A stretch of DNA of 41,937 nt from a virus (IMGVR_UViG_3300036797_000056:1-41937); one strand, 5' to 3'; shown: positions 1 to 41,937, numbered from the stretch's first letter. A program made the numbers and translations. Notes: generated by a model not told the origin, from the letters alone.

Positions 1-73
1 CCCAAAAAATGCTCCGGGGGAAGATTTTGCACAAACAAACCGGGGTTAGGCCCTGGGAAAGTGGGGTTAAACA

Positions 74-517
74 GTGCACACGACTTCAAAAGCTGGTCTG
101 AATCTCATCAAGAGTTTTGAGGGGTTCCGTTCTAGCCAGTACAACGACGGAACTGGAGTGATGACGATCGGTTACGGAACGACTTCGGCTGATGTCAGTC
201 CGCTTCCGACTCATCTGACGGAGGAACAGGCTTCTGAACTGCTCGCCAAGAAGCTTCGAGAGAAGTACGAGCCCGCAGTTCACAATCTGCACTTGCCGCT
301 GAACCAGAATCAGTTCGATGCACTGGTTTCCGTGGCCTACAACCTCGGTCCAAACATCTTCGATCCGTCGCATGATATTGGTCGTGCCCTTCATGCGAAG
401 AATCTCGATGCGGTTCCGCGGATCCTGCTTGAGTACGATGATCCGGGAACGCCGGAGCAAGCTGGGCTTCTTCGTCGGCGTCAAGCAGAGGCCAAGCTCT
501 TCTCCACAAAGCCATAA
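74..517 (+). CDS. GH24 (T4/P21-like) lysozyme, catalytic domain only
   Basis: GLNLIKSFEGF..YNDGTGVMTIGYG gives the E-x8-D-x5-T triad; also LNQNQFDALVS..YNLG and GLLRRRQAEAKLF. Confidence 0.9.
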   Translation: MHTTSKAGLNLIKSFEGFRSSQYNDGTGVMTIGYGTTSADVSPLPTHLTEEQASELLAKKLREKYEPAVHNLHLPLNQNQFDALVSVAYNLGPNIFDPSHDIGRALHAKNLDAVPRILLEYDDPGTPEQAGLLRRRQAEAKLFSTKP

Positions 518-530
518 GTAAGGAGGGTCG

Positions 531-881
531 GTGGCTTCACGTCGAAAGACGTCTGAACCTGAGACGAAACGCCGTAGGCCAGCGACTACTCCTGAAGCTC
601 GTGAGCATGAGATGGTCTCGATGGCTATGGAGCTTGCTGAAAAGCAGATCCGCCAAGGCACCGCCTCGTCACAGGTCATTACGCATTTCCTCAAGGCTGG
701 GTCTTTACGTGAACAGCTTGAACAGGAACGAATCACTCACGAGAATGAACTTCTCAAGGTGAAGAAAGAAGCACTTGAATCACAGAAGCGTGTTGAAGAG
801 ATGTATATCGAAGCTCTCAATGCGATGCGAAGTTATTCTGGTCAAGCACCACCTGAAGAAGACGATGATGCAGACGATTAG
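531..881 (+). CDS. Conserved phage protein, possible terminase small subunit
   Basis: AGGAGG RBS upstream; helical, charged 116 aa protein at the genome left end next to an HNH gene; function inferred from position only. Confidence 0.45.
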   Translation: MASRRKTSEPETKRRRPATTPEAREHEMVSMAMELAEKQIRQGTASSQVITHFLKAGSLREQLEQERITHENELLKVKKEALESQKRVEEMYIEALNAMRSYSGQAPPEEDDDADD

Positions 882-1281
882 ATGCTACAGAGAACTTCAA
901 CGTCTTGAAACATTCGAAGAACGATTCGAGTATCTGAATCTAAGTGGGCAAGTTGGTCGAGACACATTTGGATTTGATCGATGGATCAACCAGAACTTCT
1001 ACACATCTCGTGAATGGCGTCGTGCTCGTCAGTTGGTGATCATACGAGACAACGGCTGTGACTTAGGAATAGCTGGACGCGAGATTCACGAAGATCTGTT
1101 AGTTCATCACATGAATCCTTTGACAAAAGATCAACTTATGCATAATGCTGGTGTAGCGTTAGACATCAATTATTTAGTCTGCACTACAAAAGTAACACAC
1201 AACGCAATCCACTACGGAAACCAAGAAAGTTTGCGTTCGTTGCCGGTTGATCGGCGTAGTGGCGACACAAACCTTTGGTAA
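865..1281 (+). CDS. HNH endonuclease, probably packaging-associated
   Basis: SREWRRAR..VIIRDNGCDLG...VHHMNP...NYLVC...THNAIHYG; start moved to ATG 865/868, which overlaps the previous gene end. Confidence 0.8.
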   Translation: MMQTIRCYRELQRLETFEERFEYLNLSGQVGRDTFGFDRWINQNFYTSREWRRARQLVIIRDNGCDLGIAGREIHEDLLVHHMNPLTKDQLMHNAGVALDINYLVCTTKVTHNAIHYGNQESLRSLPVDRRSGDTNLW

Positions 1282-1291
1282 AGGAGTAACT

Positions 1292-1549
1292 ATGGAAGAG
1301 CGTCTTCCCATCCCGTCCGGTGAGCAGGCAGTTCAGCCCGATTCGGCAGTCGACGATTTCGACGCCAAGGAACTGTCGCCAAACGCGCAGGACCAGGATC
1401 TCAACCCGGCACCGCCGACTGGCGATGTTCAGCCGGATGTCGATACTCAACACAACCTCGATCCGGCCAATGAGCCGCAGCCCGAGGAGACCCAACCGGA
1501 ACCTCAGCCCGCGGTTCAGCAGCCGGTTGAGGGACAGCCCCAGCCATGA
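1292..1549 (+). CDS. Acidic Pro/Gln-rich hypothetical protein, likely disordered
   Basis: AAGGAG RBS before ATG 1292; ATGA overlap with the next gene. Confidence 0.65.
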   Translation: MEERLPIPSGEQAVQPDSAVDDFDAKELSPNAQDQDLNPAPPTGDVQPDVDTQHNLDPANEPQPEETQPEPQPAVQQPVEGQPQP

Positions 1550-2067
1550 GCGGGGCTCTCTCGAATCTGCGGCCAATCGACAAGCAGATCGCTCGTGCCA
1601 TCACAAGGCGCGCAGCACTGGTTGGTCTGAAAAACGCCGCGGCTCTTCATTACACCGAAGGGTCGTCTCGCTGGCAAGGCATTTCCCAGCGGCTGTCATC
1701 TGAGGAAGGCCACTTCCCGGATTACGCTGACTGTTCCTCATTCGCCACCTGGTGTTTGTGGAATGGTTTGCATCTCCGGTTCGGTCAGCCCGACAACGTC
1801 AATGGCGACAACTGGAACGGTGGATACACTGGTACGCTGCTCAGTCACGGCCAGCCTGTCGGCAACATCCATCAGGTGGCTTGGGGTGACTTGGTTCTCT
1901 ACGGAGATCCGGGAACTTCAGGCAAGCACACGGCCATCATCACCAATGTCGGCACTGCGAGTGCTGGCGGAGTCCCGCATGTTGTCAGTAACGGATCCGA
2001 AGGTGGACCGTACTGGCTGCCGTACAACTACCGGTCGGATGTCATGTGCATCCGGCGCTACATCTAG
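1546..2067 (+). CDS. NlpC/P60-family cell wall peptidase (candidate endolysin)
   Basis: DCSSF catalytic Cys motif, GDLVLYG, HTAI catalytic His. Confidence 0.8.
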   Translation: MSGALSNLRPIDKQIARAITRRAALVGLKNAAALHYTEGSSRWQGISQRLSSEEGHFPDYADCSSFATWCLWNGLHLRFGQPDNVNGDNWNGGYTGTLLSHGQPVGNIHQVAWGDLVLYGDPGTSGKHTAIITNVGTASAGGVPHVVSNGSEGGPYWLPYNYRSDVMCIRRYI

Positions 2068-2087
2068 TCTGAGAAAGGAGGGTGGCA

Positions 2088-2534
2088 ATGGATCAGAGTA
2101 TCCTGAATTCGACCAAGAAGATCCTTGGTCTCGATCCGGACTATACGGCGTTCGATCAGGACGTCATCACTCACATCAACTCGGCGTTTGCCACCCTCAC
2201 TCAGCTGGGGATTGGTCCTGTCGACGGTTTCATGATCGAAGACGCAACCCCCAGTTGGAGTGATATTTTGGGCAACGATCTTGGTCTAAACATGGTCAAG
2301 ACGTATGTCTACCTCAAGGTTCGTATGGTGTTCGACCCACAGTCGACTCGTTACACCATCGCAGCAATGACGACTCAAATCAGTGAACTCGAGTGGCGAA
2401 TGAACATTCACCGAGAGGACATTGCATGGGTGAGTCCGTTTCCGCCCGACGATGACGATGATGTCAATCCTGAAGATCGTGATCCGTGGGCTTATGATTC
2501 GCCATTCAATCCCGAGCGACAGGATGAGCCGTGA
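2088..2534 (+). CDS. Putative head-tail adaptor/connector
   Basis: SILNSTKKILG..FDQDVITHINSAF..L and YVYLKVRMVFDP resemble gp6/gp15-like connectors; AGGAGG RBS. Confidence 0.55.
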   Translation: MDQSILNSTKKILGLDPDYTAFDQDVITHINSAFATLTQLGIGPVDGFMIEDATPSWSDILGNDLGLNMVKTYVYLKVRMVFDPQSTRYTIAAMTTQISELEWRMNIHREDIAWVSPFPPDDDDDVNPEDRDPWAYDSPFNPERQDEP

Positions 2535-2965
2535 CAGTCGAGGAAATCCTTGCCCATCACGGGATCAAGGGAATGCACTGGGGAGTTCGCAAGTCAGTAA
2601 GCGAACATATCCCCACTGGGCACAACCTTGGTCCGGGAGCAGAAACCCACACACAAAGCGGGTCCAAGATTAAGTACATCCATGAGCATGCGGCTGGAAA
2701 AGCTGAGGTTGATCGGATCGTTAGGGAGCATGGTATTCAAGCGGTCTCTAACCATCAACTTCGTACAGCGAATGAGCGCACCCAGCTTGAGAACCAGTAC
2801 AAGCAGGGTCAGCCAGCAACAACAGGCCAGAAGGCGGCTACGTCTGGTAAGAAGTTCGCTGGCGAGTTGCTCAAGGACACTGGAAAGCAGGAAGTTCGCA
2901 AGGCGCTGGCAAAGCAACTTGCAAAGAAGGCAGCAAAGACTGCTGTAACTGCTGCCATCGTCTAA
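2531..2965 (+). CDS. Basic virion-associated protein with N-terminal LAHHGIKGMHWGVRK motif
   Basis: H-x-G-x-K-G-M-x-W-G motif recurrent in this phage group; Lys/Ala-rich C-terminus. Confidence 0.65.
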   Translation: MTVEEILAHHGIKGMHWGVRKSVSEHIPTGHNLGPGAETHTQSGSKIKYIHEHAAGKAEVDRIVREHGIQAVSNHQLRTANERTQLENQYKQGQPATTGQKAATSGKKFAGELLKDTGKQEVRKALAKQLAKKAAKTAVTAAIV

Positions 2966-2975
2966 GGAGGTAATA

Positions 2976-4718
2976 GTGCTGTCCAATACGGCAACCCCGA
3001 AGTATTACGGGATGTTTCGTGATGCAGTCATTCGGGGCGACATCCCTGTCAATCGTGAGATTGCTCAGGAGATGAACCGTATTGATGCACTCATTACCAA
3101 TCCTGAGATCTACTACGATGAGACTGCAATTGATGGTTTCATCAGGTATTGTGAGAACGAACTCACGCTGACAGACGGTAGTGACCTTCGATTGCTGTTC
3201 ACGTTTAAGCTTTGGGCTGAACAGATATTTGGTTGGTACTACTTCATCGAACGAAGTGTGTATGTGCCAAATGAAGAAGGTCATGGTGGGCGCTATGTCA
3301 AAAAGACAATCAAAAAGCGACTCACCACAAAGCAATATTTGATAGTGGCTCGCGGTGCCGCAAAGTCGATGTATGCATCTTGCATTCAGAACTACTACCT
3401 GAATGTTGATACGTCGACGACGCATCAGATCACAACGGCGCCAACGATGAAGCAGGCTGACGAAGTGATGTCACCGATTCGTACGTCGATCACGCGGTCT
3501 CGCGGGCCACTATTCAAATTTCTCACCGAAGGTTCGCTTCAAAACACGACAGGATCAAGGGCTCTCCGTGTCAAACTCGCAGCAACAAAGAAAGGCGTCG
3601 AAAACTTCCTCACAGGGTCGCTTCTTGAGATTCGGCCCATGGCTATTAACAAGCTCCAAGGCCTTCGGCCTAAGGTATCATCAATTGACGAATGGCTCTC
3701 GGGGGATCTACGTGAAGACGTGGTTGGAGCCGTCGAGCAAGGTGCGTCAAAACTTGATGATTACCTTATCCTTGCGATCTCGTCCGAAGGTACTGTGCGT
3801 AATGGCTCGGGTGACACGATCAAGTTGGAACTTGCCGATATTCTCAAAGGTGAGTATCAAGCGCCACACGTCTCGATCTGGCACTACAAGTTAGATGAAC
3901 TCGAAGAAGTTGCAGATCCAGCAACTTGGCTCAAAGCTCAACCAAACTTAGGTCAGACAATTAGCTATGAGACCTATCACCTTGACGTTGAGCGGGCAGA
4001 GAAAGCACCCGCTTCGCGCAACGATATTCTGGCAAAGAGATTTGGGATCCCAATGGAGGGATACACATATTTCTTCACCTATGAAGAGACGCTTCCTCAT
4101 CGCCGTCAGAATTTCCACGGAATGCCGTGCGCGGTAGGAGCAGATCTTTCGCAAGGTGATGACTTCTGTGCTTTTACCTTCTTGTTTCCACTTGGCGGCG
4201 AAAAGTATGGTGTCAAGACCCGGAGTTACATTACCGAACGCACATTGATGCTTCTACCTGGGGCTATGCGTCAGAAGTACGAAGAGTTCATCAATGAAGC
4301 CAGTCTTCATATCATGCCCGGTACTGTTCTGGACATGATGGAGGTTTATGACGATCTGGATTCCTTCATTGAGAAGTCAGAGTATGACGCTCGCTCCCTT
4401 GGTTACGACCCATACAACGCCAAAGAGTTTGTTGAGCGTTGGGAGATGGAGAACGGCCCTTACGGGATTGAGAAAGTCATTCAGGGTGCCAGAACTGAAT
4501 CGGTTCCACTTGGCGAACTGAAGAAACTAAGCGAAGATCGTATGCTTCTGTTTGATCAAGCGCTGATGACGTTTGCAATGGGTAACGCGATCACACTTGA
4601 GGATACAAACGGCAATCGTAAGCTTCTCAAGAAACGCCAAGATGAAAAGATCGATAACGTGGCGGCACTTATGGACGCCTACATCGCTTTCAAAGCCAAT
4701 AAGGAGGCGTTTGAGTAA
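2976..4718 (+). CDS. terL: Terminase large subunit
   Basis: Walker A-like VARGAAKS, Walker B SSIDE, coupling motif ISSEG, nuclease motifs GADLSQGDD and KIDNVAALMDA. Confidence 0.93.
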   Translation: MLSNTATPKYYGMFRDAVIRGDIPVNREIAQEMNRIDALITNPEIYYDETAIDGFIRYCENELTLTDGSDLRLLFTFKLWAEQIFGWYYFIERSVYVPNEEGHGGRYVKKTIKKRLTTKQYLIVARGAAKSMYASCIQNYYLNVDTSTTHQITTAPTMKQADEVMSPIRTSITRSRGPLFKFLTEGSLQNTTGSRALRVKLAATKKGVENFLTGSLLEIRPMAINKLQGLRPKVSSIDEWLSGDLREDVVGAVEQGASKLDDYLILAISSEGTVRNGSGDTIKLELADILKGEYQAPHVSIWHYKLDELEEVADPATWLKAQPNLGQTISYETYHLDVERAEKAPASRNDILAKRFGIPMEGYTYFFTYEETLPHRRQNFHGMPCAVGADLSQGDDFCAFTFLFPLGGEKYGVKTRSYITERTLMLLPGAMRQKYEEFINEASLHIMPGTVLDMMEVYDDLDSFIEKSEYDARSLGYDPYNAKEFVERWEMENGPYGIEKVIQGARTESVPLGELKKLSEDRMLLFDQALMTFAMGNAITLEDTNGNRKLLKKRQDEKIDNVAALMDAYIAFKANKEAFE

Positions 4719-4972
4719 TGACTATGGAATCAGAGCCAGCTAAAGCGATCATTGTTCCTGGTGGGTCGGTTGACACTGAGGGATTTACTGAGCGCTTGCC
4801 AATGAAGCTGCAACTGTTTGATCAAGATGGGAATCCTGTTGATCTCTCAGGGCTTCTGGCCTTCGCGTCGCTCTTTGATTTCACCGGAGCACAGGATGGT
4901 TATATTCTGGCTTTCGATGCTGTCAAAGGTAAGTACGTTCCTCTTCCACTCTCTTCAACACAAGGCTCTTAA
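4718..4972 (+). CDS. Small virion protein, probable fibre adaptor
   Basis: LQLFDQDGNPVDL segment also present at the N-terminus of the next gene; TAATG coupling with terL. Confidence 0.5.
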   Translation: MTMESEPAKAIIVPGGSVDTEGFTERLPMKLQLFDQDGNPVDLSGLLAFASLFDFTGAQDGYILAFDAVKGKYVPLPLSSTQGS

Positions 4973-4975
4973 CCT

Positions 4976-6565
4976 ATGTCAACAGGTCCAATCACACAGA
5001 TAGCGGTTATTTCTCGTGATGAGAGTGACCCATCAGCGATTGCAGATCGACTCACCCTAGTTGATGCCGACGGCAATCCGCTTTCAATTCCTGATGATAC
5101 AGATCTTCAGGCAGTACTCAGTCTGGCACCAAACATTACGGCTGGAAAGCTTGGTGCTGGTGGTATCGATGATGAAGTAGCAGGTCCACAGGGTGAACAG
5201 GGTATTCAGGGTGTTCCTGGCCCTCCTGGTTCTGCTGGAGCTACGGGCCCAACGGGTGCAACTGGCGCCACGGGTGCCACGGGAGCTACAGGTGCTGCCG
5301 GTGCAACGGGTGCTACTGGCCCAACTGGGCCAACCGGCGCCGCGGGCGCTGCTGGTTTGAATTGGAAGGAAAATGTCTATACCGGTACCCTAGCCCAAGC
5401 AGTTAATGATGCCACGACGTACAACGGATCCTCGTATCGTTGTATTCGTGCGCAGAATGCTCCTGGTGCAATTTCATTTGTTGCATCTGGTGCAGTTGAT
5501 GCATCAGCGACAATCGCTGTTCCTGCTGGCGCCCAGGTTAACGATTTGCTTGTCATTGCTGCTGTTGATACTAGTGGGTTTGCTTTCACAACTTTACCCA
5601 CATTGCCTAGTGGTACGACGTTTACACTTCAGGCAAGTTCAATTGGTGGCGCTGGATATTTGGGGCTCAATGTCTGGACTGCAACGTTGGCCTTCGCTGA
5701 TCTTACAGCTAACGTTACGCTTCCTCTCGAGCATACTAGTGCAGTCGCTGCAAGTGCTTGCGCAAAGGTGTATAGAAATGCCACCGTCGAGCAGGTAGTC
5801 AACCCCAACACTGGATCGCTTACAACTAGTTGGCCCGATATTGCTGCAACACTGACGAACGCCAGTGACATTGCGGTTGAGTTTATTGGGCTTGCCGCAG
5901 GTGCGGGCGTTGGTGTCAGTGGTGGTACAAATACGATTACCGGACATCTTGTCGGTTCTCAGGATGTTATCCCCGGTGTGTCTGGTGCATTTTCTCCGGG
6001 GTCATACCCGAACTTCACAAGTGCAACCAGTCAGCATGATGCGCAGATCTGTTTGGTTCTGAAACAGGCTGCTGCAATGCCGTTTGCTCCATCGAACTGG
6101 ACGACACTGGCGGCTCAAGGAGCAACTGGCGCTACGGGGCCAACGGGTGCTACTGGCGTTCTTTCTACGCATCGATTCAAGTATCATTCTGGTGCTGGGG
6201 TCTATGCCCAGATCGCTGAAGCTCAGGTTGCTCATAATAACTCAGATTACGACACCGATCCTACGTGGACTGCTACTAGTGGTAATAACCGGTTTACTCC
6301 ACTAATTGCTGGTCTATATTTACTGACGGTTAACTATCAGGGTATTCTAAATGGTGGTAGTTGGGTAGAGTTGCGTATTCGAAAGAATGGCGCAGTAGTT
6401 GGTGATGGGCATTTTCGGTCCCCAACAGTCCAAATGCCATTTTTTAGTGGGTCATGTTTCGTTGCATTCAACGGAACAACCGATTATGCTGATGTGTCTG
6501 TTCTGGCCGATACCAACGGTGCGAATGCATTTCAGTCCTGGTTCTCTGGTGTATTTCTAGGGTAA
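4976..6565 (+). CDS. Collagen-like fibre protein with C1q/TNF-like C-terminal domain
   Basis: Two G-X-Y tracts, beta-rich middle region, C-terminal [13 protein letters not shown]...SWFSGVFLG. Confidence 0.75.
5183..5356 (+). repeat. Collagen G-X-Y repeat (19 triplets), mostly GAT/GPT
   Basis: Read directly from the translation; a shorter copy lies near 6119-6157. Confidence 0.9.
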
Positions 6566-6590
6566 CACGATTAGCGAAAGGAGGTGATGC

Positions 6591-7988
6591 GTGGCCAAAA
6601 TGTCGACCAGGCTAAAGCACGCTTGGAATGCGTTCGCAGGTAACCCACAACGACCGCTCCAGGTAACGCAATACCCTGGTCCAGCGACCACAAGACGTCC
6701 GGATCGTCCGACACTGTTTATTTCGACCGAACGATCGATCATCTCCGCGATCTATACACGATTGGGCATTGATGTTGCATCAATCGTTATGGAACACTGT
6801 CGTGTTGATGATCAGGGCCGGTACACGGAGTCGATTCCTAGCGCATTAAACAATTGTCTCACCGTTGAAGCAAACATTGATCAGGCCGCGACGATGTTTC
6901 GTCAAGACTTGACAATTACATTGCTTGAAACGGGCGTAGCGGCAATTGTTCCAGTTGACACAACAATTAGTCCACTTTTGAGTGGTGGTTGGGATGTCAA
7001 CACCATCCGCGTTGGCGAAGTGATCCAGTTCTATCCTCAGTACGTGCGCGTACGCGTGTATAACGAGAAGACTGGTATTAAGGAAGAAGTGACGTTGCCG
7101 AAGAACATGGTGGCGATCATCGAAAATCCGCTTTACCAGGTCATGAATGAGACGAACTCAACATTGAAGCGTCTTGTTCATAAACTGAATCTGTTGGATG
7201 CGATTGATGATCAGTCATCTTCTGGGAAACTGGATCTGATCATTCAGCTTCCTTATGTTGTCAAGTCTGAGGCTCGACGAGCACAGGCTATGCAAAGGCG
7301 AGAGGACATCGAGTTCCAACTTACCGGTAGTAAGTACGGTATTGCCTATGCCGATGGCACAGAGAAGATCACCCAGTTGAATCGTCCAGTCACCAACAAT
7401 TTGATGGATCAGGTGACTTATCTGATGGGACTGTTGTATGAACAGTTGGGTCTTACTACCAACGTCATGAACGGTACTGCTGGGGAACCCGAGATGCTGA
7501 ACTACTGGAACCGCACGATCGAGCCAATCGTGACCGCGATTACAGAAGAGATCAAGCGGAAGTTCTTGACCAAGACTGCACGTACACAAGGACAGTCAGT
7601 TCTGTACTTCCGTGACGTGTTCAAGCTTCTTCCACTCGGTGGCGATGGTGGTATTGCAGACATTGCAGACAAGTTCTCTCGTAACGAGATTCTGGCTGCA
7701 AACGAGATACGTCAGGTCATTGGTGTCAAGCCGTCTAAGGATCCGAAGGCTGACGAGCTGAGTAACAAGAACATGCCTCAGCCAAACGGTGGTCTACCAG
7801 CTTCAACTGGAGATTCAACTGCGCCTCCGGATGATGGTTCAACTCCACCGCCGGATGACAGTTCAACTCCCCCAAATGATCCAGCAACAATGAGCCACTC
7901 GTTTGACCAGATTGACAGCGCCATTAACGATGCGTTCTCCAATCTTGGTCTAGACGATTCATCGGCGGAAGACAATGCTTCTTCCTAA
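6591..7988 (+). CDS. Portal protein
   Basis: 465 aa between terminase and protease/capsid; IYTRLGIDVA, GKLDLIIQLPY, YWNRTIEPI, NEIRQVIG; GGAGGTG RBS. Confidence 0.88.
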   Translation: MAKMSTRLKHAWNAFAGNPQRPLQVTQYPGPATTRRPDRPTLFISTERSIISAIYTRLGIDVASIVMEHCRVDDQGRYTESIPSALNNCLTVEANIDQAATMFRQDLTITLLETGVAAIVPVDTTISPLLSGGWDVNTIRVGEVIQFYPQYVRVRVYNEKTGIKEEVTLPKNMVAIIENPLYQVMNETNSTLKRLVHKLNLLDAIDDQSSSGKLDLIIQLPYVVKSEARRAQAMQRREDIEFQLTGSKYGIAYADGTEKITQLNRPVTNNLMDQVTYLMGLLYEQLGLTTNVMNGTAGEPEMLNYWNRTIEPIVTAITEEIKRKFLTKTARTQGQSVLYFRDVFKLLPLGGDGGIADIADKFSRNEILAANEIRQVIGVKPSKDPKADELSNKNMPQPNGGLPASTGDSTAPPDDGSTPPPDDSSTPPNDPATMSHSFDQIDSAINDAFSNLGLDDSSAEDNASS

Positions 7989-8520
7989 TGGTGAAACGCT
8001 CATTCATGATCGAGCACCGTATAACCCACAGAAAGCTCACGAGTATTACATCCGTACTCGTCATCTAAAAGGTAGACGTCACGGATCTGGCCAGGATTAT
8101 TCAGTTGTTTCGAAGTATGGAACAGTTGAGAAACTGACTGGTCAACAACTTACTGAGCAACGAGTTTATGCGGCTCATCGTGTGACAACGATTCAAAATA
8201 GACTCAAAGATTTGGGTACAAAACTTCAAGCGCTGGTTGCTTCACAAAGCAAGACAAAAACGCCAGCATCTAAAACTGCGGCTGGGAAAGCTACAGCTGC
8301 TGCAAAGGCAAAGACGTATCGCCAGACACATAAGCAGCAGATCTCGAACAAAGCAAAAGCCAGCACCAAAAAGGCCGCAACTACAACTACTAAGAAGGCT
8401 CCTGTCTCTACGACAACGAGGATCAATAGTCTTCAAGACAAAATTGCTGTCACAAAGCAGGACCTTCTAGATGCAGTGGCGAAACAGCGCCGTCTGGCTG
8501 CGGCCAAGAAAATCGGCTAG
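7975..8520 (+). CDS. Very basic Lys/Thr/Ala-rich head-region protein
   Basis: LIH..PYNPQKAHEYYIRTRHLKGR N-terminus; histone-like low-complexity middle. Confidence 0.6.
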   Translation: MLLPNGETLIHDRAPYNPQKAHEYYIRTRHLKGRRHGSGQDYSVVSKYGTVEKLTGQQLTEQRVYAAHRVTTIQNRLKDLGTKLQALVASQSKTKTPASKTAAGKATAAAKAKTYRQTHKQQISNKAKASTKKAATTTTKKAPVSTTTRINSLQDKIAVTKQDLLDAVAKQRRLAAAKKIG

Positions 8521-8555
8521 TCGCCAACTATCCAATCCCGAAAGGATCAGTCAAA

Positions 8556-10598
8556 ATGGAAGCCAAGCTGAGCGTTGGCGGCAGTCTCATGCACTCTGAT
8601 CGGAAGCCCGACTTCAGTGGTTGGGCAACCAAGGTCGGAATCAAGTGCTCGGACGGTCGCACGATCTCTGCGAATGCGTTCGCGCACCAGGATCAGACGA
8701 CAGTTCCTCTGGTTTGGCAGCACAATCACGGCGATCCGGGCAATGTGCTCGGTCACGTGCTGCTGCACAACCGCGGAGATGAAGGGGTGTATGCTCACGG
8801 ATTCTTCAATGAAACACAGCAGGCCAAGAACGCCAAGCAGCTGGTCGAGCATGGCGATATCAAGGCTCTGTCGATCTTCGCCAACCAGCTTCAGGAGAAG
8901 GCGTCGGCAGTCATGCACGGCATCATCCGTGAAGTCAGTCTGGTACTGGCGGGTGCCAACCCCGGAGCCTTGATCGACAATCTCGTCCTCAAGCATGGTG
9001 ATGACTTGGTCACCATCGATGATGAGGCAATCGTCTACACCGGTCTCGAGATCTCCCATGGGGACAAGACGGCCGACACGGATGGCGATGGAGACAAGAG
9101 TGGGGACACGGATGGTGACGGCGATACCGTCCAGAGTGTCTACGACTCGATGAACGACCAGCAGAAGAACGTCGTTCACTACATGGTGGGCGCAGCGATG
9201 GAAAGCGCCTCAAGTTCAGCTGAGCATTCTGCCACCGCGGCTGATGCTTCATCAACTCAGAACAAGAAGGATGGAACTCATATGTCGCGGAACGTCTTCG
9301 AGCAGAACGCGGGCACTCAGACCGCGCCTGCGGCAGGGGACCCGAAGTACGCGCTCAGCCACGACGCCGTCAAGGGAATCGTTGCCGACGCGCAGAAGAA
9401 CGGCTCCCTCAAGGAAGCTGTTGAGCGGTACGCTCTCGCCCACGGGATCAACGACATCCAGTTGCTGTTCCCGGAGTTCAGGGCGCTCCAGTCGACGCCG
9501 CAGTTCCAGACCCGTCGCATCGAGTGGGTCGCCGGAGTTCTCGGCGCCGTCAGCCACACGCCGTTCAGCCGGATCAAGCAGCTGGTTGCCGATCTGACCC
9601 AGGAGCAGGCTCGCGCCAAGGGTTACATCAAGGGCAACCTGAAGAAGGAGGAATGGTTTAGCGTTACTCGTCGGACGACGACTCCGACCACGATCTACAA
9701 GAAGCAGAAGCTGGATCGTGACGACATCATCGACATCACCGACTTCGACGTCGTGGCCTGGCTTCAGGTCGAGATGCGGATGATGCTCGACGAGGAAATC
9801 GCCCGCGCAATCCTCATCGGCGATGGTCGTGACGTCGACGACGAGGACAAGATCAAGGACCCGGCCGCTGTTACGGATGGTGCCGGTATCCGTTCGATCA
9901 TGAACGAGCATGAGCTGTACGCGGCCGAGGTGTTCGTCAACATCGATGATGCAAGCTCCTCGATGAACGAGGTCACCGATGAGATTGTCTCGGCGATGCG
10001 GTTCTACCGCGGTTCGGGCAACCCGACGTTCTACACGACGCTGCCCGTCCTCACGAAGCTCCTGCTCACCCGAGACACGCTGGGTCGACGTCTGTACCGC
10101 ACCGCTGCCGACGTCGCTGCCGAGATCGGTTGCGATGGCATCGTTGCATGCGAGGCGCTCGAGTCGGAGCCGAATCTCCTGGGGATTATCGTGAACCTCA
10201 GGGACTACAACATCGGTGCTGACAAGGGCGGAGAGATCAACATGTTTGATTTCTTCGACATCGACTACAACCAGCAGAAGTACCTGATCGAGACCCGGGT
10301 TTCCGGTGCCCTCACCAAGATCAGGTCTGCGATCGTGGTCAAGAAGACGGCGGGTGCCAACGTCCTCGTGACGCCGGTTGCTCCGACGCAGGCTGACAAC
10401 ACGATCAGCGGCATCAACCAGGCGCATGTGACCTACACGGTCACGGATTCCACCGGTACTCCGGTCACGGTTACTGGTGGTGCTGCGACGATCGCCAGCG
10501 CAGACGTTTCGCCGGTCACGGTTCGCGCGACTCCGGCCTCGGGTTACTACTTCGAGAGTGACGTCGAGGACTTCTGGGCGTACGAGTACCAGGCATAG
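8556..10598 (+). CDS. Fused prohead protease, scaffold and major capsid protein (HK97-like)
   Basis: Protease motifs VPLVWQHNH, LSIFAN, REVSLVLAGANPGA; acidic linker; capsid LDEEIARAILIGDG and YLIETRVSGAL; strong C/G third-position bias. Confidence 0.9.
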   Translation: MEAKLSVGGSLMHSDRKPDFSGWATKVGIKCSDGRTISANAFAHQDQTTVPLVWQHNHGDPGNVLGHVLLHNRGDEGVYAHGFFNETQQAKNAKQLVEHGDIKALSIFANQLQEKASAVMHGIIREVSLVLAGANPGALIDNLVLKHGDDLVTIDDEAIVYTGLEISHGDKTADTDGDGDKSGDTDGDGDTVQSVYDSMNDQQKNVVHYMVGAAMESASSSAEHSATAADASSTQNKKDGTHMSRNVFEQNAGTQTAPAAGDPKYALSHDAVKGIVADAQKNGSLKEAVERYALAHGINDIQLLFPEFRALQSTPQFQTRRIEWVAGVLGAVSHTPFSRIKQLVADLTQEQARAKGYIKGNLKKEEWFSVTRRTTTPTTIYKKQKLDRDDIIDITDFDVVAWLQVEMRMMLDEEIARAILIGDGRDVDDEDKIKDPAAVTDGAGIRSIMNEHELYAAEVFVNIDDASSSMNEVTDEIVSAMRFYRGSGNPTFYTTLPVLTKLLLTRDTLGRRLYRTAADVAAEIGCDGIVACEALESEPNLLGIIVNLRDYNIGADKGGEINMFDFFDIDYNQQKYLIETRVSGALTKIRSAIVVKKTAGANVLVTPVAPTQADNTISGINQAHVTYTVTDSTGTPVTVTGGAATIASADVSPVTVRATPASGYYFESDVEDFWAYEYQA

Positions 10599-10609
10599 CC
10601 CGGTAGACC

Positions 10610-10933
10610 ATGAGGTTCCACGGTGCAGTCGGCTACGGCGATACTGTGGAGACAACGCCCGGGGTGTGGGAAGATGTCATTACCGAGAAGTCATATTACG
10701 GTGATGTCGAAAATAACGCACTCCGGGCGGCTCAGGGTAATGAAGTTGCAGAAACCATTACCCTTTCAAACTCCATCAGTGTCGTTGCTGATGCGTATGC
10801 GAATGAAAACTTTTCGAATATTCGCTATGTAGTGTGGAATGGTGTTCGTTGGACGGTTAATACAGTAACGATTGATCGTCCAAGACTCATTCTATATCTT
10901 GGGGAGGTGTACAATGGGCCGATCCCGGTCTGA
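10610..10933 (+). CDS. Head closure/stopper protein
   Basis: 107 aa, beta-rich, immediately after capsid; IRYVVWNGVRWTV. Confidence 0.65.
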   Translation: MRFHGAVGYGDTVETTPGVWEDVITEKSYYGDVENNALRAAQGNEVAETITLSNSISVVADAYANENFSNIRYVVWNGVRWTVNTVTIDRPRLILYLGEVYNGPIPV

Positions 10934-11216
10934 TTTACACACCGCGTTGGTTGAAGTAACACCACACGCGTATTTCCAACCCCAAGCAAATGTGACAATG
11001 GAGTATCCCTGCATTGTTTATCAACGCGACTTCTCAAAAGTTGATTTCGCTGATGATATTCCCTACCACGGGTCTAAGCGCTATCAGCTGACAGTAATTG
11101 ATCGAAATCCGGACAGTGAAATCCCGGATCAGATAGAAGCTATGCGCTTCTGCGCATTCAGCCGCTTCTTCGTGGCTGATGGTCTAAATCATTTCGTCTT
11201 CAGACTATATTTCTGA
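10914..11216 (+). CDS. Tail terminator-like protein
   Basis: YFQP...MEYPCIVY, YQLTVIDRNPDS; GGAGG RBS before ATG 10914; precedes the tail tube gene. Confidence 0.65.
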   Translation: MGRSRSDLHTALVEVTPHAYFQPQANVTMEYPCIVYQRDFSKVDFADDIPYHGSKRYQLTVIDRNPDSEIPDQIEAMRFCAFSRFFVADGLNHFVFRLYF

Positions 11217-11225
11217 AAGGAAACC

Positions 11226-12104
11226 ATGTCAAAGCTTGCATGGGACGTCAGCGGCGAGCGCCTGTATGAAGCTGGCGTCGACAAGGGCGTTCTCTTCATT
11301 CCGGACGACACGGGGGCATACGCCAACGGGTTCGCCTGGAACGGTCTCACCGATGTCACGGAGGCTCCCACGGGTGCTGCCGCGACTCCGCAGTACGCCG
11401 ACAACACGAAGTACCTGAACCTGATCTCGACGGAGTTCTTCGCGGGCACCATCGGGGCATTCACGTACCCGGACGAGTTCGGTCAGTGCGATGGTACCGA
11501 CGAACCGCAGCCCGGTGTTCGCATCGGTCAGCAGTCTCGCAAGACGTTCGGTCTGTGCTACCGCACCAAGGTCGGTAACGATCTGGCAGGAACGGATCAC
11601 GGCTACAAGCTGCACCTTGTGTACGGCTTGACCGCGGCCCCGACCTCCAAGGCGTACACAACGATCAACGATCAGCCTGCGGCAATCGCGTTCAGCTGGG
11701 CGATTGAGTCGATTCCGGTTGCGGTGACGGGGCTCAAGCCGACGTCGCTGATCGTGGTTGACTCGACCATCGTCGGTGCAGACGAGCTGACAACGCTCGA
11801 GAACGCGCTGTACGGCACGGATGGAACGGATCCGTATCTTCCGCTTCCGGATGACGTCGTTGCGATGTTCGCTGGTGAGGTCACGATGGTCCGTCTGGTT
11901 GGAGCCAATGCTCCGGCGTACAACGCGGGCACGCATGTGCTCACGCTTCCGGCGGTCACTGGTGTCTCGTGGTTCATCAACGGTGTCCGCAAGGATCCGG
12001 GTGCACAGCCCGCTCTTGCCGATGGCGACACAGCGGTCATCACGGCGCAGGCAAACGCTGGTTACGAGATCACCGGCGACAACGACTGGACGTACGACTT
12101 CTAG
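11226..12104 (+). CDS. Major tail tube protein with C-terminal Ig-like extension
   Basis: LAWD..GERLYEAGVDKGVLF, AWNGLT.V, YADN.KY, AFTYPDEF; highly biased codons. Confidence 0.88.
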   Translation: MSKLAWDVSGERLYEAGVDKGVLFIPDDTGAYANGFAWNGLTDVTEAPTGAAATPQYADNTKYLNLISTEFFAGTIGAFTYPDEFGQCDGTDEPQPGVRIGQQSRKTFGLCYRTKVGNDLAGTDHGYKLHLVYGLTAAPTSKAYTTINDQPAAIAFSWAIESIPVAVTGLKPTSLIVVDSTIVGADELTTLENALYGTDGTDPYLPLPDDVVAMFAGEVTMVRLVGANAPAYNAGTHVLTLPAVTGVSWFINGVRKDPGAQPALADGDTAVITAQANAGYEITGDNDWTYDF

Positions 12105-12126
12105 TCGATAGCAGAAAGGCCAGAGA

Positions 12127-12666
12127 ATGCTCAAACTTACAGTTCTAGGTAGTGAAGTATTTGACGAAACAACGTCTGAGTTCAAGACCTCCGGGGACGT
12201 TGTACTAGAACTGGAGCATTCTCTGGTCAGTCTGTCAAAATGGGAGTCAGAATTTGAGAAACCATTCCTTACGAATGATCCAAAATCTGTAGATGAGATT
12301 GTGGGTTACGTAAAGGCAATGTGTCTCACTCCTGATATTCCGGAAACGATTTTCAAAAAACTCTCCGGGGAGAATTTTCAGGAAATCAATTTATACATTG
12401 ATTCAACGATGAGTGCTACTACTTTCAGTGAACGAAGACCTCAACGATCACAGGAGATTGTTACCTCAGAGTTGATCTACTACTGGATGACGGTCTATAA
12501 CATTCCGTTCGAATGCGAGACCTGGCATCTCAATAGGCTGTTCACACTTATCCGCATCTGCAACATTAAACAGGATAAGCCTAAGCCAATGAGTCGTGCT
12601 GATCAGGCTGCTGAACAGCGCAGGCTTAATGCAGAACGTAGAGCACGATTCAACTCAACCGGCTGA
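12127..12666 (+). CDS. Putative tail assembly chaperone
   Basis: Follows the tail tube gene; LEHSLVSLSKWES, TSELIYYWM, WHLNRL; function inferred from position. Confidence 0.55.
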   Translation: MLKLTVLGSEVFDETTSEFKTSGDVVLELEHSLVSLSKWESEFEKPFLTNDPKSVDEIVGYVKAMCLTPDIPETIFKKLSGENFQEINLYIDSTMSATTFSERRPQRSQEIVTSELIYYWMTVYNIPFECETWHLNRLFTLIRICNIKQDKPKPMSRADQAAEQRRLNAERRARFNSTG

Positions 12667-12676
12667 CGGAGGTGAC

Positions 12677-13489
12677 ATGACAGCCCTGACATGGAGCACG
12701 CCGGGTTCCCGTAACCACGATTACGGCGTTGATCATGGTGTGTTGTATCTGACGGATGGTACGGCGGTTCCGTGGAACGGTTTGACAAGTGTGACCGATA
12801 CCACGTCAAAATCGACTAAGCCCTTCTACATGGACGGCCGTCTCTTTCTCAACCAGCAGATACCCGGCGACTTCACTGGCACACTCAAGGCATTCACATA
12901 TCCTGATGAGTTCGAAGCTGTGATGGGTACTGCTGAACTAGGCACCGGACTGTTTCTCAAGGACCAACCCGCTGGGTCGTTCCATCTTTCTTGGCGTTCA
13001 TATCGCAAGAACGAGAAGCAGATCAATCTGCAAACCCAATCGGCCATTGTCGTCACTGATAATGGTGATGGAACATGGACGGCATCTGGTCCAGGGGCAC
13101 AGTTCTTTCTTGGTGATCAATTCCAGATTCAAGGCGCAAATGTTGTCTGGATTGACGACAACACGTTTGAGATCTCGTCATCAGAGACTGACCAGAACTA
13201 CATCATTCATGTGGTGTTCAATCTTCAGGCCATTCCGGCCAATGTCGATTACGCGACTATCACAGACCAGATCTCACCAATCGAGTTTGAGTGGACGTTG
13301 AGTTCTATTCCTGGAAACATCACAAATCGTCGACCTAGTGCGCATATTCTGGTTGACGCAGCAAAGGTTGATGATGTGTTCAAGATGGCTTCAATCGAAG
13401 AGCTTCTATATGGCACTTTCACCACAGATCCAAATTTGACAGATGCTCAGTCTCTGATCACAGCAATTCAAACCATTCTCAGCTCGTAA
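12677..13489 (+). CDS. Second tail-tube-like protein (paralog of 11226-12104)
   Basis: GVDHGVLY, WNGLTSV and AFTYPDEF are shared with the major tail protein; GGAGG RBS before ATG 12677. Confidence 0.8.
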   Translation: MTALTWSTPGSRNHDYGVDHGVLYLTDGTAVPWNGLTSVTDTTSKSTKPFYMDGRLFLNQQIPGDFTGTLKAFTYPDEFEAVMGTAELGTGLFLKDQPAGSFHLSWRSYRKNEKQINLQTQSAIVVTDNGDGTWTASGPGAQFFLGDQFQIQGANVVWIDDNTFEISSSETDQNYIIHVVFNLQAIPANVDYATITDQISPIEFEWTLSSIPGNITNRRPSAHILVDAAKVDDVFKMASIEELLYGTFTTDPNLTDAQSLITAIQTILSS

Positions 13490-13498
13490 GGAGTAATC

Positions 13499-14140
13499 AT
13501 GGCGGCAGTTACCGGCCTTACGGCTGCAAGGATGCAAGAAATCATCAACGACCAGATGGCATCGGCGTCTGTTGTTGGCGATAATCTTGTCATTGTGAAG
13601 AACGATGGTTCTGCGATAAATGCTGGTAATGTTCGTGGAGCTAAGGGTGATACGGGTACCCTTGCTGGTATGGCTGGAGTCAAGACTCGCTGTACAACAG
13701 CTGACGCTGTGGCTGCTCCGCCATCTGGGTTTGCTTTTCATTTGGGCCAGGTTGTTCTCAACATACAAGAGTTCAGTACTGATGAAACTATTCTGTACTG
13801 GAATGGTCCTGGCGCAGGTCGAATTCAAGTTCTTGAAGGCGGCCTATATGCTGTTGAAGGTAATGTTTCTGTAAATTTCACTTCAGGAAACACCGTTCGT
13901 ACTGCTCAAATGAGAGCTGAAATTGGAATTGGTGGAGACCCAGCAGATAGTGGTGATGTAGTTAGTGGAAATACAGTGAATTTTGACACTTCTCTGAGCC
14001 AAACTTTGGTTTCCACTGTTTCGGGGATTTTCAATCTTCCTGCAGATGCTTTCCTCGAGTTGGATTACTACTACGGTTTCCAACATACACTCCATAACGA
14101 ACTAGGTCACAACATCATGTCCGTCCACCGAGTTGGGTAA
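13499..14140 (+). CDS. Minor tail protein with C1q-like C-terminus
   Basis: VTGLTAARM N-terminus, AGNVRGAKGDTG short collagen-like link, GRIQVLEGGLYAV. Confidence 0.6.
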   Translation: MAAVTGLTAARMQEIINDQMASASVVGDNLVIVKNDGSAINAGNVRGAKGDTGTLAGMAGVKTRCTTADAVAAPPSGFAFHLGQVVLNIQEFSTDETILYWNGPGAGRIQVLEGGLYAVEGNVSVNFTSGNTVRTAQMRAEIGIGGDPADSGDVVSGNTVNFDTSLSQTLVSTVSGIFNLPADAFLELDYYYGFQHTLHNELGHNIMSVHRVG

Positions 14141-14529
14141 TGAAGATCGGCTTTACGAGCCATGGTGACTGGAGCAAAACTGAAGAGTTTCTACGTACTG
14201 CCCCTACGAAAGATATTTCTGCTGCTTTAGGAGCATACGGAGATCGTGGTGTCGCTGCTCTAGCTGCCGCAACTCCAACAGACACTGGTGAGACCGCAAA
14301 CTCCTGGTATTACGAGCTTGTCCATCGCAAGGGATATTGGTCCATACGATGGCATAACCGGCATGTTGACGGGAACGGAGAGCCAATTGCGGTCCTTCTT
14401 CAATATGGTCATGGAACTCGTAATGGCGGCTATGTGCAGGGTATTGATTACATCATGCCTGCTATTAGACCGATATTCGATGAAATCGCAAACGAAGCCT
14501 GGAAGGTGGTGACAAATGGCGGAAATTGA
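14140..14529 (+). CDS. HK97 gp10-like neck/tail completion protein
   Basis: ATPTDTGETANSW, LQYGHGT, DYIMPAI. Confidence 0.65.
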   Translation: MKIGFTSHGDWSKTEEFLRTAPTKDISAALGAYGDRGVAALAAATPTDTGETANSWYYELVHRKGYWSIRWHNRHVDGNGEPIAVLLQYGHGTRNGGYVQGIDYIMPAIRPIFDEIANEAWKVVTNGGN

Positions 14530-17500
14530 TGATCGCGTAGTAGCGATGAGCTTTGAGGGTGACAAGTTCCAATCAGGTGCAGAGCATGCACTTGGGACAC
14601 TTGGTCGATTGAAGGAGGCACTCGGTTTTGGTGGTGCTTCTAAGGGTCTCTCAGAGCTTGAGAATCAGGTTGGACGTTTCAGTATGGGTGGTATGGCGTC
14701 CAAGATTTCTGATTCTGTTCATCATTTTAGTTTGCTCAAGCTTGCTGGAATCTCTGCCATTGCCTCCATCACCAATCGTGCGGTCAATGCCGGGATCACC
14801 TTTGCCAAAGCCTTTACGATCGATCCGATCAAAGCAGGCTTCGCGAGTTACGAAGAGCAGATCAATGCTGTTCAAACCATTACGGCCAACACTGGTCTTA
14901 AAGGCGCGAAGGGCATGCAGCAGATCAATGATGTTCTTCACCAGCTGCAGATCTACGCCAATAAAACGGTGTACAGCTTCAGCGATATGGCGAGGAACAT
15001 TGGTACCTTCACCGCTGCTGGCGTCAACCTCAAAACGTCAGAGCAGTCGATTGAGGGCATTGCCAACCTGGCTGCTGCGTCAGGCTCGAGTGCTCAGCAG
15101 GCTTCGTCGGCGATGTACCAGCTGTCACAGGCAATCGCTGCTGGACAGGTGCATCTTCAGGACTGGAACTCGGTTGTCAACGCGGGCATTGGTGGTAAGC
15201 TCTTTCAAAATGCATTGGTACAAACCGGCATTGCGATGGGGACGATCAACAAGAACGCAGTCAAGTCTGTTGGTCCGATGCATTCGCTTACGATCAATGG
15301 TAATGCGTTCCGCAACTCACTGACGCCGAAGAAGGGCCAGCCATCTTGGTTGACGTCCGAGGTTCTGACAACAACGCTGTCAAACTTCACGGGTCAGATC
15401 AGCAAGGCCAAGCTTGCATCTGAGGGCTTCACAGCCGAACAGATCAAGGCAATCGAAGCTCAGGCCAAGGTTGCCACAGAAGCTGCAACCAAGATCAAGA
15501 CTTTCAGTCAGCTGACGCAAGCGTTGAAAGAGGAAGTTGCCACCGCTTACGGTGCAATCTTCAAAACAATCTTCGGCAACATCGGTCAGGCCAAGACGTT
15601 GTTCTCATCGCTGCATACGTTCTTTGAGAACGCGTTGACCAATCCGTTGTACCACTTCAATACGTTGTTACAACAAGCAGTCAAATTGGGAGCCCGCTCT
15701 GATTTTATCCAAGGGTTCAAGAATCTTGGTAAGGACATTGGCTCTGTCATAACACCACTGAAGGAAGCCTTCCGGGACATTTTCCCCAAGACGACTGCAA
15801 ATGCAATTGTCACCTTTGCGGAGAAATTCAAGGAGATCACCGCTTCACTCAGGGTTGGTACCAAGACTGGTACTGAGCTGCGCGATACGTTCAAAGGCAT
15901 CTTTGCGGTCTTTGACATTGGTCGTCAGATCGTTGTGGGTTTGTTCCATGTGCTGGGCGATCTATTCAGCGCAGGCCGAAAAAACTCCGGGGGTTTTCTT
16001 GCCATAACAGCCGCCATTGGCAACTGGCTACAGAAACTGGATGAGGCAATTCGTAAGGGTGGGGCGTTCACCCATTTCTTCCAGGATCTTGGTCACTATG
16101 TCAGTGAGGCTGCGCATTTCCTTGGCTTGATTCCTGCCGCAATTGCTGGGCTCTTCAATGGGTTCCAAAGCAAGGAAGCTGACAAGATCAGTGGTACGTT
16201 CGGCAGCATTGGAAGCGGAGCCGACACCATCAGAACGAAGCTCGATGAAGCTGGGCAAAATGTCCGGCGGTTCTTTTCCGCCATAGGCTCAGACATCGGG
16301 TCGGCGCTAAAGGGTGTCAACTGGAATGCCTCTCTTACTGCAGTCAATGTTGGCCTGTTTGGCGGCATATTCCTGCTCTTCAGAAAGCTCGTCTCTAAGA
16401 TCACTTCAGGTTTTAAGCTTGATCTTAGCGGTGGCCTAATTGGCAAGGTCAAAGAGTCATTCGAGGCTCTGACCGGCACGTTTGAAGGGATGCAGAAGAA
16501 CCTGAAGGCCGATGCGCTCGAGAAGATCGCGATCGCGATCGGTGTTCTGGCCGGATCTCTGGCTCTTCTGTCAACCATTGATGGTGAGAAGCTGAAGGTT
16601 TCGCTTGGAGCATTGGCGGTTGCTTTCGCTGAACTGCTGACTGCGCTCAAGGTGTTGTCGGGTATCTCTGGTGGTGCCGCCGGTCTCAAATTACCAGTTG
16701 TGGCCAGCGGTTTGATCCTGTTGTCTACAGCGATTGCTGGGCTAGTTGGCTCTGTATATTTGCTGTCACGACTAAGTTGGGATCAATTGAAGAAGGGTCT
16801 AGCTGGTGTAGCCGCTCTTCTTACCGCAATCTCTGTTGCTTCGATTCCGCTGTCAGCCAACTCGGCTGGAATGATCCGCGCGGGCCTTGGTGTGACAGCC
16901 ATTGCCGGTGCCATGATCATTCTTGCCCGAGCCGTCAAGGACTTTGGCCAGATGGATCTGAAAGTCCTAGCTAAGGGCATCGGTGCGGTTGCTGTGTCGA
17001 TTACAGCAATCGGTCTGGCTGCAAATGTGTTTCCCAAGGGAATGGTCCTGATTGGGGCTGGTCTCCTTGCGATAGCCACAGCCATGCTTCTGCTGACAAA
17101 ATCGGTTGCTAAGTTCGGTGGTATGGATCTGAAGACTCTTGGTAAGGGTATTCTGTCCATGGCTGCTGCACTTACAGCGATTGGTCTAGCAGTTCGGACA
17201 ATGCCGAAGAGCTTGGCTCTACAGGCTGTTGGTCTGGATCTGATCGCACTCGCACTCGGGCATATTGTCAAGGCCGTAGCTGGCTTTGGCTCTCTGAGCA
17301 TGACTTCACTAGCTAAGGGCCTGGGAGGGCTTGCGGCTTCGCTGGGAATTCTTGTTCTTGCGCTCCGTGGTGTGGAAGGTGCAACTAAGGGTGCTCTGGC
17401 GCTTGCGGTTATTGGTTTCGCAATCAATACGCTTGCTAAGGGTGTTATTGCCCTGGGTCATCAGAGTATCGGTGATCTAGCCAAGGGCCTAGGTGCTCTT

Positions 17501-20248
17501 GCAATTGCTTTCACAGCGGTTGCATTGGCTGCTAACGCTCTCGAGCCTGCTACAGCTGGGTTGGTGGGCTTCGGTGCTGCGGTGGCTCTTGCTGGCGCCG
17601 GGTTTGCTGGTATTGGTCTCGGTGTCGACTTGCTTGTCACCGGAATTGGCAAATTGGTAGCTCTTGGTGGTAAGGGTATCCATGAATTTGGTGACGCAAT
17701 CGCTGCATTGGCTAAAGCGATCCCACCACTATTTGTGGGTCTGGCCAACGGCTTCGTTGCTGCTGCTAAGGCAATTGCTGCGCATGGTCCTGAGCTAGTG
17801 GTCGCTTTGACGAAGATTCTTGGTGATCTACTCAAGGCTGTCATCATATCTGCTCCTAAATTTGCCGTTGCCTTTGGTGCGGTCATCTTGGCCATCATCA
17901 AGGTACTGCGTGATAATGCGGGTCCGATTATCAAGGAAGGTGTACGACTACTTGAAGAGCTGCTTAGTGGAATTGCCAGTGCTATCGGCAAGGTCACCAT
18001 ACAGGTCTCAAATATCGTCATTCACTTCTTGGATGCTCTTAGTAGCAAACTACCGCAGATTATTGCGGCCGGGGCTAAGACTCTTGAGAAGTTCCTTGAT
18101 GGACTTGCAAGCAAGTTGCCAGGAGTTATTGCATCGGCAGCTAGGGTAATTGTTCAGTTCTTCAACGGACTGATCAGCAATATTCCCAAGGTAGTTGCTG
18201 CTGGTGCCAAGGCGGTTGTCACGTTCCTTGATGCAATCGCATCGAAATTGCCGGGCGTCATCACAGCTGGGGCCAAGGTTATTGCCTCGTTCATCGCGGG
18301 CATTGCTGCCAATATTCCTCGACTGCTCAAGCAGGGAGCGAACATAATTGGTTCGTTGCTGCTTGGCCTATCGACTGCGGCAATCAAGCTGATTGATCAG
18401 GGTGCTCAAGCTGTGATCAATTTCTTCAATGGTATTGCTTCAGGCATTACCAAATATGAACCACTGATGGTTACTGCTTTCATCAATATGGGTAAGGCGG
18501 CCGCTAAGGGCTTTGGTAATGCACTTGGACAGGCGGCAAGCTCACCGCTTGGCTTTATTGGCAACTTCGTCAGTGGCGTTGTGGGTGGTGTCAAGAAGGG
18601 TCTTGGCATTCACTCTCCTTCAACCATATTCCATGAAATTGGTATGTGGACAATGAAGGGCTTCACACAAGGTCTTGACCAGCATAGTAAAGAGACTTTG
18701 GCCACCATGTCAAAGATCGCCAATAAACTGATTGATGACACCAAGAAGATATTCCAGATCAGGTCTCCGTCTCAGGTCATGTACAGCATCGGCAAATATG
18801 TCGGTGAGGGCTTTGCAAAGGGTCTGGCAGGAACAAAGGACCAGATTCAAGGTGTGTTCCAGACACTCCATGACACTCTGACCACACAGATCCAATCTGC
18901 AAGTTCGGCTATTCAATCGGCTGAGACAAGCCTGAAGACGGCAACGAAAGCAACACGGGCTGGGTATGAGGCAACGATTGCGAGTGAGTCAGCATTGCTT
19001 ACTCGTCTAGTTGCTCTCAGGTCAACGCTGACTGGTGGTATGAACAGTCAACGGACCGAGCTTGAGGGATTGGCTAATTCGTACGCAAATCTGGCCAACA
19101 AACTCAAGAATGCTCAGACTGCGTTGCAAAACGCTCAACAGACTGAAGCCTCTGCAGTGCAGGGGTATGAGCAGTCGTTTGAGACGTTGCCGACTCTGGA
19201 CTCGACAATCACTGATCCGGGTCTGCAGACTCAGAAGTATATTTCTGATCTCGAGACCCAAGTTACTCAGTTGCAGCAATACGCAGCAGTGTTGAAGCAG
19301 CTGAGAACTCTTGGTCTGGACAATGCCACGTACATGAAGTTGCTGAGCGAGGGTCCTGTGGATCTTCCATTTGCACAGCAGCTTCTCGAGGCGGGCCAGA
19401 CTGGTGTTCAGTCAATCAACAAGCTTGATTCAGCACTTACAACGGCTGGTAATGGTCTAGCTCAGACTGCTGGCGATCAGCTCTATGGTGCTGGTGTTGC
19501 TGCAGCACAAGCTGTGGTTGACGGTATTCAAAAGCAGATGAAGCAAGTTGCTCAGAACATGAAGAATCTGGCTCATACGATCATGCATGCGCTGGAATTC
19601 GAGATCAAGCACGGCGCTGCGTCAGCTTCAGCAACTTCTCAGAGTAGTGGTCATAACATCAGCGCAAATCTGGTGTTCGGTATCAATAAGGGTATCGCTG
19701 ACAATACTGGCTCGGCTAACAAAGCTATTGCTGGTTTGGCAGACAGTATGATCACCACATTCAAGAAGAAGCTACAAATCAAATCTCCTTCAGCGATATT
19801 TGCTCAGATGGGTGGGCAAACTGTCGATGGATTTGCGGTGGGTCTCACCAACTCGCAAAACAAGATGACGACTGTCGTTGGAGGTCTTGGCGATTCAGCA
19901 ATCACAGCAATGCAGAAGTCCTTGGACAAGGCTTCGTCTGTGGCGCTGAATCATATTGATTCAAATCCAGTAATTACTCCTGTGCTGGATCTGACCCAAG
20001 TCAAGGCCGGTGCCAAACAGCTAGGTGATATCACGTCGCCATTCTCAGTAGCTACGGCATCTACAACGGCGGCAGCCGTCAATAAACAACAGGCGAAGTC
20101 AATCGCCGATCTGGTGGGGTCTCAGAATTCCAAGGTGCTAACGTTTGAACAAAACAATTACTCACCAAAAGCGCTTTCTGAGATCGAAATATATCGCCAG
20201 ACACAGAACCAGTTGTCTCAGGCGAAGAAGATGCTTGAGGCCACATAA
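14516..20248 (+). CDS. Tape measure protein
   Basis: 1910 aa, Ala/Gly/Leu-rich helical repeats, tape-measure domain AMYQLSQA..G...QDWNS, three I-x-SPS repeats. Confidence 0.95.
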   Translation: MAEIDDRVVAMSFEGDKFQSGAEHALGTLGRLKEALGFGGASKGLSELENQVGRFSMGGMASKISDSVHHFSLLKLAGISAIASITNRAVNAGITFAKAFTIDPIKAGFASYEEQINAVQTITANTGLKGAKGMQQINDVLHQLQIYANKTVYSFSDMARNIGTFTAAGVNLKTSEQSIEGIANLAAASGSSAQQASSAMYQLSQAIAAGQVHLQDWNSVVNAGIGGKLFQNALVQTGIAMGTINKNAVKSVGPMHSLTINGNAFRNSLTPKKGQPSWLTSEVLTTTLSNFTGQISKAKLASEGFTAEQIKAIEAQAKVATEAATKIKTFSQLTQALKEEVATAYGAIFKTIFGNIGQAKTLFSSLHTFFENALTNPLYHFNTLLQQAVKLGARSDFIQGFKNLGKDIGSVITPLKEAFRDIFPKTTANAIVTFAEKFKEITASLRVGTKTGTELRDTFKGIFAVFDIGRQIVVGLFHVLGDLFSAGRKNSGGFLAITAAIGNWLQKLDEAIRKGGAFTHFFQDLGHYVSEAAHFLGLIPAAIAGLFNGFQSKEADKISGTFGSIGSGADTIRTKLDEAGQNVRRFFSAIGSDIGSALKGVNWNASLTAVNVGLFGGIFLLFRKLVSKITSGFKLDLSGGLIGKVKESFEALTGTFEGMQKNLKADALEKIAIAIGVLAGSLALLSTIDGEKLKVSLGALAVAFAELLTALKVLSGISGGAAGLKLPVVASGLILLSTAIAGLVGSVYLLSRLSWDQLKKGLAGVAALLTAISVASIPLSANSAGMIRAGLGVTAIAGAMIILARAVKDFGQMDLKVLAKGIGAVAVSITAIGLAANVFPKGMVLIGAGLLAIATAMLLLTKSVAKFGGMDLKTLGKGILSMAAALTAIGLAVRTMPKSLALQAVGLDLIALALGHIVKAVAGFGSLSMTSLAKGLGGLAASLGILVLALRGVEGATKGALALAVIGFAINTLAKGVIALGHQSIGDLAKGLGALAIAFTAVALAANALEPATAGLVGFGAAVALAGAGFAGIGLGVDLLVTGIGKLVALGGKGIHEFGDAIAALAKAIPPLFVGLANGFVAAAKAIAAHGPELVVALTKILGDLLKAVIISAPKFAVAFGAVILAIIKVLRDNAGPIIKEGVRLLEELLSGIASAIGKVTIQVSNIVIHFLDALSSKLPQIIAAGAKTLEKFLDGLASKLPGVIASAARVIVQFFNGLISNIPKVVAAGAKAVVTFLDAIASKLPGVITAGAKVIASFIAGIAANIPRLLKQGANIIGSLLLGLSTAAIKLIDQGAQAVINFFNGIASGITKYEPLMVTAFINMGKAAAKGFGNALGQAASSPLGFIGNFVSGVVGGVKKGLGIHSPSTIFHEIGMWTMKGFTQGLDQHSKETLATMSKIANKLIDDTKKIFQIRSPSQVMYSIGKYVGEGFAKGLAGTKDQIQGVFQTLHDTLTTQIQSASSAIQSAETSLKTATKATRAGYEATIASESALLTRLVALRSTLTGGMNSQRTELEGLANSYANLANKLKNAQTALQNAQQTEASAVQGYEQSFETLPTLDSTITDPGLQTQKYISDLETQVTQLQQYAAVLKQLRTLGLDNATYMKLLSEGPVDLPFAQQLLEAGQTGVQSINKLDSALTTAGNGLAQTAGDQLYGAGVAAAQAVVDGIQKQMKQVAQNMKNLAHTIMHALEFEIKHGAASASATSQSSGHNISANLVFGINKGIADNTGSANKAIAGLADSMITTFKKKLQIKSPSAIFAQMGGQTVDGFAVGLTNSQNKMTTVVGGLGDSAITAMQKSLDKASSVALNHIDSNPVITPVLDLTQVKAGAKQLGDITSPFSVATASTTAAAVNKQQAKSIADLVGSQNSKVLTFEQNNYSPKALSEIEIYRQTQNQLSQAKKMLEAT

Positions 20249-20250
20249 GC

Positions 20251-20289
20251 TATGGCCGGGCTCTACATATTCTGTGGGGTCCGGCTGTA
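20251..20289 (+). terminator. 17-bp hairpin after the tape measure gene (terminator or processing site)
   Basis: TATGGCCGGGCTCTACA-tattc-TGTGGGGTCCGGCTGTA pairs fully with G-U; weak U tail. Confidence 0.55.
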
Positions 20290-20313
20290 TGCTTTCAGAA
20301 AGGAGGTGCACCG

Positions 20314-21171
20314 GTGTTGACAAAACTGACCGCGACTAGTCTTTCAAATTGGACGACAGAAGCGCTTGAGCTTCATATGGATAGCAGCATTGTCCTGGAC
20401 AGAATTCAGGTTAGAGATATTTCCGGTTTGGATCCAGTCAAAGCTGCGGTTAATACCACTCAGTACAGTGATATTGATGGAGCGTATTACACTGGTGCAA
20501 CCATCCCAGACCGGAATATTGTGGTTACGGTCGGTTATAACCCAGATTGGGTTGAAGATACGATAGAGAATCTCAGGCTTCTGCTTTACCAATATTTCAT
20601 GCCCAAGCAGAGTGTGAGTCTTCAATTCGACAGCACGCATCTTCCAAGTGTCAGTATCGAGGGTGTCGTCGAGAGCATCACCCCAAACATATTTGCGCAA
20701 GATCCTGAGGTAGCGATTTCAATCATCTGTCCTGATCCTGCGTTTGTTGCTATCGCTCCGGTGGTTCTCAACGATACGACAGATGAGTGGCCCCATATTG
20801 GGTTTGATCCGAGAATTCACCCAATCAACTACGTCGGGTCAATTGAAGTTCCAATCCATCTTGTGATCAGTAAGGGTTTGGGTGCTGACTTCACGGGTAC
20901 AATTCATATTCTCAATACCACTGCAGAGACTGAGCAAACAGATCTCACGGTACTCATCGATTCCACTCATTCCATCGTGTTTGACACAACGGATGGGGCT
21001 CGAGATATCAGCGAAGTTGCAGGTGGTGTTGAAACTAGCTTGATGTGGCAGACAACTGCTGATACTGCCTGGATCAAGTTGAAGCCTGGTCTGAACAACT
21101 TCATGGTGCGTACAACTAGTGGCGGCCAAGCTTGGCAGATGACCTACACGCCAAAGTTCGGTGGTCTGTAA
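20314..21171 (+). CDS. Distal tail (Dit-like) protein
   Basis: Follows TMP; ISGLDPV, RNIVV, ISIICPDPAF, WIKLKPGLNNF. Confidence 0.8.
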   Translation: MLTKLTATSLSNWTTEALELHMDSSIVLDRIQVRDISGLDPVKAAVNTTQYSDIDGAYYTGATIPDRNIVVTVGYNPDWVEDTIENLRLLLYQYFMPKQSVSLQFDSTHLPSVSIEGVVESITPNIFAQDPEVAISIICPDPAFVAIAPVVLNDTTDEWPHIGFDPRIHPINYVGSIEVPIHLVISKGLGADFTGTIHILNTTAETEQTDLTVLIDSTHSIVFDTTDGARDISEVAGGVETSLMWQTTADTAWIKLKPGLNNFMVRTTSGGQAWQMTYTPKFGGL

Positions 21172-22379
21172 TGGATCTGTATGTACTGGACGAGAACTTC
21201 CAGAACAACATCTCAATCGATGCGTTCACGTCGCTGATCTGGACTGAGCGATATTCTGACGCCGGAGATTTTTCACTGACGGTTCCTGCAACACCAAGTA
21301 ATTTCGGGCTTTTGGAAATTGATACTAAATTGGGTCTTGTTGATTCAGAAGAGTCGATGATTATCAATACACAGTCGGTTGCAAGCGATCTTCTAACTGT
21401 TACTGGTAAGTCAATCATTGATATTTTCAACCAGCGTCCAGCGAAGGTCAACCCCAAAATAGGTATTAATACCTATACAGTGTCAACTTCTCCGTCACAA
21501 GCAATCGCATCAATAGTGACAGAGATGACCACGTTGTCTGATCTTAGTAGTCTTGGTCTTCCCCCAGCATATCTTGGTGTTGATGTTGGGTTGAAGCCGC
21601 AGGAACAGATCAGTAACCTCACCGTTGTCAACTTGGATACAGACACCACGGCCCAACTTATTGATGTGTCTACTGCTGATGTGTTCTCGATTATTCAAAC
21701 TCTTGCAGTAAATTATGGTAAGGGAATCAAATTGGTAGTGACAGGTAAGTCGAGTATTGGGCACAGTCTGGTCTTCACCGTTTATGTGGGCAAAGATCGT
21801 ACAAGTGATCAGACGACTTATCCTCTGGTTCGATTCTCGCCTGGAAACAAGTCTTTTGTCAACACGACAGAGCTATATTCCAAACAGAACTTCAAGAACA
21901 TCTGTTACGTCTATGCCTCGAGTATGCCGACGACAGTCACCATTACTGATCCAGCAACCGGAGATCAGTCAGACGAATCAATTAATCCGCGTATGGGTTA
22001 TGGATATTTGGATGGTGCAGATACGTTGACTGACTTTGATCGTCGGGTTGTATTTGTTGATGACACAGATTTCAACATCTCTAACTACGACGCAAACCTA
22101 AGCGATGGTACAACCATTGCCACACTTGAGGCGTTAATTGCGACAGAGCTTGACAACTACGCTTTCAACGTTCTTTGGAACTATGCTTATACCAAAGCTG
22201 TTGATGGTGAGGTAGTTCCTCAAAGCCCATACAAATACGGGACAGATTACTTTCTGGGGGATGTGATCGAGCTTCAGGGAGCTAGTGGTATTGTGCAGAA
22301 AGCACGAGTCACTGAGTACATTCGTTCACAAGACACGACCGGAGAAAAGGCTTATCCTACCGTGGCGGTTATAACCTAA
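21171..22379 (+). CDS. Baseplate hub / Gp37-like minor tail protein
   Basis: FTSLIWTERY..AGDF and YGTDYFLGDVI; TAATG coupling at 21171. Confidence 0.8.
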   Translation: MDLYVLDENFQNNISIDAFTSLIWTERYSDAGDFSLTVPATPSNFGLLEIDTKLGLVDSEESMIINTQSVASDLLTVTGKSIIDIFNQRPAKVNPKIGINTYTVSTSPSQAIASIVTEMTTLSDLSSLGLPPAYLGVDVGLKPQEQISNLTVVNLDTDTTAQLIDVSTADVFSIIQTLAVNYGKGIKLVVTGKSSIGHSLVFTVYVGKDRTSDQTTYPLVRFSPGNKSFVNTTELYSKQNFKNICYVYASSMPTTVTITDPATGDQSDESINPRMGYGYLDGADTLTDFDRRVVFVDDTDFNISNYDANLSDGTTIATLEALIATELDNYAFNVLWNYAYTKAVDGEVVPQSPYKYGTDYFLGDVIELQGASGIVQKARVTEYIRSQDTTGEKAYPTVAVIT

Positions 22380-22669
22380 TGTCACCCGACACACCCGCAG
22401 CAATCACCGCAAGACTAGATGGTATGGAAAAATATCTGCGAGTTGAGATCGAACACATGCAGAAGCAACTGTCTCTTCTCGCCGACGTTCCCGTTCGACT
22501 CGAGCGGCTAGACGGGAACCAGAAATTGCTCGGCCAGAGGGTTGTGGAACTCGAGACTGAGAAGCAAGAATCAAGTAACAAGATGCTGCAGTGGCTGAGT
22601 ATCATCGCTGTCGTTCTGATCGGAATTGGGACGATCGTCATCAATATCCTCCAGGTTGCTCATGCGTGA
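22379..22669 (+). CDS. Coiled-coil protein with C-terminal TM helix
   Basis: WLSIIAVVLIGIGTIVINIL hydrophobic segment. Confidence 0.65.
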   Translation: MSPDTPAAITARLDGMEKYLRVEIEHMQKQLSLLADVPVRLERLDGNQKLLGQRVVELETEKQESSNKMLQWLSIIAVVLIGIGTIVINILQVAHA

Positions 22670-23144
22670 TAAGTGGATCACGATAGGAGCAGGTATATCT
22701 GTAGGGCTTGTGATGATCAGTCTTCTGGTGTTCACTCTCGCTCAGAGTACAAGGAACAACCAGACCCTCGACAAGATCACTCGTACTCAGCAACGAGCGT
22801 GTATTGCTGTCAATGTCAACCGTGCCGCACAAACTGGTGTTGACCTGCTGACCTATAACGGGTTGAAGCAGACGATCAGCTACACGACAGCCACAAACGC
22901 CGCACAATACGCAGCTCTTGCAAAACTGGGTATCTCGGCGAGTGTATTGAAGGCTGCTGAAGGTGAGACAGAACTTCAGCTTGCCAATGAGCAAAATCGG
23001 TTACAGGTCCTATATTGGATTGAGCTAACGGATTGCTCTCATCCAGCAAAGAACGTTACGATCCACGCGTTCACCAAACAAACTCCGCCTACTGCTCAAT
23101 ACAGTATCAGTAACGCGGAACAGCTCTCCCCGAAAGGATTCTGA
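22662..23144 (+). CDS. Membrane-anchored protein (N-terminal TM)
   Basis: ATG 22662; WITIGAGISVGLVMISLLVFTLA; two Cys in the soluble part. Confidence 0.6.
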   Translation: MRDKWITIGAGISVGLVMISLLVFTLAQSTRNNQTLDKITRTQQRACIAVNVNRAAQTGVDLLTYNGLKQTISYTTATNAAQYAALAKLGISASVLKAAEGETELQLANEQNRLQVLYWIELTDCSHPAKNVTIHAFTKQTPPTAQYSISNAEQLSPKGF

Positions 23145-23600
23145 ATGACAACACCTGTAACCGTTACAAAACACAGCCACCTTGCGGAGACGGTGTTCTT
23201 CGACATTCTCAAGGTATTTGCTCATATTGTGCTGCCTCTGTGCGGCGCTCTATATTTCGCATTTGCTGGTGCACTCGACCTCCCGTCACCGGAGTATGTC
23301 GTCGGGGGCATCGCATCTGCGACAGCAGCCTTGGGCACATTCATCAAGGCGAACGAGGTAAACTACAACACGTCTGATGCGAAGTTCGACGGCGTTGTGA
23401 ACGTGATCCAGACTGATGCCAAGAAGATCTATCAGTTGGCTTTGAAGACAGATCCAAACCTCATCGATCAGACGGAGCAACTACTCCTCAAGGTGGTGAA
23501 GCCTAGTGCGCCTGCGCCACCGGCAGTGACGTGGGAAGCACCGGTTGCAGCATCGCCTCCTGAGATCCAGGCGCCTGTGACTCAGACGCCGTCGCAGTAA
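23145..23600 (+). CDS. Holin (Dp-1-like) with soluble C-terminal extension
   Basis: FDILKVFAHIVLPLCGALYFAFA...LP, two TM segments. Confidence 0.7.
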   Translation: MTTPVTVTKHSHLAETVFFDILKVFAHIVLPLCGALYFAFAGALDLPSPEYVVGGIASATAALGTFIKANEVNYNTSDAKFDGVVNVIQTDAKKIYQLALKTDPNLIDQTEQLLLKVVKPSAPAPPAVTWEAPVAASPPEIQAPVTQTPSQ

Positions 23601-23620
23601 AAACACCGCCTATAGTGAGA
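23592..23620 (+). promoter_or_regulatory. Repeated 29-bp promoter-like motif, copy 1
   Basis: TCGC-AGTAA-AAA-CA-CCGCC-TATAGT-GAGA; overlaps the holin stop codon. Confidence 0.8.
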
Positions 23621-23638
23621 CCCACTACAGGAGGCAAA

Positions 23639-23923
23639 ATGCTTAGTAGGAATAAACAACCCACCCCGCTTGAGACCGTCACGACTCGTACAATCGAATC
23701 GCTGAATGATTATGACCCGAGCACCGAGGAGTTTGGCAAGATTTTGGAAAGAGTTGAAAAGTTGCACGAAATGCGTCAGGACGAGAAGTCCTCCGCACAA
23801 GTGTCGCCAGATACAAAAGCCACAATCGCCGCCAACCTTCTCGGAATCGGAATGATCATCGGCTTCGAGAGAGCAAATGTGATCACGTCGAAAGCGCTGG
23901 GATTTATCCTGCGTGCACGGTAA
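23639..23923 (+). CDS. Small protein with C-terminal hydrophobic segment (cassette gene)
   Basis: AGGAGG RBS, ATG 23639; VSPDT..TIAANLLGIGMIIGFERANVITSKA. Confidence 0.75.
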   Translation: MLSRNKQPTPLETVTTRTIESLNDYDPSTEEFGKILERVEKLHEMRQDEKSSAQVSPDTKATIAANLLGIGMIIGFERANVITSKALGFILRAR

Positions 23924-23940
23924 CCAACCGTAACGTTGAA

Positions 23941-23981
23941 AAGGGGAGCGTCATGTAGAAGATACATGGCGTTCTCTTTTT
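23941..23981 (+). terminator. Intrinsic terminator
   Basis: AAGGGGAGCGTCATGTA-gaaga-TACATGGCGTTCTCTTTTT. Confidence 0.8.
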
Positions 23982-24002
23982 ACATTGATTAAAATTTTTC
24001 AC

Positions 24003-24031
24003 TCGCGAAAAAAACAGGGCTAATAATGAGA
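24003..24031 (+). promoter_or_regulatory. Repeated 29-bp motif, copy 2
   Basis: TCGC-GAAAA-AAA-CA-GGGCT-AATAAT-GAGA. Confidence 0.85.
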
Positions 24032-24057
24032 CCTATACCCTAATTTAAGGAGTTATC

Positions 24058-24285
24058 ATGGAGCCCACCGTCGAAGAGACCGAGACCCCGAGCCGCCTTA
24101 CCCGCACTCGTGACTTCGTCGTTCGCAACCGGTATCGCATCGTTCTCGTCACAACCGCTGTGGCGACGTACGGCGCGATCCGAATGCTGGACAACGAGAT
24201 CAACAAGCGCGTGGAGGAGAGCGAGACCGTCGATCTCGAGCCCACCCCGGAAGAGCCCACGAAGACCACCAAGAAGCAGTCGTAA
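24058..24285 (+). CDS. Small protein with one hydrophobic segment (cassette gene)
   Basis: AAGGAG RBS; C/G-ending codons; IVLVTTAVATYGAI. Confidence 0.75.
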   Translation: MEPTVEETETPSRLTRTRDFVVRNRYRIVLVTTAVATYGAIRMLDNEINKRVEESETVDLEPTPEEPTKTTKKQS

Positions 24286-24291
24286 TGTTTC

Positions 24292-24325
24292 AAAACTAGA
24301 TCACTAACAAGTGGTTTAGTTTTTT
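24292..24325 (+). terminator. Intrinsic terminator with TAACA apex
   Basis: AAAACTAGATCACT-aaca-AGTGGTTTAGTTTTTT. Confidence 0.8.
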
Positions 24326-24328
24326 GTC

Positions 24329-24357
24329 TCGCGAAAATTACACAGCTAATAATGAGA
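24329..24357 (+). promoter_or_regulatory. Repeated 29-bp motif, copy 3
   Basis: TCGC-GAAAA-TTA-CA-CAGCT-AATAAT-GAGA. Confidence 0.85.
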
Positions 24358-24445
24358 AGAAGTAGCTTGATGCGAATGTAGTTCCTTCAATGGAACAGCT
24401 TCTACAACAGTTCGTCACTCGTTGTAGACTTCTCATCATTTTTTT
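24352..24445 (+). ncRNA. Candidate small structured RNA A (about 94 nt)
   Basis: Closing stem ATGAGAAG/CTTCTCAT; inner hairpins GTTCC/GGAAC and TCTACAAC/GTTGTAGA; T7 tail; no RBS-led ORF inside. Confidence 0.6.
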
Positions 24446-24466
24446 GTCCCAAACTAAGGAGTCGAA

Positions 24467-24661
24467 GTGAATGTCAAAGGACGCCGCCATCTCGAAGTTC
24501 GTCTTGCGCGTGATGCTCATGCAGGGCCTCAAGTTCCTTCTGTTGAGGTTACTGATGAAATCATTGACAAAGTCTTTGATCGAGGGCTCGAAGCGTTCAT
24601 CATCGTCAAAGGTCTAAGCCTCGCAGCGAAGATCGCAGAGAGCTGGCTGATTCGCAGATAA
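24467..24661 (+). CDS. Small hypothetical protein
   Basis: AAGGAG RBS before GTG; its stop codon lies inside motif copy 4. Confidence 0.65.
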   Translation: MNVKGRRHLEVRLARDAHAGPQVPSVEVTDEIIDKVFDRGLEAFIIVKGLSLAAKIAESWLIRR

Positions 24662-24680
24662 AACACGTCCTATAATGAAA
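24652..24680 (+). promoter_or_regulatory. Repeated 29-bp motif, copy 4
   Basis: TCGC-AGATA-AAA-CA-CGTCC-TATAAT-GAAA. Confidence 0.85.
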
Positions 24681-24729
24681 GGGAGCAATAGCTTAGGAAT
24701 TGATCACACGTTCCACCTTTCATTTTTTT
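24675..24729 (+). ncRNA. Candidate small structured RNA B (about 55 nt)
   Basis: Closing stem ATGAAAGG/CCTTTCAT; inner AGC/GCT and GGAA/TTCC hairpins; T run. Confidence 0.55.
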
Positions 24730-24757
24730 GTCCCACCCAAAATCCAAGGAGTACAAA

Positions 24758-24868
24758 ATGAAGCGCAAGAAGTATGGCTTCGGCAACTTCGTTGTCGACT
24801 GTGTCCTCACATGCTGCACCGGAGGGTTGTGGTTGATCTGGATCTTCGTTCGGGAGTCGAGAGGGTAA
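24758..24868 (+). CDS. 36 aa membrane peptide (not in ORF track)
   Basis: AAGGAG RBS; MKRKKYGFGNFVVDCVLTCCTGGLWLIWIFVRESRG; TAATG coupling to the next gene. Confidence 0.75.
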   Translation: MKRKKYGFGNFVVDCVLTCCTGGLWLIWIFVRESRG

Positions 24869-25023
24869 TGCAGATTCGCAGCAAACAGCAGGTATACACC
24901 ATCACGCTCCGCTTCCCCAAGGAAGTGACTCGTGATGTAAAGGTGCGTGCGTCGTCCCGCGAGATCGCGGAGCACCGTGCGTTAAAACGAAACCCCAATG
25001 CGTTGGGGATCAAAACAAGGTAA
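24868..25023 (+). CDS. 51 aa basic hypothetical protein
   Basis: MQIRSKQQVYTITLRF...; real start taken from the TAATG overlap. Confidence 0.6.
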   Translation: MQIRSKQQVYTITLRFPKEVTRDVKVRASSREIAEHRALKRNPNALGIKTR

Positions 25024-25028
25024 AGATA

Positions 25029-25121
25029 ATGGATCCAATGATTGTGGTCTGGCTGTGCCTGTTCATCAATGTTGTTGCAATTGTAATCGTTGCAGCAGAT
25101 AACAAGAGGTGGGACGCATGA
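25029..25121 (+). CDS. 30 aa hydrophobic peptide (not in ORF track)
   Basis: MDPMIVVWLCLFINVVAIVIVAADNKRWDA; ATGA overlap with the next gene. Confidence 0.5.
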   Translation: MDPMIVVWLCLFINVVAIVIVAADNKRWDA

Positions 25122-25873
25122 ATTTGCATCATATTCTCAAGCGTGGTGAGACGTTCCTCACGCAGAACGCGTCGACAATCCTCACAGGTGTCGGTGTTGC
25201 AGGAACCGTTGCGACTGCAGTACTGTCTGGCAAAGCTGCAGTCAAGGCTGAGCACATCATGATTCATTATGATGTAGATCCGGATGCGGTACCCACCACA
25301 AAACAAACGCTACAAGCAACATGGCAGTGTTATATTCCGCCAGTTGCAGTTGGCACACTCACTGTCACGGCAATCATCTTGGGTCATCGTCTGGATGCCA
25401 AGAAGGCGGCTGCATTGGCCGCAGCATATTCTCTCTCAGAGAAGCGGTTCCAGGACTACAAGGACAAGGCCCTGGATCGGCTGGGAGTGAACAAGGAGCA
25501 AGCGGTGCGAGACGAGCTTGCTCAGGACCAGGTATCCGACACACCCATGTCTCGAGAAGTGATTATCGGAAACGGCAACGTGCTGTGCTTCGATGCGTAC
25601 AGCGGGCGATATTTCGAGTCGAGTGTCGAGACGATTCGCCAGGCTGTGAACACGACTAACTCGTATATTCTCGACCATCAGTATGCGAGTCTGAGTCACT
25701 TCTACGACGAGATCGGGCTCCCGCCAAACGGGATATCTGACGAGATTGGGTGGAAGTCGGACGACCTGATCGACGTCACGTTCTCCACCGTGCTTGCACC
25801 AGACAAGCGCCCGTGCCTGTGCATGGACTTCGCCTGTCGACCGATCCCTGAGTACACGATGGTGTACGGGTGA
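25118..25873 (+). CDS. DUF6353-like conserved phage protein, paralog 1
   Basis: NASTILTGVGVAGTVATAVL, YIPPVAVG, AAALAAAYSL, SGRYFES, FYDEIGL. Confidence 0.7.
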   Translation: MNLHHILKRGETFLTQNASTILTGVGVAGTVATAVLSGKAAVKAEHIMIHYDVDPDAVPTTKQTLQATWQCYIPPVAVGTLTVTAIILGHRLDAKKAAALAAAYSLSEKRFQDYKDKALDRLGVNKEQAVRDELAQDQVSDTPMSREVIIGNGNVLCFDAYSGRYFESSVETIRQAVNTTNSYILDHQYASLSHFYDEIGLPPNGISDEIGWKSDDLIDVTFSTVLAPDKRPCLCMDFACRPIPEYTMVYG

Positions 25874-26121
25874 CAGTAATACGTTTGCCCCATCGCCAGA
25901 GCCAGTGGTGGTGGGGCAGTCAGTTCATCAAGGTCGACGTATGTCGATTCAATGGGAATACCTGGGATGTGATCCTGGAATATCCCATCAATGGCTACGA
26001 AGTGAAGCTGGATGATTTCTGGCGTAATGTCACGCCGTATCCAAGCAACCTGTCAATCGAGGACCAATCGCACGAGATCAGTCCAGAACAGTACCAAAGG
26101 AAATCGAATGCTGAAGCGTAG
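25870..26121 (+). CDS. Hypothetical protein
   Basis: GTGA overlap; fills the gap between two conserved genes. Confidence 0.5.
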   Translation: MTVIRLPHRQSQWWWGSQFIKVDVCRFNGNTWDVILEYPINGYEVKLDDFWRNVTPYPSNLSIEDQSHEISPEQYQRKSNAEA

Positions 26122-26599
26122 TGTGACGTACACAAATTACGACAACGAAGAGGTCACCGAGGAACTCTGCTTCCACCTCTCCAAGGCAGAGCTGATTCAG
26201 ATGGAGGTCGAGATCCCTGAGGGAATCGAGGCACATCTGAAGAAGGTGGCAGAGTCAAGCGATGGTAAGCTGATCATCGCCACCATGAAGGATCTGATCC
26301 TTCGGTCTTACGGGATCCGTGACGGCAACCGGTTCCGCAAGAACGCAGCCATCCGCGAGGAATTCGAGGCTTCTGAGGCGTTCAGCGAGCTGTTTATGGA
26401 GCTGGCCACGAAGGCCGACGTGGCTGCCGAGTTCGTCGTGGGGATCATGCCCGCGAACCTGGATGCGGACATCGCTAAGATCACGCAGACAGAAGAGACC
26501 CCAACGATGCCTCGGTCCATGTCTCGTGTAGAAGCTGAATCGCTTTCTCACGAGGAACTAGTCAGGCGGCTTCAACTGGGGTTCATAGTCACAGACTAG
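26108..26599 (+). CDS. Conserved phage hypothetical protein
   Basis: AAAGGA RBS, ATG 26108; MLKRSVTYTNY..E.TEE..FHLSKAEL, SEAFSELFMEL. Confidence 0.75.
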   Translation: MLKRSVTYTNYDNEEVTEELCFHLSKAELIQMEVEIPEGIEAHLKKVAESSDGKLIIATMKDLILRSYGIRDGNRFRKNAAIREEFEASEAFSELFMELATKADVAAEFVVGIMPANLDADIAKITQTEETPTMPRSMSRVEAESLSHEELVRRLQLGFIVTD

Positions 26600-26628
26600 T
26601 CGCGAGAAAAACAGGGCTAATAATGAGA
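26600..26628 (+). promoter_or_regulatory. Repeated 29-bp motif, copy 5
   Basis: TCGC-GAGAA-AAA-CA-GGGCT-AATAAT-GAGA; one mismatch to copy 2; begins on the base after the upstream TAG. Confidence 0.85.
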
Positions 26629-26648
26629 CCCCACTAAAGGAGATTGTT

Positions 26649-26894
26649 ATGCCCAAACTGCACTACATCAAGCTCGCCGCACAATTCGTTGTTGGCGCCA
26701 GCGTTTCCAAAGTGATCAACGATGTCATCACCAATAACACCGCACCAGACACGACCCTCGACCAGATCGAGATCGCCGTCGGTTCGACTGCACTTGGTTG
26801 GATGGTGTCGGATATCGCTAAGGAATGGACTGACGCCAAGATTGATTGGGCCGCAGAGACGATCGAGCAGATCAAGACAAGCAGCACCAATTAG
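26649..26894 (+). CDS. Small hypothetical protein (cassette gene)
   Basis: AAGGAG RBS; lies between motif copy 5 and a terminator. Confidence 0.75.
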   Translation: MPKLHYIKLAAQFVVGASVSKVINDVITNNTAPDTTLDQIEIAVGSTALGWMVSDIAKEWTDAKIDWAAETIEQIKTSSTN

Positions 26895-26902
26895 TAAGTC
26901 AA

Positions 26903-26936
26903 AAGACTAAAGACCCTAACACGGCCTTTAGTTTTT
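26903..26936 (+). terminator. Intrinsic terminator with TAACA loop
   Basis: AAGACTAAAG-a-CC-ctaacac-GG-c-CTTTAGTTTTT. Confidence 0.7.
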
Positions 26937-26950
26937 GCAACGGAGAAACT

Positions 26951-27571
26951 ATGGAGCAATTTCCGCCTAACAGTGTGAAGTCAAAGCAGCCGGAACCGGA
27001 AGAGAAGAAGATCGAGCGTGTCACCAAGAGTGACCCAACTCGTCGCAAGAAGGGTCTGGCCAAGCAGTTCCAGAACACATTCTTCGGCGGTGATCTCAAG
27101 TCGGCTTCGCAGTACGTTCTATTTGGCGTGCTGATTCCGGCAGCAAAAGATGCTCTCGTCGAGGCTGGTTCTGCGGGCTTTGAGAAGCTCATATTCGGCG
27201 AAAGCAAGCGTCGTGGTAGTAGAGGTATGGGCTCAGCGTTGGGGCATGTTGCCTACAACCGTATGAGCCAACAGCCAGTGAAGGCGATGCAGTATCAAGA
27301 CCTTTCACGGCGTGCCCGAGTGATGCACGATTTCGATGAGATCGTGTTGGACTCTCGGCAGGAGGCTGAGGATGTTCTGGATCGGCTTTACGATCTGCTC
27401 AGCCGCTATGAAGAAGTGACAGTGTCAGATCTGTACGAGCTGACCGGTATCAAATCTACTCACGTGGACAAGCAGTGGGGATGGACAAACCTCAAGGGAT
27501 CCAGCGTAAGCCGGGTCAGAGGTGGATATTTGCTTGACCTCCCCGAACCGACCCATCTCGTAGCTCTCTAG
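26951..27571 (+). CDS. Conserved phage hypothetical protein
   Basis: GGAG RBS, ATG 26951; FPPNS..SK, VLIPAAKD, VSDLYELTG...D..WGW. Confidence 0.75.
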   Translation: MEQFPPNSVKSKQPEPEEKKIERVTKSDPTRRKKGLAKQFQNTFFGGDLKSASQYVLFGVLIPAAKDALVEAGSAGFEKLIFGESKRRGSRGMGSALGHVAYNRMSQQPVKAMQYQDLSRRARVMHDFDEIVLDSRQEAEDVLDRLYDLLSRYEEVTVSDLYELTGIKSTHVDKQWGWTNLKGSSVSRVRGGYLLDLPEPTHLVAL

Positions 27572-27574
27572 ATC

Positions 27575-27928
27575 ATGGACGACGATCTGAAAGCACGAGC
27601 ATATGTTGAGGCGATGTATCCTGGCTCTCGTTGGAGCCGTCGGGTTCGCCGTATGACTAGTGAGCAGGTCGTCGCCATATTTCTAAAAGAACAAAAAAAG
27701 AAGGAAGATCATGAGTCTAATCCCAAAGAGCTTGGGGCTTGCAATGAGCCGCCAACTGCTCTCAGTACAGAAGAGTTCACCCAACCTGCTCTTTGGGGCG
27801 GGGGTTGTCGGGATGGTGGGGTCGACAGTTCTCGCGTGCCGAGCGACCCTGAAGGTGGAGGAAGTTCTGGAGGAGTCGCAGGAGCGGATGGAGCTGGCGA
27901 CGAAGACCGAGCATCCAGATTATTCTGA
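27575..27928 (+). CDS. Small hypothetical protein; true end uncertain (see frameshift finding)
   Basis: First ~45 aa look protein-like (YPGSRW..RV..M..EQV.AI); the rest overlaps the next gene by 218 nt. Confidence 0.5.
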   Translation: MDDDLKARAYVEAMYPGSRWSRRVRRMTSEQVVAIFLKEQKKKEDHESNPKELGACNEPPTALSTEEFTQPALWGGGCRDGGVDSSRVPSDPEGGGSSGGVAGADGAGDEDRASRLF

Positions 27929-28622
27929 GGCTGACCGGGTTCGCGACATCCGCATCATCAAGGTGCAGACTGTCATACATTTGGGACGGCTTTATCTGCC
28001 TGCAGTTGCAGTTGGAGCCCTGTCGGTGGCAGCGCTGACCAAGTCGCACAATATTCTCAACGAGAGGAATGCTGCTCTCACAGCTGCATATGCAGCAATT
28101 GAGAAAAGCTTCAGTGAGTATCGCAACCGCGTTGTCGAGAAGTATGGCTATGACGCGGATCAGCACATGCGGTACGGCAGCGAGAAAGGTGAGATCGTTG
28201 ACCCAGATACTGGTCGTACGCGGAAGGTTGATCACGTTGCCGACGAGGAGCCGTCGCAGTACGCGCGGTTCTTCGATGCCACGTGTCAAAACTGGAGCAA
28301 AGAAGCTGAGTACAACAGGATCTTCCTCAAGTGCCAGCAGAACTACGCGAATGATCTGCTTCACGCTCGTGGCCATGTCTTCCTCAATGAGGTATACGAC
28401 ATGCTCGGACTCGAGCGTTCAAAAGCAGGCTCTGTTGTCGGATGGGTCCTAAGCAACAAAGGGGACAACTTCGTGGACTTCGGTGTGTTCACCGGTCAGG
28501 ATGCTGTCCGAGATTTCGTCAACGGCAAGGAAGCGTCCATTCTCCTCGACTTCAACGTCGATGGTCTCATCTACGACAAGATCGAAAGTGTAGGTGAGCG
28601 GCTGTCATGGCAGAAAGGGTGA
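27711..28622 (+). CDS. DUF6353-like conserved phage protein, paralog 2
   Basis: SPNLLFGAGVVGMVGSTVLACRAT, LYLPAVAVG, RNAALTAAY, FLNEVYDMLG. Confidence 0.75.
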   Translation: MSLIPKSLGLAMSRQLLSVQKSSPNLLFGAGVVGMVGSTVLACRATLKVEEVLEESQERMELATKTEHPDYSEADRVRDIRIIKVQTVIHLGRLYLPAVAVGALSVAALTKSHNILNERNAALTAAYAAIEKSFSEYRNRVVEKYGYDADQHMRYGSEKGEIVDPDTGRTRKVDHVADEEPSQYARFFDATCQNWSKEAEYNRIFLKCQQNYANDLLHARGHVFLNEVYDMLGLERSKAGSVVGWVLSNKGDNFVDFGVFTGQDAVRDFVNGKEASILLDFNVDGLIYDKIESVGERLSWQKG

Positions 28623-29338
28623 CAACTCGGGAAGGGCAATTCTTGCTTGGTGGCCTGCTCCTTGGTCTGAATATCGGCTTCTTTGTGGGCTTGAAGAGGG
28701 GTGAGGCCAGGGTTGCAACAAAGTATGACAAGCTGGCAGAAGAGCTTCGCGAGAAGCATGTCGAGGATTTGGCTAAGACTCGAGGAGCTTATGAGCGGGC
28801 TCGTCAGAACTGGGAGAAGCCTGAACTCAAGGAGGTAGTCGAGAATCTCGGTTACACCCCTGAGGAGAAGGCAGCAATTGCTGAGGTAGTCGCGGAGGAA
28901 GAGGCAGAGCAGTCTGTCAATGTCTTCGAGACCACCATCATCGAGGGCTGGGATTACGAGGCCGAGATGGAGTCGCGTTCTAGTCTGGATGAAGGCGCGC
29001 CATACATCATTCACAAGGACGAGTTCTTCCAAAAGGATGATGAGTTCGAGGACTATGAGGATACGACAATCACATATTACGCCGGAGACGACGTACTTTG
29101 TGACGAGCGAGATGAAGTGTTGGAGCCTCGCGATCATATCGTCGGATCTGAGAATCTCAAGATGTTCGGAACAGGACACGGATCCGGAGACCCTAACGTT
29201 CTCTATATCCGTAACCCACGAACTAGTTGCGACTTTGAAGTCGTGATGAACGACGGAAAGTACTCCGTCGATGTTGCTGGGTTCCTCGAGCATTCGTTCG
29301 AGCGCAACCGCAGACGTCAGCGCTTCGATGACGAATGA
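28607..29338 (+). CDS. Acidic protein with N-terminal TM helix
   Basis: FLLGGLLLGLNIGFFVG; PYIIH.DEF, TYYAGDDVLCD, YIRN. Confidence 0.7.
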   Translation: MAERVTTREGQFLLGGLLLGLNIGFFVGLKRGEARVATKYDKLAEELREKHVEDLAKTRGAYERARQNWEKPELKEVVENLGYTPEEKAAIAEVVAEEEAEQSVNVFETTIIEGWDYEAEMESRSSLDEGAPYIIHKDEFFQKDDEFEDYEDTTITYYAGDDVLCDERDEVLEPRDHIVGSENLKMFGTGHGSGDPNVLYIRNPRTSCDFEVVMNDGKYSVDVAGFLEHSFERNRRRQRFDDE

Positions 29339-29837
29339 AGACGCCAATAAGTCATATCTTGAGTGGCTGATTCAGCAGACAGAATACCCAGACGAATTTC
29401 ATCACTTACTGGAACTGATCCACAAGTATGAGTTCGTCTGGGTCGTGGCAAACGATGACAATCGTATTGCCGATGCGCAGGACCTAAGGCAGGAGTGGTC
29501 AGCAGAAACGAACATAACTGTTCTAGATCTGTGGCCGTATATTTCTGTGCTTGAAGTTCTGATCGCGTTGTCCCGTCGCTGTGAGTTCCAGACGGGACAA
29601 TCATCTCAAGAGTGGATGACCATATTTCTCAACAACCTAGGCTTCGGCCGGTTCAGGGGATTTCTGGGCATCAAACGACAGAACCGAGTTGAGGAGATAA
29701 TCGACGATTTCATCTGGCGTCGTTACACACACCATGGTGAAGGTGGGTTATTTCCTCTGCAATACCCGAAGCAAGATCAAACCCAAGTCGAGTTGTGGTA
29801 TCAGATGCATGCCTACTTGATTGAGAACAGTAGATAG
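29328..29837 (+). CDS. Conserved phage hypothetical protein
   Basis: ATG 29328; YLEWL, NDDNRIAD..DLR, SVLEVLIAL, GGLFPL, ELWYQM. Confidence 0.75.
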   Translation: MTNEDANKSYLEWLIQQTEYPDEFHHLLELIHKYEFVWVVANDDNRIADAQDLRQEWSAETNITVLDLWPYISVLEVLIALSRRCEFQTGQSSQEWMTIFLNNLGFGRFRGFLGIKRQNRVEEIIDDFIWRRYTHHGEGGLFPLQYPKQDQTQVELWYQMHAYLIENSR

Positions 29838-29846
29838 GAGGTGACA

Positions 29847-32800
29847 ATGGATTTCTATCAGATCCGTAGTAAAGAGACGAAGGAAGGCATGGAGTTATAT
29901 CCTGACTTCATCGTTGGTAGGTCTAAGGATCTGATGATCCAAGGTCGTTCTTTCTACGCTGTTTGGGATGAGGCCAATCATATTTGGTCTCGTGATGAGT
30001 ACGACGTGCAGCGTCTTGTGGATGAGGATCTGAATCGCGAAGCAGATCAGCTGTTCCGTGAGACTGGTGTGTCGTACACAGTCAAGTCCATGCGTTCGTT
30101 CAACAGTACGACTTGGGTGCAGTTCAAAAAGTACATGGCAGCCATTGGTGACAACAGCCACCAGTTGGATACCAAACTCATATTTGCAAACACCGAAATT
30201 AAGAAGACGGACTATGCCAGCAAAAGACTACCGTACGCTCTTGGCCCTGGTTCTATCGAGGCTTGGTCTGAGTTGGTCGGAACTCTCTACTCAGTCGAAG
30301 AACGCAATAAGATTGAGTGGGCCATCGGCGCTATTGTTTCGGGTGAGGCTAAGAAGATACAGAAATTTGTGGTTTTTTATGGTTCGGCTGGGACAGGAAA
30401 GTCCACGATTCTTAATATTGTGGCCTCACTCTTTGAAGGATACACCGCAACATTTGACGGAAAAGCACTTGGATCGTCGAATGCTGCGTTCGCGACTGAG
30501 GTATTCAAGAACAATCCACTTGTTGCCATCCAACACGACGGCGATCTTTCACGAATTGAGGATAACACCCGACTGAACAGCATCATCTCCCACGAGGAGA
30601 TAGTGATGAACGAGAAGTACAAGGCATCATATCCTTCTCGTATCAACGCGATGTTGTTCATCGGTTCCAACCAGCCAGTAAAGATCTCTGACGCCAAGTC
30701 AGGAATGTTGCGGCGGTTGATTGATATTCATCCGACAGGTATCAAGATTCCGCCAAAGCATTACGAACAGTTGATGCAACAGATCAGCTTTGAGCTAGGC
30801 GCTATAGCTCATCACTGTCTGGAAGTGTTTCAGTCGATGGGCAAGAACCACTACAACGCCTATCGACCAACTGAGATGATGTTGCAGACGGATGTGTTCT
30901 TCAACTTTGTTGAGGCCAACTACGACATCTTCAAGTCTCAAGAGGCTATGCCTTTGACACAGGCATATTCTCTGTATAAGGAGTTCTGTGCTGACACTGG
31001 TATCGAGCGCCCGTTACCTCAATACAAAATGCGTGAAGAGCTACGCAACTATTTCAAGGAGTTCAAAGATCGTGGTGAGGTTGATGGTAAAACTATGCGC
31101 AGTGTGTATTACGGCTTCACTGCTGAGAAGTTCAAAACTCAGACTGAAGATCCAGGCGTATTCACGCTATCATTGGGAGAGACGACATCTCTACTGGATC
31201 AACTGTTGTCTGACTGTCCAGCACAGCAGGCTAAAGCTGATGGTACTCCGAGCAAAGCTTGGAAGAATGTAACTACCAAGCTCTCAGACATCAAGACATC
31301 AGAATTACACTATGTTCAGGTGCCTGAGAACCATATTGTCATTGACTTTGATCTGAAAGCAATCAATGGACACTCAGGACTCGAGCGAAATCTCGAAGCA
31401 GCTAGCAGCTGGCCGCCAACGTATGCAGAGGTGTCTCAATCCGGAGACGGACTTCACCTCCATTACGAGTATCTTGGAGACGCATCCAGACTACACAACC
31501 TCTTTGCCGAGGGCATTGAAGTCAAGGTCTATTCTGGATCAGCGGCTCTCAGACGGAAGCTCACTGCTTGTAATGCTGTACCGATTGCTGAGATAAGTAG
31601 CGGGCTTCCGCTCAAGGAGGAGAAGAAAGTTCTAACCGAAAAAGCTATCACCTCTGAGAGAGGGTTGCGGCGCATGATCGAACGCAATCTGAAAAAGGAA
31701 ATCCACGCAGGTACCAAACCGAGCGTCGACTTCATCCATAAGGTACTCGAAGAAGCATACGAGTCCGGGATGGAGTACGACGTGTCGGACATGCGAACGA
31801 AGATTCTCGCGTTCGCCAACAACAGCAGTAATCAGGCTGGGACCGCACTGAAGACTGTTCAATCAATGAAGTTCAGTTCGGAGAGAGAGCATGTTTCGGT
31901 TGATCGAGAAGGCGACGAGAGACTTGTGTTCTTTGATGTGGAGGTTTACAAAAATCTCTTCGTTGTCTGCTGGAAGTACCAAGGAAGTGACGAAGTCGTC
32001 CGAATGGTCAATCCATCAGCCGCCGACGTTACTGATCTCTTTCGACTTAGACTTGTGGGGTTTTATTGCAGAAGATATGACAACCATATTCTGTATGCAG
32101 CAAGTCTTGGCTGGGGAGTGGAGCGTCTGTATGAACTGAGCCAGAAGATGATCGTGGATAGTAATCGTAATGCCACGTTCGCTGCGGCTTACAACATATC
32201 TTACGCTGACATCTGGGACTTCAGCACCAAACGCCAGGGTCTGAAGAAGTTCGAGATTGATCTTGGTCTACCCCACATGGAACTGGATCTACCGTGGGAC
32301 CAGCCGGTGGATCCGAAGGATTGGGACCGTGTGGTTGAGTACTGCGTCAATGACGTAAAGGCCACTGAGGCGGTATTCGAAGATCGCAAGGGAGATTTTA
32401 CCGCGAGGCAAATTTTGGCCGAACTTTCCGGTTTGTCCATTAATGACACAACGCAGCGTCACACAGCGAAAATCCTGTTTGGCGATGAGAAAAATCCCCA
32501 GCGGGAATTTGTGTATACGGATCTAAGTAAGGAGTTTCCTGGTTATGAGTTCTCGTACGGAAAATCAACGTACCGCGGCGAAGATCCAGGAGAAGGCGGA
32601 TACGTGTATGCAGAACCAGGAATGTATACAAATGTTGGTGTGCTCGACGTTGCGTCGATGCATCCGGCAACGATCGAAGTTCTCAACCTCTTTGGTCCAT
32701 ACACCCAAAAATACGCAGAGCTGAAAGCTGCTCGTATCGCGATCAAGCGACAGGAGTACGCTAAAGCTCGAGAGATGTTCGATGGGCGACTTGCTCCATT

Positions 32801-33596
32801 TCTTGAAGGAGCTGAAGATCACAAGGTTGACGAGCATGGTAGTGAGTTGGCGTTCGCTTTGCGGATTGCTCTCAACATTGTGTACGGCCTTACCAGCGCA
32901 AAATTTGATAACCCGTTTCGGGATATTCGCAATGTCGACAACATCGTGGCCAAGCGTGGCGCGTTGTTCATGATTGACTTGAAGCACCAGCTCCAGAAGG
33001 GTGGGGCCCAGGTTGTACACATCAAAACCGATTCGGTAAAGATTCCAGATGTCGATGATACTCTGATCGAGTTTGTCAAGACATACGGTGAGAAGTACGG
33101 GTACGAGTTTGAGCATGAGGCAACTTATGACAAGTTCGTTCTCGTGAACGATGCAGTATATGTGGCTCGGAAGGGAGATCAGTACACATGTATTGGTGCG
33201 CAATTCGCTCATCCGTACGTGTACAAGGAACTGTTCTCACACGAGCTTATTCAATTCAGCGACTATTGTGAGGCCAAAAGTGTCAACCAAGGTGTCATAT
33301 ATCTCGACATCGAAGGACGAGACGGGACATCCGAAGAGCGTGACCATCGAAAAATGCGTCATGTGGGTAAGACCGGTTCGTTTGTTCCGGTTCTTGAGGG
33401 TGGAGGGGTTCTATATCGGGTTAAGGACGACAAGTACTACGCAGTGGCCGGTACCAAGGGTCATCTGTGGATGGAATCCCATCTCGCGTCTCAAGTGAAG
33501 GACCTGAAGATTGACATGGCATATTTCGAGAAGCTCAAAGATGATGCCATTAAGACCATCGAGAAATTCGGAAGCTTTGAGGAGTTTGTTGCATGA
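29847..33596 (+). CDS. Fused helicase (SF3/D5-like), AEP primase, 3'-5' exonuclease and family B DNA polymerase
   Basis: GSAGTGKS; VIDFD and SQSGDGLHLHY; FFDVE, YDNHIL, YCVND; DVASMHP, RIALNIVYG, KTDS; AGGAGG RBS before ATG 29847. Confidence 0.88.
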   Translation: MDFYQIRSKETKEGMELYPDFIVGRSKDLMIQGRSFYAVWDEANHIWSRDEYDVQRLVDEDLNREADQLFRETGVSYTVKSMRSFNSTTWVQFKKYMAAIGDNSHQLDTKLIFANTEIKKTDYASKRLPYALGPGSIEAWSELVGTLYSVEERNKIEWAIGAIVSGEAKKIQKFVVFYGSAGTGKSTILNIVASLFEGYTATFDGKALGSSNAAFATEVFKNNPLVAIQHDGDLSRIEDNTRLNSIISHEEIVMNEKYKASYPSRINAMLFIGSNQPVKISDAKSGMLRRLIDIHPTGIKIPPKHYEQLMQQISFELGAIAHHCLEVFQSMGKNHYNAYRPTEMMLQTDVFFNFVEANYDIFKSQEAMPLTQAYSLYKEFCADTGIERPLPQYKMREELRNYFKEFKDRGEVDGKTMRSVYYGFTAEKFKTQTEDPGVFTLSLGETTSLLDQLLSDCPAQQAKADGTPSKAWKNVTTKLSDIKTSELHYVQVPENHIVIDFDLKAINGHSGLERNLEAASSWPPTYAEVSQSGDGLHLHYEYLGDASRLHNLFAEGIEVKVYSGSAALRRKLTACNAVPIAEISSGLPLKEEKKVLTEKAITSERGLRRMIERNLKKEIHAGTKPSVDFIHKVLEEAYESGMEYDVSDMRTKILAFANNSSNQAGTALKTVQSMKFSSEREHVSVDREGDERLVFFDVEVYKNLFVVCWKYQGSDEVVRMVNPSAADVTDLFRLRLVGFYCRRYDNHILYAASLGWGVERLYELSQKMIVDSNRNATFAAAYNISYADIWDFSTKRQGLKKFEIDLGLPHMELDLPWDQPVDPKDWDRVVEYCVNDVKATEAVFEDRKGDFTARQILAELSGLSINDTTQRHTAKILFGDEKNPQREFVYTDLSKEFPGYEFSYGKSTYRGEDPGEGGYVYAEPGMYTNVGVLDVASMHPATIEVLNLFGPYTQKYAELKAARIAIKRQEYAKAREMFDGRLAPFLEGAEDHKVDEHGSELAFALRIALNIVYGLTSAKFDNPFRDIRNVDNIVAKRGALFMIDLKHQLQKGGAQVVHIKTDSVKIPDVDDTLIEFVKTYGEKYGYEFEHEATYDKFVLVNDAVYVARKGDQYTCIGAQFAHPYVYKELFSHELIQFSDYCEAKSVNQGVIYLDIEGRDGTSEERDHRKMRHVGKTGSFVPVLEGGGVLYRVKDDKYYAVAGTKGHLWMESHLASQVKDLKIDMAYFEKLKDDAIKTIEKFGSFEEFVA

Positions 33597-33922
33597 GCGA
33601 TGAAAAAGCTGATTTCAGCAACGAGGGTTCGGGCATGACGATGATGTCGGAGAAGCGTCCTCGTGGGAGTGACCACATGATGGACCAGGCGAAGCGGGTG
33701 ATCGTGCAGTACTTCAATCGCAATGCTGTGTCTCGTACAGACACCAAGTTGTTCGTTGAGGATCTGTACATCGTCTGGTTCTGCAAGACGCTGCAGAACT
33801 GGAAGGCGCTGGTCAGCACCGACCGCGTCGATGGGCATTACTTCGAGGTGACGTATGACGGTGACAGCAAGTGCTGCTACCTCGACGTCTACGTCAAGGC
33901 GGAGAATCTCAGAGTCAACTAA
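33593..33922 (+). CDS. DUF6275-like protein
   Basis: YIVWFCKTLQNWKALVST...YFEVTYDGD...YLDVY. Confidence 0.7.
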   Translation: MSDEKADFSNEGSGMTMMSEKRPRGSDHMMDQAKRVIVQYFNRNAVSRTDTKLFVEDLYIVWFCKTLQNWKALVSTDRVDGHYFEVTYDGDSKCCYLDVYVKAENLRVN

Positions 33923-34089
33923 TGGGGATCGAAGGTATTGACCAGCTGATCCGGGGCTTTGAAGAGGATCGGCATATTTTCATCGATTTCCCAGTAGGTA
34001 GCAATCTGCACGGTCGATCGTGCGTAAGGTGTGGGAGAGTACGAAACGATCCCATTCATATTCAAGATGAGGAGCAGAAAGATGGCTGA
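33922..34089 (+). CDS. Small putative Zn-binding protein
   Basis: TAATG coupling; H-x-F...CVRCG...PIH. Confidence 0.55.
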   Translation: MGIEGIDQLIRGFEEDRHIFIDFPVGSNLHGRSCVRCGRVRNDPIHIQDEEQKDG

Positions 34090-34546
34090 AGATAACACGG
34101 TGTTGATGGAGGGCGTGAAGATCGTCTTCCGCAACTTCGCAGGTAAGGAGCAGCAGTACAACCGAGAGGGCGATCGTAACTTCTCGGTGCTGCTCAACGA
34201 CGATGTGGCTGAGGCCATGCTGGCCGACGGCTGGAACGTCAAGTACCTCAAGCCTCGTGAGGATGACGAGGATGAAACGGCGCAGGCATATTTGCAGGTG
34301 TCGGTCGGATACAAGGGTCGTCCACCCAAGGTCGCGGTGATCACCTCGAGGGGTCGCACGAACCTGGGTGAAGATGAGGTCGAGATGTTGGACTGGGCTG
34401 ACATCCAGAACGCGGATCTCATCGTCAGGCCCTACGAGTGGTCGGTCAACGGCAAGACCGGCATCAAGGCATATCTCAAGTCGCTGTTCGTCACGATCGA
34501 CGAGGACGAGCTGGAGAAGAAGTATGCAGATCTGGACGAGCAGTGA
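34082..34546 (+). CDS. Single-stranded DNA binding protein (putative)
   Basis: FRNFAG...YNREGDRNF, GIKAYLKSLFV, acidic C-terminal tail; replication module; GAGGAG RBS. Confidence 0.7.
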   Translation: MAEDNTVLMEGVKIVFRNFAGKEQQYNREGDRNFSVLLNDDVAEAMLADGWNVKYLKPREDDEDETAQAYLQVSVGYKGRPPKVAVITSRGRTNLGEDEVEMLDWADIQNADLIVRPYEWSVNGKTGIKAYLKSLFVTIDEDELEKKYADLDEQ

Positions 34547-34758
34547 TCGATTCTACTCAGGTCATAGACCTCGGTAACTCGATGTTCTGTGATATCGAGG
34601 AGAAGGTGATCAACTGGAAAGGTGACAACTTCTACAAAGCTTGTGGACAGCACGTTGGAAGTCTGCCTGGGGGCGGTACTTCTAGCTGTGTTCTACCCAT
34701 TGGTCATAAGTATGGAGACCATATTGATTATGACGGACGAAGCACGGTCGTTAGATGA
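34543..34758 (+). CDS. Small Cys/His protein
   Basis: GTGA overlap; CG...CVLPIGHKYGDH. Confidence 0.55.
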   Translation: MIDSTQVIDLGNSMFCDIEEKVINWKGDNFYKACGQHVGSLPGGGTSSCVLPIGHKYGDHIDYDGRSTVVR

Positions 34759-34880
34759 CGATTAGTGGTCTTGTCATATGCATCATCCTCGTTGGCTTCG
34801 GGTACGTGCTCGGACGGGTGGCCGGTCCGTTCGGGCAGTTCGACGTTGACGAGGATGACGAAGAGCAGTATCGCAACTAA
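34755..34880 (+). CDS. 41 aa membrane peptide (not in ORF track)
   Basis: MTISGLVICIILVGFGYVLGRVAGPFGQFDVDEDDEEQYRN; ATGA overlap. Confidence 0.6.
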   Translation: MTISGLVICIILVGFGYVLGRVAGPFGQFDVDEDDEEQYRN

Positions 34881-34912
34881 GTAAACCACCACGTTCAAGT
34901 TAGGAATTACGA

Positions 34913-35236
34913 ATGGAAATCCAGAAGTTTCAGAAGAAGCCGCTGATCGTCGAGGCGGTCAAGGTGTCAGCGTCCAACTTCAACGAGGTGGCCGGTTGGT
35001 GTCAGGGCACTGTCGAGCAGGAGGATGGGAGTGAGTTCATCAAGGTGCATGTGCTCAACCCCATGAATGAACGCCAGACTAGAGCCTTTGTAGGCGACTG
35101 GATTCTCTACGCAGGTAGGGGATTCAAGGTCTACAAGGACAAGGCGTTCACGTCCTCGTTCGACCCGCTACAGGGCGTAGCCCTGGATAAGGCGAACCAA
35201 GCTGCGAAGCCGCAGCCGGAAGTGCCTGTCAGTTAA
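34913..35236 (+). CDS. Conserved phage hypothetical protein
   Basis: KKP..VEAV.V...N..EVA.WC.G, AFVGDWIL. Confidence 0.7.
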   Translation: MEIQKFQKKPLIVEAVKVSASNFNEVAGWCQGTVEQEDGSEFIKVHVLNPMNERQTRAFVGDWILYAGRGFKVYKDKAFTSSFDPLQGVALDKANQAAKPQPEVPVS

Positions 35237-35258
35237 CACACCAATCAAAGGAGTACAA

Positions 35259-35402
35259 ATGCCCAACAGCCTCGTCGACTTGCAGAAGTTCTTCTCGACA
35301 CCGGAGAAGCCCGTCCGGATGATTGAGATGAAGGAGTTCTGGGATTCCCTCACCGACGAGGAGAAGCTCGAGTTCAAGGCTGCTGAGCTGCCGAAGGACT
35401 AG
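35259..35402 (+). CDS. 47 aa hypothetical protein (not in ORF track)
   Basis: AAGGAG RBS; MPNSLVDLQKFFSTPEKPVRMIEMKEFWDSLTDEEKLEFKAAELPKD; biased codons. Confidence 0.75.
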   Translation: MPNSLVDLQKFFSTPEKPVRMIEMKEFWDSLTDEEKLEFKAAELPKD

Positions 35403-35735
35403 TAATTGAATTGAGAGGCCTTTGCGCCTTCTTCACTTCTTAGCTTCTCCGTAACCACTCGGAGAGCAAATTACAACAAACTTACCCCTGGGAAACCTGG
35501 GTGAGAGGTGGGACGCGCATACCTTCATACACGCGATGTGAGCCATGCGATCACTAGTACGCATCAGAGGACCGCCCAGAGCGGCTAGCACACATATTTG
35601 ACGCAGTACAACTGACACCCTGTTTTGTAATTACCAACACACAACAGGCATATATCGACCTAAAGGGTCGAATCGAAAATTGCGTGGGCTGCCCTGACTT
35701 CGGTTGGGGCGGCTCACACTTGTCCTATATTTTTC
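35403..35735 (+). ncRNA. Candidate large structured non-coding RNA (about 330 nt)
   Basis: Longest gap in a tightly packed genome; at least six helices, a GAAA and a C(UUCG)G tetraloop, many G-U pairs. Confidence 0.55.
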
Positions 35736-35745
35736 GGAGGTATGG

Positions 35746-36069
35746 ATGCACCGAGAAGAAGCACTGCGTAAAGCTGACAATGTCCGTATAGCAAGGGGGT
35801 TGATCAAGAAGCGGATATTTAAAGGTGAAGTATCGGTGGTGGATGTGGTTATGAACCCACCGGAAGACTTGAGGGATATGGCGTTGTTCGAAGTACTACT
35901 CGCTCAAAAGCGGTGGGGCCGTATGCGAGTGGTGAAATTCTTGGAGAAGAATGACTTGTCGGAATATCTGGGGTTGCAATCAATGACAGAACGACAGAGA
36001 AAGATTGTTGCACATGCCATCACCACCCTTACGTGGCCACCAGAAAGAAGCTCTTACAAAGCTGGGTAA
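35746..36069 (+). CDS. Actinobacterial integration host factor-like (mIHF/sIHF, H2TH) protein
   Basis: AL.KA..VR.AR..IK..I..G....DV, M....L....WG......L, MTERQRK aligns by eye with mIHF (ALEKA..AR..RAELK..LK.G...GKVKA...LGDRQRK); GGAGG RBS before ATG 35746. Confidence 0.7.
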   Translation: MHREEALRKADNVRIARGLIKKRIFKGEVSVVDVVMNPPEDLRDMALFEVLLAQKRWGRMRVVKFLEKNDLSEYLGLQSMTERQRKIVAHAITTLTWPPERSSYKAG

Positions 36070-37195
36070 CGGAAAGATTCTTTGGGGTGGCGTGGGGACT
36101 GGGAAGTCTCGCGTGGCTATGGCGTATTACGTAAAACACGAATCACCAAAGGATATCTATGTCATCACTACAGCTAAAAAGCGTGACTCAAAAGATTGGG
36201 AGGGCGAAGCCGCAGCATTTGTCGTTGGTCGGGATAACGACTCTAGCCTTCACGGACGTCTCACGGTTGACTCGTGGAACAACCTTGGTAAGTACGTTGA
36301 CGTTGTTTCTGCTTTCTTCATATTTGACGAGCAGCGTCTGGTCGGTAGTGGGTCGTGGGTCAAAGCTTTCCTCAAGATTGCTCGCTCTAACCGTTGGATA
36401 CTTCTCAGTGCTACTCCTGGTGACTCTTGGCTGGACTATATCCCAGTATTTGTAGCTAACGGTCATTACAAGAACAAATCAGCATTCCGACGCGAACATG
36501 TGGTCTACAAGCCGTACATGAAGTACCCGGTTGTGGACCACTACGTCGGTGTGGCAAAGATGGCAAAACTTCGTCAGGACATATTGGTCGAGATGCCAAT
36601 GGAAAGGCATACGGTGAGACACACTGAATTGGTGCGTGTTGGCTACGACAAAGAGCTGATGAAGCAAGTAGTCGATAAACGCTGGGAGGTCTTTGAAGGT
36701 CGTCCGCTACGTGATGTGGCGGATATGTACCGATGTGGGCGGAAAGTGGCTTACAGTGCCTCTCAGAGGCTCTCAGAGGTACATAAGCTGATAGGGAAGC
36801 ATCGCAGATTGATCGTTTTCTATAATTTCGACTATGAACTCGAGATTTTGAGGACCTTGAAAGACAGTGTGAAAGTGGCTGAATGGAACGGCCACAAGCA
36901 TGAGCAATTGCCAGATAGTGAGTACTGGGTTTATCTGGTTCAGTACGCTGCAGGTGCGGAGGGGTGGAACTGTACGAATACTAATGCTGTGTGCTTCTAC
37001 AGCTTGACATATTCGTACAAGCTGTGGGAGCAGGCTCATGGAAGGATAGACAGGTTAGATACGGATTACGTAGATCTGTACTACTACGTGATACGCTGTG
37101 ATCACCGTATTGACACCGCTGTGTGGGTGGCTTTAAAGCGTAAGAAGTCGTTTCAAGAGCCCAAAAACCAGCTATTTGCGGATTCGACCTCTTAA
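36014..37195 (+). CDS. Superfamily 2 DNA helicase
   Basis: LRGHQ, GGVGTGKS, FIFDEQ, LLSATP, AGAEGWN, EQAHGRIDR; start uncertain (36005 or 36014). Confidence 0.85.
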   Translation: MPSPPLRGHQKEALTKLGNGKILWGGVGTGKSRVAMAYYVKHESPKDIYVITTAKKRDSKDWEGEAAAFVVGRDNDSSLHGRLTVDSWNNLGKYVDVVSAFFIFDEQRLVGSGSWVKAFLKIARSNRWILLSATPGDSWLDYIPVFVANGHYKNKSAFRREHVVYKPYMKYPVVDHYVGVAKMAKLRQDILVEMPMERHTVRHTELVRVGYDKELMKQVVDKRWEVFEGRPLRDVADMYRCGRKVAYSASQRLSEVHKLIGKHRRLIVFYNFDYELEILRTLKDSVKVAEWNGHKHEQLPDSEYWVYLVQYAAGAEGWNCTNTNAVCFYSLTYSYKLWEQAHGRIDRLDTDYVDLYYYVIRCDHRIDTAVWVALKRKKSFQEPKNQLFADSTS

Positions 37196-37350
37196 TTTGC
37201 CAACGAAAATCGTAAAAAACTTTTTTATAAACCGTCACATGATGTCTAAATACCCTATATTACCTTACGCACCCGCGGGAAGTAATACATTAGACATCAT
37301 ATATGACATTATAAAAACTTTTTTGCCATAAATGCTTGGCAAATTGGCAA
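37196..37350. other. AT-rich long inverted repeat, candidate replication origin
   Basis: ATGATGTCTAA/TTAGACATCAT, TTTTTATAA/TTATAAAAA, TATTAC/GTAATA; two AAAAACTTTTTT; four TTGCCA/TGGCAA. Confidence 0.6.
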
Positions 37351-37367
37351 TCCCCACAAGGAGAGTA

Positions 37368-37868
37368 ATGCTCGAATGGAGACCGATTGAGGGGTTCAAC
37401 GGTTACAGCGTAAGCTCAGACGGCGATATTCGTAACGACTTCAATGGATATTTGCTGCATCGTTACATCCTTCAGCACCGTGATTTCCCAGTTGTCGGGT
37501 TGATGCGACAAGGTAAGCAGTACAAACGATCTGTTGCAAGACTAGTGGCCAACGCATATTTAGAGCCACACCCAAGTCCAGCCTTTGATACACCGACATG
37601 TATGGATGGTGATCGCACAAACTGTAAGGTCAACAATCTGGTTTGGCGTCCACGATGGTTCTCAGTCAAGTACAACCATCAGTTCGCTTATCAATCCAAA
37701 CATCATATTGATCGCTACATCCGCGAGAAGAAGTCTGGGATGACATTCATTGATTCATTCGAAGCTGCCAAATGGTATGGCGTGCTTGAAGATGATCTTG
37801 TTTTGTCAATCCTGAATCGGACATACGTCTGGCCTGCATATTTGTTCTTCGAGGTAGTTGAACCTTAG
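37368..37868 (+). CDS. NUMOD4-HNH-like protein with degenerate active site
   Basis: EWRPIEGFNGYSVSSDGDIRN (NUMOD4), VARLVA.AYL, CMDGDRTNCKVNNL.W; AAGGAG RBS before ATG 37368. Confidence 0.75.
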   Translation: MLEWRPIEGFNGYSVSSDGDIRNDFNGYLLHRYILQHRDFPVVGLMRQGKQYKRSVARLVANAYLEPHPSPAFDTPTCMDGDRTNCKVNNLVWRPRWFSVKYNHQFAYQSKHHIDRYIREKKSGMTFIDSFEAAKWYGVLEDDLVLSILNRTYVWPAYLFFEVVEP

Positions 37869-37876
37869 ACATCGGC

Positions 37877-37905
37877 CCGCGTATAAATCGCAGAATATAA
37901 TAGAA
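37877..37905 (+). promoter_or_regulatory. Repeated 29-bp motif, copy 6 (degenerate)
   Basis: CCGC-GTATA-AAT-CG-CAGAA-TATAAT-AGAA; same spacing as copies 1-5; intergenic. Confidence 0.65.
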
Positions 37906-37943
37906 GGAGAGAGAATATCAAACTTTTTTGAGAGGCTTTTTAT

Positions 37944-38234
37944 GTGACTGAACGACAGTATCAAGCCAAAGTAACCAAGAAGATTCGTAATCTTTTTCCT
38001 GGTTGCATGCTGATCAAGAACGATCCTCAGTACCAGCAAGGTATTCCTGATTGGACACTGCTGTATGGTGACAAATGGGGAATGATTGAAATCAAGGCAA
38101 GTAAGAACGCCCCGTTTCAACCGAACCAGGAATACTATCTTGAAGTGCTTGATGACATGTCTTTTGCAATGGTGATCTATCCAGAGATTGAAGAGGACAT
38201 GTTAAATGCACTTCAGGAAGCATTCGGGGTTTGA
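37944..38234 (+). CDS. VRR-NUC / Holliday junction resolvase-like nuclease
   Basis: E..YQ, GIPD, IEIK, QPNQ PD-(D/E)xK pattern. Confidence 0.8.
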   Translation: MTERQYQAKVTKKIRNLFPGCMLIKNDPQYQQGIPDWTLLYGDKWGMIEIKASKNAPFQPNQEYYLEVLDDMSFAMVIYPEIEEDMLNALQEAFGV

Positions 38235-38772
38235 AGGCCAGCACGCCTTTCTAAGCCCTAGCTATTATCATTGGATGAATTACACCAGTGATAAGCTGCG
38301 AACCCGCTGGTACGCCTTACAAGCGGCCCTAGAGGGTACTGAGCAACATACGTACGCTGCAGAAGCAATAGAAAAAGGTATTCAACACAATGGTAATACT
38401 TTGCTTGGTATGTATATTAACGATTGTATTCGTTATCGTATGCATACAGAAGTCCTACTATATTACTCTCGTAATGCTTTTGGGACTGCTGACGCTATTG
38501 CTTTCCGCTATCGTAAGCTACGTATTTCCGACTTGAAAACTGGATTCAGTCCAACAAGCGTTCACCAACTCGAGGTGTACGCAGCTCTCTTCTGTCTCGA
38601 GTATGATGTCAATCCTTATGACATCAAAATCGAGCTACGCATCTATCAAGGTGATGAGATCCGTGAATATGTTGGCGATCCTGCTGTGGTGTTTTACATC
38701 ATGACCAAGATCATGGAATTTGATGAAGAACTTGAAATGTTGAGAAAGGAGGAAGTAGATGCCAGTAATTGA
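38206..38772 (+). CDS. PD-(D/E)xK (Cas4/RecB-like) exonuclease
   Basis: HAFLSPS, GT..H, FGTADAI, ISDLKTG, QLEVYA. Confidence 0.78.
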   Translation: MHFRKHSGFEGQHAFLSPSYYHWMNYTSDKLRTRWYALQAALEGTEQHTYAAEAIEKGIQHNGNTLLGMYINDCIRYRMHTEVLLYYSRNAFGTADAIAFRYRKLRISDLKTGFSPTSVHQLEVYAALFCLEYDVNPYDIKIELRIYQGDEIREYVGDPAVVFYIMTKIMEFDEELEMLRKEEVDASN

Positions 38773-41443
38773 TTTTGGTGAGTACCAGGATTCACTGGCG
38801 CACTACGGAACTCCTCGACATTCCGGTCGCTATCCATGGGGTTCTGGTAAGACACCGTTTGAAAGTGCAAAATCATTTTCAGCGACTGTTGCTGATCTGA
38901 AAGATAAGGGTTTGTCTGATACTGAGATTGCAAAAGGTTTCGGTACATCGACAACTGAACTTCGTGCATTGAAGTCGATTGCACGTAATGAGATGCGTCA
39001 AGACAATATTCGTCAGGCGCAGCGTCTGAAAGATAAGGGATATTCAAACGTTGCCATTGGGCAGCGTATGGGTCTCAACGAATCCACCGTTCGTTCATTG
39101 CTTGAACCTGGTGCCAAAGATCGTGCTGATGCTCTAAGCGCAACATCGAGCCAGCTTCGTGACATGGTTGCACAGAAGAAGTATCTTGATATTGGTAGTG
39201 GTACTGAAAACCATCTTGGTGTCAGTAAGACACGTTTGGATACAGCAGTTGCTGTGCTCAAGAAAGAAGGTTATGGAGTTCATTACGTCAAGGTGCTTCA
39301 GCAAGGTACTGGCGAATTCACGAACATGAAAGTGTTGGCTGCTCCTGGTGTGGAGTGGAAAGAAGTCAATGCTAATCGTGCGCAGATTCAAACTGTTGGT
39401 CCGACACATTCAGAGGATGGTGGTCGTACGTTCAATAGTAGACTTGGCGTTCAGGATCCAATTTCAATTGACCCAAAGCGTGTTGCCATCAATTACAAAG
39501 AAGATGGTGGTGCCAATGCTGATGGTGTCATATTTGTGCGTCCTGGTGTCAGTGATATTTCAATGGGTACTGCTCGTTATGCTCAGGTTCGGATCAAGGT
39601 TGGAGATGGCCATTATTTGAAAGGTATGGCTGTCTATAAGGATGATTTGCCAAAAGGTACGGATCTTGTGTTCAATACGAACAAATCGAATACAGGAAAC
39701 AAACTTGATGCAATGAAAGAATTGAAGACCAATAAAGAAACTGGCGAAATCGATACAGACAATCCGTTTGGTGCAACAGTTCGTCAACTTACTGATTCTC
39801 ATGACAAAGTCAATTCAGCAATGAATATTGTCAATGAGGAAGGTGATTGGTCGACTTGGTCCAAGAGTCTTTCAGCGCAGATGTTGTCTAAGCAGAATCC
39901 ATCGTTGGCTGAACGTCAGCTTGCTATGAAGTATGAGCAGAAGCGTATGGATCTGGATTCAATTCAAAAGCTGACAAATCCAGCAGTCAAGCAGAAGTTG
40001 TTGGAATCGTTTGCTGATGATGCGGATTCATCGGCTGTTCATCTCAAAGCTGCGGCATTGCCACGACAGGCGTCGCATGTGATCTTGCCTGTTGCAAGTA
40101 TGAAGCCAACTGAAGTCTATGCACCAAATCATCGTAATGGTGAACGTGTTGTATTGATTCGCTATCCTCATGCTGGGACATTCGAAATTCCAGAATTGGT
40201 AGTGAACAATCGCAATCCTGAAGCTAAGGCGTTGATTGGTAACTCCGAAAAAGTTGATGCAATTGGAATTCATCATTCAGTTGCAGAACAGCTTTCTGGT
40301 GCAGATTTCGATGGTGATTCAGTTCTTGTGATTCCCAATGATCATGGTGATGTTAAGACGTCGTCGCCTTTGGCTGAACTAAAAGGATTCGATCCACAGT
40401 CATATAAGATTCCTGAAGGTTCATCAGTCAAGAAGATTACACCAGCACGCAAGCAGTACGAGATGGGTAATGTTACGAACTTGATTTCGGACATGTCCAT
40501 TCATGGTGCGAGTTCTTCTGAACTTGCTCGTGCTGTAAAGCATTCGATGGTTGTAATCGATTCTGAGAAACACGGTCTTGATTACAAAGCGTCTGCTCGT
40601 GCATACAACATTGCGCAACTGAAAGAGAAGTACCAAGGTTCGCCTAAGGCTGGCGCATCAACTCTGATTACTAAAGCAGCATCAGAGATTCGTGTACCAG
40701 ATCGTAAGCCTAGGCCTGCTGCAGAAGGCGGTCCTATTGATAAGGCTACTGGTAAGAAAGTCTTTGTCGAGACAGGCAAGGTGTCTTATCGTGGTAACCT
40801 TATAACAAAGGAATCTAAGAAGCTTGCTGAAACAGATGATGCGAACACACTGTCTTCGGGTACACGTATCGAACAGATCTATGCAGATCATTCGAATCGT
40901 TTGAAGGCGCTTGCTAATGAAGCAAGAAAGGACTACGTCAACGTAGAACCTTTGTTGTATTCGAAGTCTGCTAAGCAAGTGTATGCACCCCAGGTTGAAA
41001 GACTGAATCGTGCATTGAACACCGCCAAGAAAAACAGGCCCCTAGAACGAAGTGCCCAGCTACTAGCAGAGGCCACGGTCAACTCTAAGCGGGCTGCTAA
41101 TCCAGACATGGATGCTGCTGATCTCAAGAAGATTAGAGGTCAAGCGTTGACTGAAGCACGCATTCGTGTTGGTGCTAAGAAAGAACTGATTGACATCTCA
41201 CCTGATGAATGGGATGCTATTCAGGCAGGCGCTATCAGTCACCACAAGTTGTCTGAGATCCTGAACAATGCCGACCTTGATAAGGTGAAGGAACTAGCAA
41301 CACCACGAACACAGTTGCTTATGACGCCTACCAAGAAGGCACGTGCACAGGCCATGATTGCTAATGGCTACACACAGGACGAGATTGCTAGCGCCCTTGG
41401 TGTATCAGTGTCCACACTCAAGTCATCATTGAAAGGAGAGTAA
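38759..41443 (+). CDS. Putative single-subunit double-psi-beta-barrel RNA polymerase (YonO/QDE-1-like) with three HTH motifs
   Basis: ADG, AQVRI..YLKGM, RYPH, LSGADFDGD (40298-40318), MGNVTN, HSMVVIDSEKHG in the order seen in cellular RdRP/YonO enzymes. Confidence 0.8.
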   Translation: MPVIDFGEYQDSLAHYGTPRHSGRYPWGSGKTPFESAKSFSATVADLKDKGLSDTEIAKGFGTSTTELRALKSIARNEMRQDNIRQAQRLKDKGYSNVAIGQRMGLNESTVRSLLEPGAKDRADALSATSSQLRDMVAQKKYLDIGSGTENHLGVSKTRLDTAVAVLKKEGYGVHYVKVLQQGTGEFTNMKVLAAPGVEWKEVNANRAQIQTVGPTHSEDGGRTFNSRLGVQDPISIDPKRVAINYKEDGGANADGVIFVRPGVSDISMGTARYAQVRIKVGDGHYLKGMAVYKDDLPKGTDLVFNTNKSNTGNKLDAMKELKTNKETGEIDTDNPFGATVRQLTDSHDKVNSAMNIVNEEGDWSTWSKSLSAQMLSKQNPSLAERQLAMKYEQKRMDLDSIQKLTNPAVKQKLLESFADDADSSAVHLKAAALPRQASHVILPVASMKPTEVYAPNHRNGERVVLIRYPHAGTFEIPELVVNNRNPEAKALIGNSEKVDAIGIHHSVAEQLSGADFDGDSVLVIPNDHGDVKTSSPLAELKGFDPQSYKIPEGSSVKKITPARKQYEMGNVTNLISDMSIHGASSSELARAVKHSMVVIDSEKHGLDYKASARAYNIAQLKEKYQGSPKAGASTLITKAASEIRVPDRKPRPAAEGGPIDKATGKKVFVETGKVSYRGNLITKESKKLAETDDANTLSSGTRIEQIYADHSNRLKALANEARKDYVNVEPLLYSKSAKQVYAPQVERLNRALNTAKKNRPLERSAQLLAEATVNSKRAANPDMDAADLKKIRGQALTEARIRVGAKKELIDISPDEWDAIQAGAISHHKLSEILNNADLDKVKELATPRTQLLMTPTKKARAQAMIANGYTQDEIASALGVSVSTLKSSLKGE

Positions 41444-41706
41444 TGGCAGTTGAGTACATGTTGACCACAGTCGACAATCCATTCAATCCATTCACTCAGT
41501 TCGATGCATGGTTTGCTTGGGACACAGCCGCAGGGTACAACAGTAGTGGCCTACTGGCACGGACAGTGATGATGAGTAACGACATCTCCGATACCGATCA
41601 AGTAGTAGCAACACAACAAGCAATCGATCAAATTGTAAATGAAAACGTAACAGGAATGTTTCGTAAAGTTACAGCTGATTCGTTTGCTTCTACTCAAGTG
41701 TCGTGA
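41443..41706 (+). CDS. Conserved small acidic protein coupled to the polymerase gene
   Basis: TAATG overlap; MLTTVDNPFNPFTQFDAW. Confidence 0.75.
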   Translation: MAVEYMLTTVDNPFNPFTQFDAWFAWDTAAGYNSSGLLARTVMMSNDISDTDQVVATQQAIDQIVNENVTGMFRKVTADSFASTQVS

Positions 41707-41937
41707 ACGACGACAACACAAACAGGTACTACATAGGGGTTGTTTGTGTGTTAGCAGTAATCGATGTTGTGTTGTGGATACATGACATCCACCGACTGTT
41801 CACGATGTTGACTAACCATCCTTGACTTCATTCGTTGTTGATCATTAGGTAGTCGGAGTACCTAGACGACTTGATGATCAACTTCGTTTGTCTTTCGAAC
41901 GGGGGGGGACCAAAAGAACTTACACGCCCTGTCTAAT

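Follow-up and report, generated by a model that had tools for sequence, protein, structure and literature searches.

A 29-bp phage motif as the probable promoter of a predicted two-barrel RNA polymerase, probably delivered with the virion

A 29-bp motif that recurs in one orientation ahead of non-structural genes is probably, on comparative sequence evidence, the promoter of an RNA polymerase that the phage encodes and delivers with its virion. The window, a viral sequence of 41,937 nucleotides (IMGVR_UViG_3300036797_000056), belongs to the 1706/BI/AM/AU/DJ/CC lineage of phages. Its own predicted two-barrel polymerase would start RNA at motif column 23–24, inside a TATAAT-like element. The CGC and C of the motif, one helical turn apart, would be read on one face by N-terminal helix-turn-helix (HTH) modules, and melting would take place in the A/T stretch at −4 to −1. 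To judge from the positions of the sites, transcription by the delivered enzyme would cover its own operon, the replication block and the units of small genes once the DNA has entered. Motif and enzyme are each already in print, and the link between them is absent from the literature searched, beyond which earlier papers (Garneau 2008, Summer 2011) may report on the motif or on virion proteins.

The motif in the window and in related phages

The pattern YCGCR-N4-WWW-CR-N5-WATA-RT-RRRA has six exact matches in the window, all on the plus strand and at gene boundaries:

23592..23620, plus strand: copy 1, overlapping the holin stop codon; inferred +1 at 23615; heads the gene 23639-23923 (phrog_5818)
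24003..24031, plus strand: copy 2; inferred +1 at 24026; heads a small gene, 24058-24285
24329..24357, plus strand: copy 3; inferred +1 at 24352
24652..24680, plus strand: copy 4; inferred +1 at 24675; heads the DUF6353 gene block
26600..26628, plus strand: copy 5; inferred +1 at 26623; heads a block reaching primase-polymerase, SSB and helicase
37877..37905, plus strand: copy 6, of a variant class ending ATAGAAGG; inferred +1 at 37900

The sequence-only reading had described these six gapless copies, their strand and their place at gene boundaries, and on all three points it was right. Shuffled sequences gave a mean of 0.99 matches to the pattern, none of 100 shuffles reaching six, and no seventh copy occurs in the window even if three mismatches are allowed. 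Because the pattern was derived from the same six copies, a leave-one-out ranking over 83,813 positions was added, in which copies 1 to 5 each rank first and copy 6 ranks third. Copy 6 is a weaker variant, scoring 10.3 bits compared with 34–38 for the others, and the next best site in the window scores −1.3. It heads the operon of VRR-Nuc, Cas4-like exonuclease and polymerase genes, a position that is kept in relatives. Copies 2 and 5 indeed differ at a single nucleotide of 31, in column 7. A search for related loci by means of the DUF6353 gene gave no relatives.

The search of related genomes that the same reading had called for also bears the motif out. Scanning with a matrix started from the six copies brings up 445 sites across 41 genomes, 39 of which had been picked for having one exact motif match; all of the sites are on the coding strand and none is in reverse. 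Their spacing is rigid, with 360 matches as against at most 10 for any variant spaced one nucleotide wider or narrower. Across hosts, and from 38 to 61% GC, the motif is kept position by position with free columns between: columns 6–8 and 15–19 vary (0.14–0.55 bits) while the spaced columns are fixed. Start codons concentrate at motif columns 49–52. Phages chosen for their polymerase carry the motif as well, namely Bilo, together with 1706, FP_oengus and Poco6, which have 7, 8 and 14 sites above 10 bits, respectively, and none in reverse. In 596 Gb of prokaryote genomes the exact pattern occurs in 37 stretches, mostly short or phage-sized contigs, compared with an estimated 680 or so in IMG/VR. 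Copies that keep one orientation and a rigid spacing, lie ahead of genes and seldom occur in host genomes are what one expects of promoters for a phage-encoded RNA polymerase.

The sites are also distributed unevenly along the genomes. At a 16-bit cut-off, none of the 445 sites in the 41 genomes falls in the structural arm, between HNH and tape measure, where the best score is 14.3 forward versus 12.0 reverse (34 genomes). In 28 of the 41 genomes the polymerase operon is preceded by a site above 10 bits, versus none of 41 on the reverse strand. Promoters ahead of early rather than structural genes, with timing judged from gene type, are expected of a virion polymerase. Since the sites accompany non-structural genes and the polymerase operon and never the structural arm, the enzyme that reads them would have to be present early.

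The site of transcription initiation

Transcription likely starts at column 23–24 (23615 in copy 1, and the equivalent positions above), because there is no −35 element, the −11 A is often missing, RNA stems reach back to column 25 but not to column 22, and ribosome-binding sites begin early. Numbered from column 24 as +1, the motif has near-invariant bases in four places: a CGC that occupies −22 to −20, a C (−11), a T (−2) and the RTR of +1 to +3. In the consensus of T7 promoters, TATA directly precedes a purine start. The motif resembles T7-class promoters in this respect and in being compact, rigid and laid across +1, and differs from them in its longer upstream reach (−22) and in the unrelated fold of its enzyme. 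As this enzyme is predicted to be two-barrel and not T7-like, the likeness would be convergence.

An unlikely alternative is that the sites are host sigma-A/HrdB promoters, with TATAAT serving as −10 element and the upstream CGC and CA as binding sites for a phage activator or repressor, which might be the HTH protein. Of the 445 sites, 213 have an exact TATAAT and 63 have TATAGT, as this alternative would predict. However, the sigma-70/sigma-A −10 element is a TAnnnT hexamer whose A at −11 is near-invariant, and the motif sites depart from it: column 21, the would-be −11, has A at 352 of the 445 sites and another base at 93, the FP_oengus sites above 6 bits lack this A in 12 of 13 cases, and the neighboring T of column 22, normally a variable position, is conserved in 95%. 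Columns −3 to 0 carry at most 0.12 bits in a set of 213 sites, which confirms the earlier description of a TATAAT-like element lacking a −35. A sigma-70 scan yields 19 sites where 20.1 are expected, and the rigid spacing (360 matches versus at most 10) is unlike a −35 hexamer placed 16–18 bp upstream through a spacer that tolerates one nucleotide more or less. The sigma-A reading fits the sites badly.

Structures predicted in the transcripts provide a second line of evidence:

23939..23981, plus strand: terminator-like hairpin with U-run (−25.1 kcal/mol), ending unit 1 just before copy 2
24292..24325, plus strand: terminator-like hairpin (loop TAACA) with U-run, ending unit 2 just before copy 3
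24352..24445, plus strand: predicted structured RNA or leader whose 5′ and 3′ ends pair (24352-24359 with 24429-24436), followed by a U-run; −26.7 kcal/mol, z −3.3
24675..24730, plus strand: predicted structured RNA or leader whose 5′ and 3′ ends pair (24675-24682 with 24716-24723), followed by a U-run; −14.6 kcal/mol, z −2.4

It had been claimed that stems begin exactly at the purine after WATA in three copies. This is true to within 1 nt for copies 3 and 4, and weakly for copy 6, whose stem needs three G-U pairs, is absent from the minimum-energy fold and reaches z −1.4 (z-scores here come from mononucleotide shuffles). In copy 3 there is a mismatch at column 23 and pairing resumes at columns 22–20; in copy 4, column 23 is able to pair with the U-run. 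The palindrome of copy 1 (23609-23631) extends upstream of the inferred +1, and this, like the renewed pairing in copy 3, speaks against a start there. The leaders of copies 3 and 4 share only their ends, with no consensus fold between them, and Rfam has no match anywhere in the window, including 24352..24445. A further point against is that stems closing on the motif are rare among 555 sites (17, of which 9 break before column 25). In these 17, seeded only on columns 30–39, A lies opposite T25 in 9 of 16 and C lies opposite G26 in 11 of 16, compared with 3 of 33 for A opposite T22 and T20 (Fisher p=7e-4).

The sole Shine-Dalgarno sequence begins at columns 26–29 in 23 of 440 sites, from 8 genomes, compared with a mean of 0.95 in a shuffle control that speaks only to non-chance occurrence. 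A sigma-A start, expected 6–8 nt beyond the −10 at column 31–33, would cut these sequences, which counts indirectly against it; stems and ribosome-binding sites alike need RNA upstream of column 31. Several of the 23 sites come after a strong terminator-like hairpin. The comparative data on closing stems and ribosome-binding sites therefore favor the earlier suggestion that +1 lies within the motif.

Two further points speak for the host enzyme. Early-type units here have their own terminators, an arrangement typical of host-transcribed genes; a terminator detector, which is loose, is positive at 269 of 443 sites versus 91 of 410 random positions. In addition, FP_oengus carries an integrase, and its prophage must restart without the virion enzyme, hence some host-driven start is required; promoters read by sigma-A would supply it.

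The polymerase, its link to the motif and its delivery

The operon headed by copy 6 and a gene of the structural arm contain the following features:

2531..2965, plus strand: structural-arm gene with a DUF7211 leader (LAHHGIKGMHWG), a tag of the same kind as that of the polymerase
37944-38234, plus strand: VRR-Nuc endonuclease gene, between copy 6 and the polymerase gene
38206-38772, plus strand: Cas4-like exonuclease gene, between copy 6 and the polymerase gene
38759..41443, plus strand: predicted single-chain two-barrel RNA polymerase of 894 aa (PHROG 4291)
38795..38848, plus strand: leader LxHYG...SGRYPWGSG, polymerase residues 13-30, related to the DUF7211 leader; candidate capsid-loading tag
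38867..39103, plus strand: HTH1 and HTH2, residues ~37-115, with E108 and R112 invariant; candidate readers of CGC and C13
40304..40318, plus strand: DFDGD catalytic loop, residues 516-520, invariant in 102 aligned sequences

The 894-aa protein belongs to phrog_4291 (1254 bits; 250 phage records), a family in which all 7,999 scored candidates passed E 1e-20. It is predicted to comprise a disordered leader, HTH1, HTH2, a winged HTH, a catalytic core at residues ~229-729 and a C-terminal HTH, and its D516 F517 D518 G519 D520 is the DxDGD loop of two-barrel polymerases of the YonO/QDE-1 kind. Although a sequence search of the PDB gave nothing significant, the predicted model (pLDDT 79.5) has a QDE-1/RDR-like core. 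Its best structural matches are RDR2 and QDE-1 (Z 16–17.5, rmsd 4.2–6.8, 367–432 residues), QDE-1 being found by Foldseek at E 2e-9 and superposed at Z 17.3, rmsd 4.5, over 379 residues; Thermus phage gp64/gp62 reach Z 13.3. The gene product is hence predicted to fold as a two-barrel polymerase. Matches to the N-terminal model are confined to HTH and winged-HTH folds of a generic kind (best Z 6.2), with no paired-HTH family singled out. No published assay of DNA-dependent RNA synthesis by this family was found in the literature searched.

The polymerase is encoded in 46 of 48 motif-bearing viral records and in all 27 near-complete ones, as expected of a cognate gene. This co-occurrence does not single out the polymerase, since all the core genes go together as a set; 17 of 36 further records have a terminase that is 70–84% identical. 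The proposal that the HTHs of the polymerase read the motif divides into two parts: the comparative data favor the polymerase as reader, whereas for the HTHs a low-power comparison in 42 genomes found no covariation of motif columns with HTH residues beyond kinship among the matches listed. E108 and R112 are as invariant as the CGC of the motif.

Virion RNA polymerases are known from N4, crAss (gp66) and P23-45 (gp96), and the enzyme described here is probably packaged as well. A profile built from 68 structural-arm leaders only gives at least 2 bits to 32 of 38 polymerase N-termini and to few others among 4,086 ORFs. In 1706, orf75, a full-length ortholog of the polymerase (39% identity), bears the GenBank label 'structural protein'; against this evidence, the small right-arm orf62 and orf71 of that record, both without the tag, are likewise labelled structural. 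The accessible portions of Klyczek 2017, Cornuault 2018 and the termite virome, Microbacterium and Rhodococcus surveys mention neither the motif nor virion proteomics.

The same promoter and enzyme might operate without packaging, the polymerase being made first from a host-read start or by read-through and then serving middle genes, like P23-45 gp64. Temperate members exist, the closest phage folds are those of gp64/gp62, of the non-virion P23-45 type, with virion gp96 ranking lower, and the evidence from virions comes down to a single label in a single record. However, the motif also heads the polymerase's own operon, and the structural label of orf75 and a leader common to structural-arm proteins also point away from this arrangement, which we regard as improbable. 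Less probable still is dual use, whereby the phage enzyme is the main reader and host polymerase primes weakly at TATAAT-bearing copies. About half of the sites keep TATAAT and a prophage has to restart, but the temperate example, FP_oengus, is without TATAAT in 12 of 13 sites, and melting alone accounts for TATA at −4 to −1.

Published systems and implications

An intergenic motif has been reported in cluster DJ Gordonia phages (Vardy, PMC9671010; Conley, PMC10868162; Mossy, PMC11008172) and a 32-bp repeat in cluster AU (Giantsbane, 10.1101/2020.01.10.891226). Both are the same element as the 29-bp motif: within the published intervals our matrix finds 8 sites in Vardy (29–40 kb) and 10 in Giantsbane (26.5–32 kb), none in reverse. 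As far as the available text of these papers goes, each treats one cluster and reads the element as a sigma-70 −10 (in the announcements of Vardy and Conley), a motif for translation start or a boundary of recombination, with no link to a polymerase and no start site proposed inside it. That the copies are boundary sequences shuffling small-gene cassettes, as excerpts of the Giantsbane preprint and the Mossy announcement suggest, is hardly credible: rearrangements do gather at repeats (10.1101/2020.01.10.891226, PMC11008172) and copies 2 and 5 are nearly identical, but the motif is conserved by position around free columns across hosts and GC contents, stands singly before conserved core operons and has start codons gathered at columns 49–52. 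Nor are the copies alike along their full length and flanking mobile genes, as such boundaries should be, columns 6–8 and 15–19 being variable; recombination at the repeats is better read as a side effect.

The putative RNA polymerase of the 1706/FP_oengus/actinophage supercluster, PHROG 4291, has likewise been described (Koert et al., 10.1101/842583; Ruprich-Robert and Thuriaux, PMC2919709), with DxDGD and terminal HTHs as in the 894-aa member; the sections available give no promoter, activity or virion role. Thermus siphovirus P23-45 offers the nearest parallel in the portion of that report at hand, an AT-rich motif at pre-early genes being assigned to its virion polymerase, and gp96 (virion) and gp64 (non-virion) sharing with our case the two-barrel fold and an own motif at early genes (PMC10770324). 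Unlike P23-45, the present phage has one enzyme, which is unfused to the tape measure and contains four HTH-type modules of its own; the 29-bp element is bipartite and extends across +1. YonO, from the Bacillus phage SPbeta, is a DNA-dependent polymerase with two barrels in a single chain and comes from a phage of a Gram-positive host, as is predicted here. In the text available, YonO transcribes late genes from one start with its promoter sequence left undetermined (PMC5467207), whereas the sites described here avoid the structural arm. The wider question is how single-chain two-barrel enzymes locate their promoters.

More tentatively, and at somewhat less than even chances, we envisage a very large lineage of Actinobacteria and Firmicutes phages that injects a ~100-kDa two-barrel RNA polymerase with sigma-like HTH modules, loaded into the head by a short His-Gly leader and reading a near-universal 29-bp promoter that starts inside TATAAT. 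The ATAGAAGG-class variant that heads the polymerase operon may also drive late genes across joined cos ends. The family is large (250 cultured phage records) and usually annotated just as 'HTH protein'. With a defined promoter and +1 predicted to the base, the question is testable in the cultured phages Vardy, Bilo and 1706. If correct, this reading would amend the sigma-70 and recombination interpretations in print, and the enzyme would be a minimal relative of cellular polymerases that recognizes promoters without factors, and would offer Gram-positive hosts an orthogonal expression system ready for use. It may also help to explain how the lineage has moved between host phyla.

The motif in the window and its lineage

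The six + strand copies of the 29-bp motif that the sequence-only reading had listed (at 23592, 24003, 24329, 24652, 26600 and 37877, here copies 1 to 6) are all present as described and exceed chance expectation. Copy 6 is a weaker match, but lies at a conserved position. A palindrome (23609-23631; outer arms 8/9 pairs) overlaps the start region of copy 1. The 41,937-base window is probably the whole linear genome, because its ends match the cos-flanking pattern of its relatives, and its lineage corresponds to BI/AM/AU/AW/DJ/CC/EL plus 1706/FP_oengus of Koert et al. (10.1101/842583). Its gene order is as follows.

Up to the holin, + strand: endolysin, HNH, terminase, portal, protease-capsid fusion, tail genes, holin
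After the holin, + strand: small-gene block, primase-polymerase, SSB, helicase, HNH
Right end, + strand: VRR-Nuc, Cas4-like exonuclease, 894-aa predicted polymerase gene (38759..41443), one last small gene

The endolysin (74-517) is of lysozyme type, and a second gene at 1546-2067, with no PHROG match, resembles an NlpC/P60-type peptidase by eye. The protease-capsid fusion (8556-10598) contains repeated hydrophobic-x-His words (residues 11-13, 145-147, 166-168, 222-224, 267-269 and 294-296), also present in orf10 of Lactococcus phage 1706, which are candidate prohead-protease sites. The gene at 26012-26599, for a tail assembly chaperone (Pfam Phage_TAC_17), lies inside the motif-driven block, whereas in low-GC relatives it belongs to the structural arm. 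Most related genomes end in a G-run, a TCGCA-like word, a C-run and the overhang, then CC-A-run-CCCCGGGG; the TCGCA word is the first half-site of the motif, and the window ends (41900-41937 and 1-25) carry a divergent version of this architecture.

One exact pattern occurs at 161 viral loci in 12 of the 64 parts of IMG/VR (an estimated ~680 for the whole), and in only 37 stretches of 596 Gb of prokaryote genomes. Searching with 50 loci on the longest contigs yielded 48 records, 46 of which encode the polymerase; the other two are 69% and 78% complete. A matrix started from the window's six copies recovered 445 sites, every one on the coding strand, in 41 genomes (39 motif-selected records, six lacking the very end, plus the window and Streptomyces phage Bilo). 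Conservation is strong in the first half (T1 91%, C2 98%, G3 99%, C4 96%, R5, C13 99%, A14 89%) and in the second (T20 93%, A21 78%, T22 95%, A23 83%, R24 98%, T25 96%, G26 93%, A27 87%), with rigid spacing (360 matches versus at most 10 for spacing variants). Sites occur throughout the small-gene block and ahead of the replication block and polymerase operon, and the matrix scan of the 41 genomes gave zero sites above 16 bits in the structural arm. Upstream of the polymerase operon, 28/41 genomes have a site above 10 bits (reverse strand, 0/41), the prevailing variant ending ATAGAAGG. Because 39 genomes had been picked by motif, phages selected by polymerase were also checked, and all four (Bilo, 1706, FP_oengus and Poco6) contain it. 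The repeats published for Vardy (PMC9671010) and Giantsbane (10.1101/2020.01.10.891226) are the same element.

Some copies directly precede tRNA or tRNA-like genes (ReqiPoco6 42668; FP_oengus 2909), and many more head predicted structured non-coding RNAs of 50-150 nt; the two such RNAs of the window have no Rfam match. Upstream of a Bilo site, ~27030-27045 is the reverse complement of the conserved post-motif leader word, possibly an antisense or end-pairing element.

Position of the RNA start

The proposal that transcription starts inside the TATAAT of the motif, rather than downstream of it as for sigma-A, is favored by two independent sequence arguments. The first concerns motif-headed units predicted to be structured RNAs with a 5′-3′ closing stem. 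Stems claimed for three copies were recovered at copies 3 and 4, and weakly at copy 6. Stems seeded only on columns (motif positions) 31-38 numbered 11, versus 0.7 in shuffles, at a strict threshold. Combining the stem sets gave 17 stems among 555 non-redundant sites, in which informative pairing extends to column 25 (T25:A 9/16, G26:C 11/16) and has ended by column 22 (T22:A 1/16, T20:A 2/17; p=7e-4); nine of the 17 break before column 25. Since A at columns 23 and 21 can pair trivially with the U-run, resolution is limited to column 23-24, the likely +1; column 24 is a conserved purine.

The second argument is that at 23/440 sites (8 genomes) the sole Shine-Dalgarno of the first gene starts at columns 26-29 and would be cut by a sigma-A start at columns 31-33. 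Read-through could rescue some of these units, but a loose detector finds a hairpin plus U-run upstream of 15/23, several strong and <=15 nt away. Moreover, the -11 A is absent from 93/445 sites and, separately, from 12/13 FP_oengus sites, and column information reveals no -35 element at motif sites, in agreement with the sequence-only reading.

Hairpins that resemble terminators and have the word CCTAACA in the loop (window 24292-24325 and ~26900-26935) recur upstream of sites in 16-17 genomes, with 14-15-fold enrichment ahead of motif copies; they may constitute a signature of termination by the phage enzyme.

The polymerase as probable reader

The 894-aa protein matches 250 phage records (Arthrobacter 95, Gordonia 55, Streptomyces 54, Lactococcus 13, others), Bilo being the top match (59.9%). 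In its predicted model (pLDDT 79.5), residues ~229-729 resemble QDE-1, RDR2 and Thermus phage gp62/gp64, and DFDGD is invariant in the alignment. The predicted N-terminal order is HTH, HTH, winged HTH, and another HTH, the fourth, is C-terminal. E108 and R112 of HTH2 do not vary across 102 close or 43 diverse sequences, and may read the CGC of the motif. Among the results listed (42 genomes, low power), no motif-HTH covariation was found beyond kinship, and other core genes co-occur with the motif as often as the polymerase does. We are quite confident that this predicted two-barrel polymerase is a reader of the motif.

Reading of sites upstream of both non-structural genes and the polymerase's own gene would require the enzyme to arrive early. 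Its 1706 ortholog is labeled 'structural protein' by the depositors, as is 1706 orf7, which has a related leader. The structural-arm leader profile (DUF7211) picks out the polymerase N-terminus in 32/38 genes, and two genomes carry a polymerase-type leader on a structural-arm protein. Against virion delivery, the 1706 label also covers two right-arm proteins without the leader tag, and FP_oengus, being temperate, would need to restart without virion enzyme. Late genes might, as a guess, be transcribed from copy-6-class sites by reading through cos.

In earlier papers the motif figures as a sigma-70 -10, translation-start motif or recombination boundary (PMC9671010, PMC10868162, PMC11008172, 10.1101/2020.01.10.891226) and the enzyme as a predicted polymerase (10.1101/842583, PMC2919709); our literature search found no paper connecting the two. 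The motif is a real and known element whose published reading is probably wrong. The present analysis adds the quantified +1 argument, the exclusion of the motif from structural genes and, for 1706, the virion label. The reading we favor, with reasonable though lesser confidence, is that the phage's own two-barrel polymerase, which is probably virion-borne, uses the motif as its promoter.
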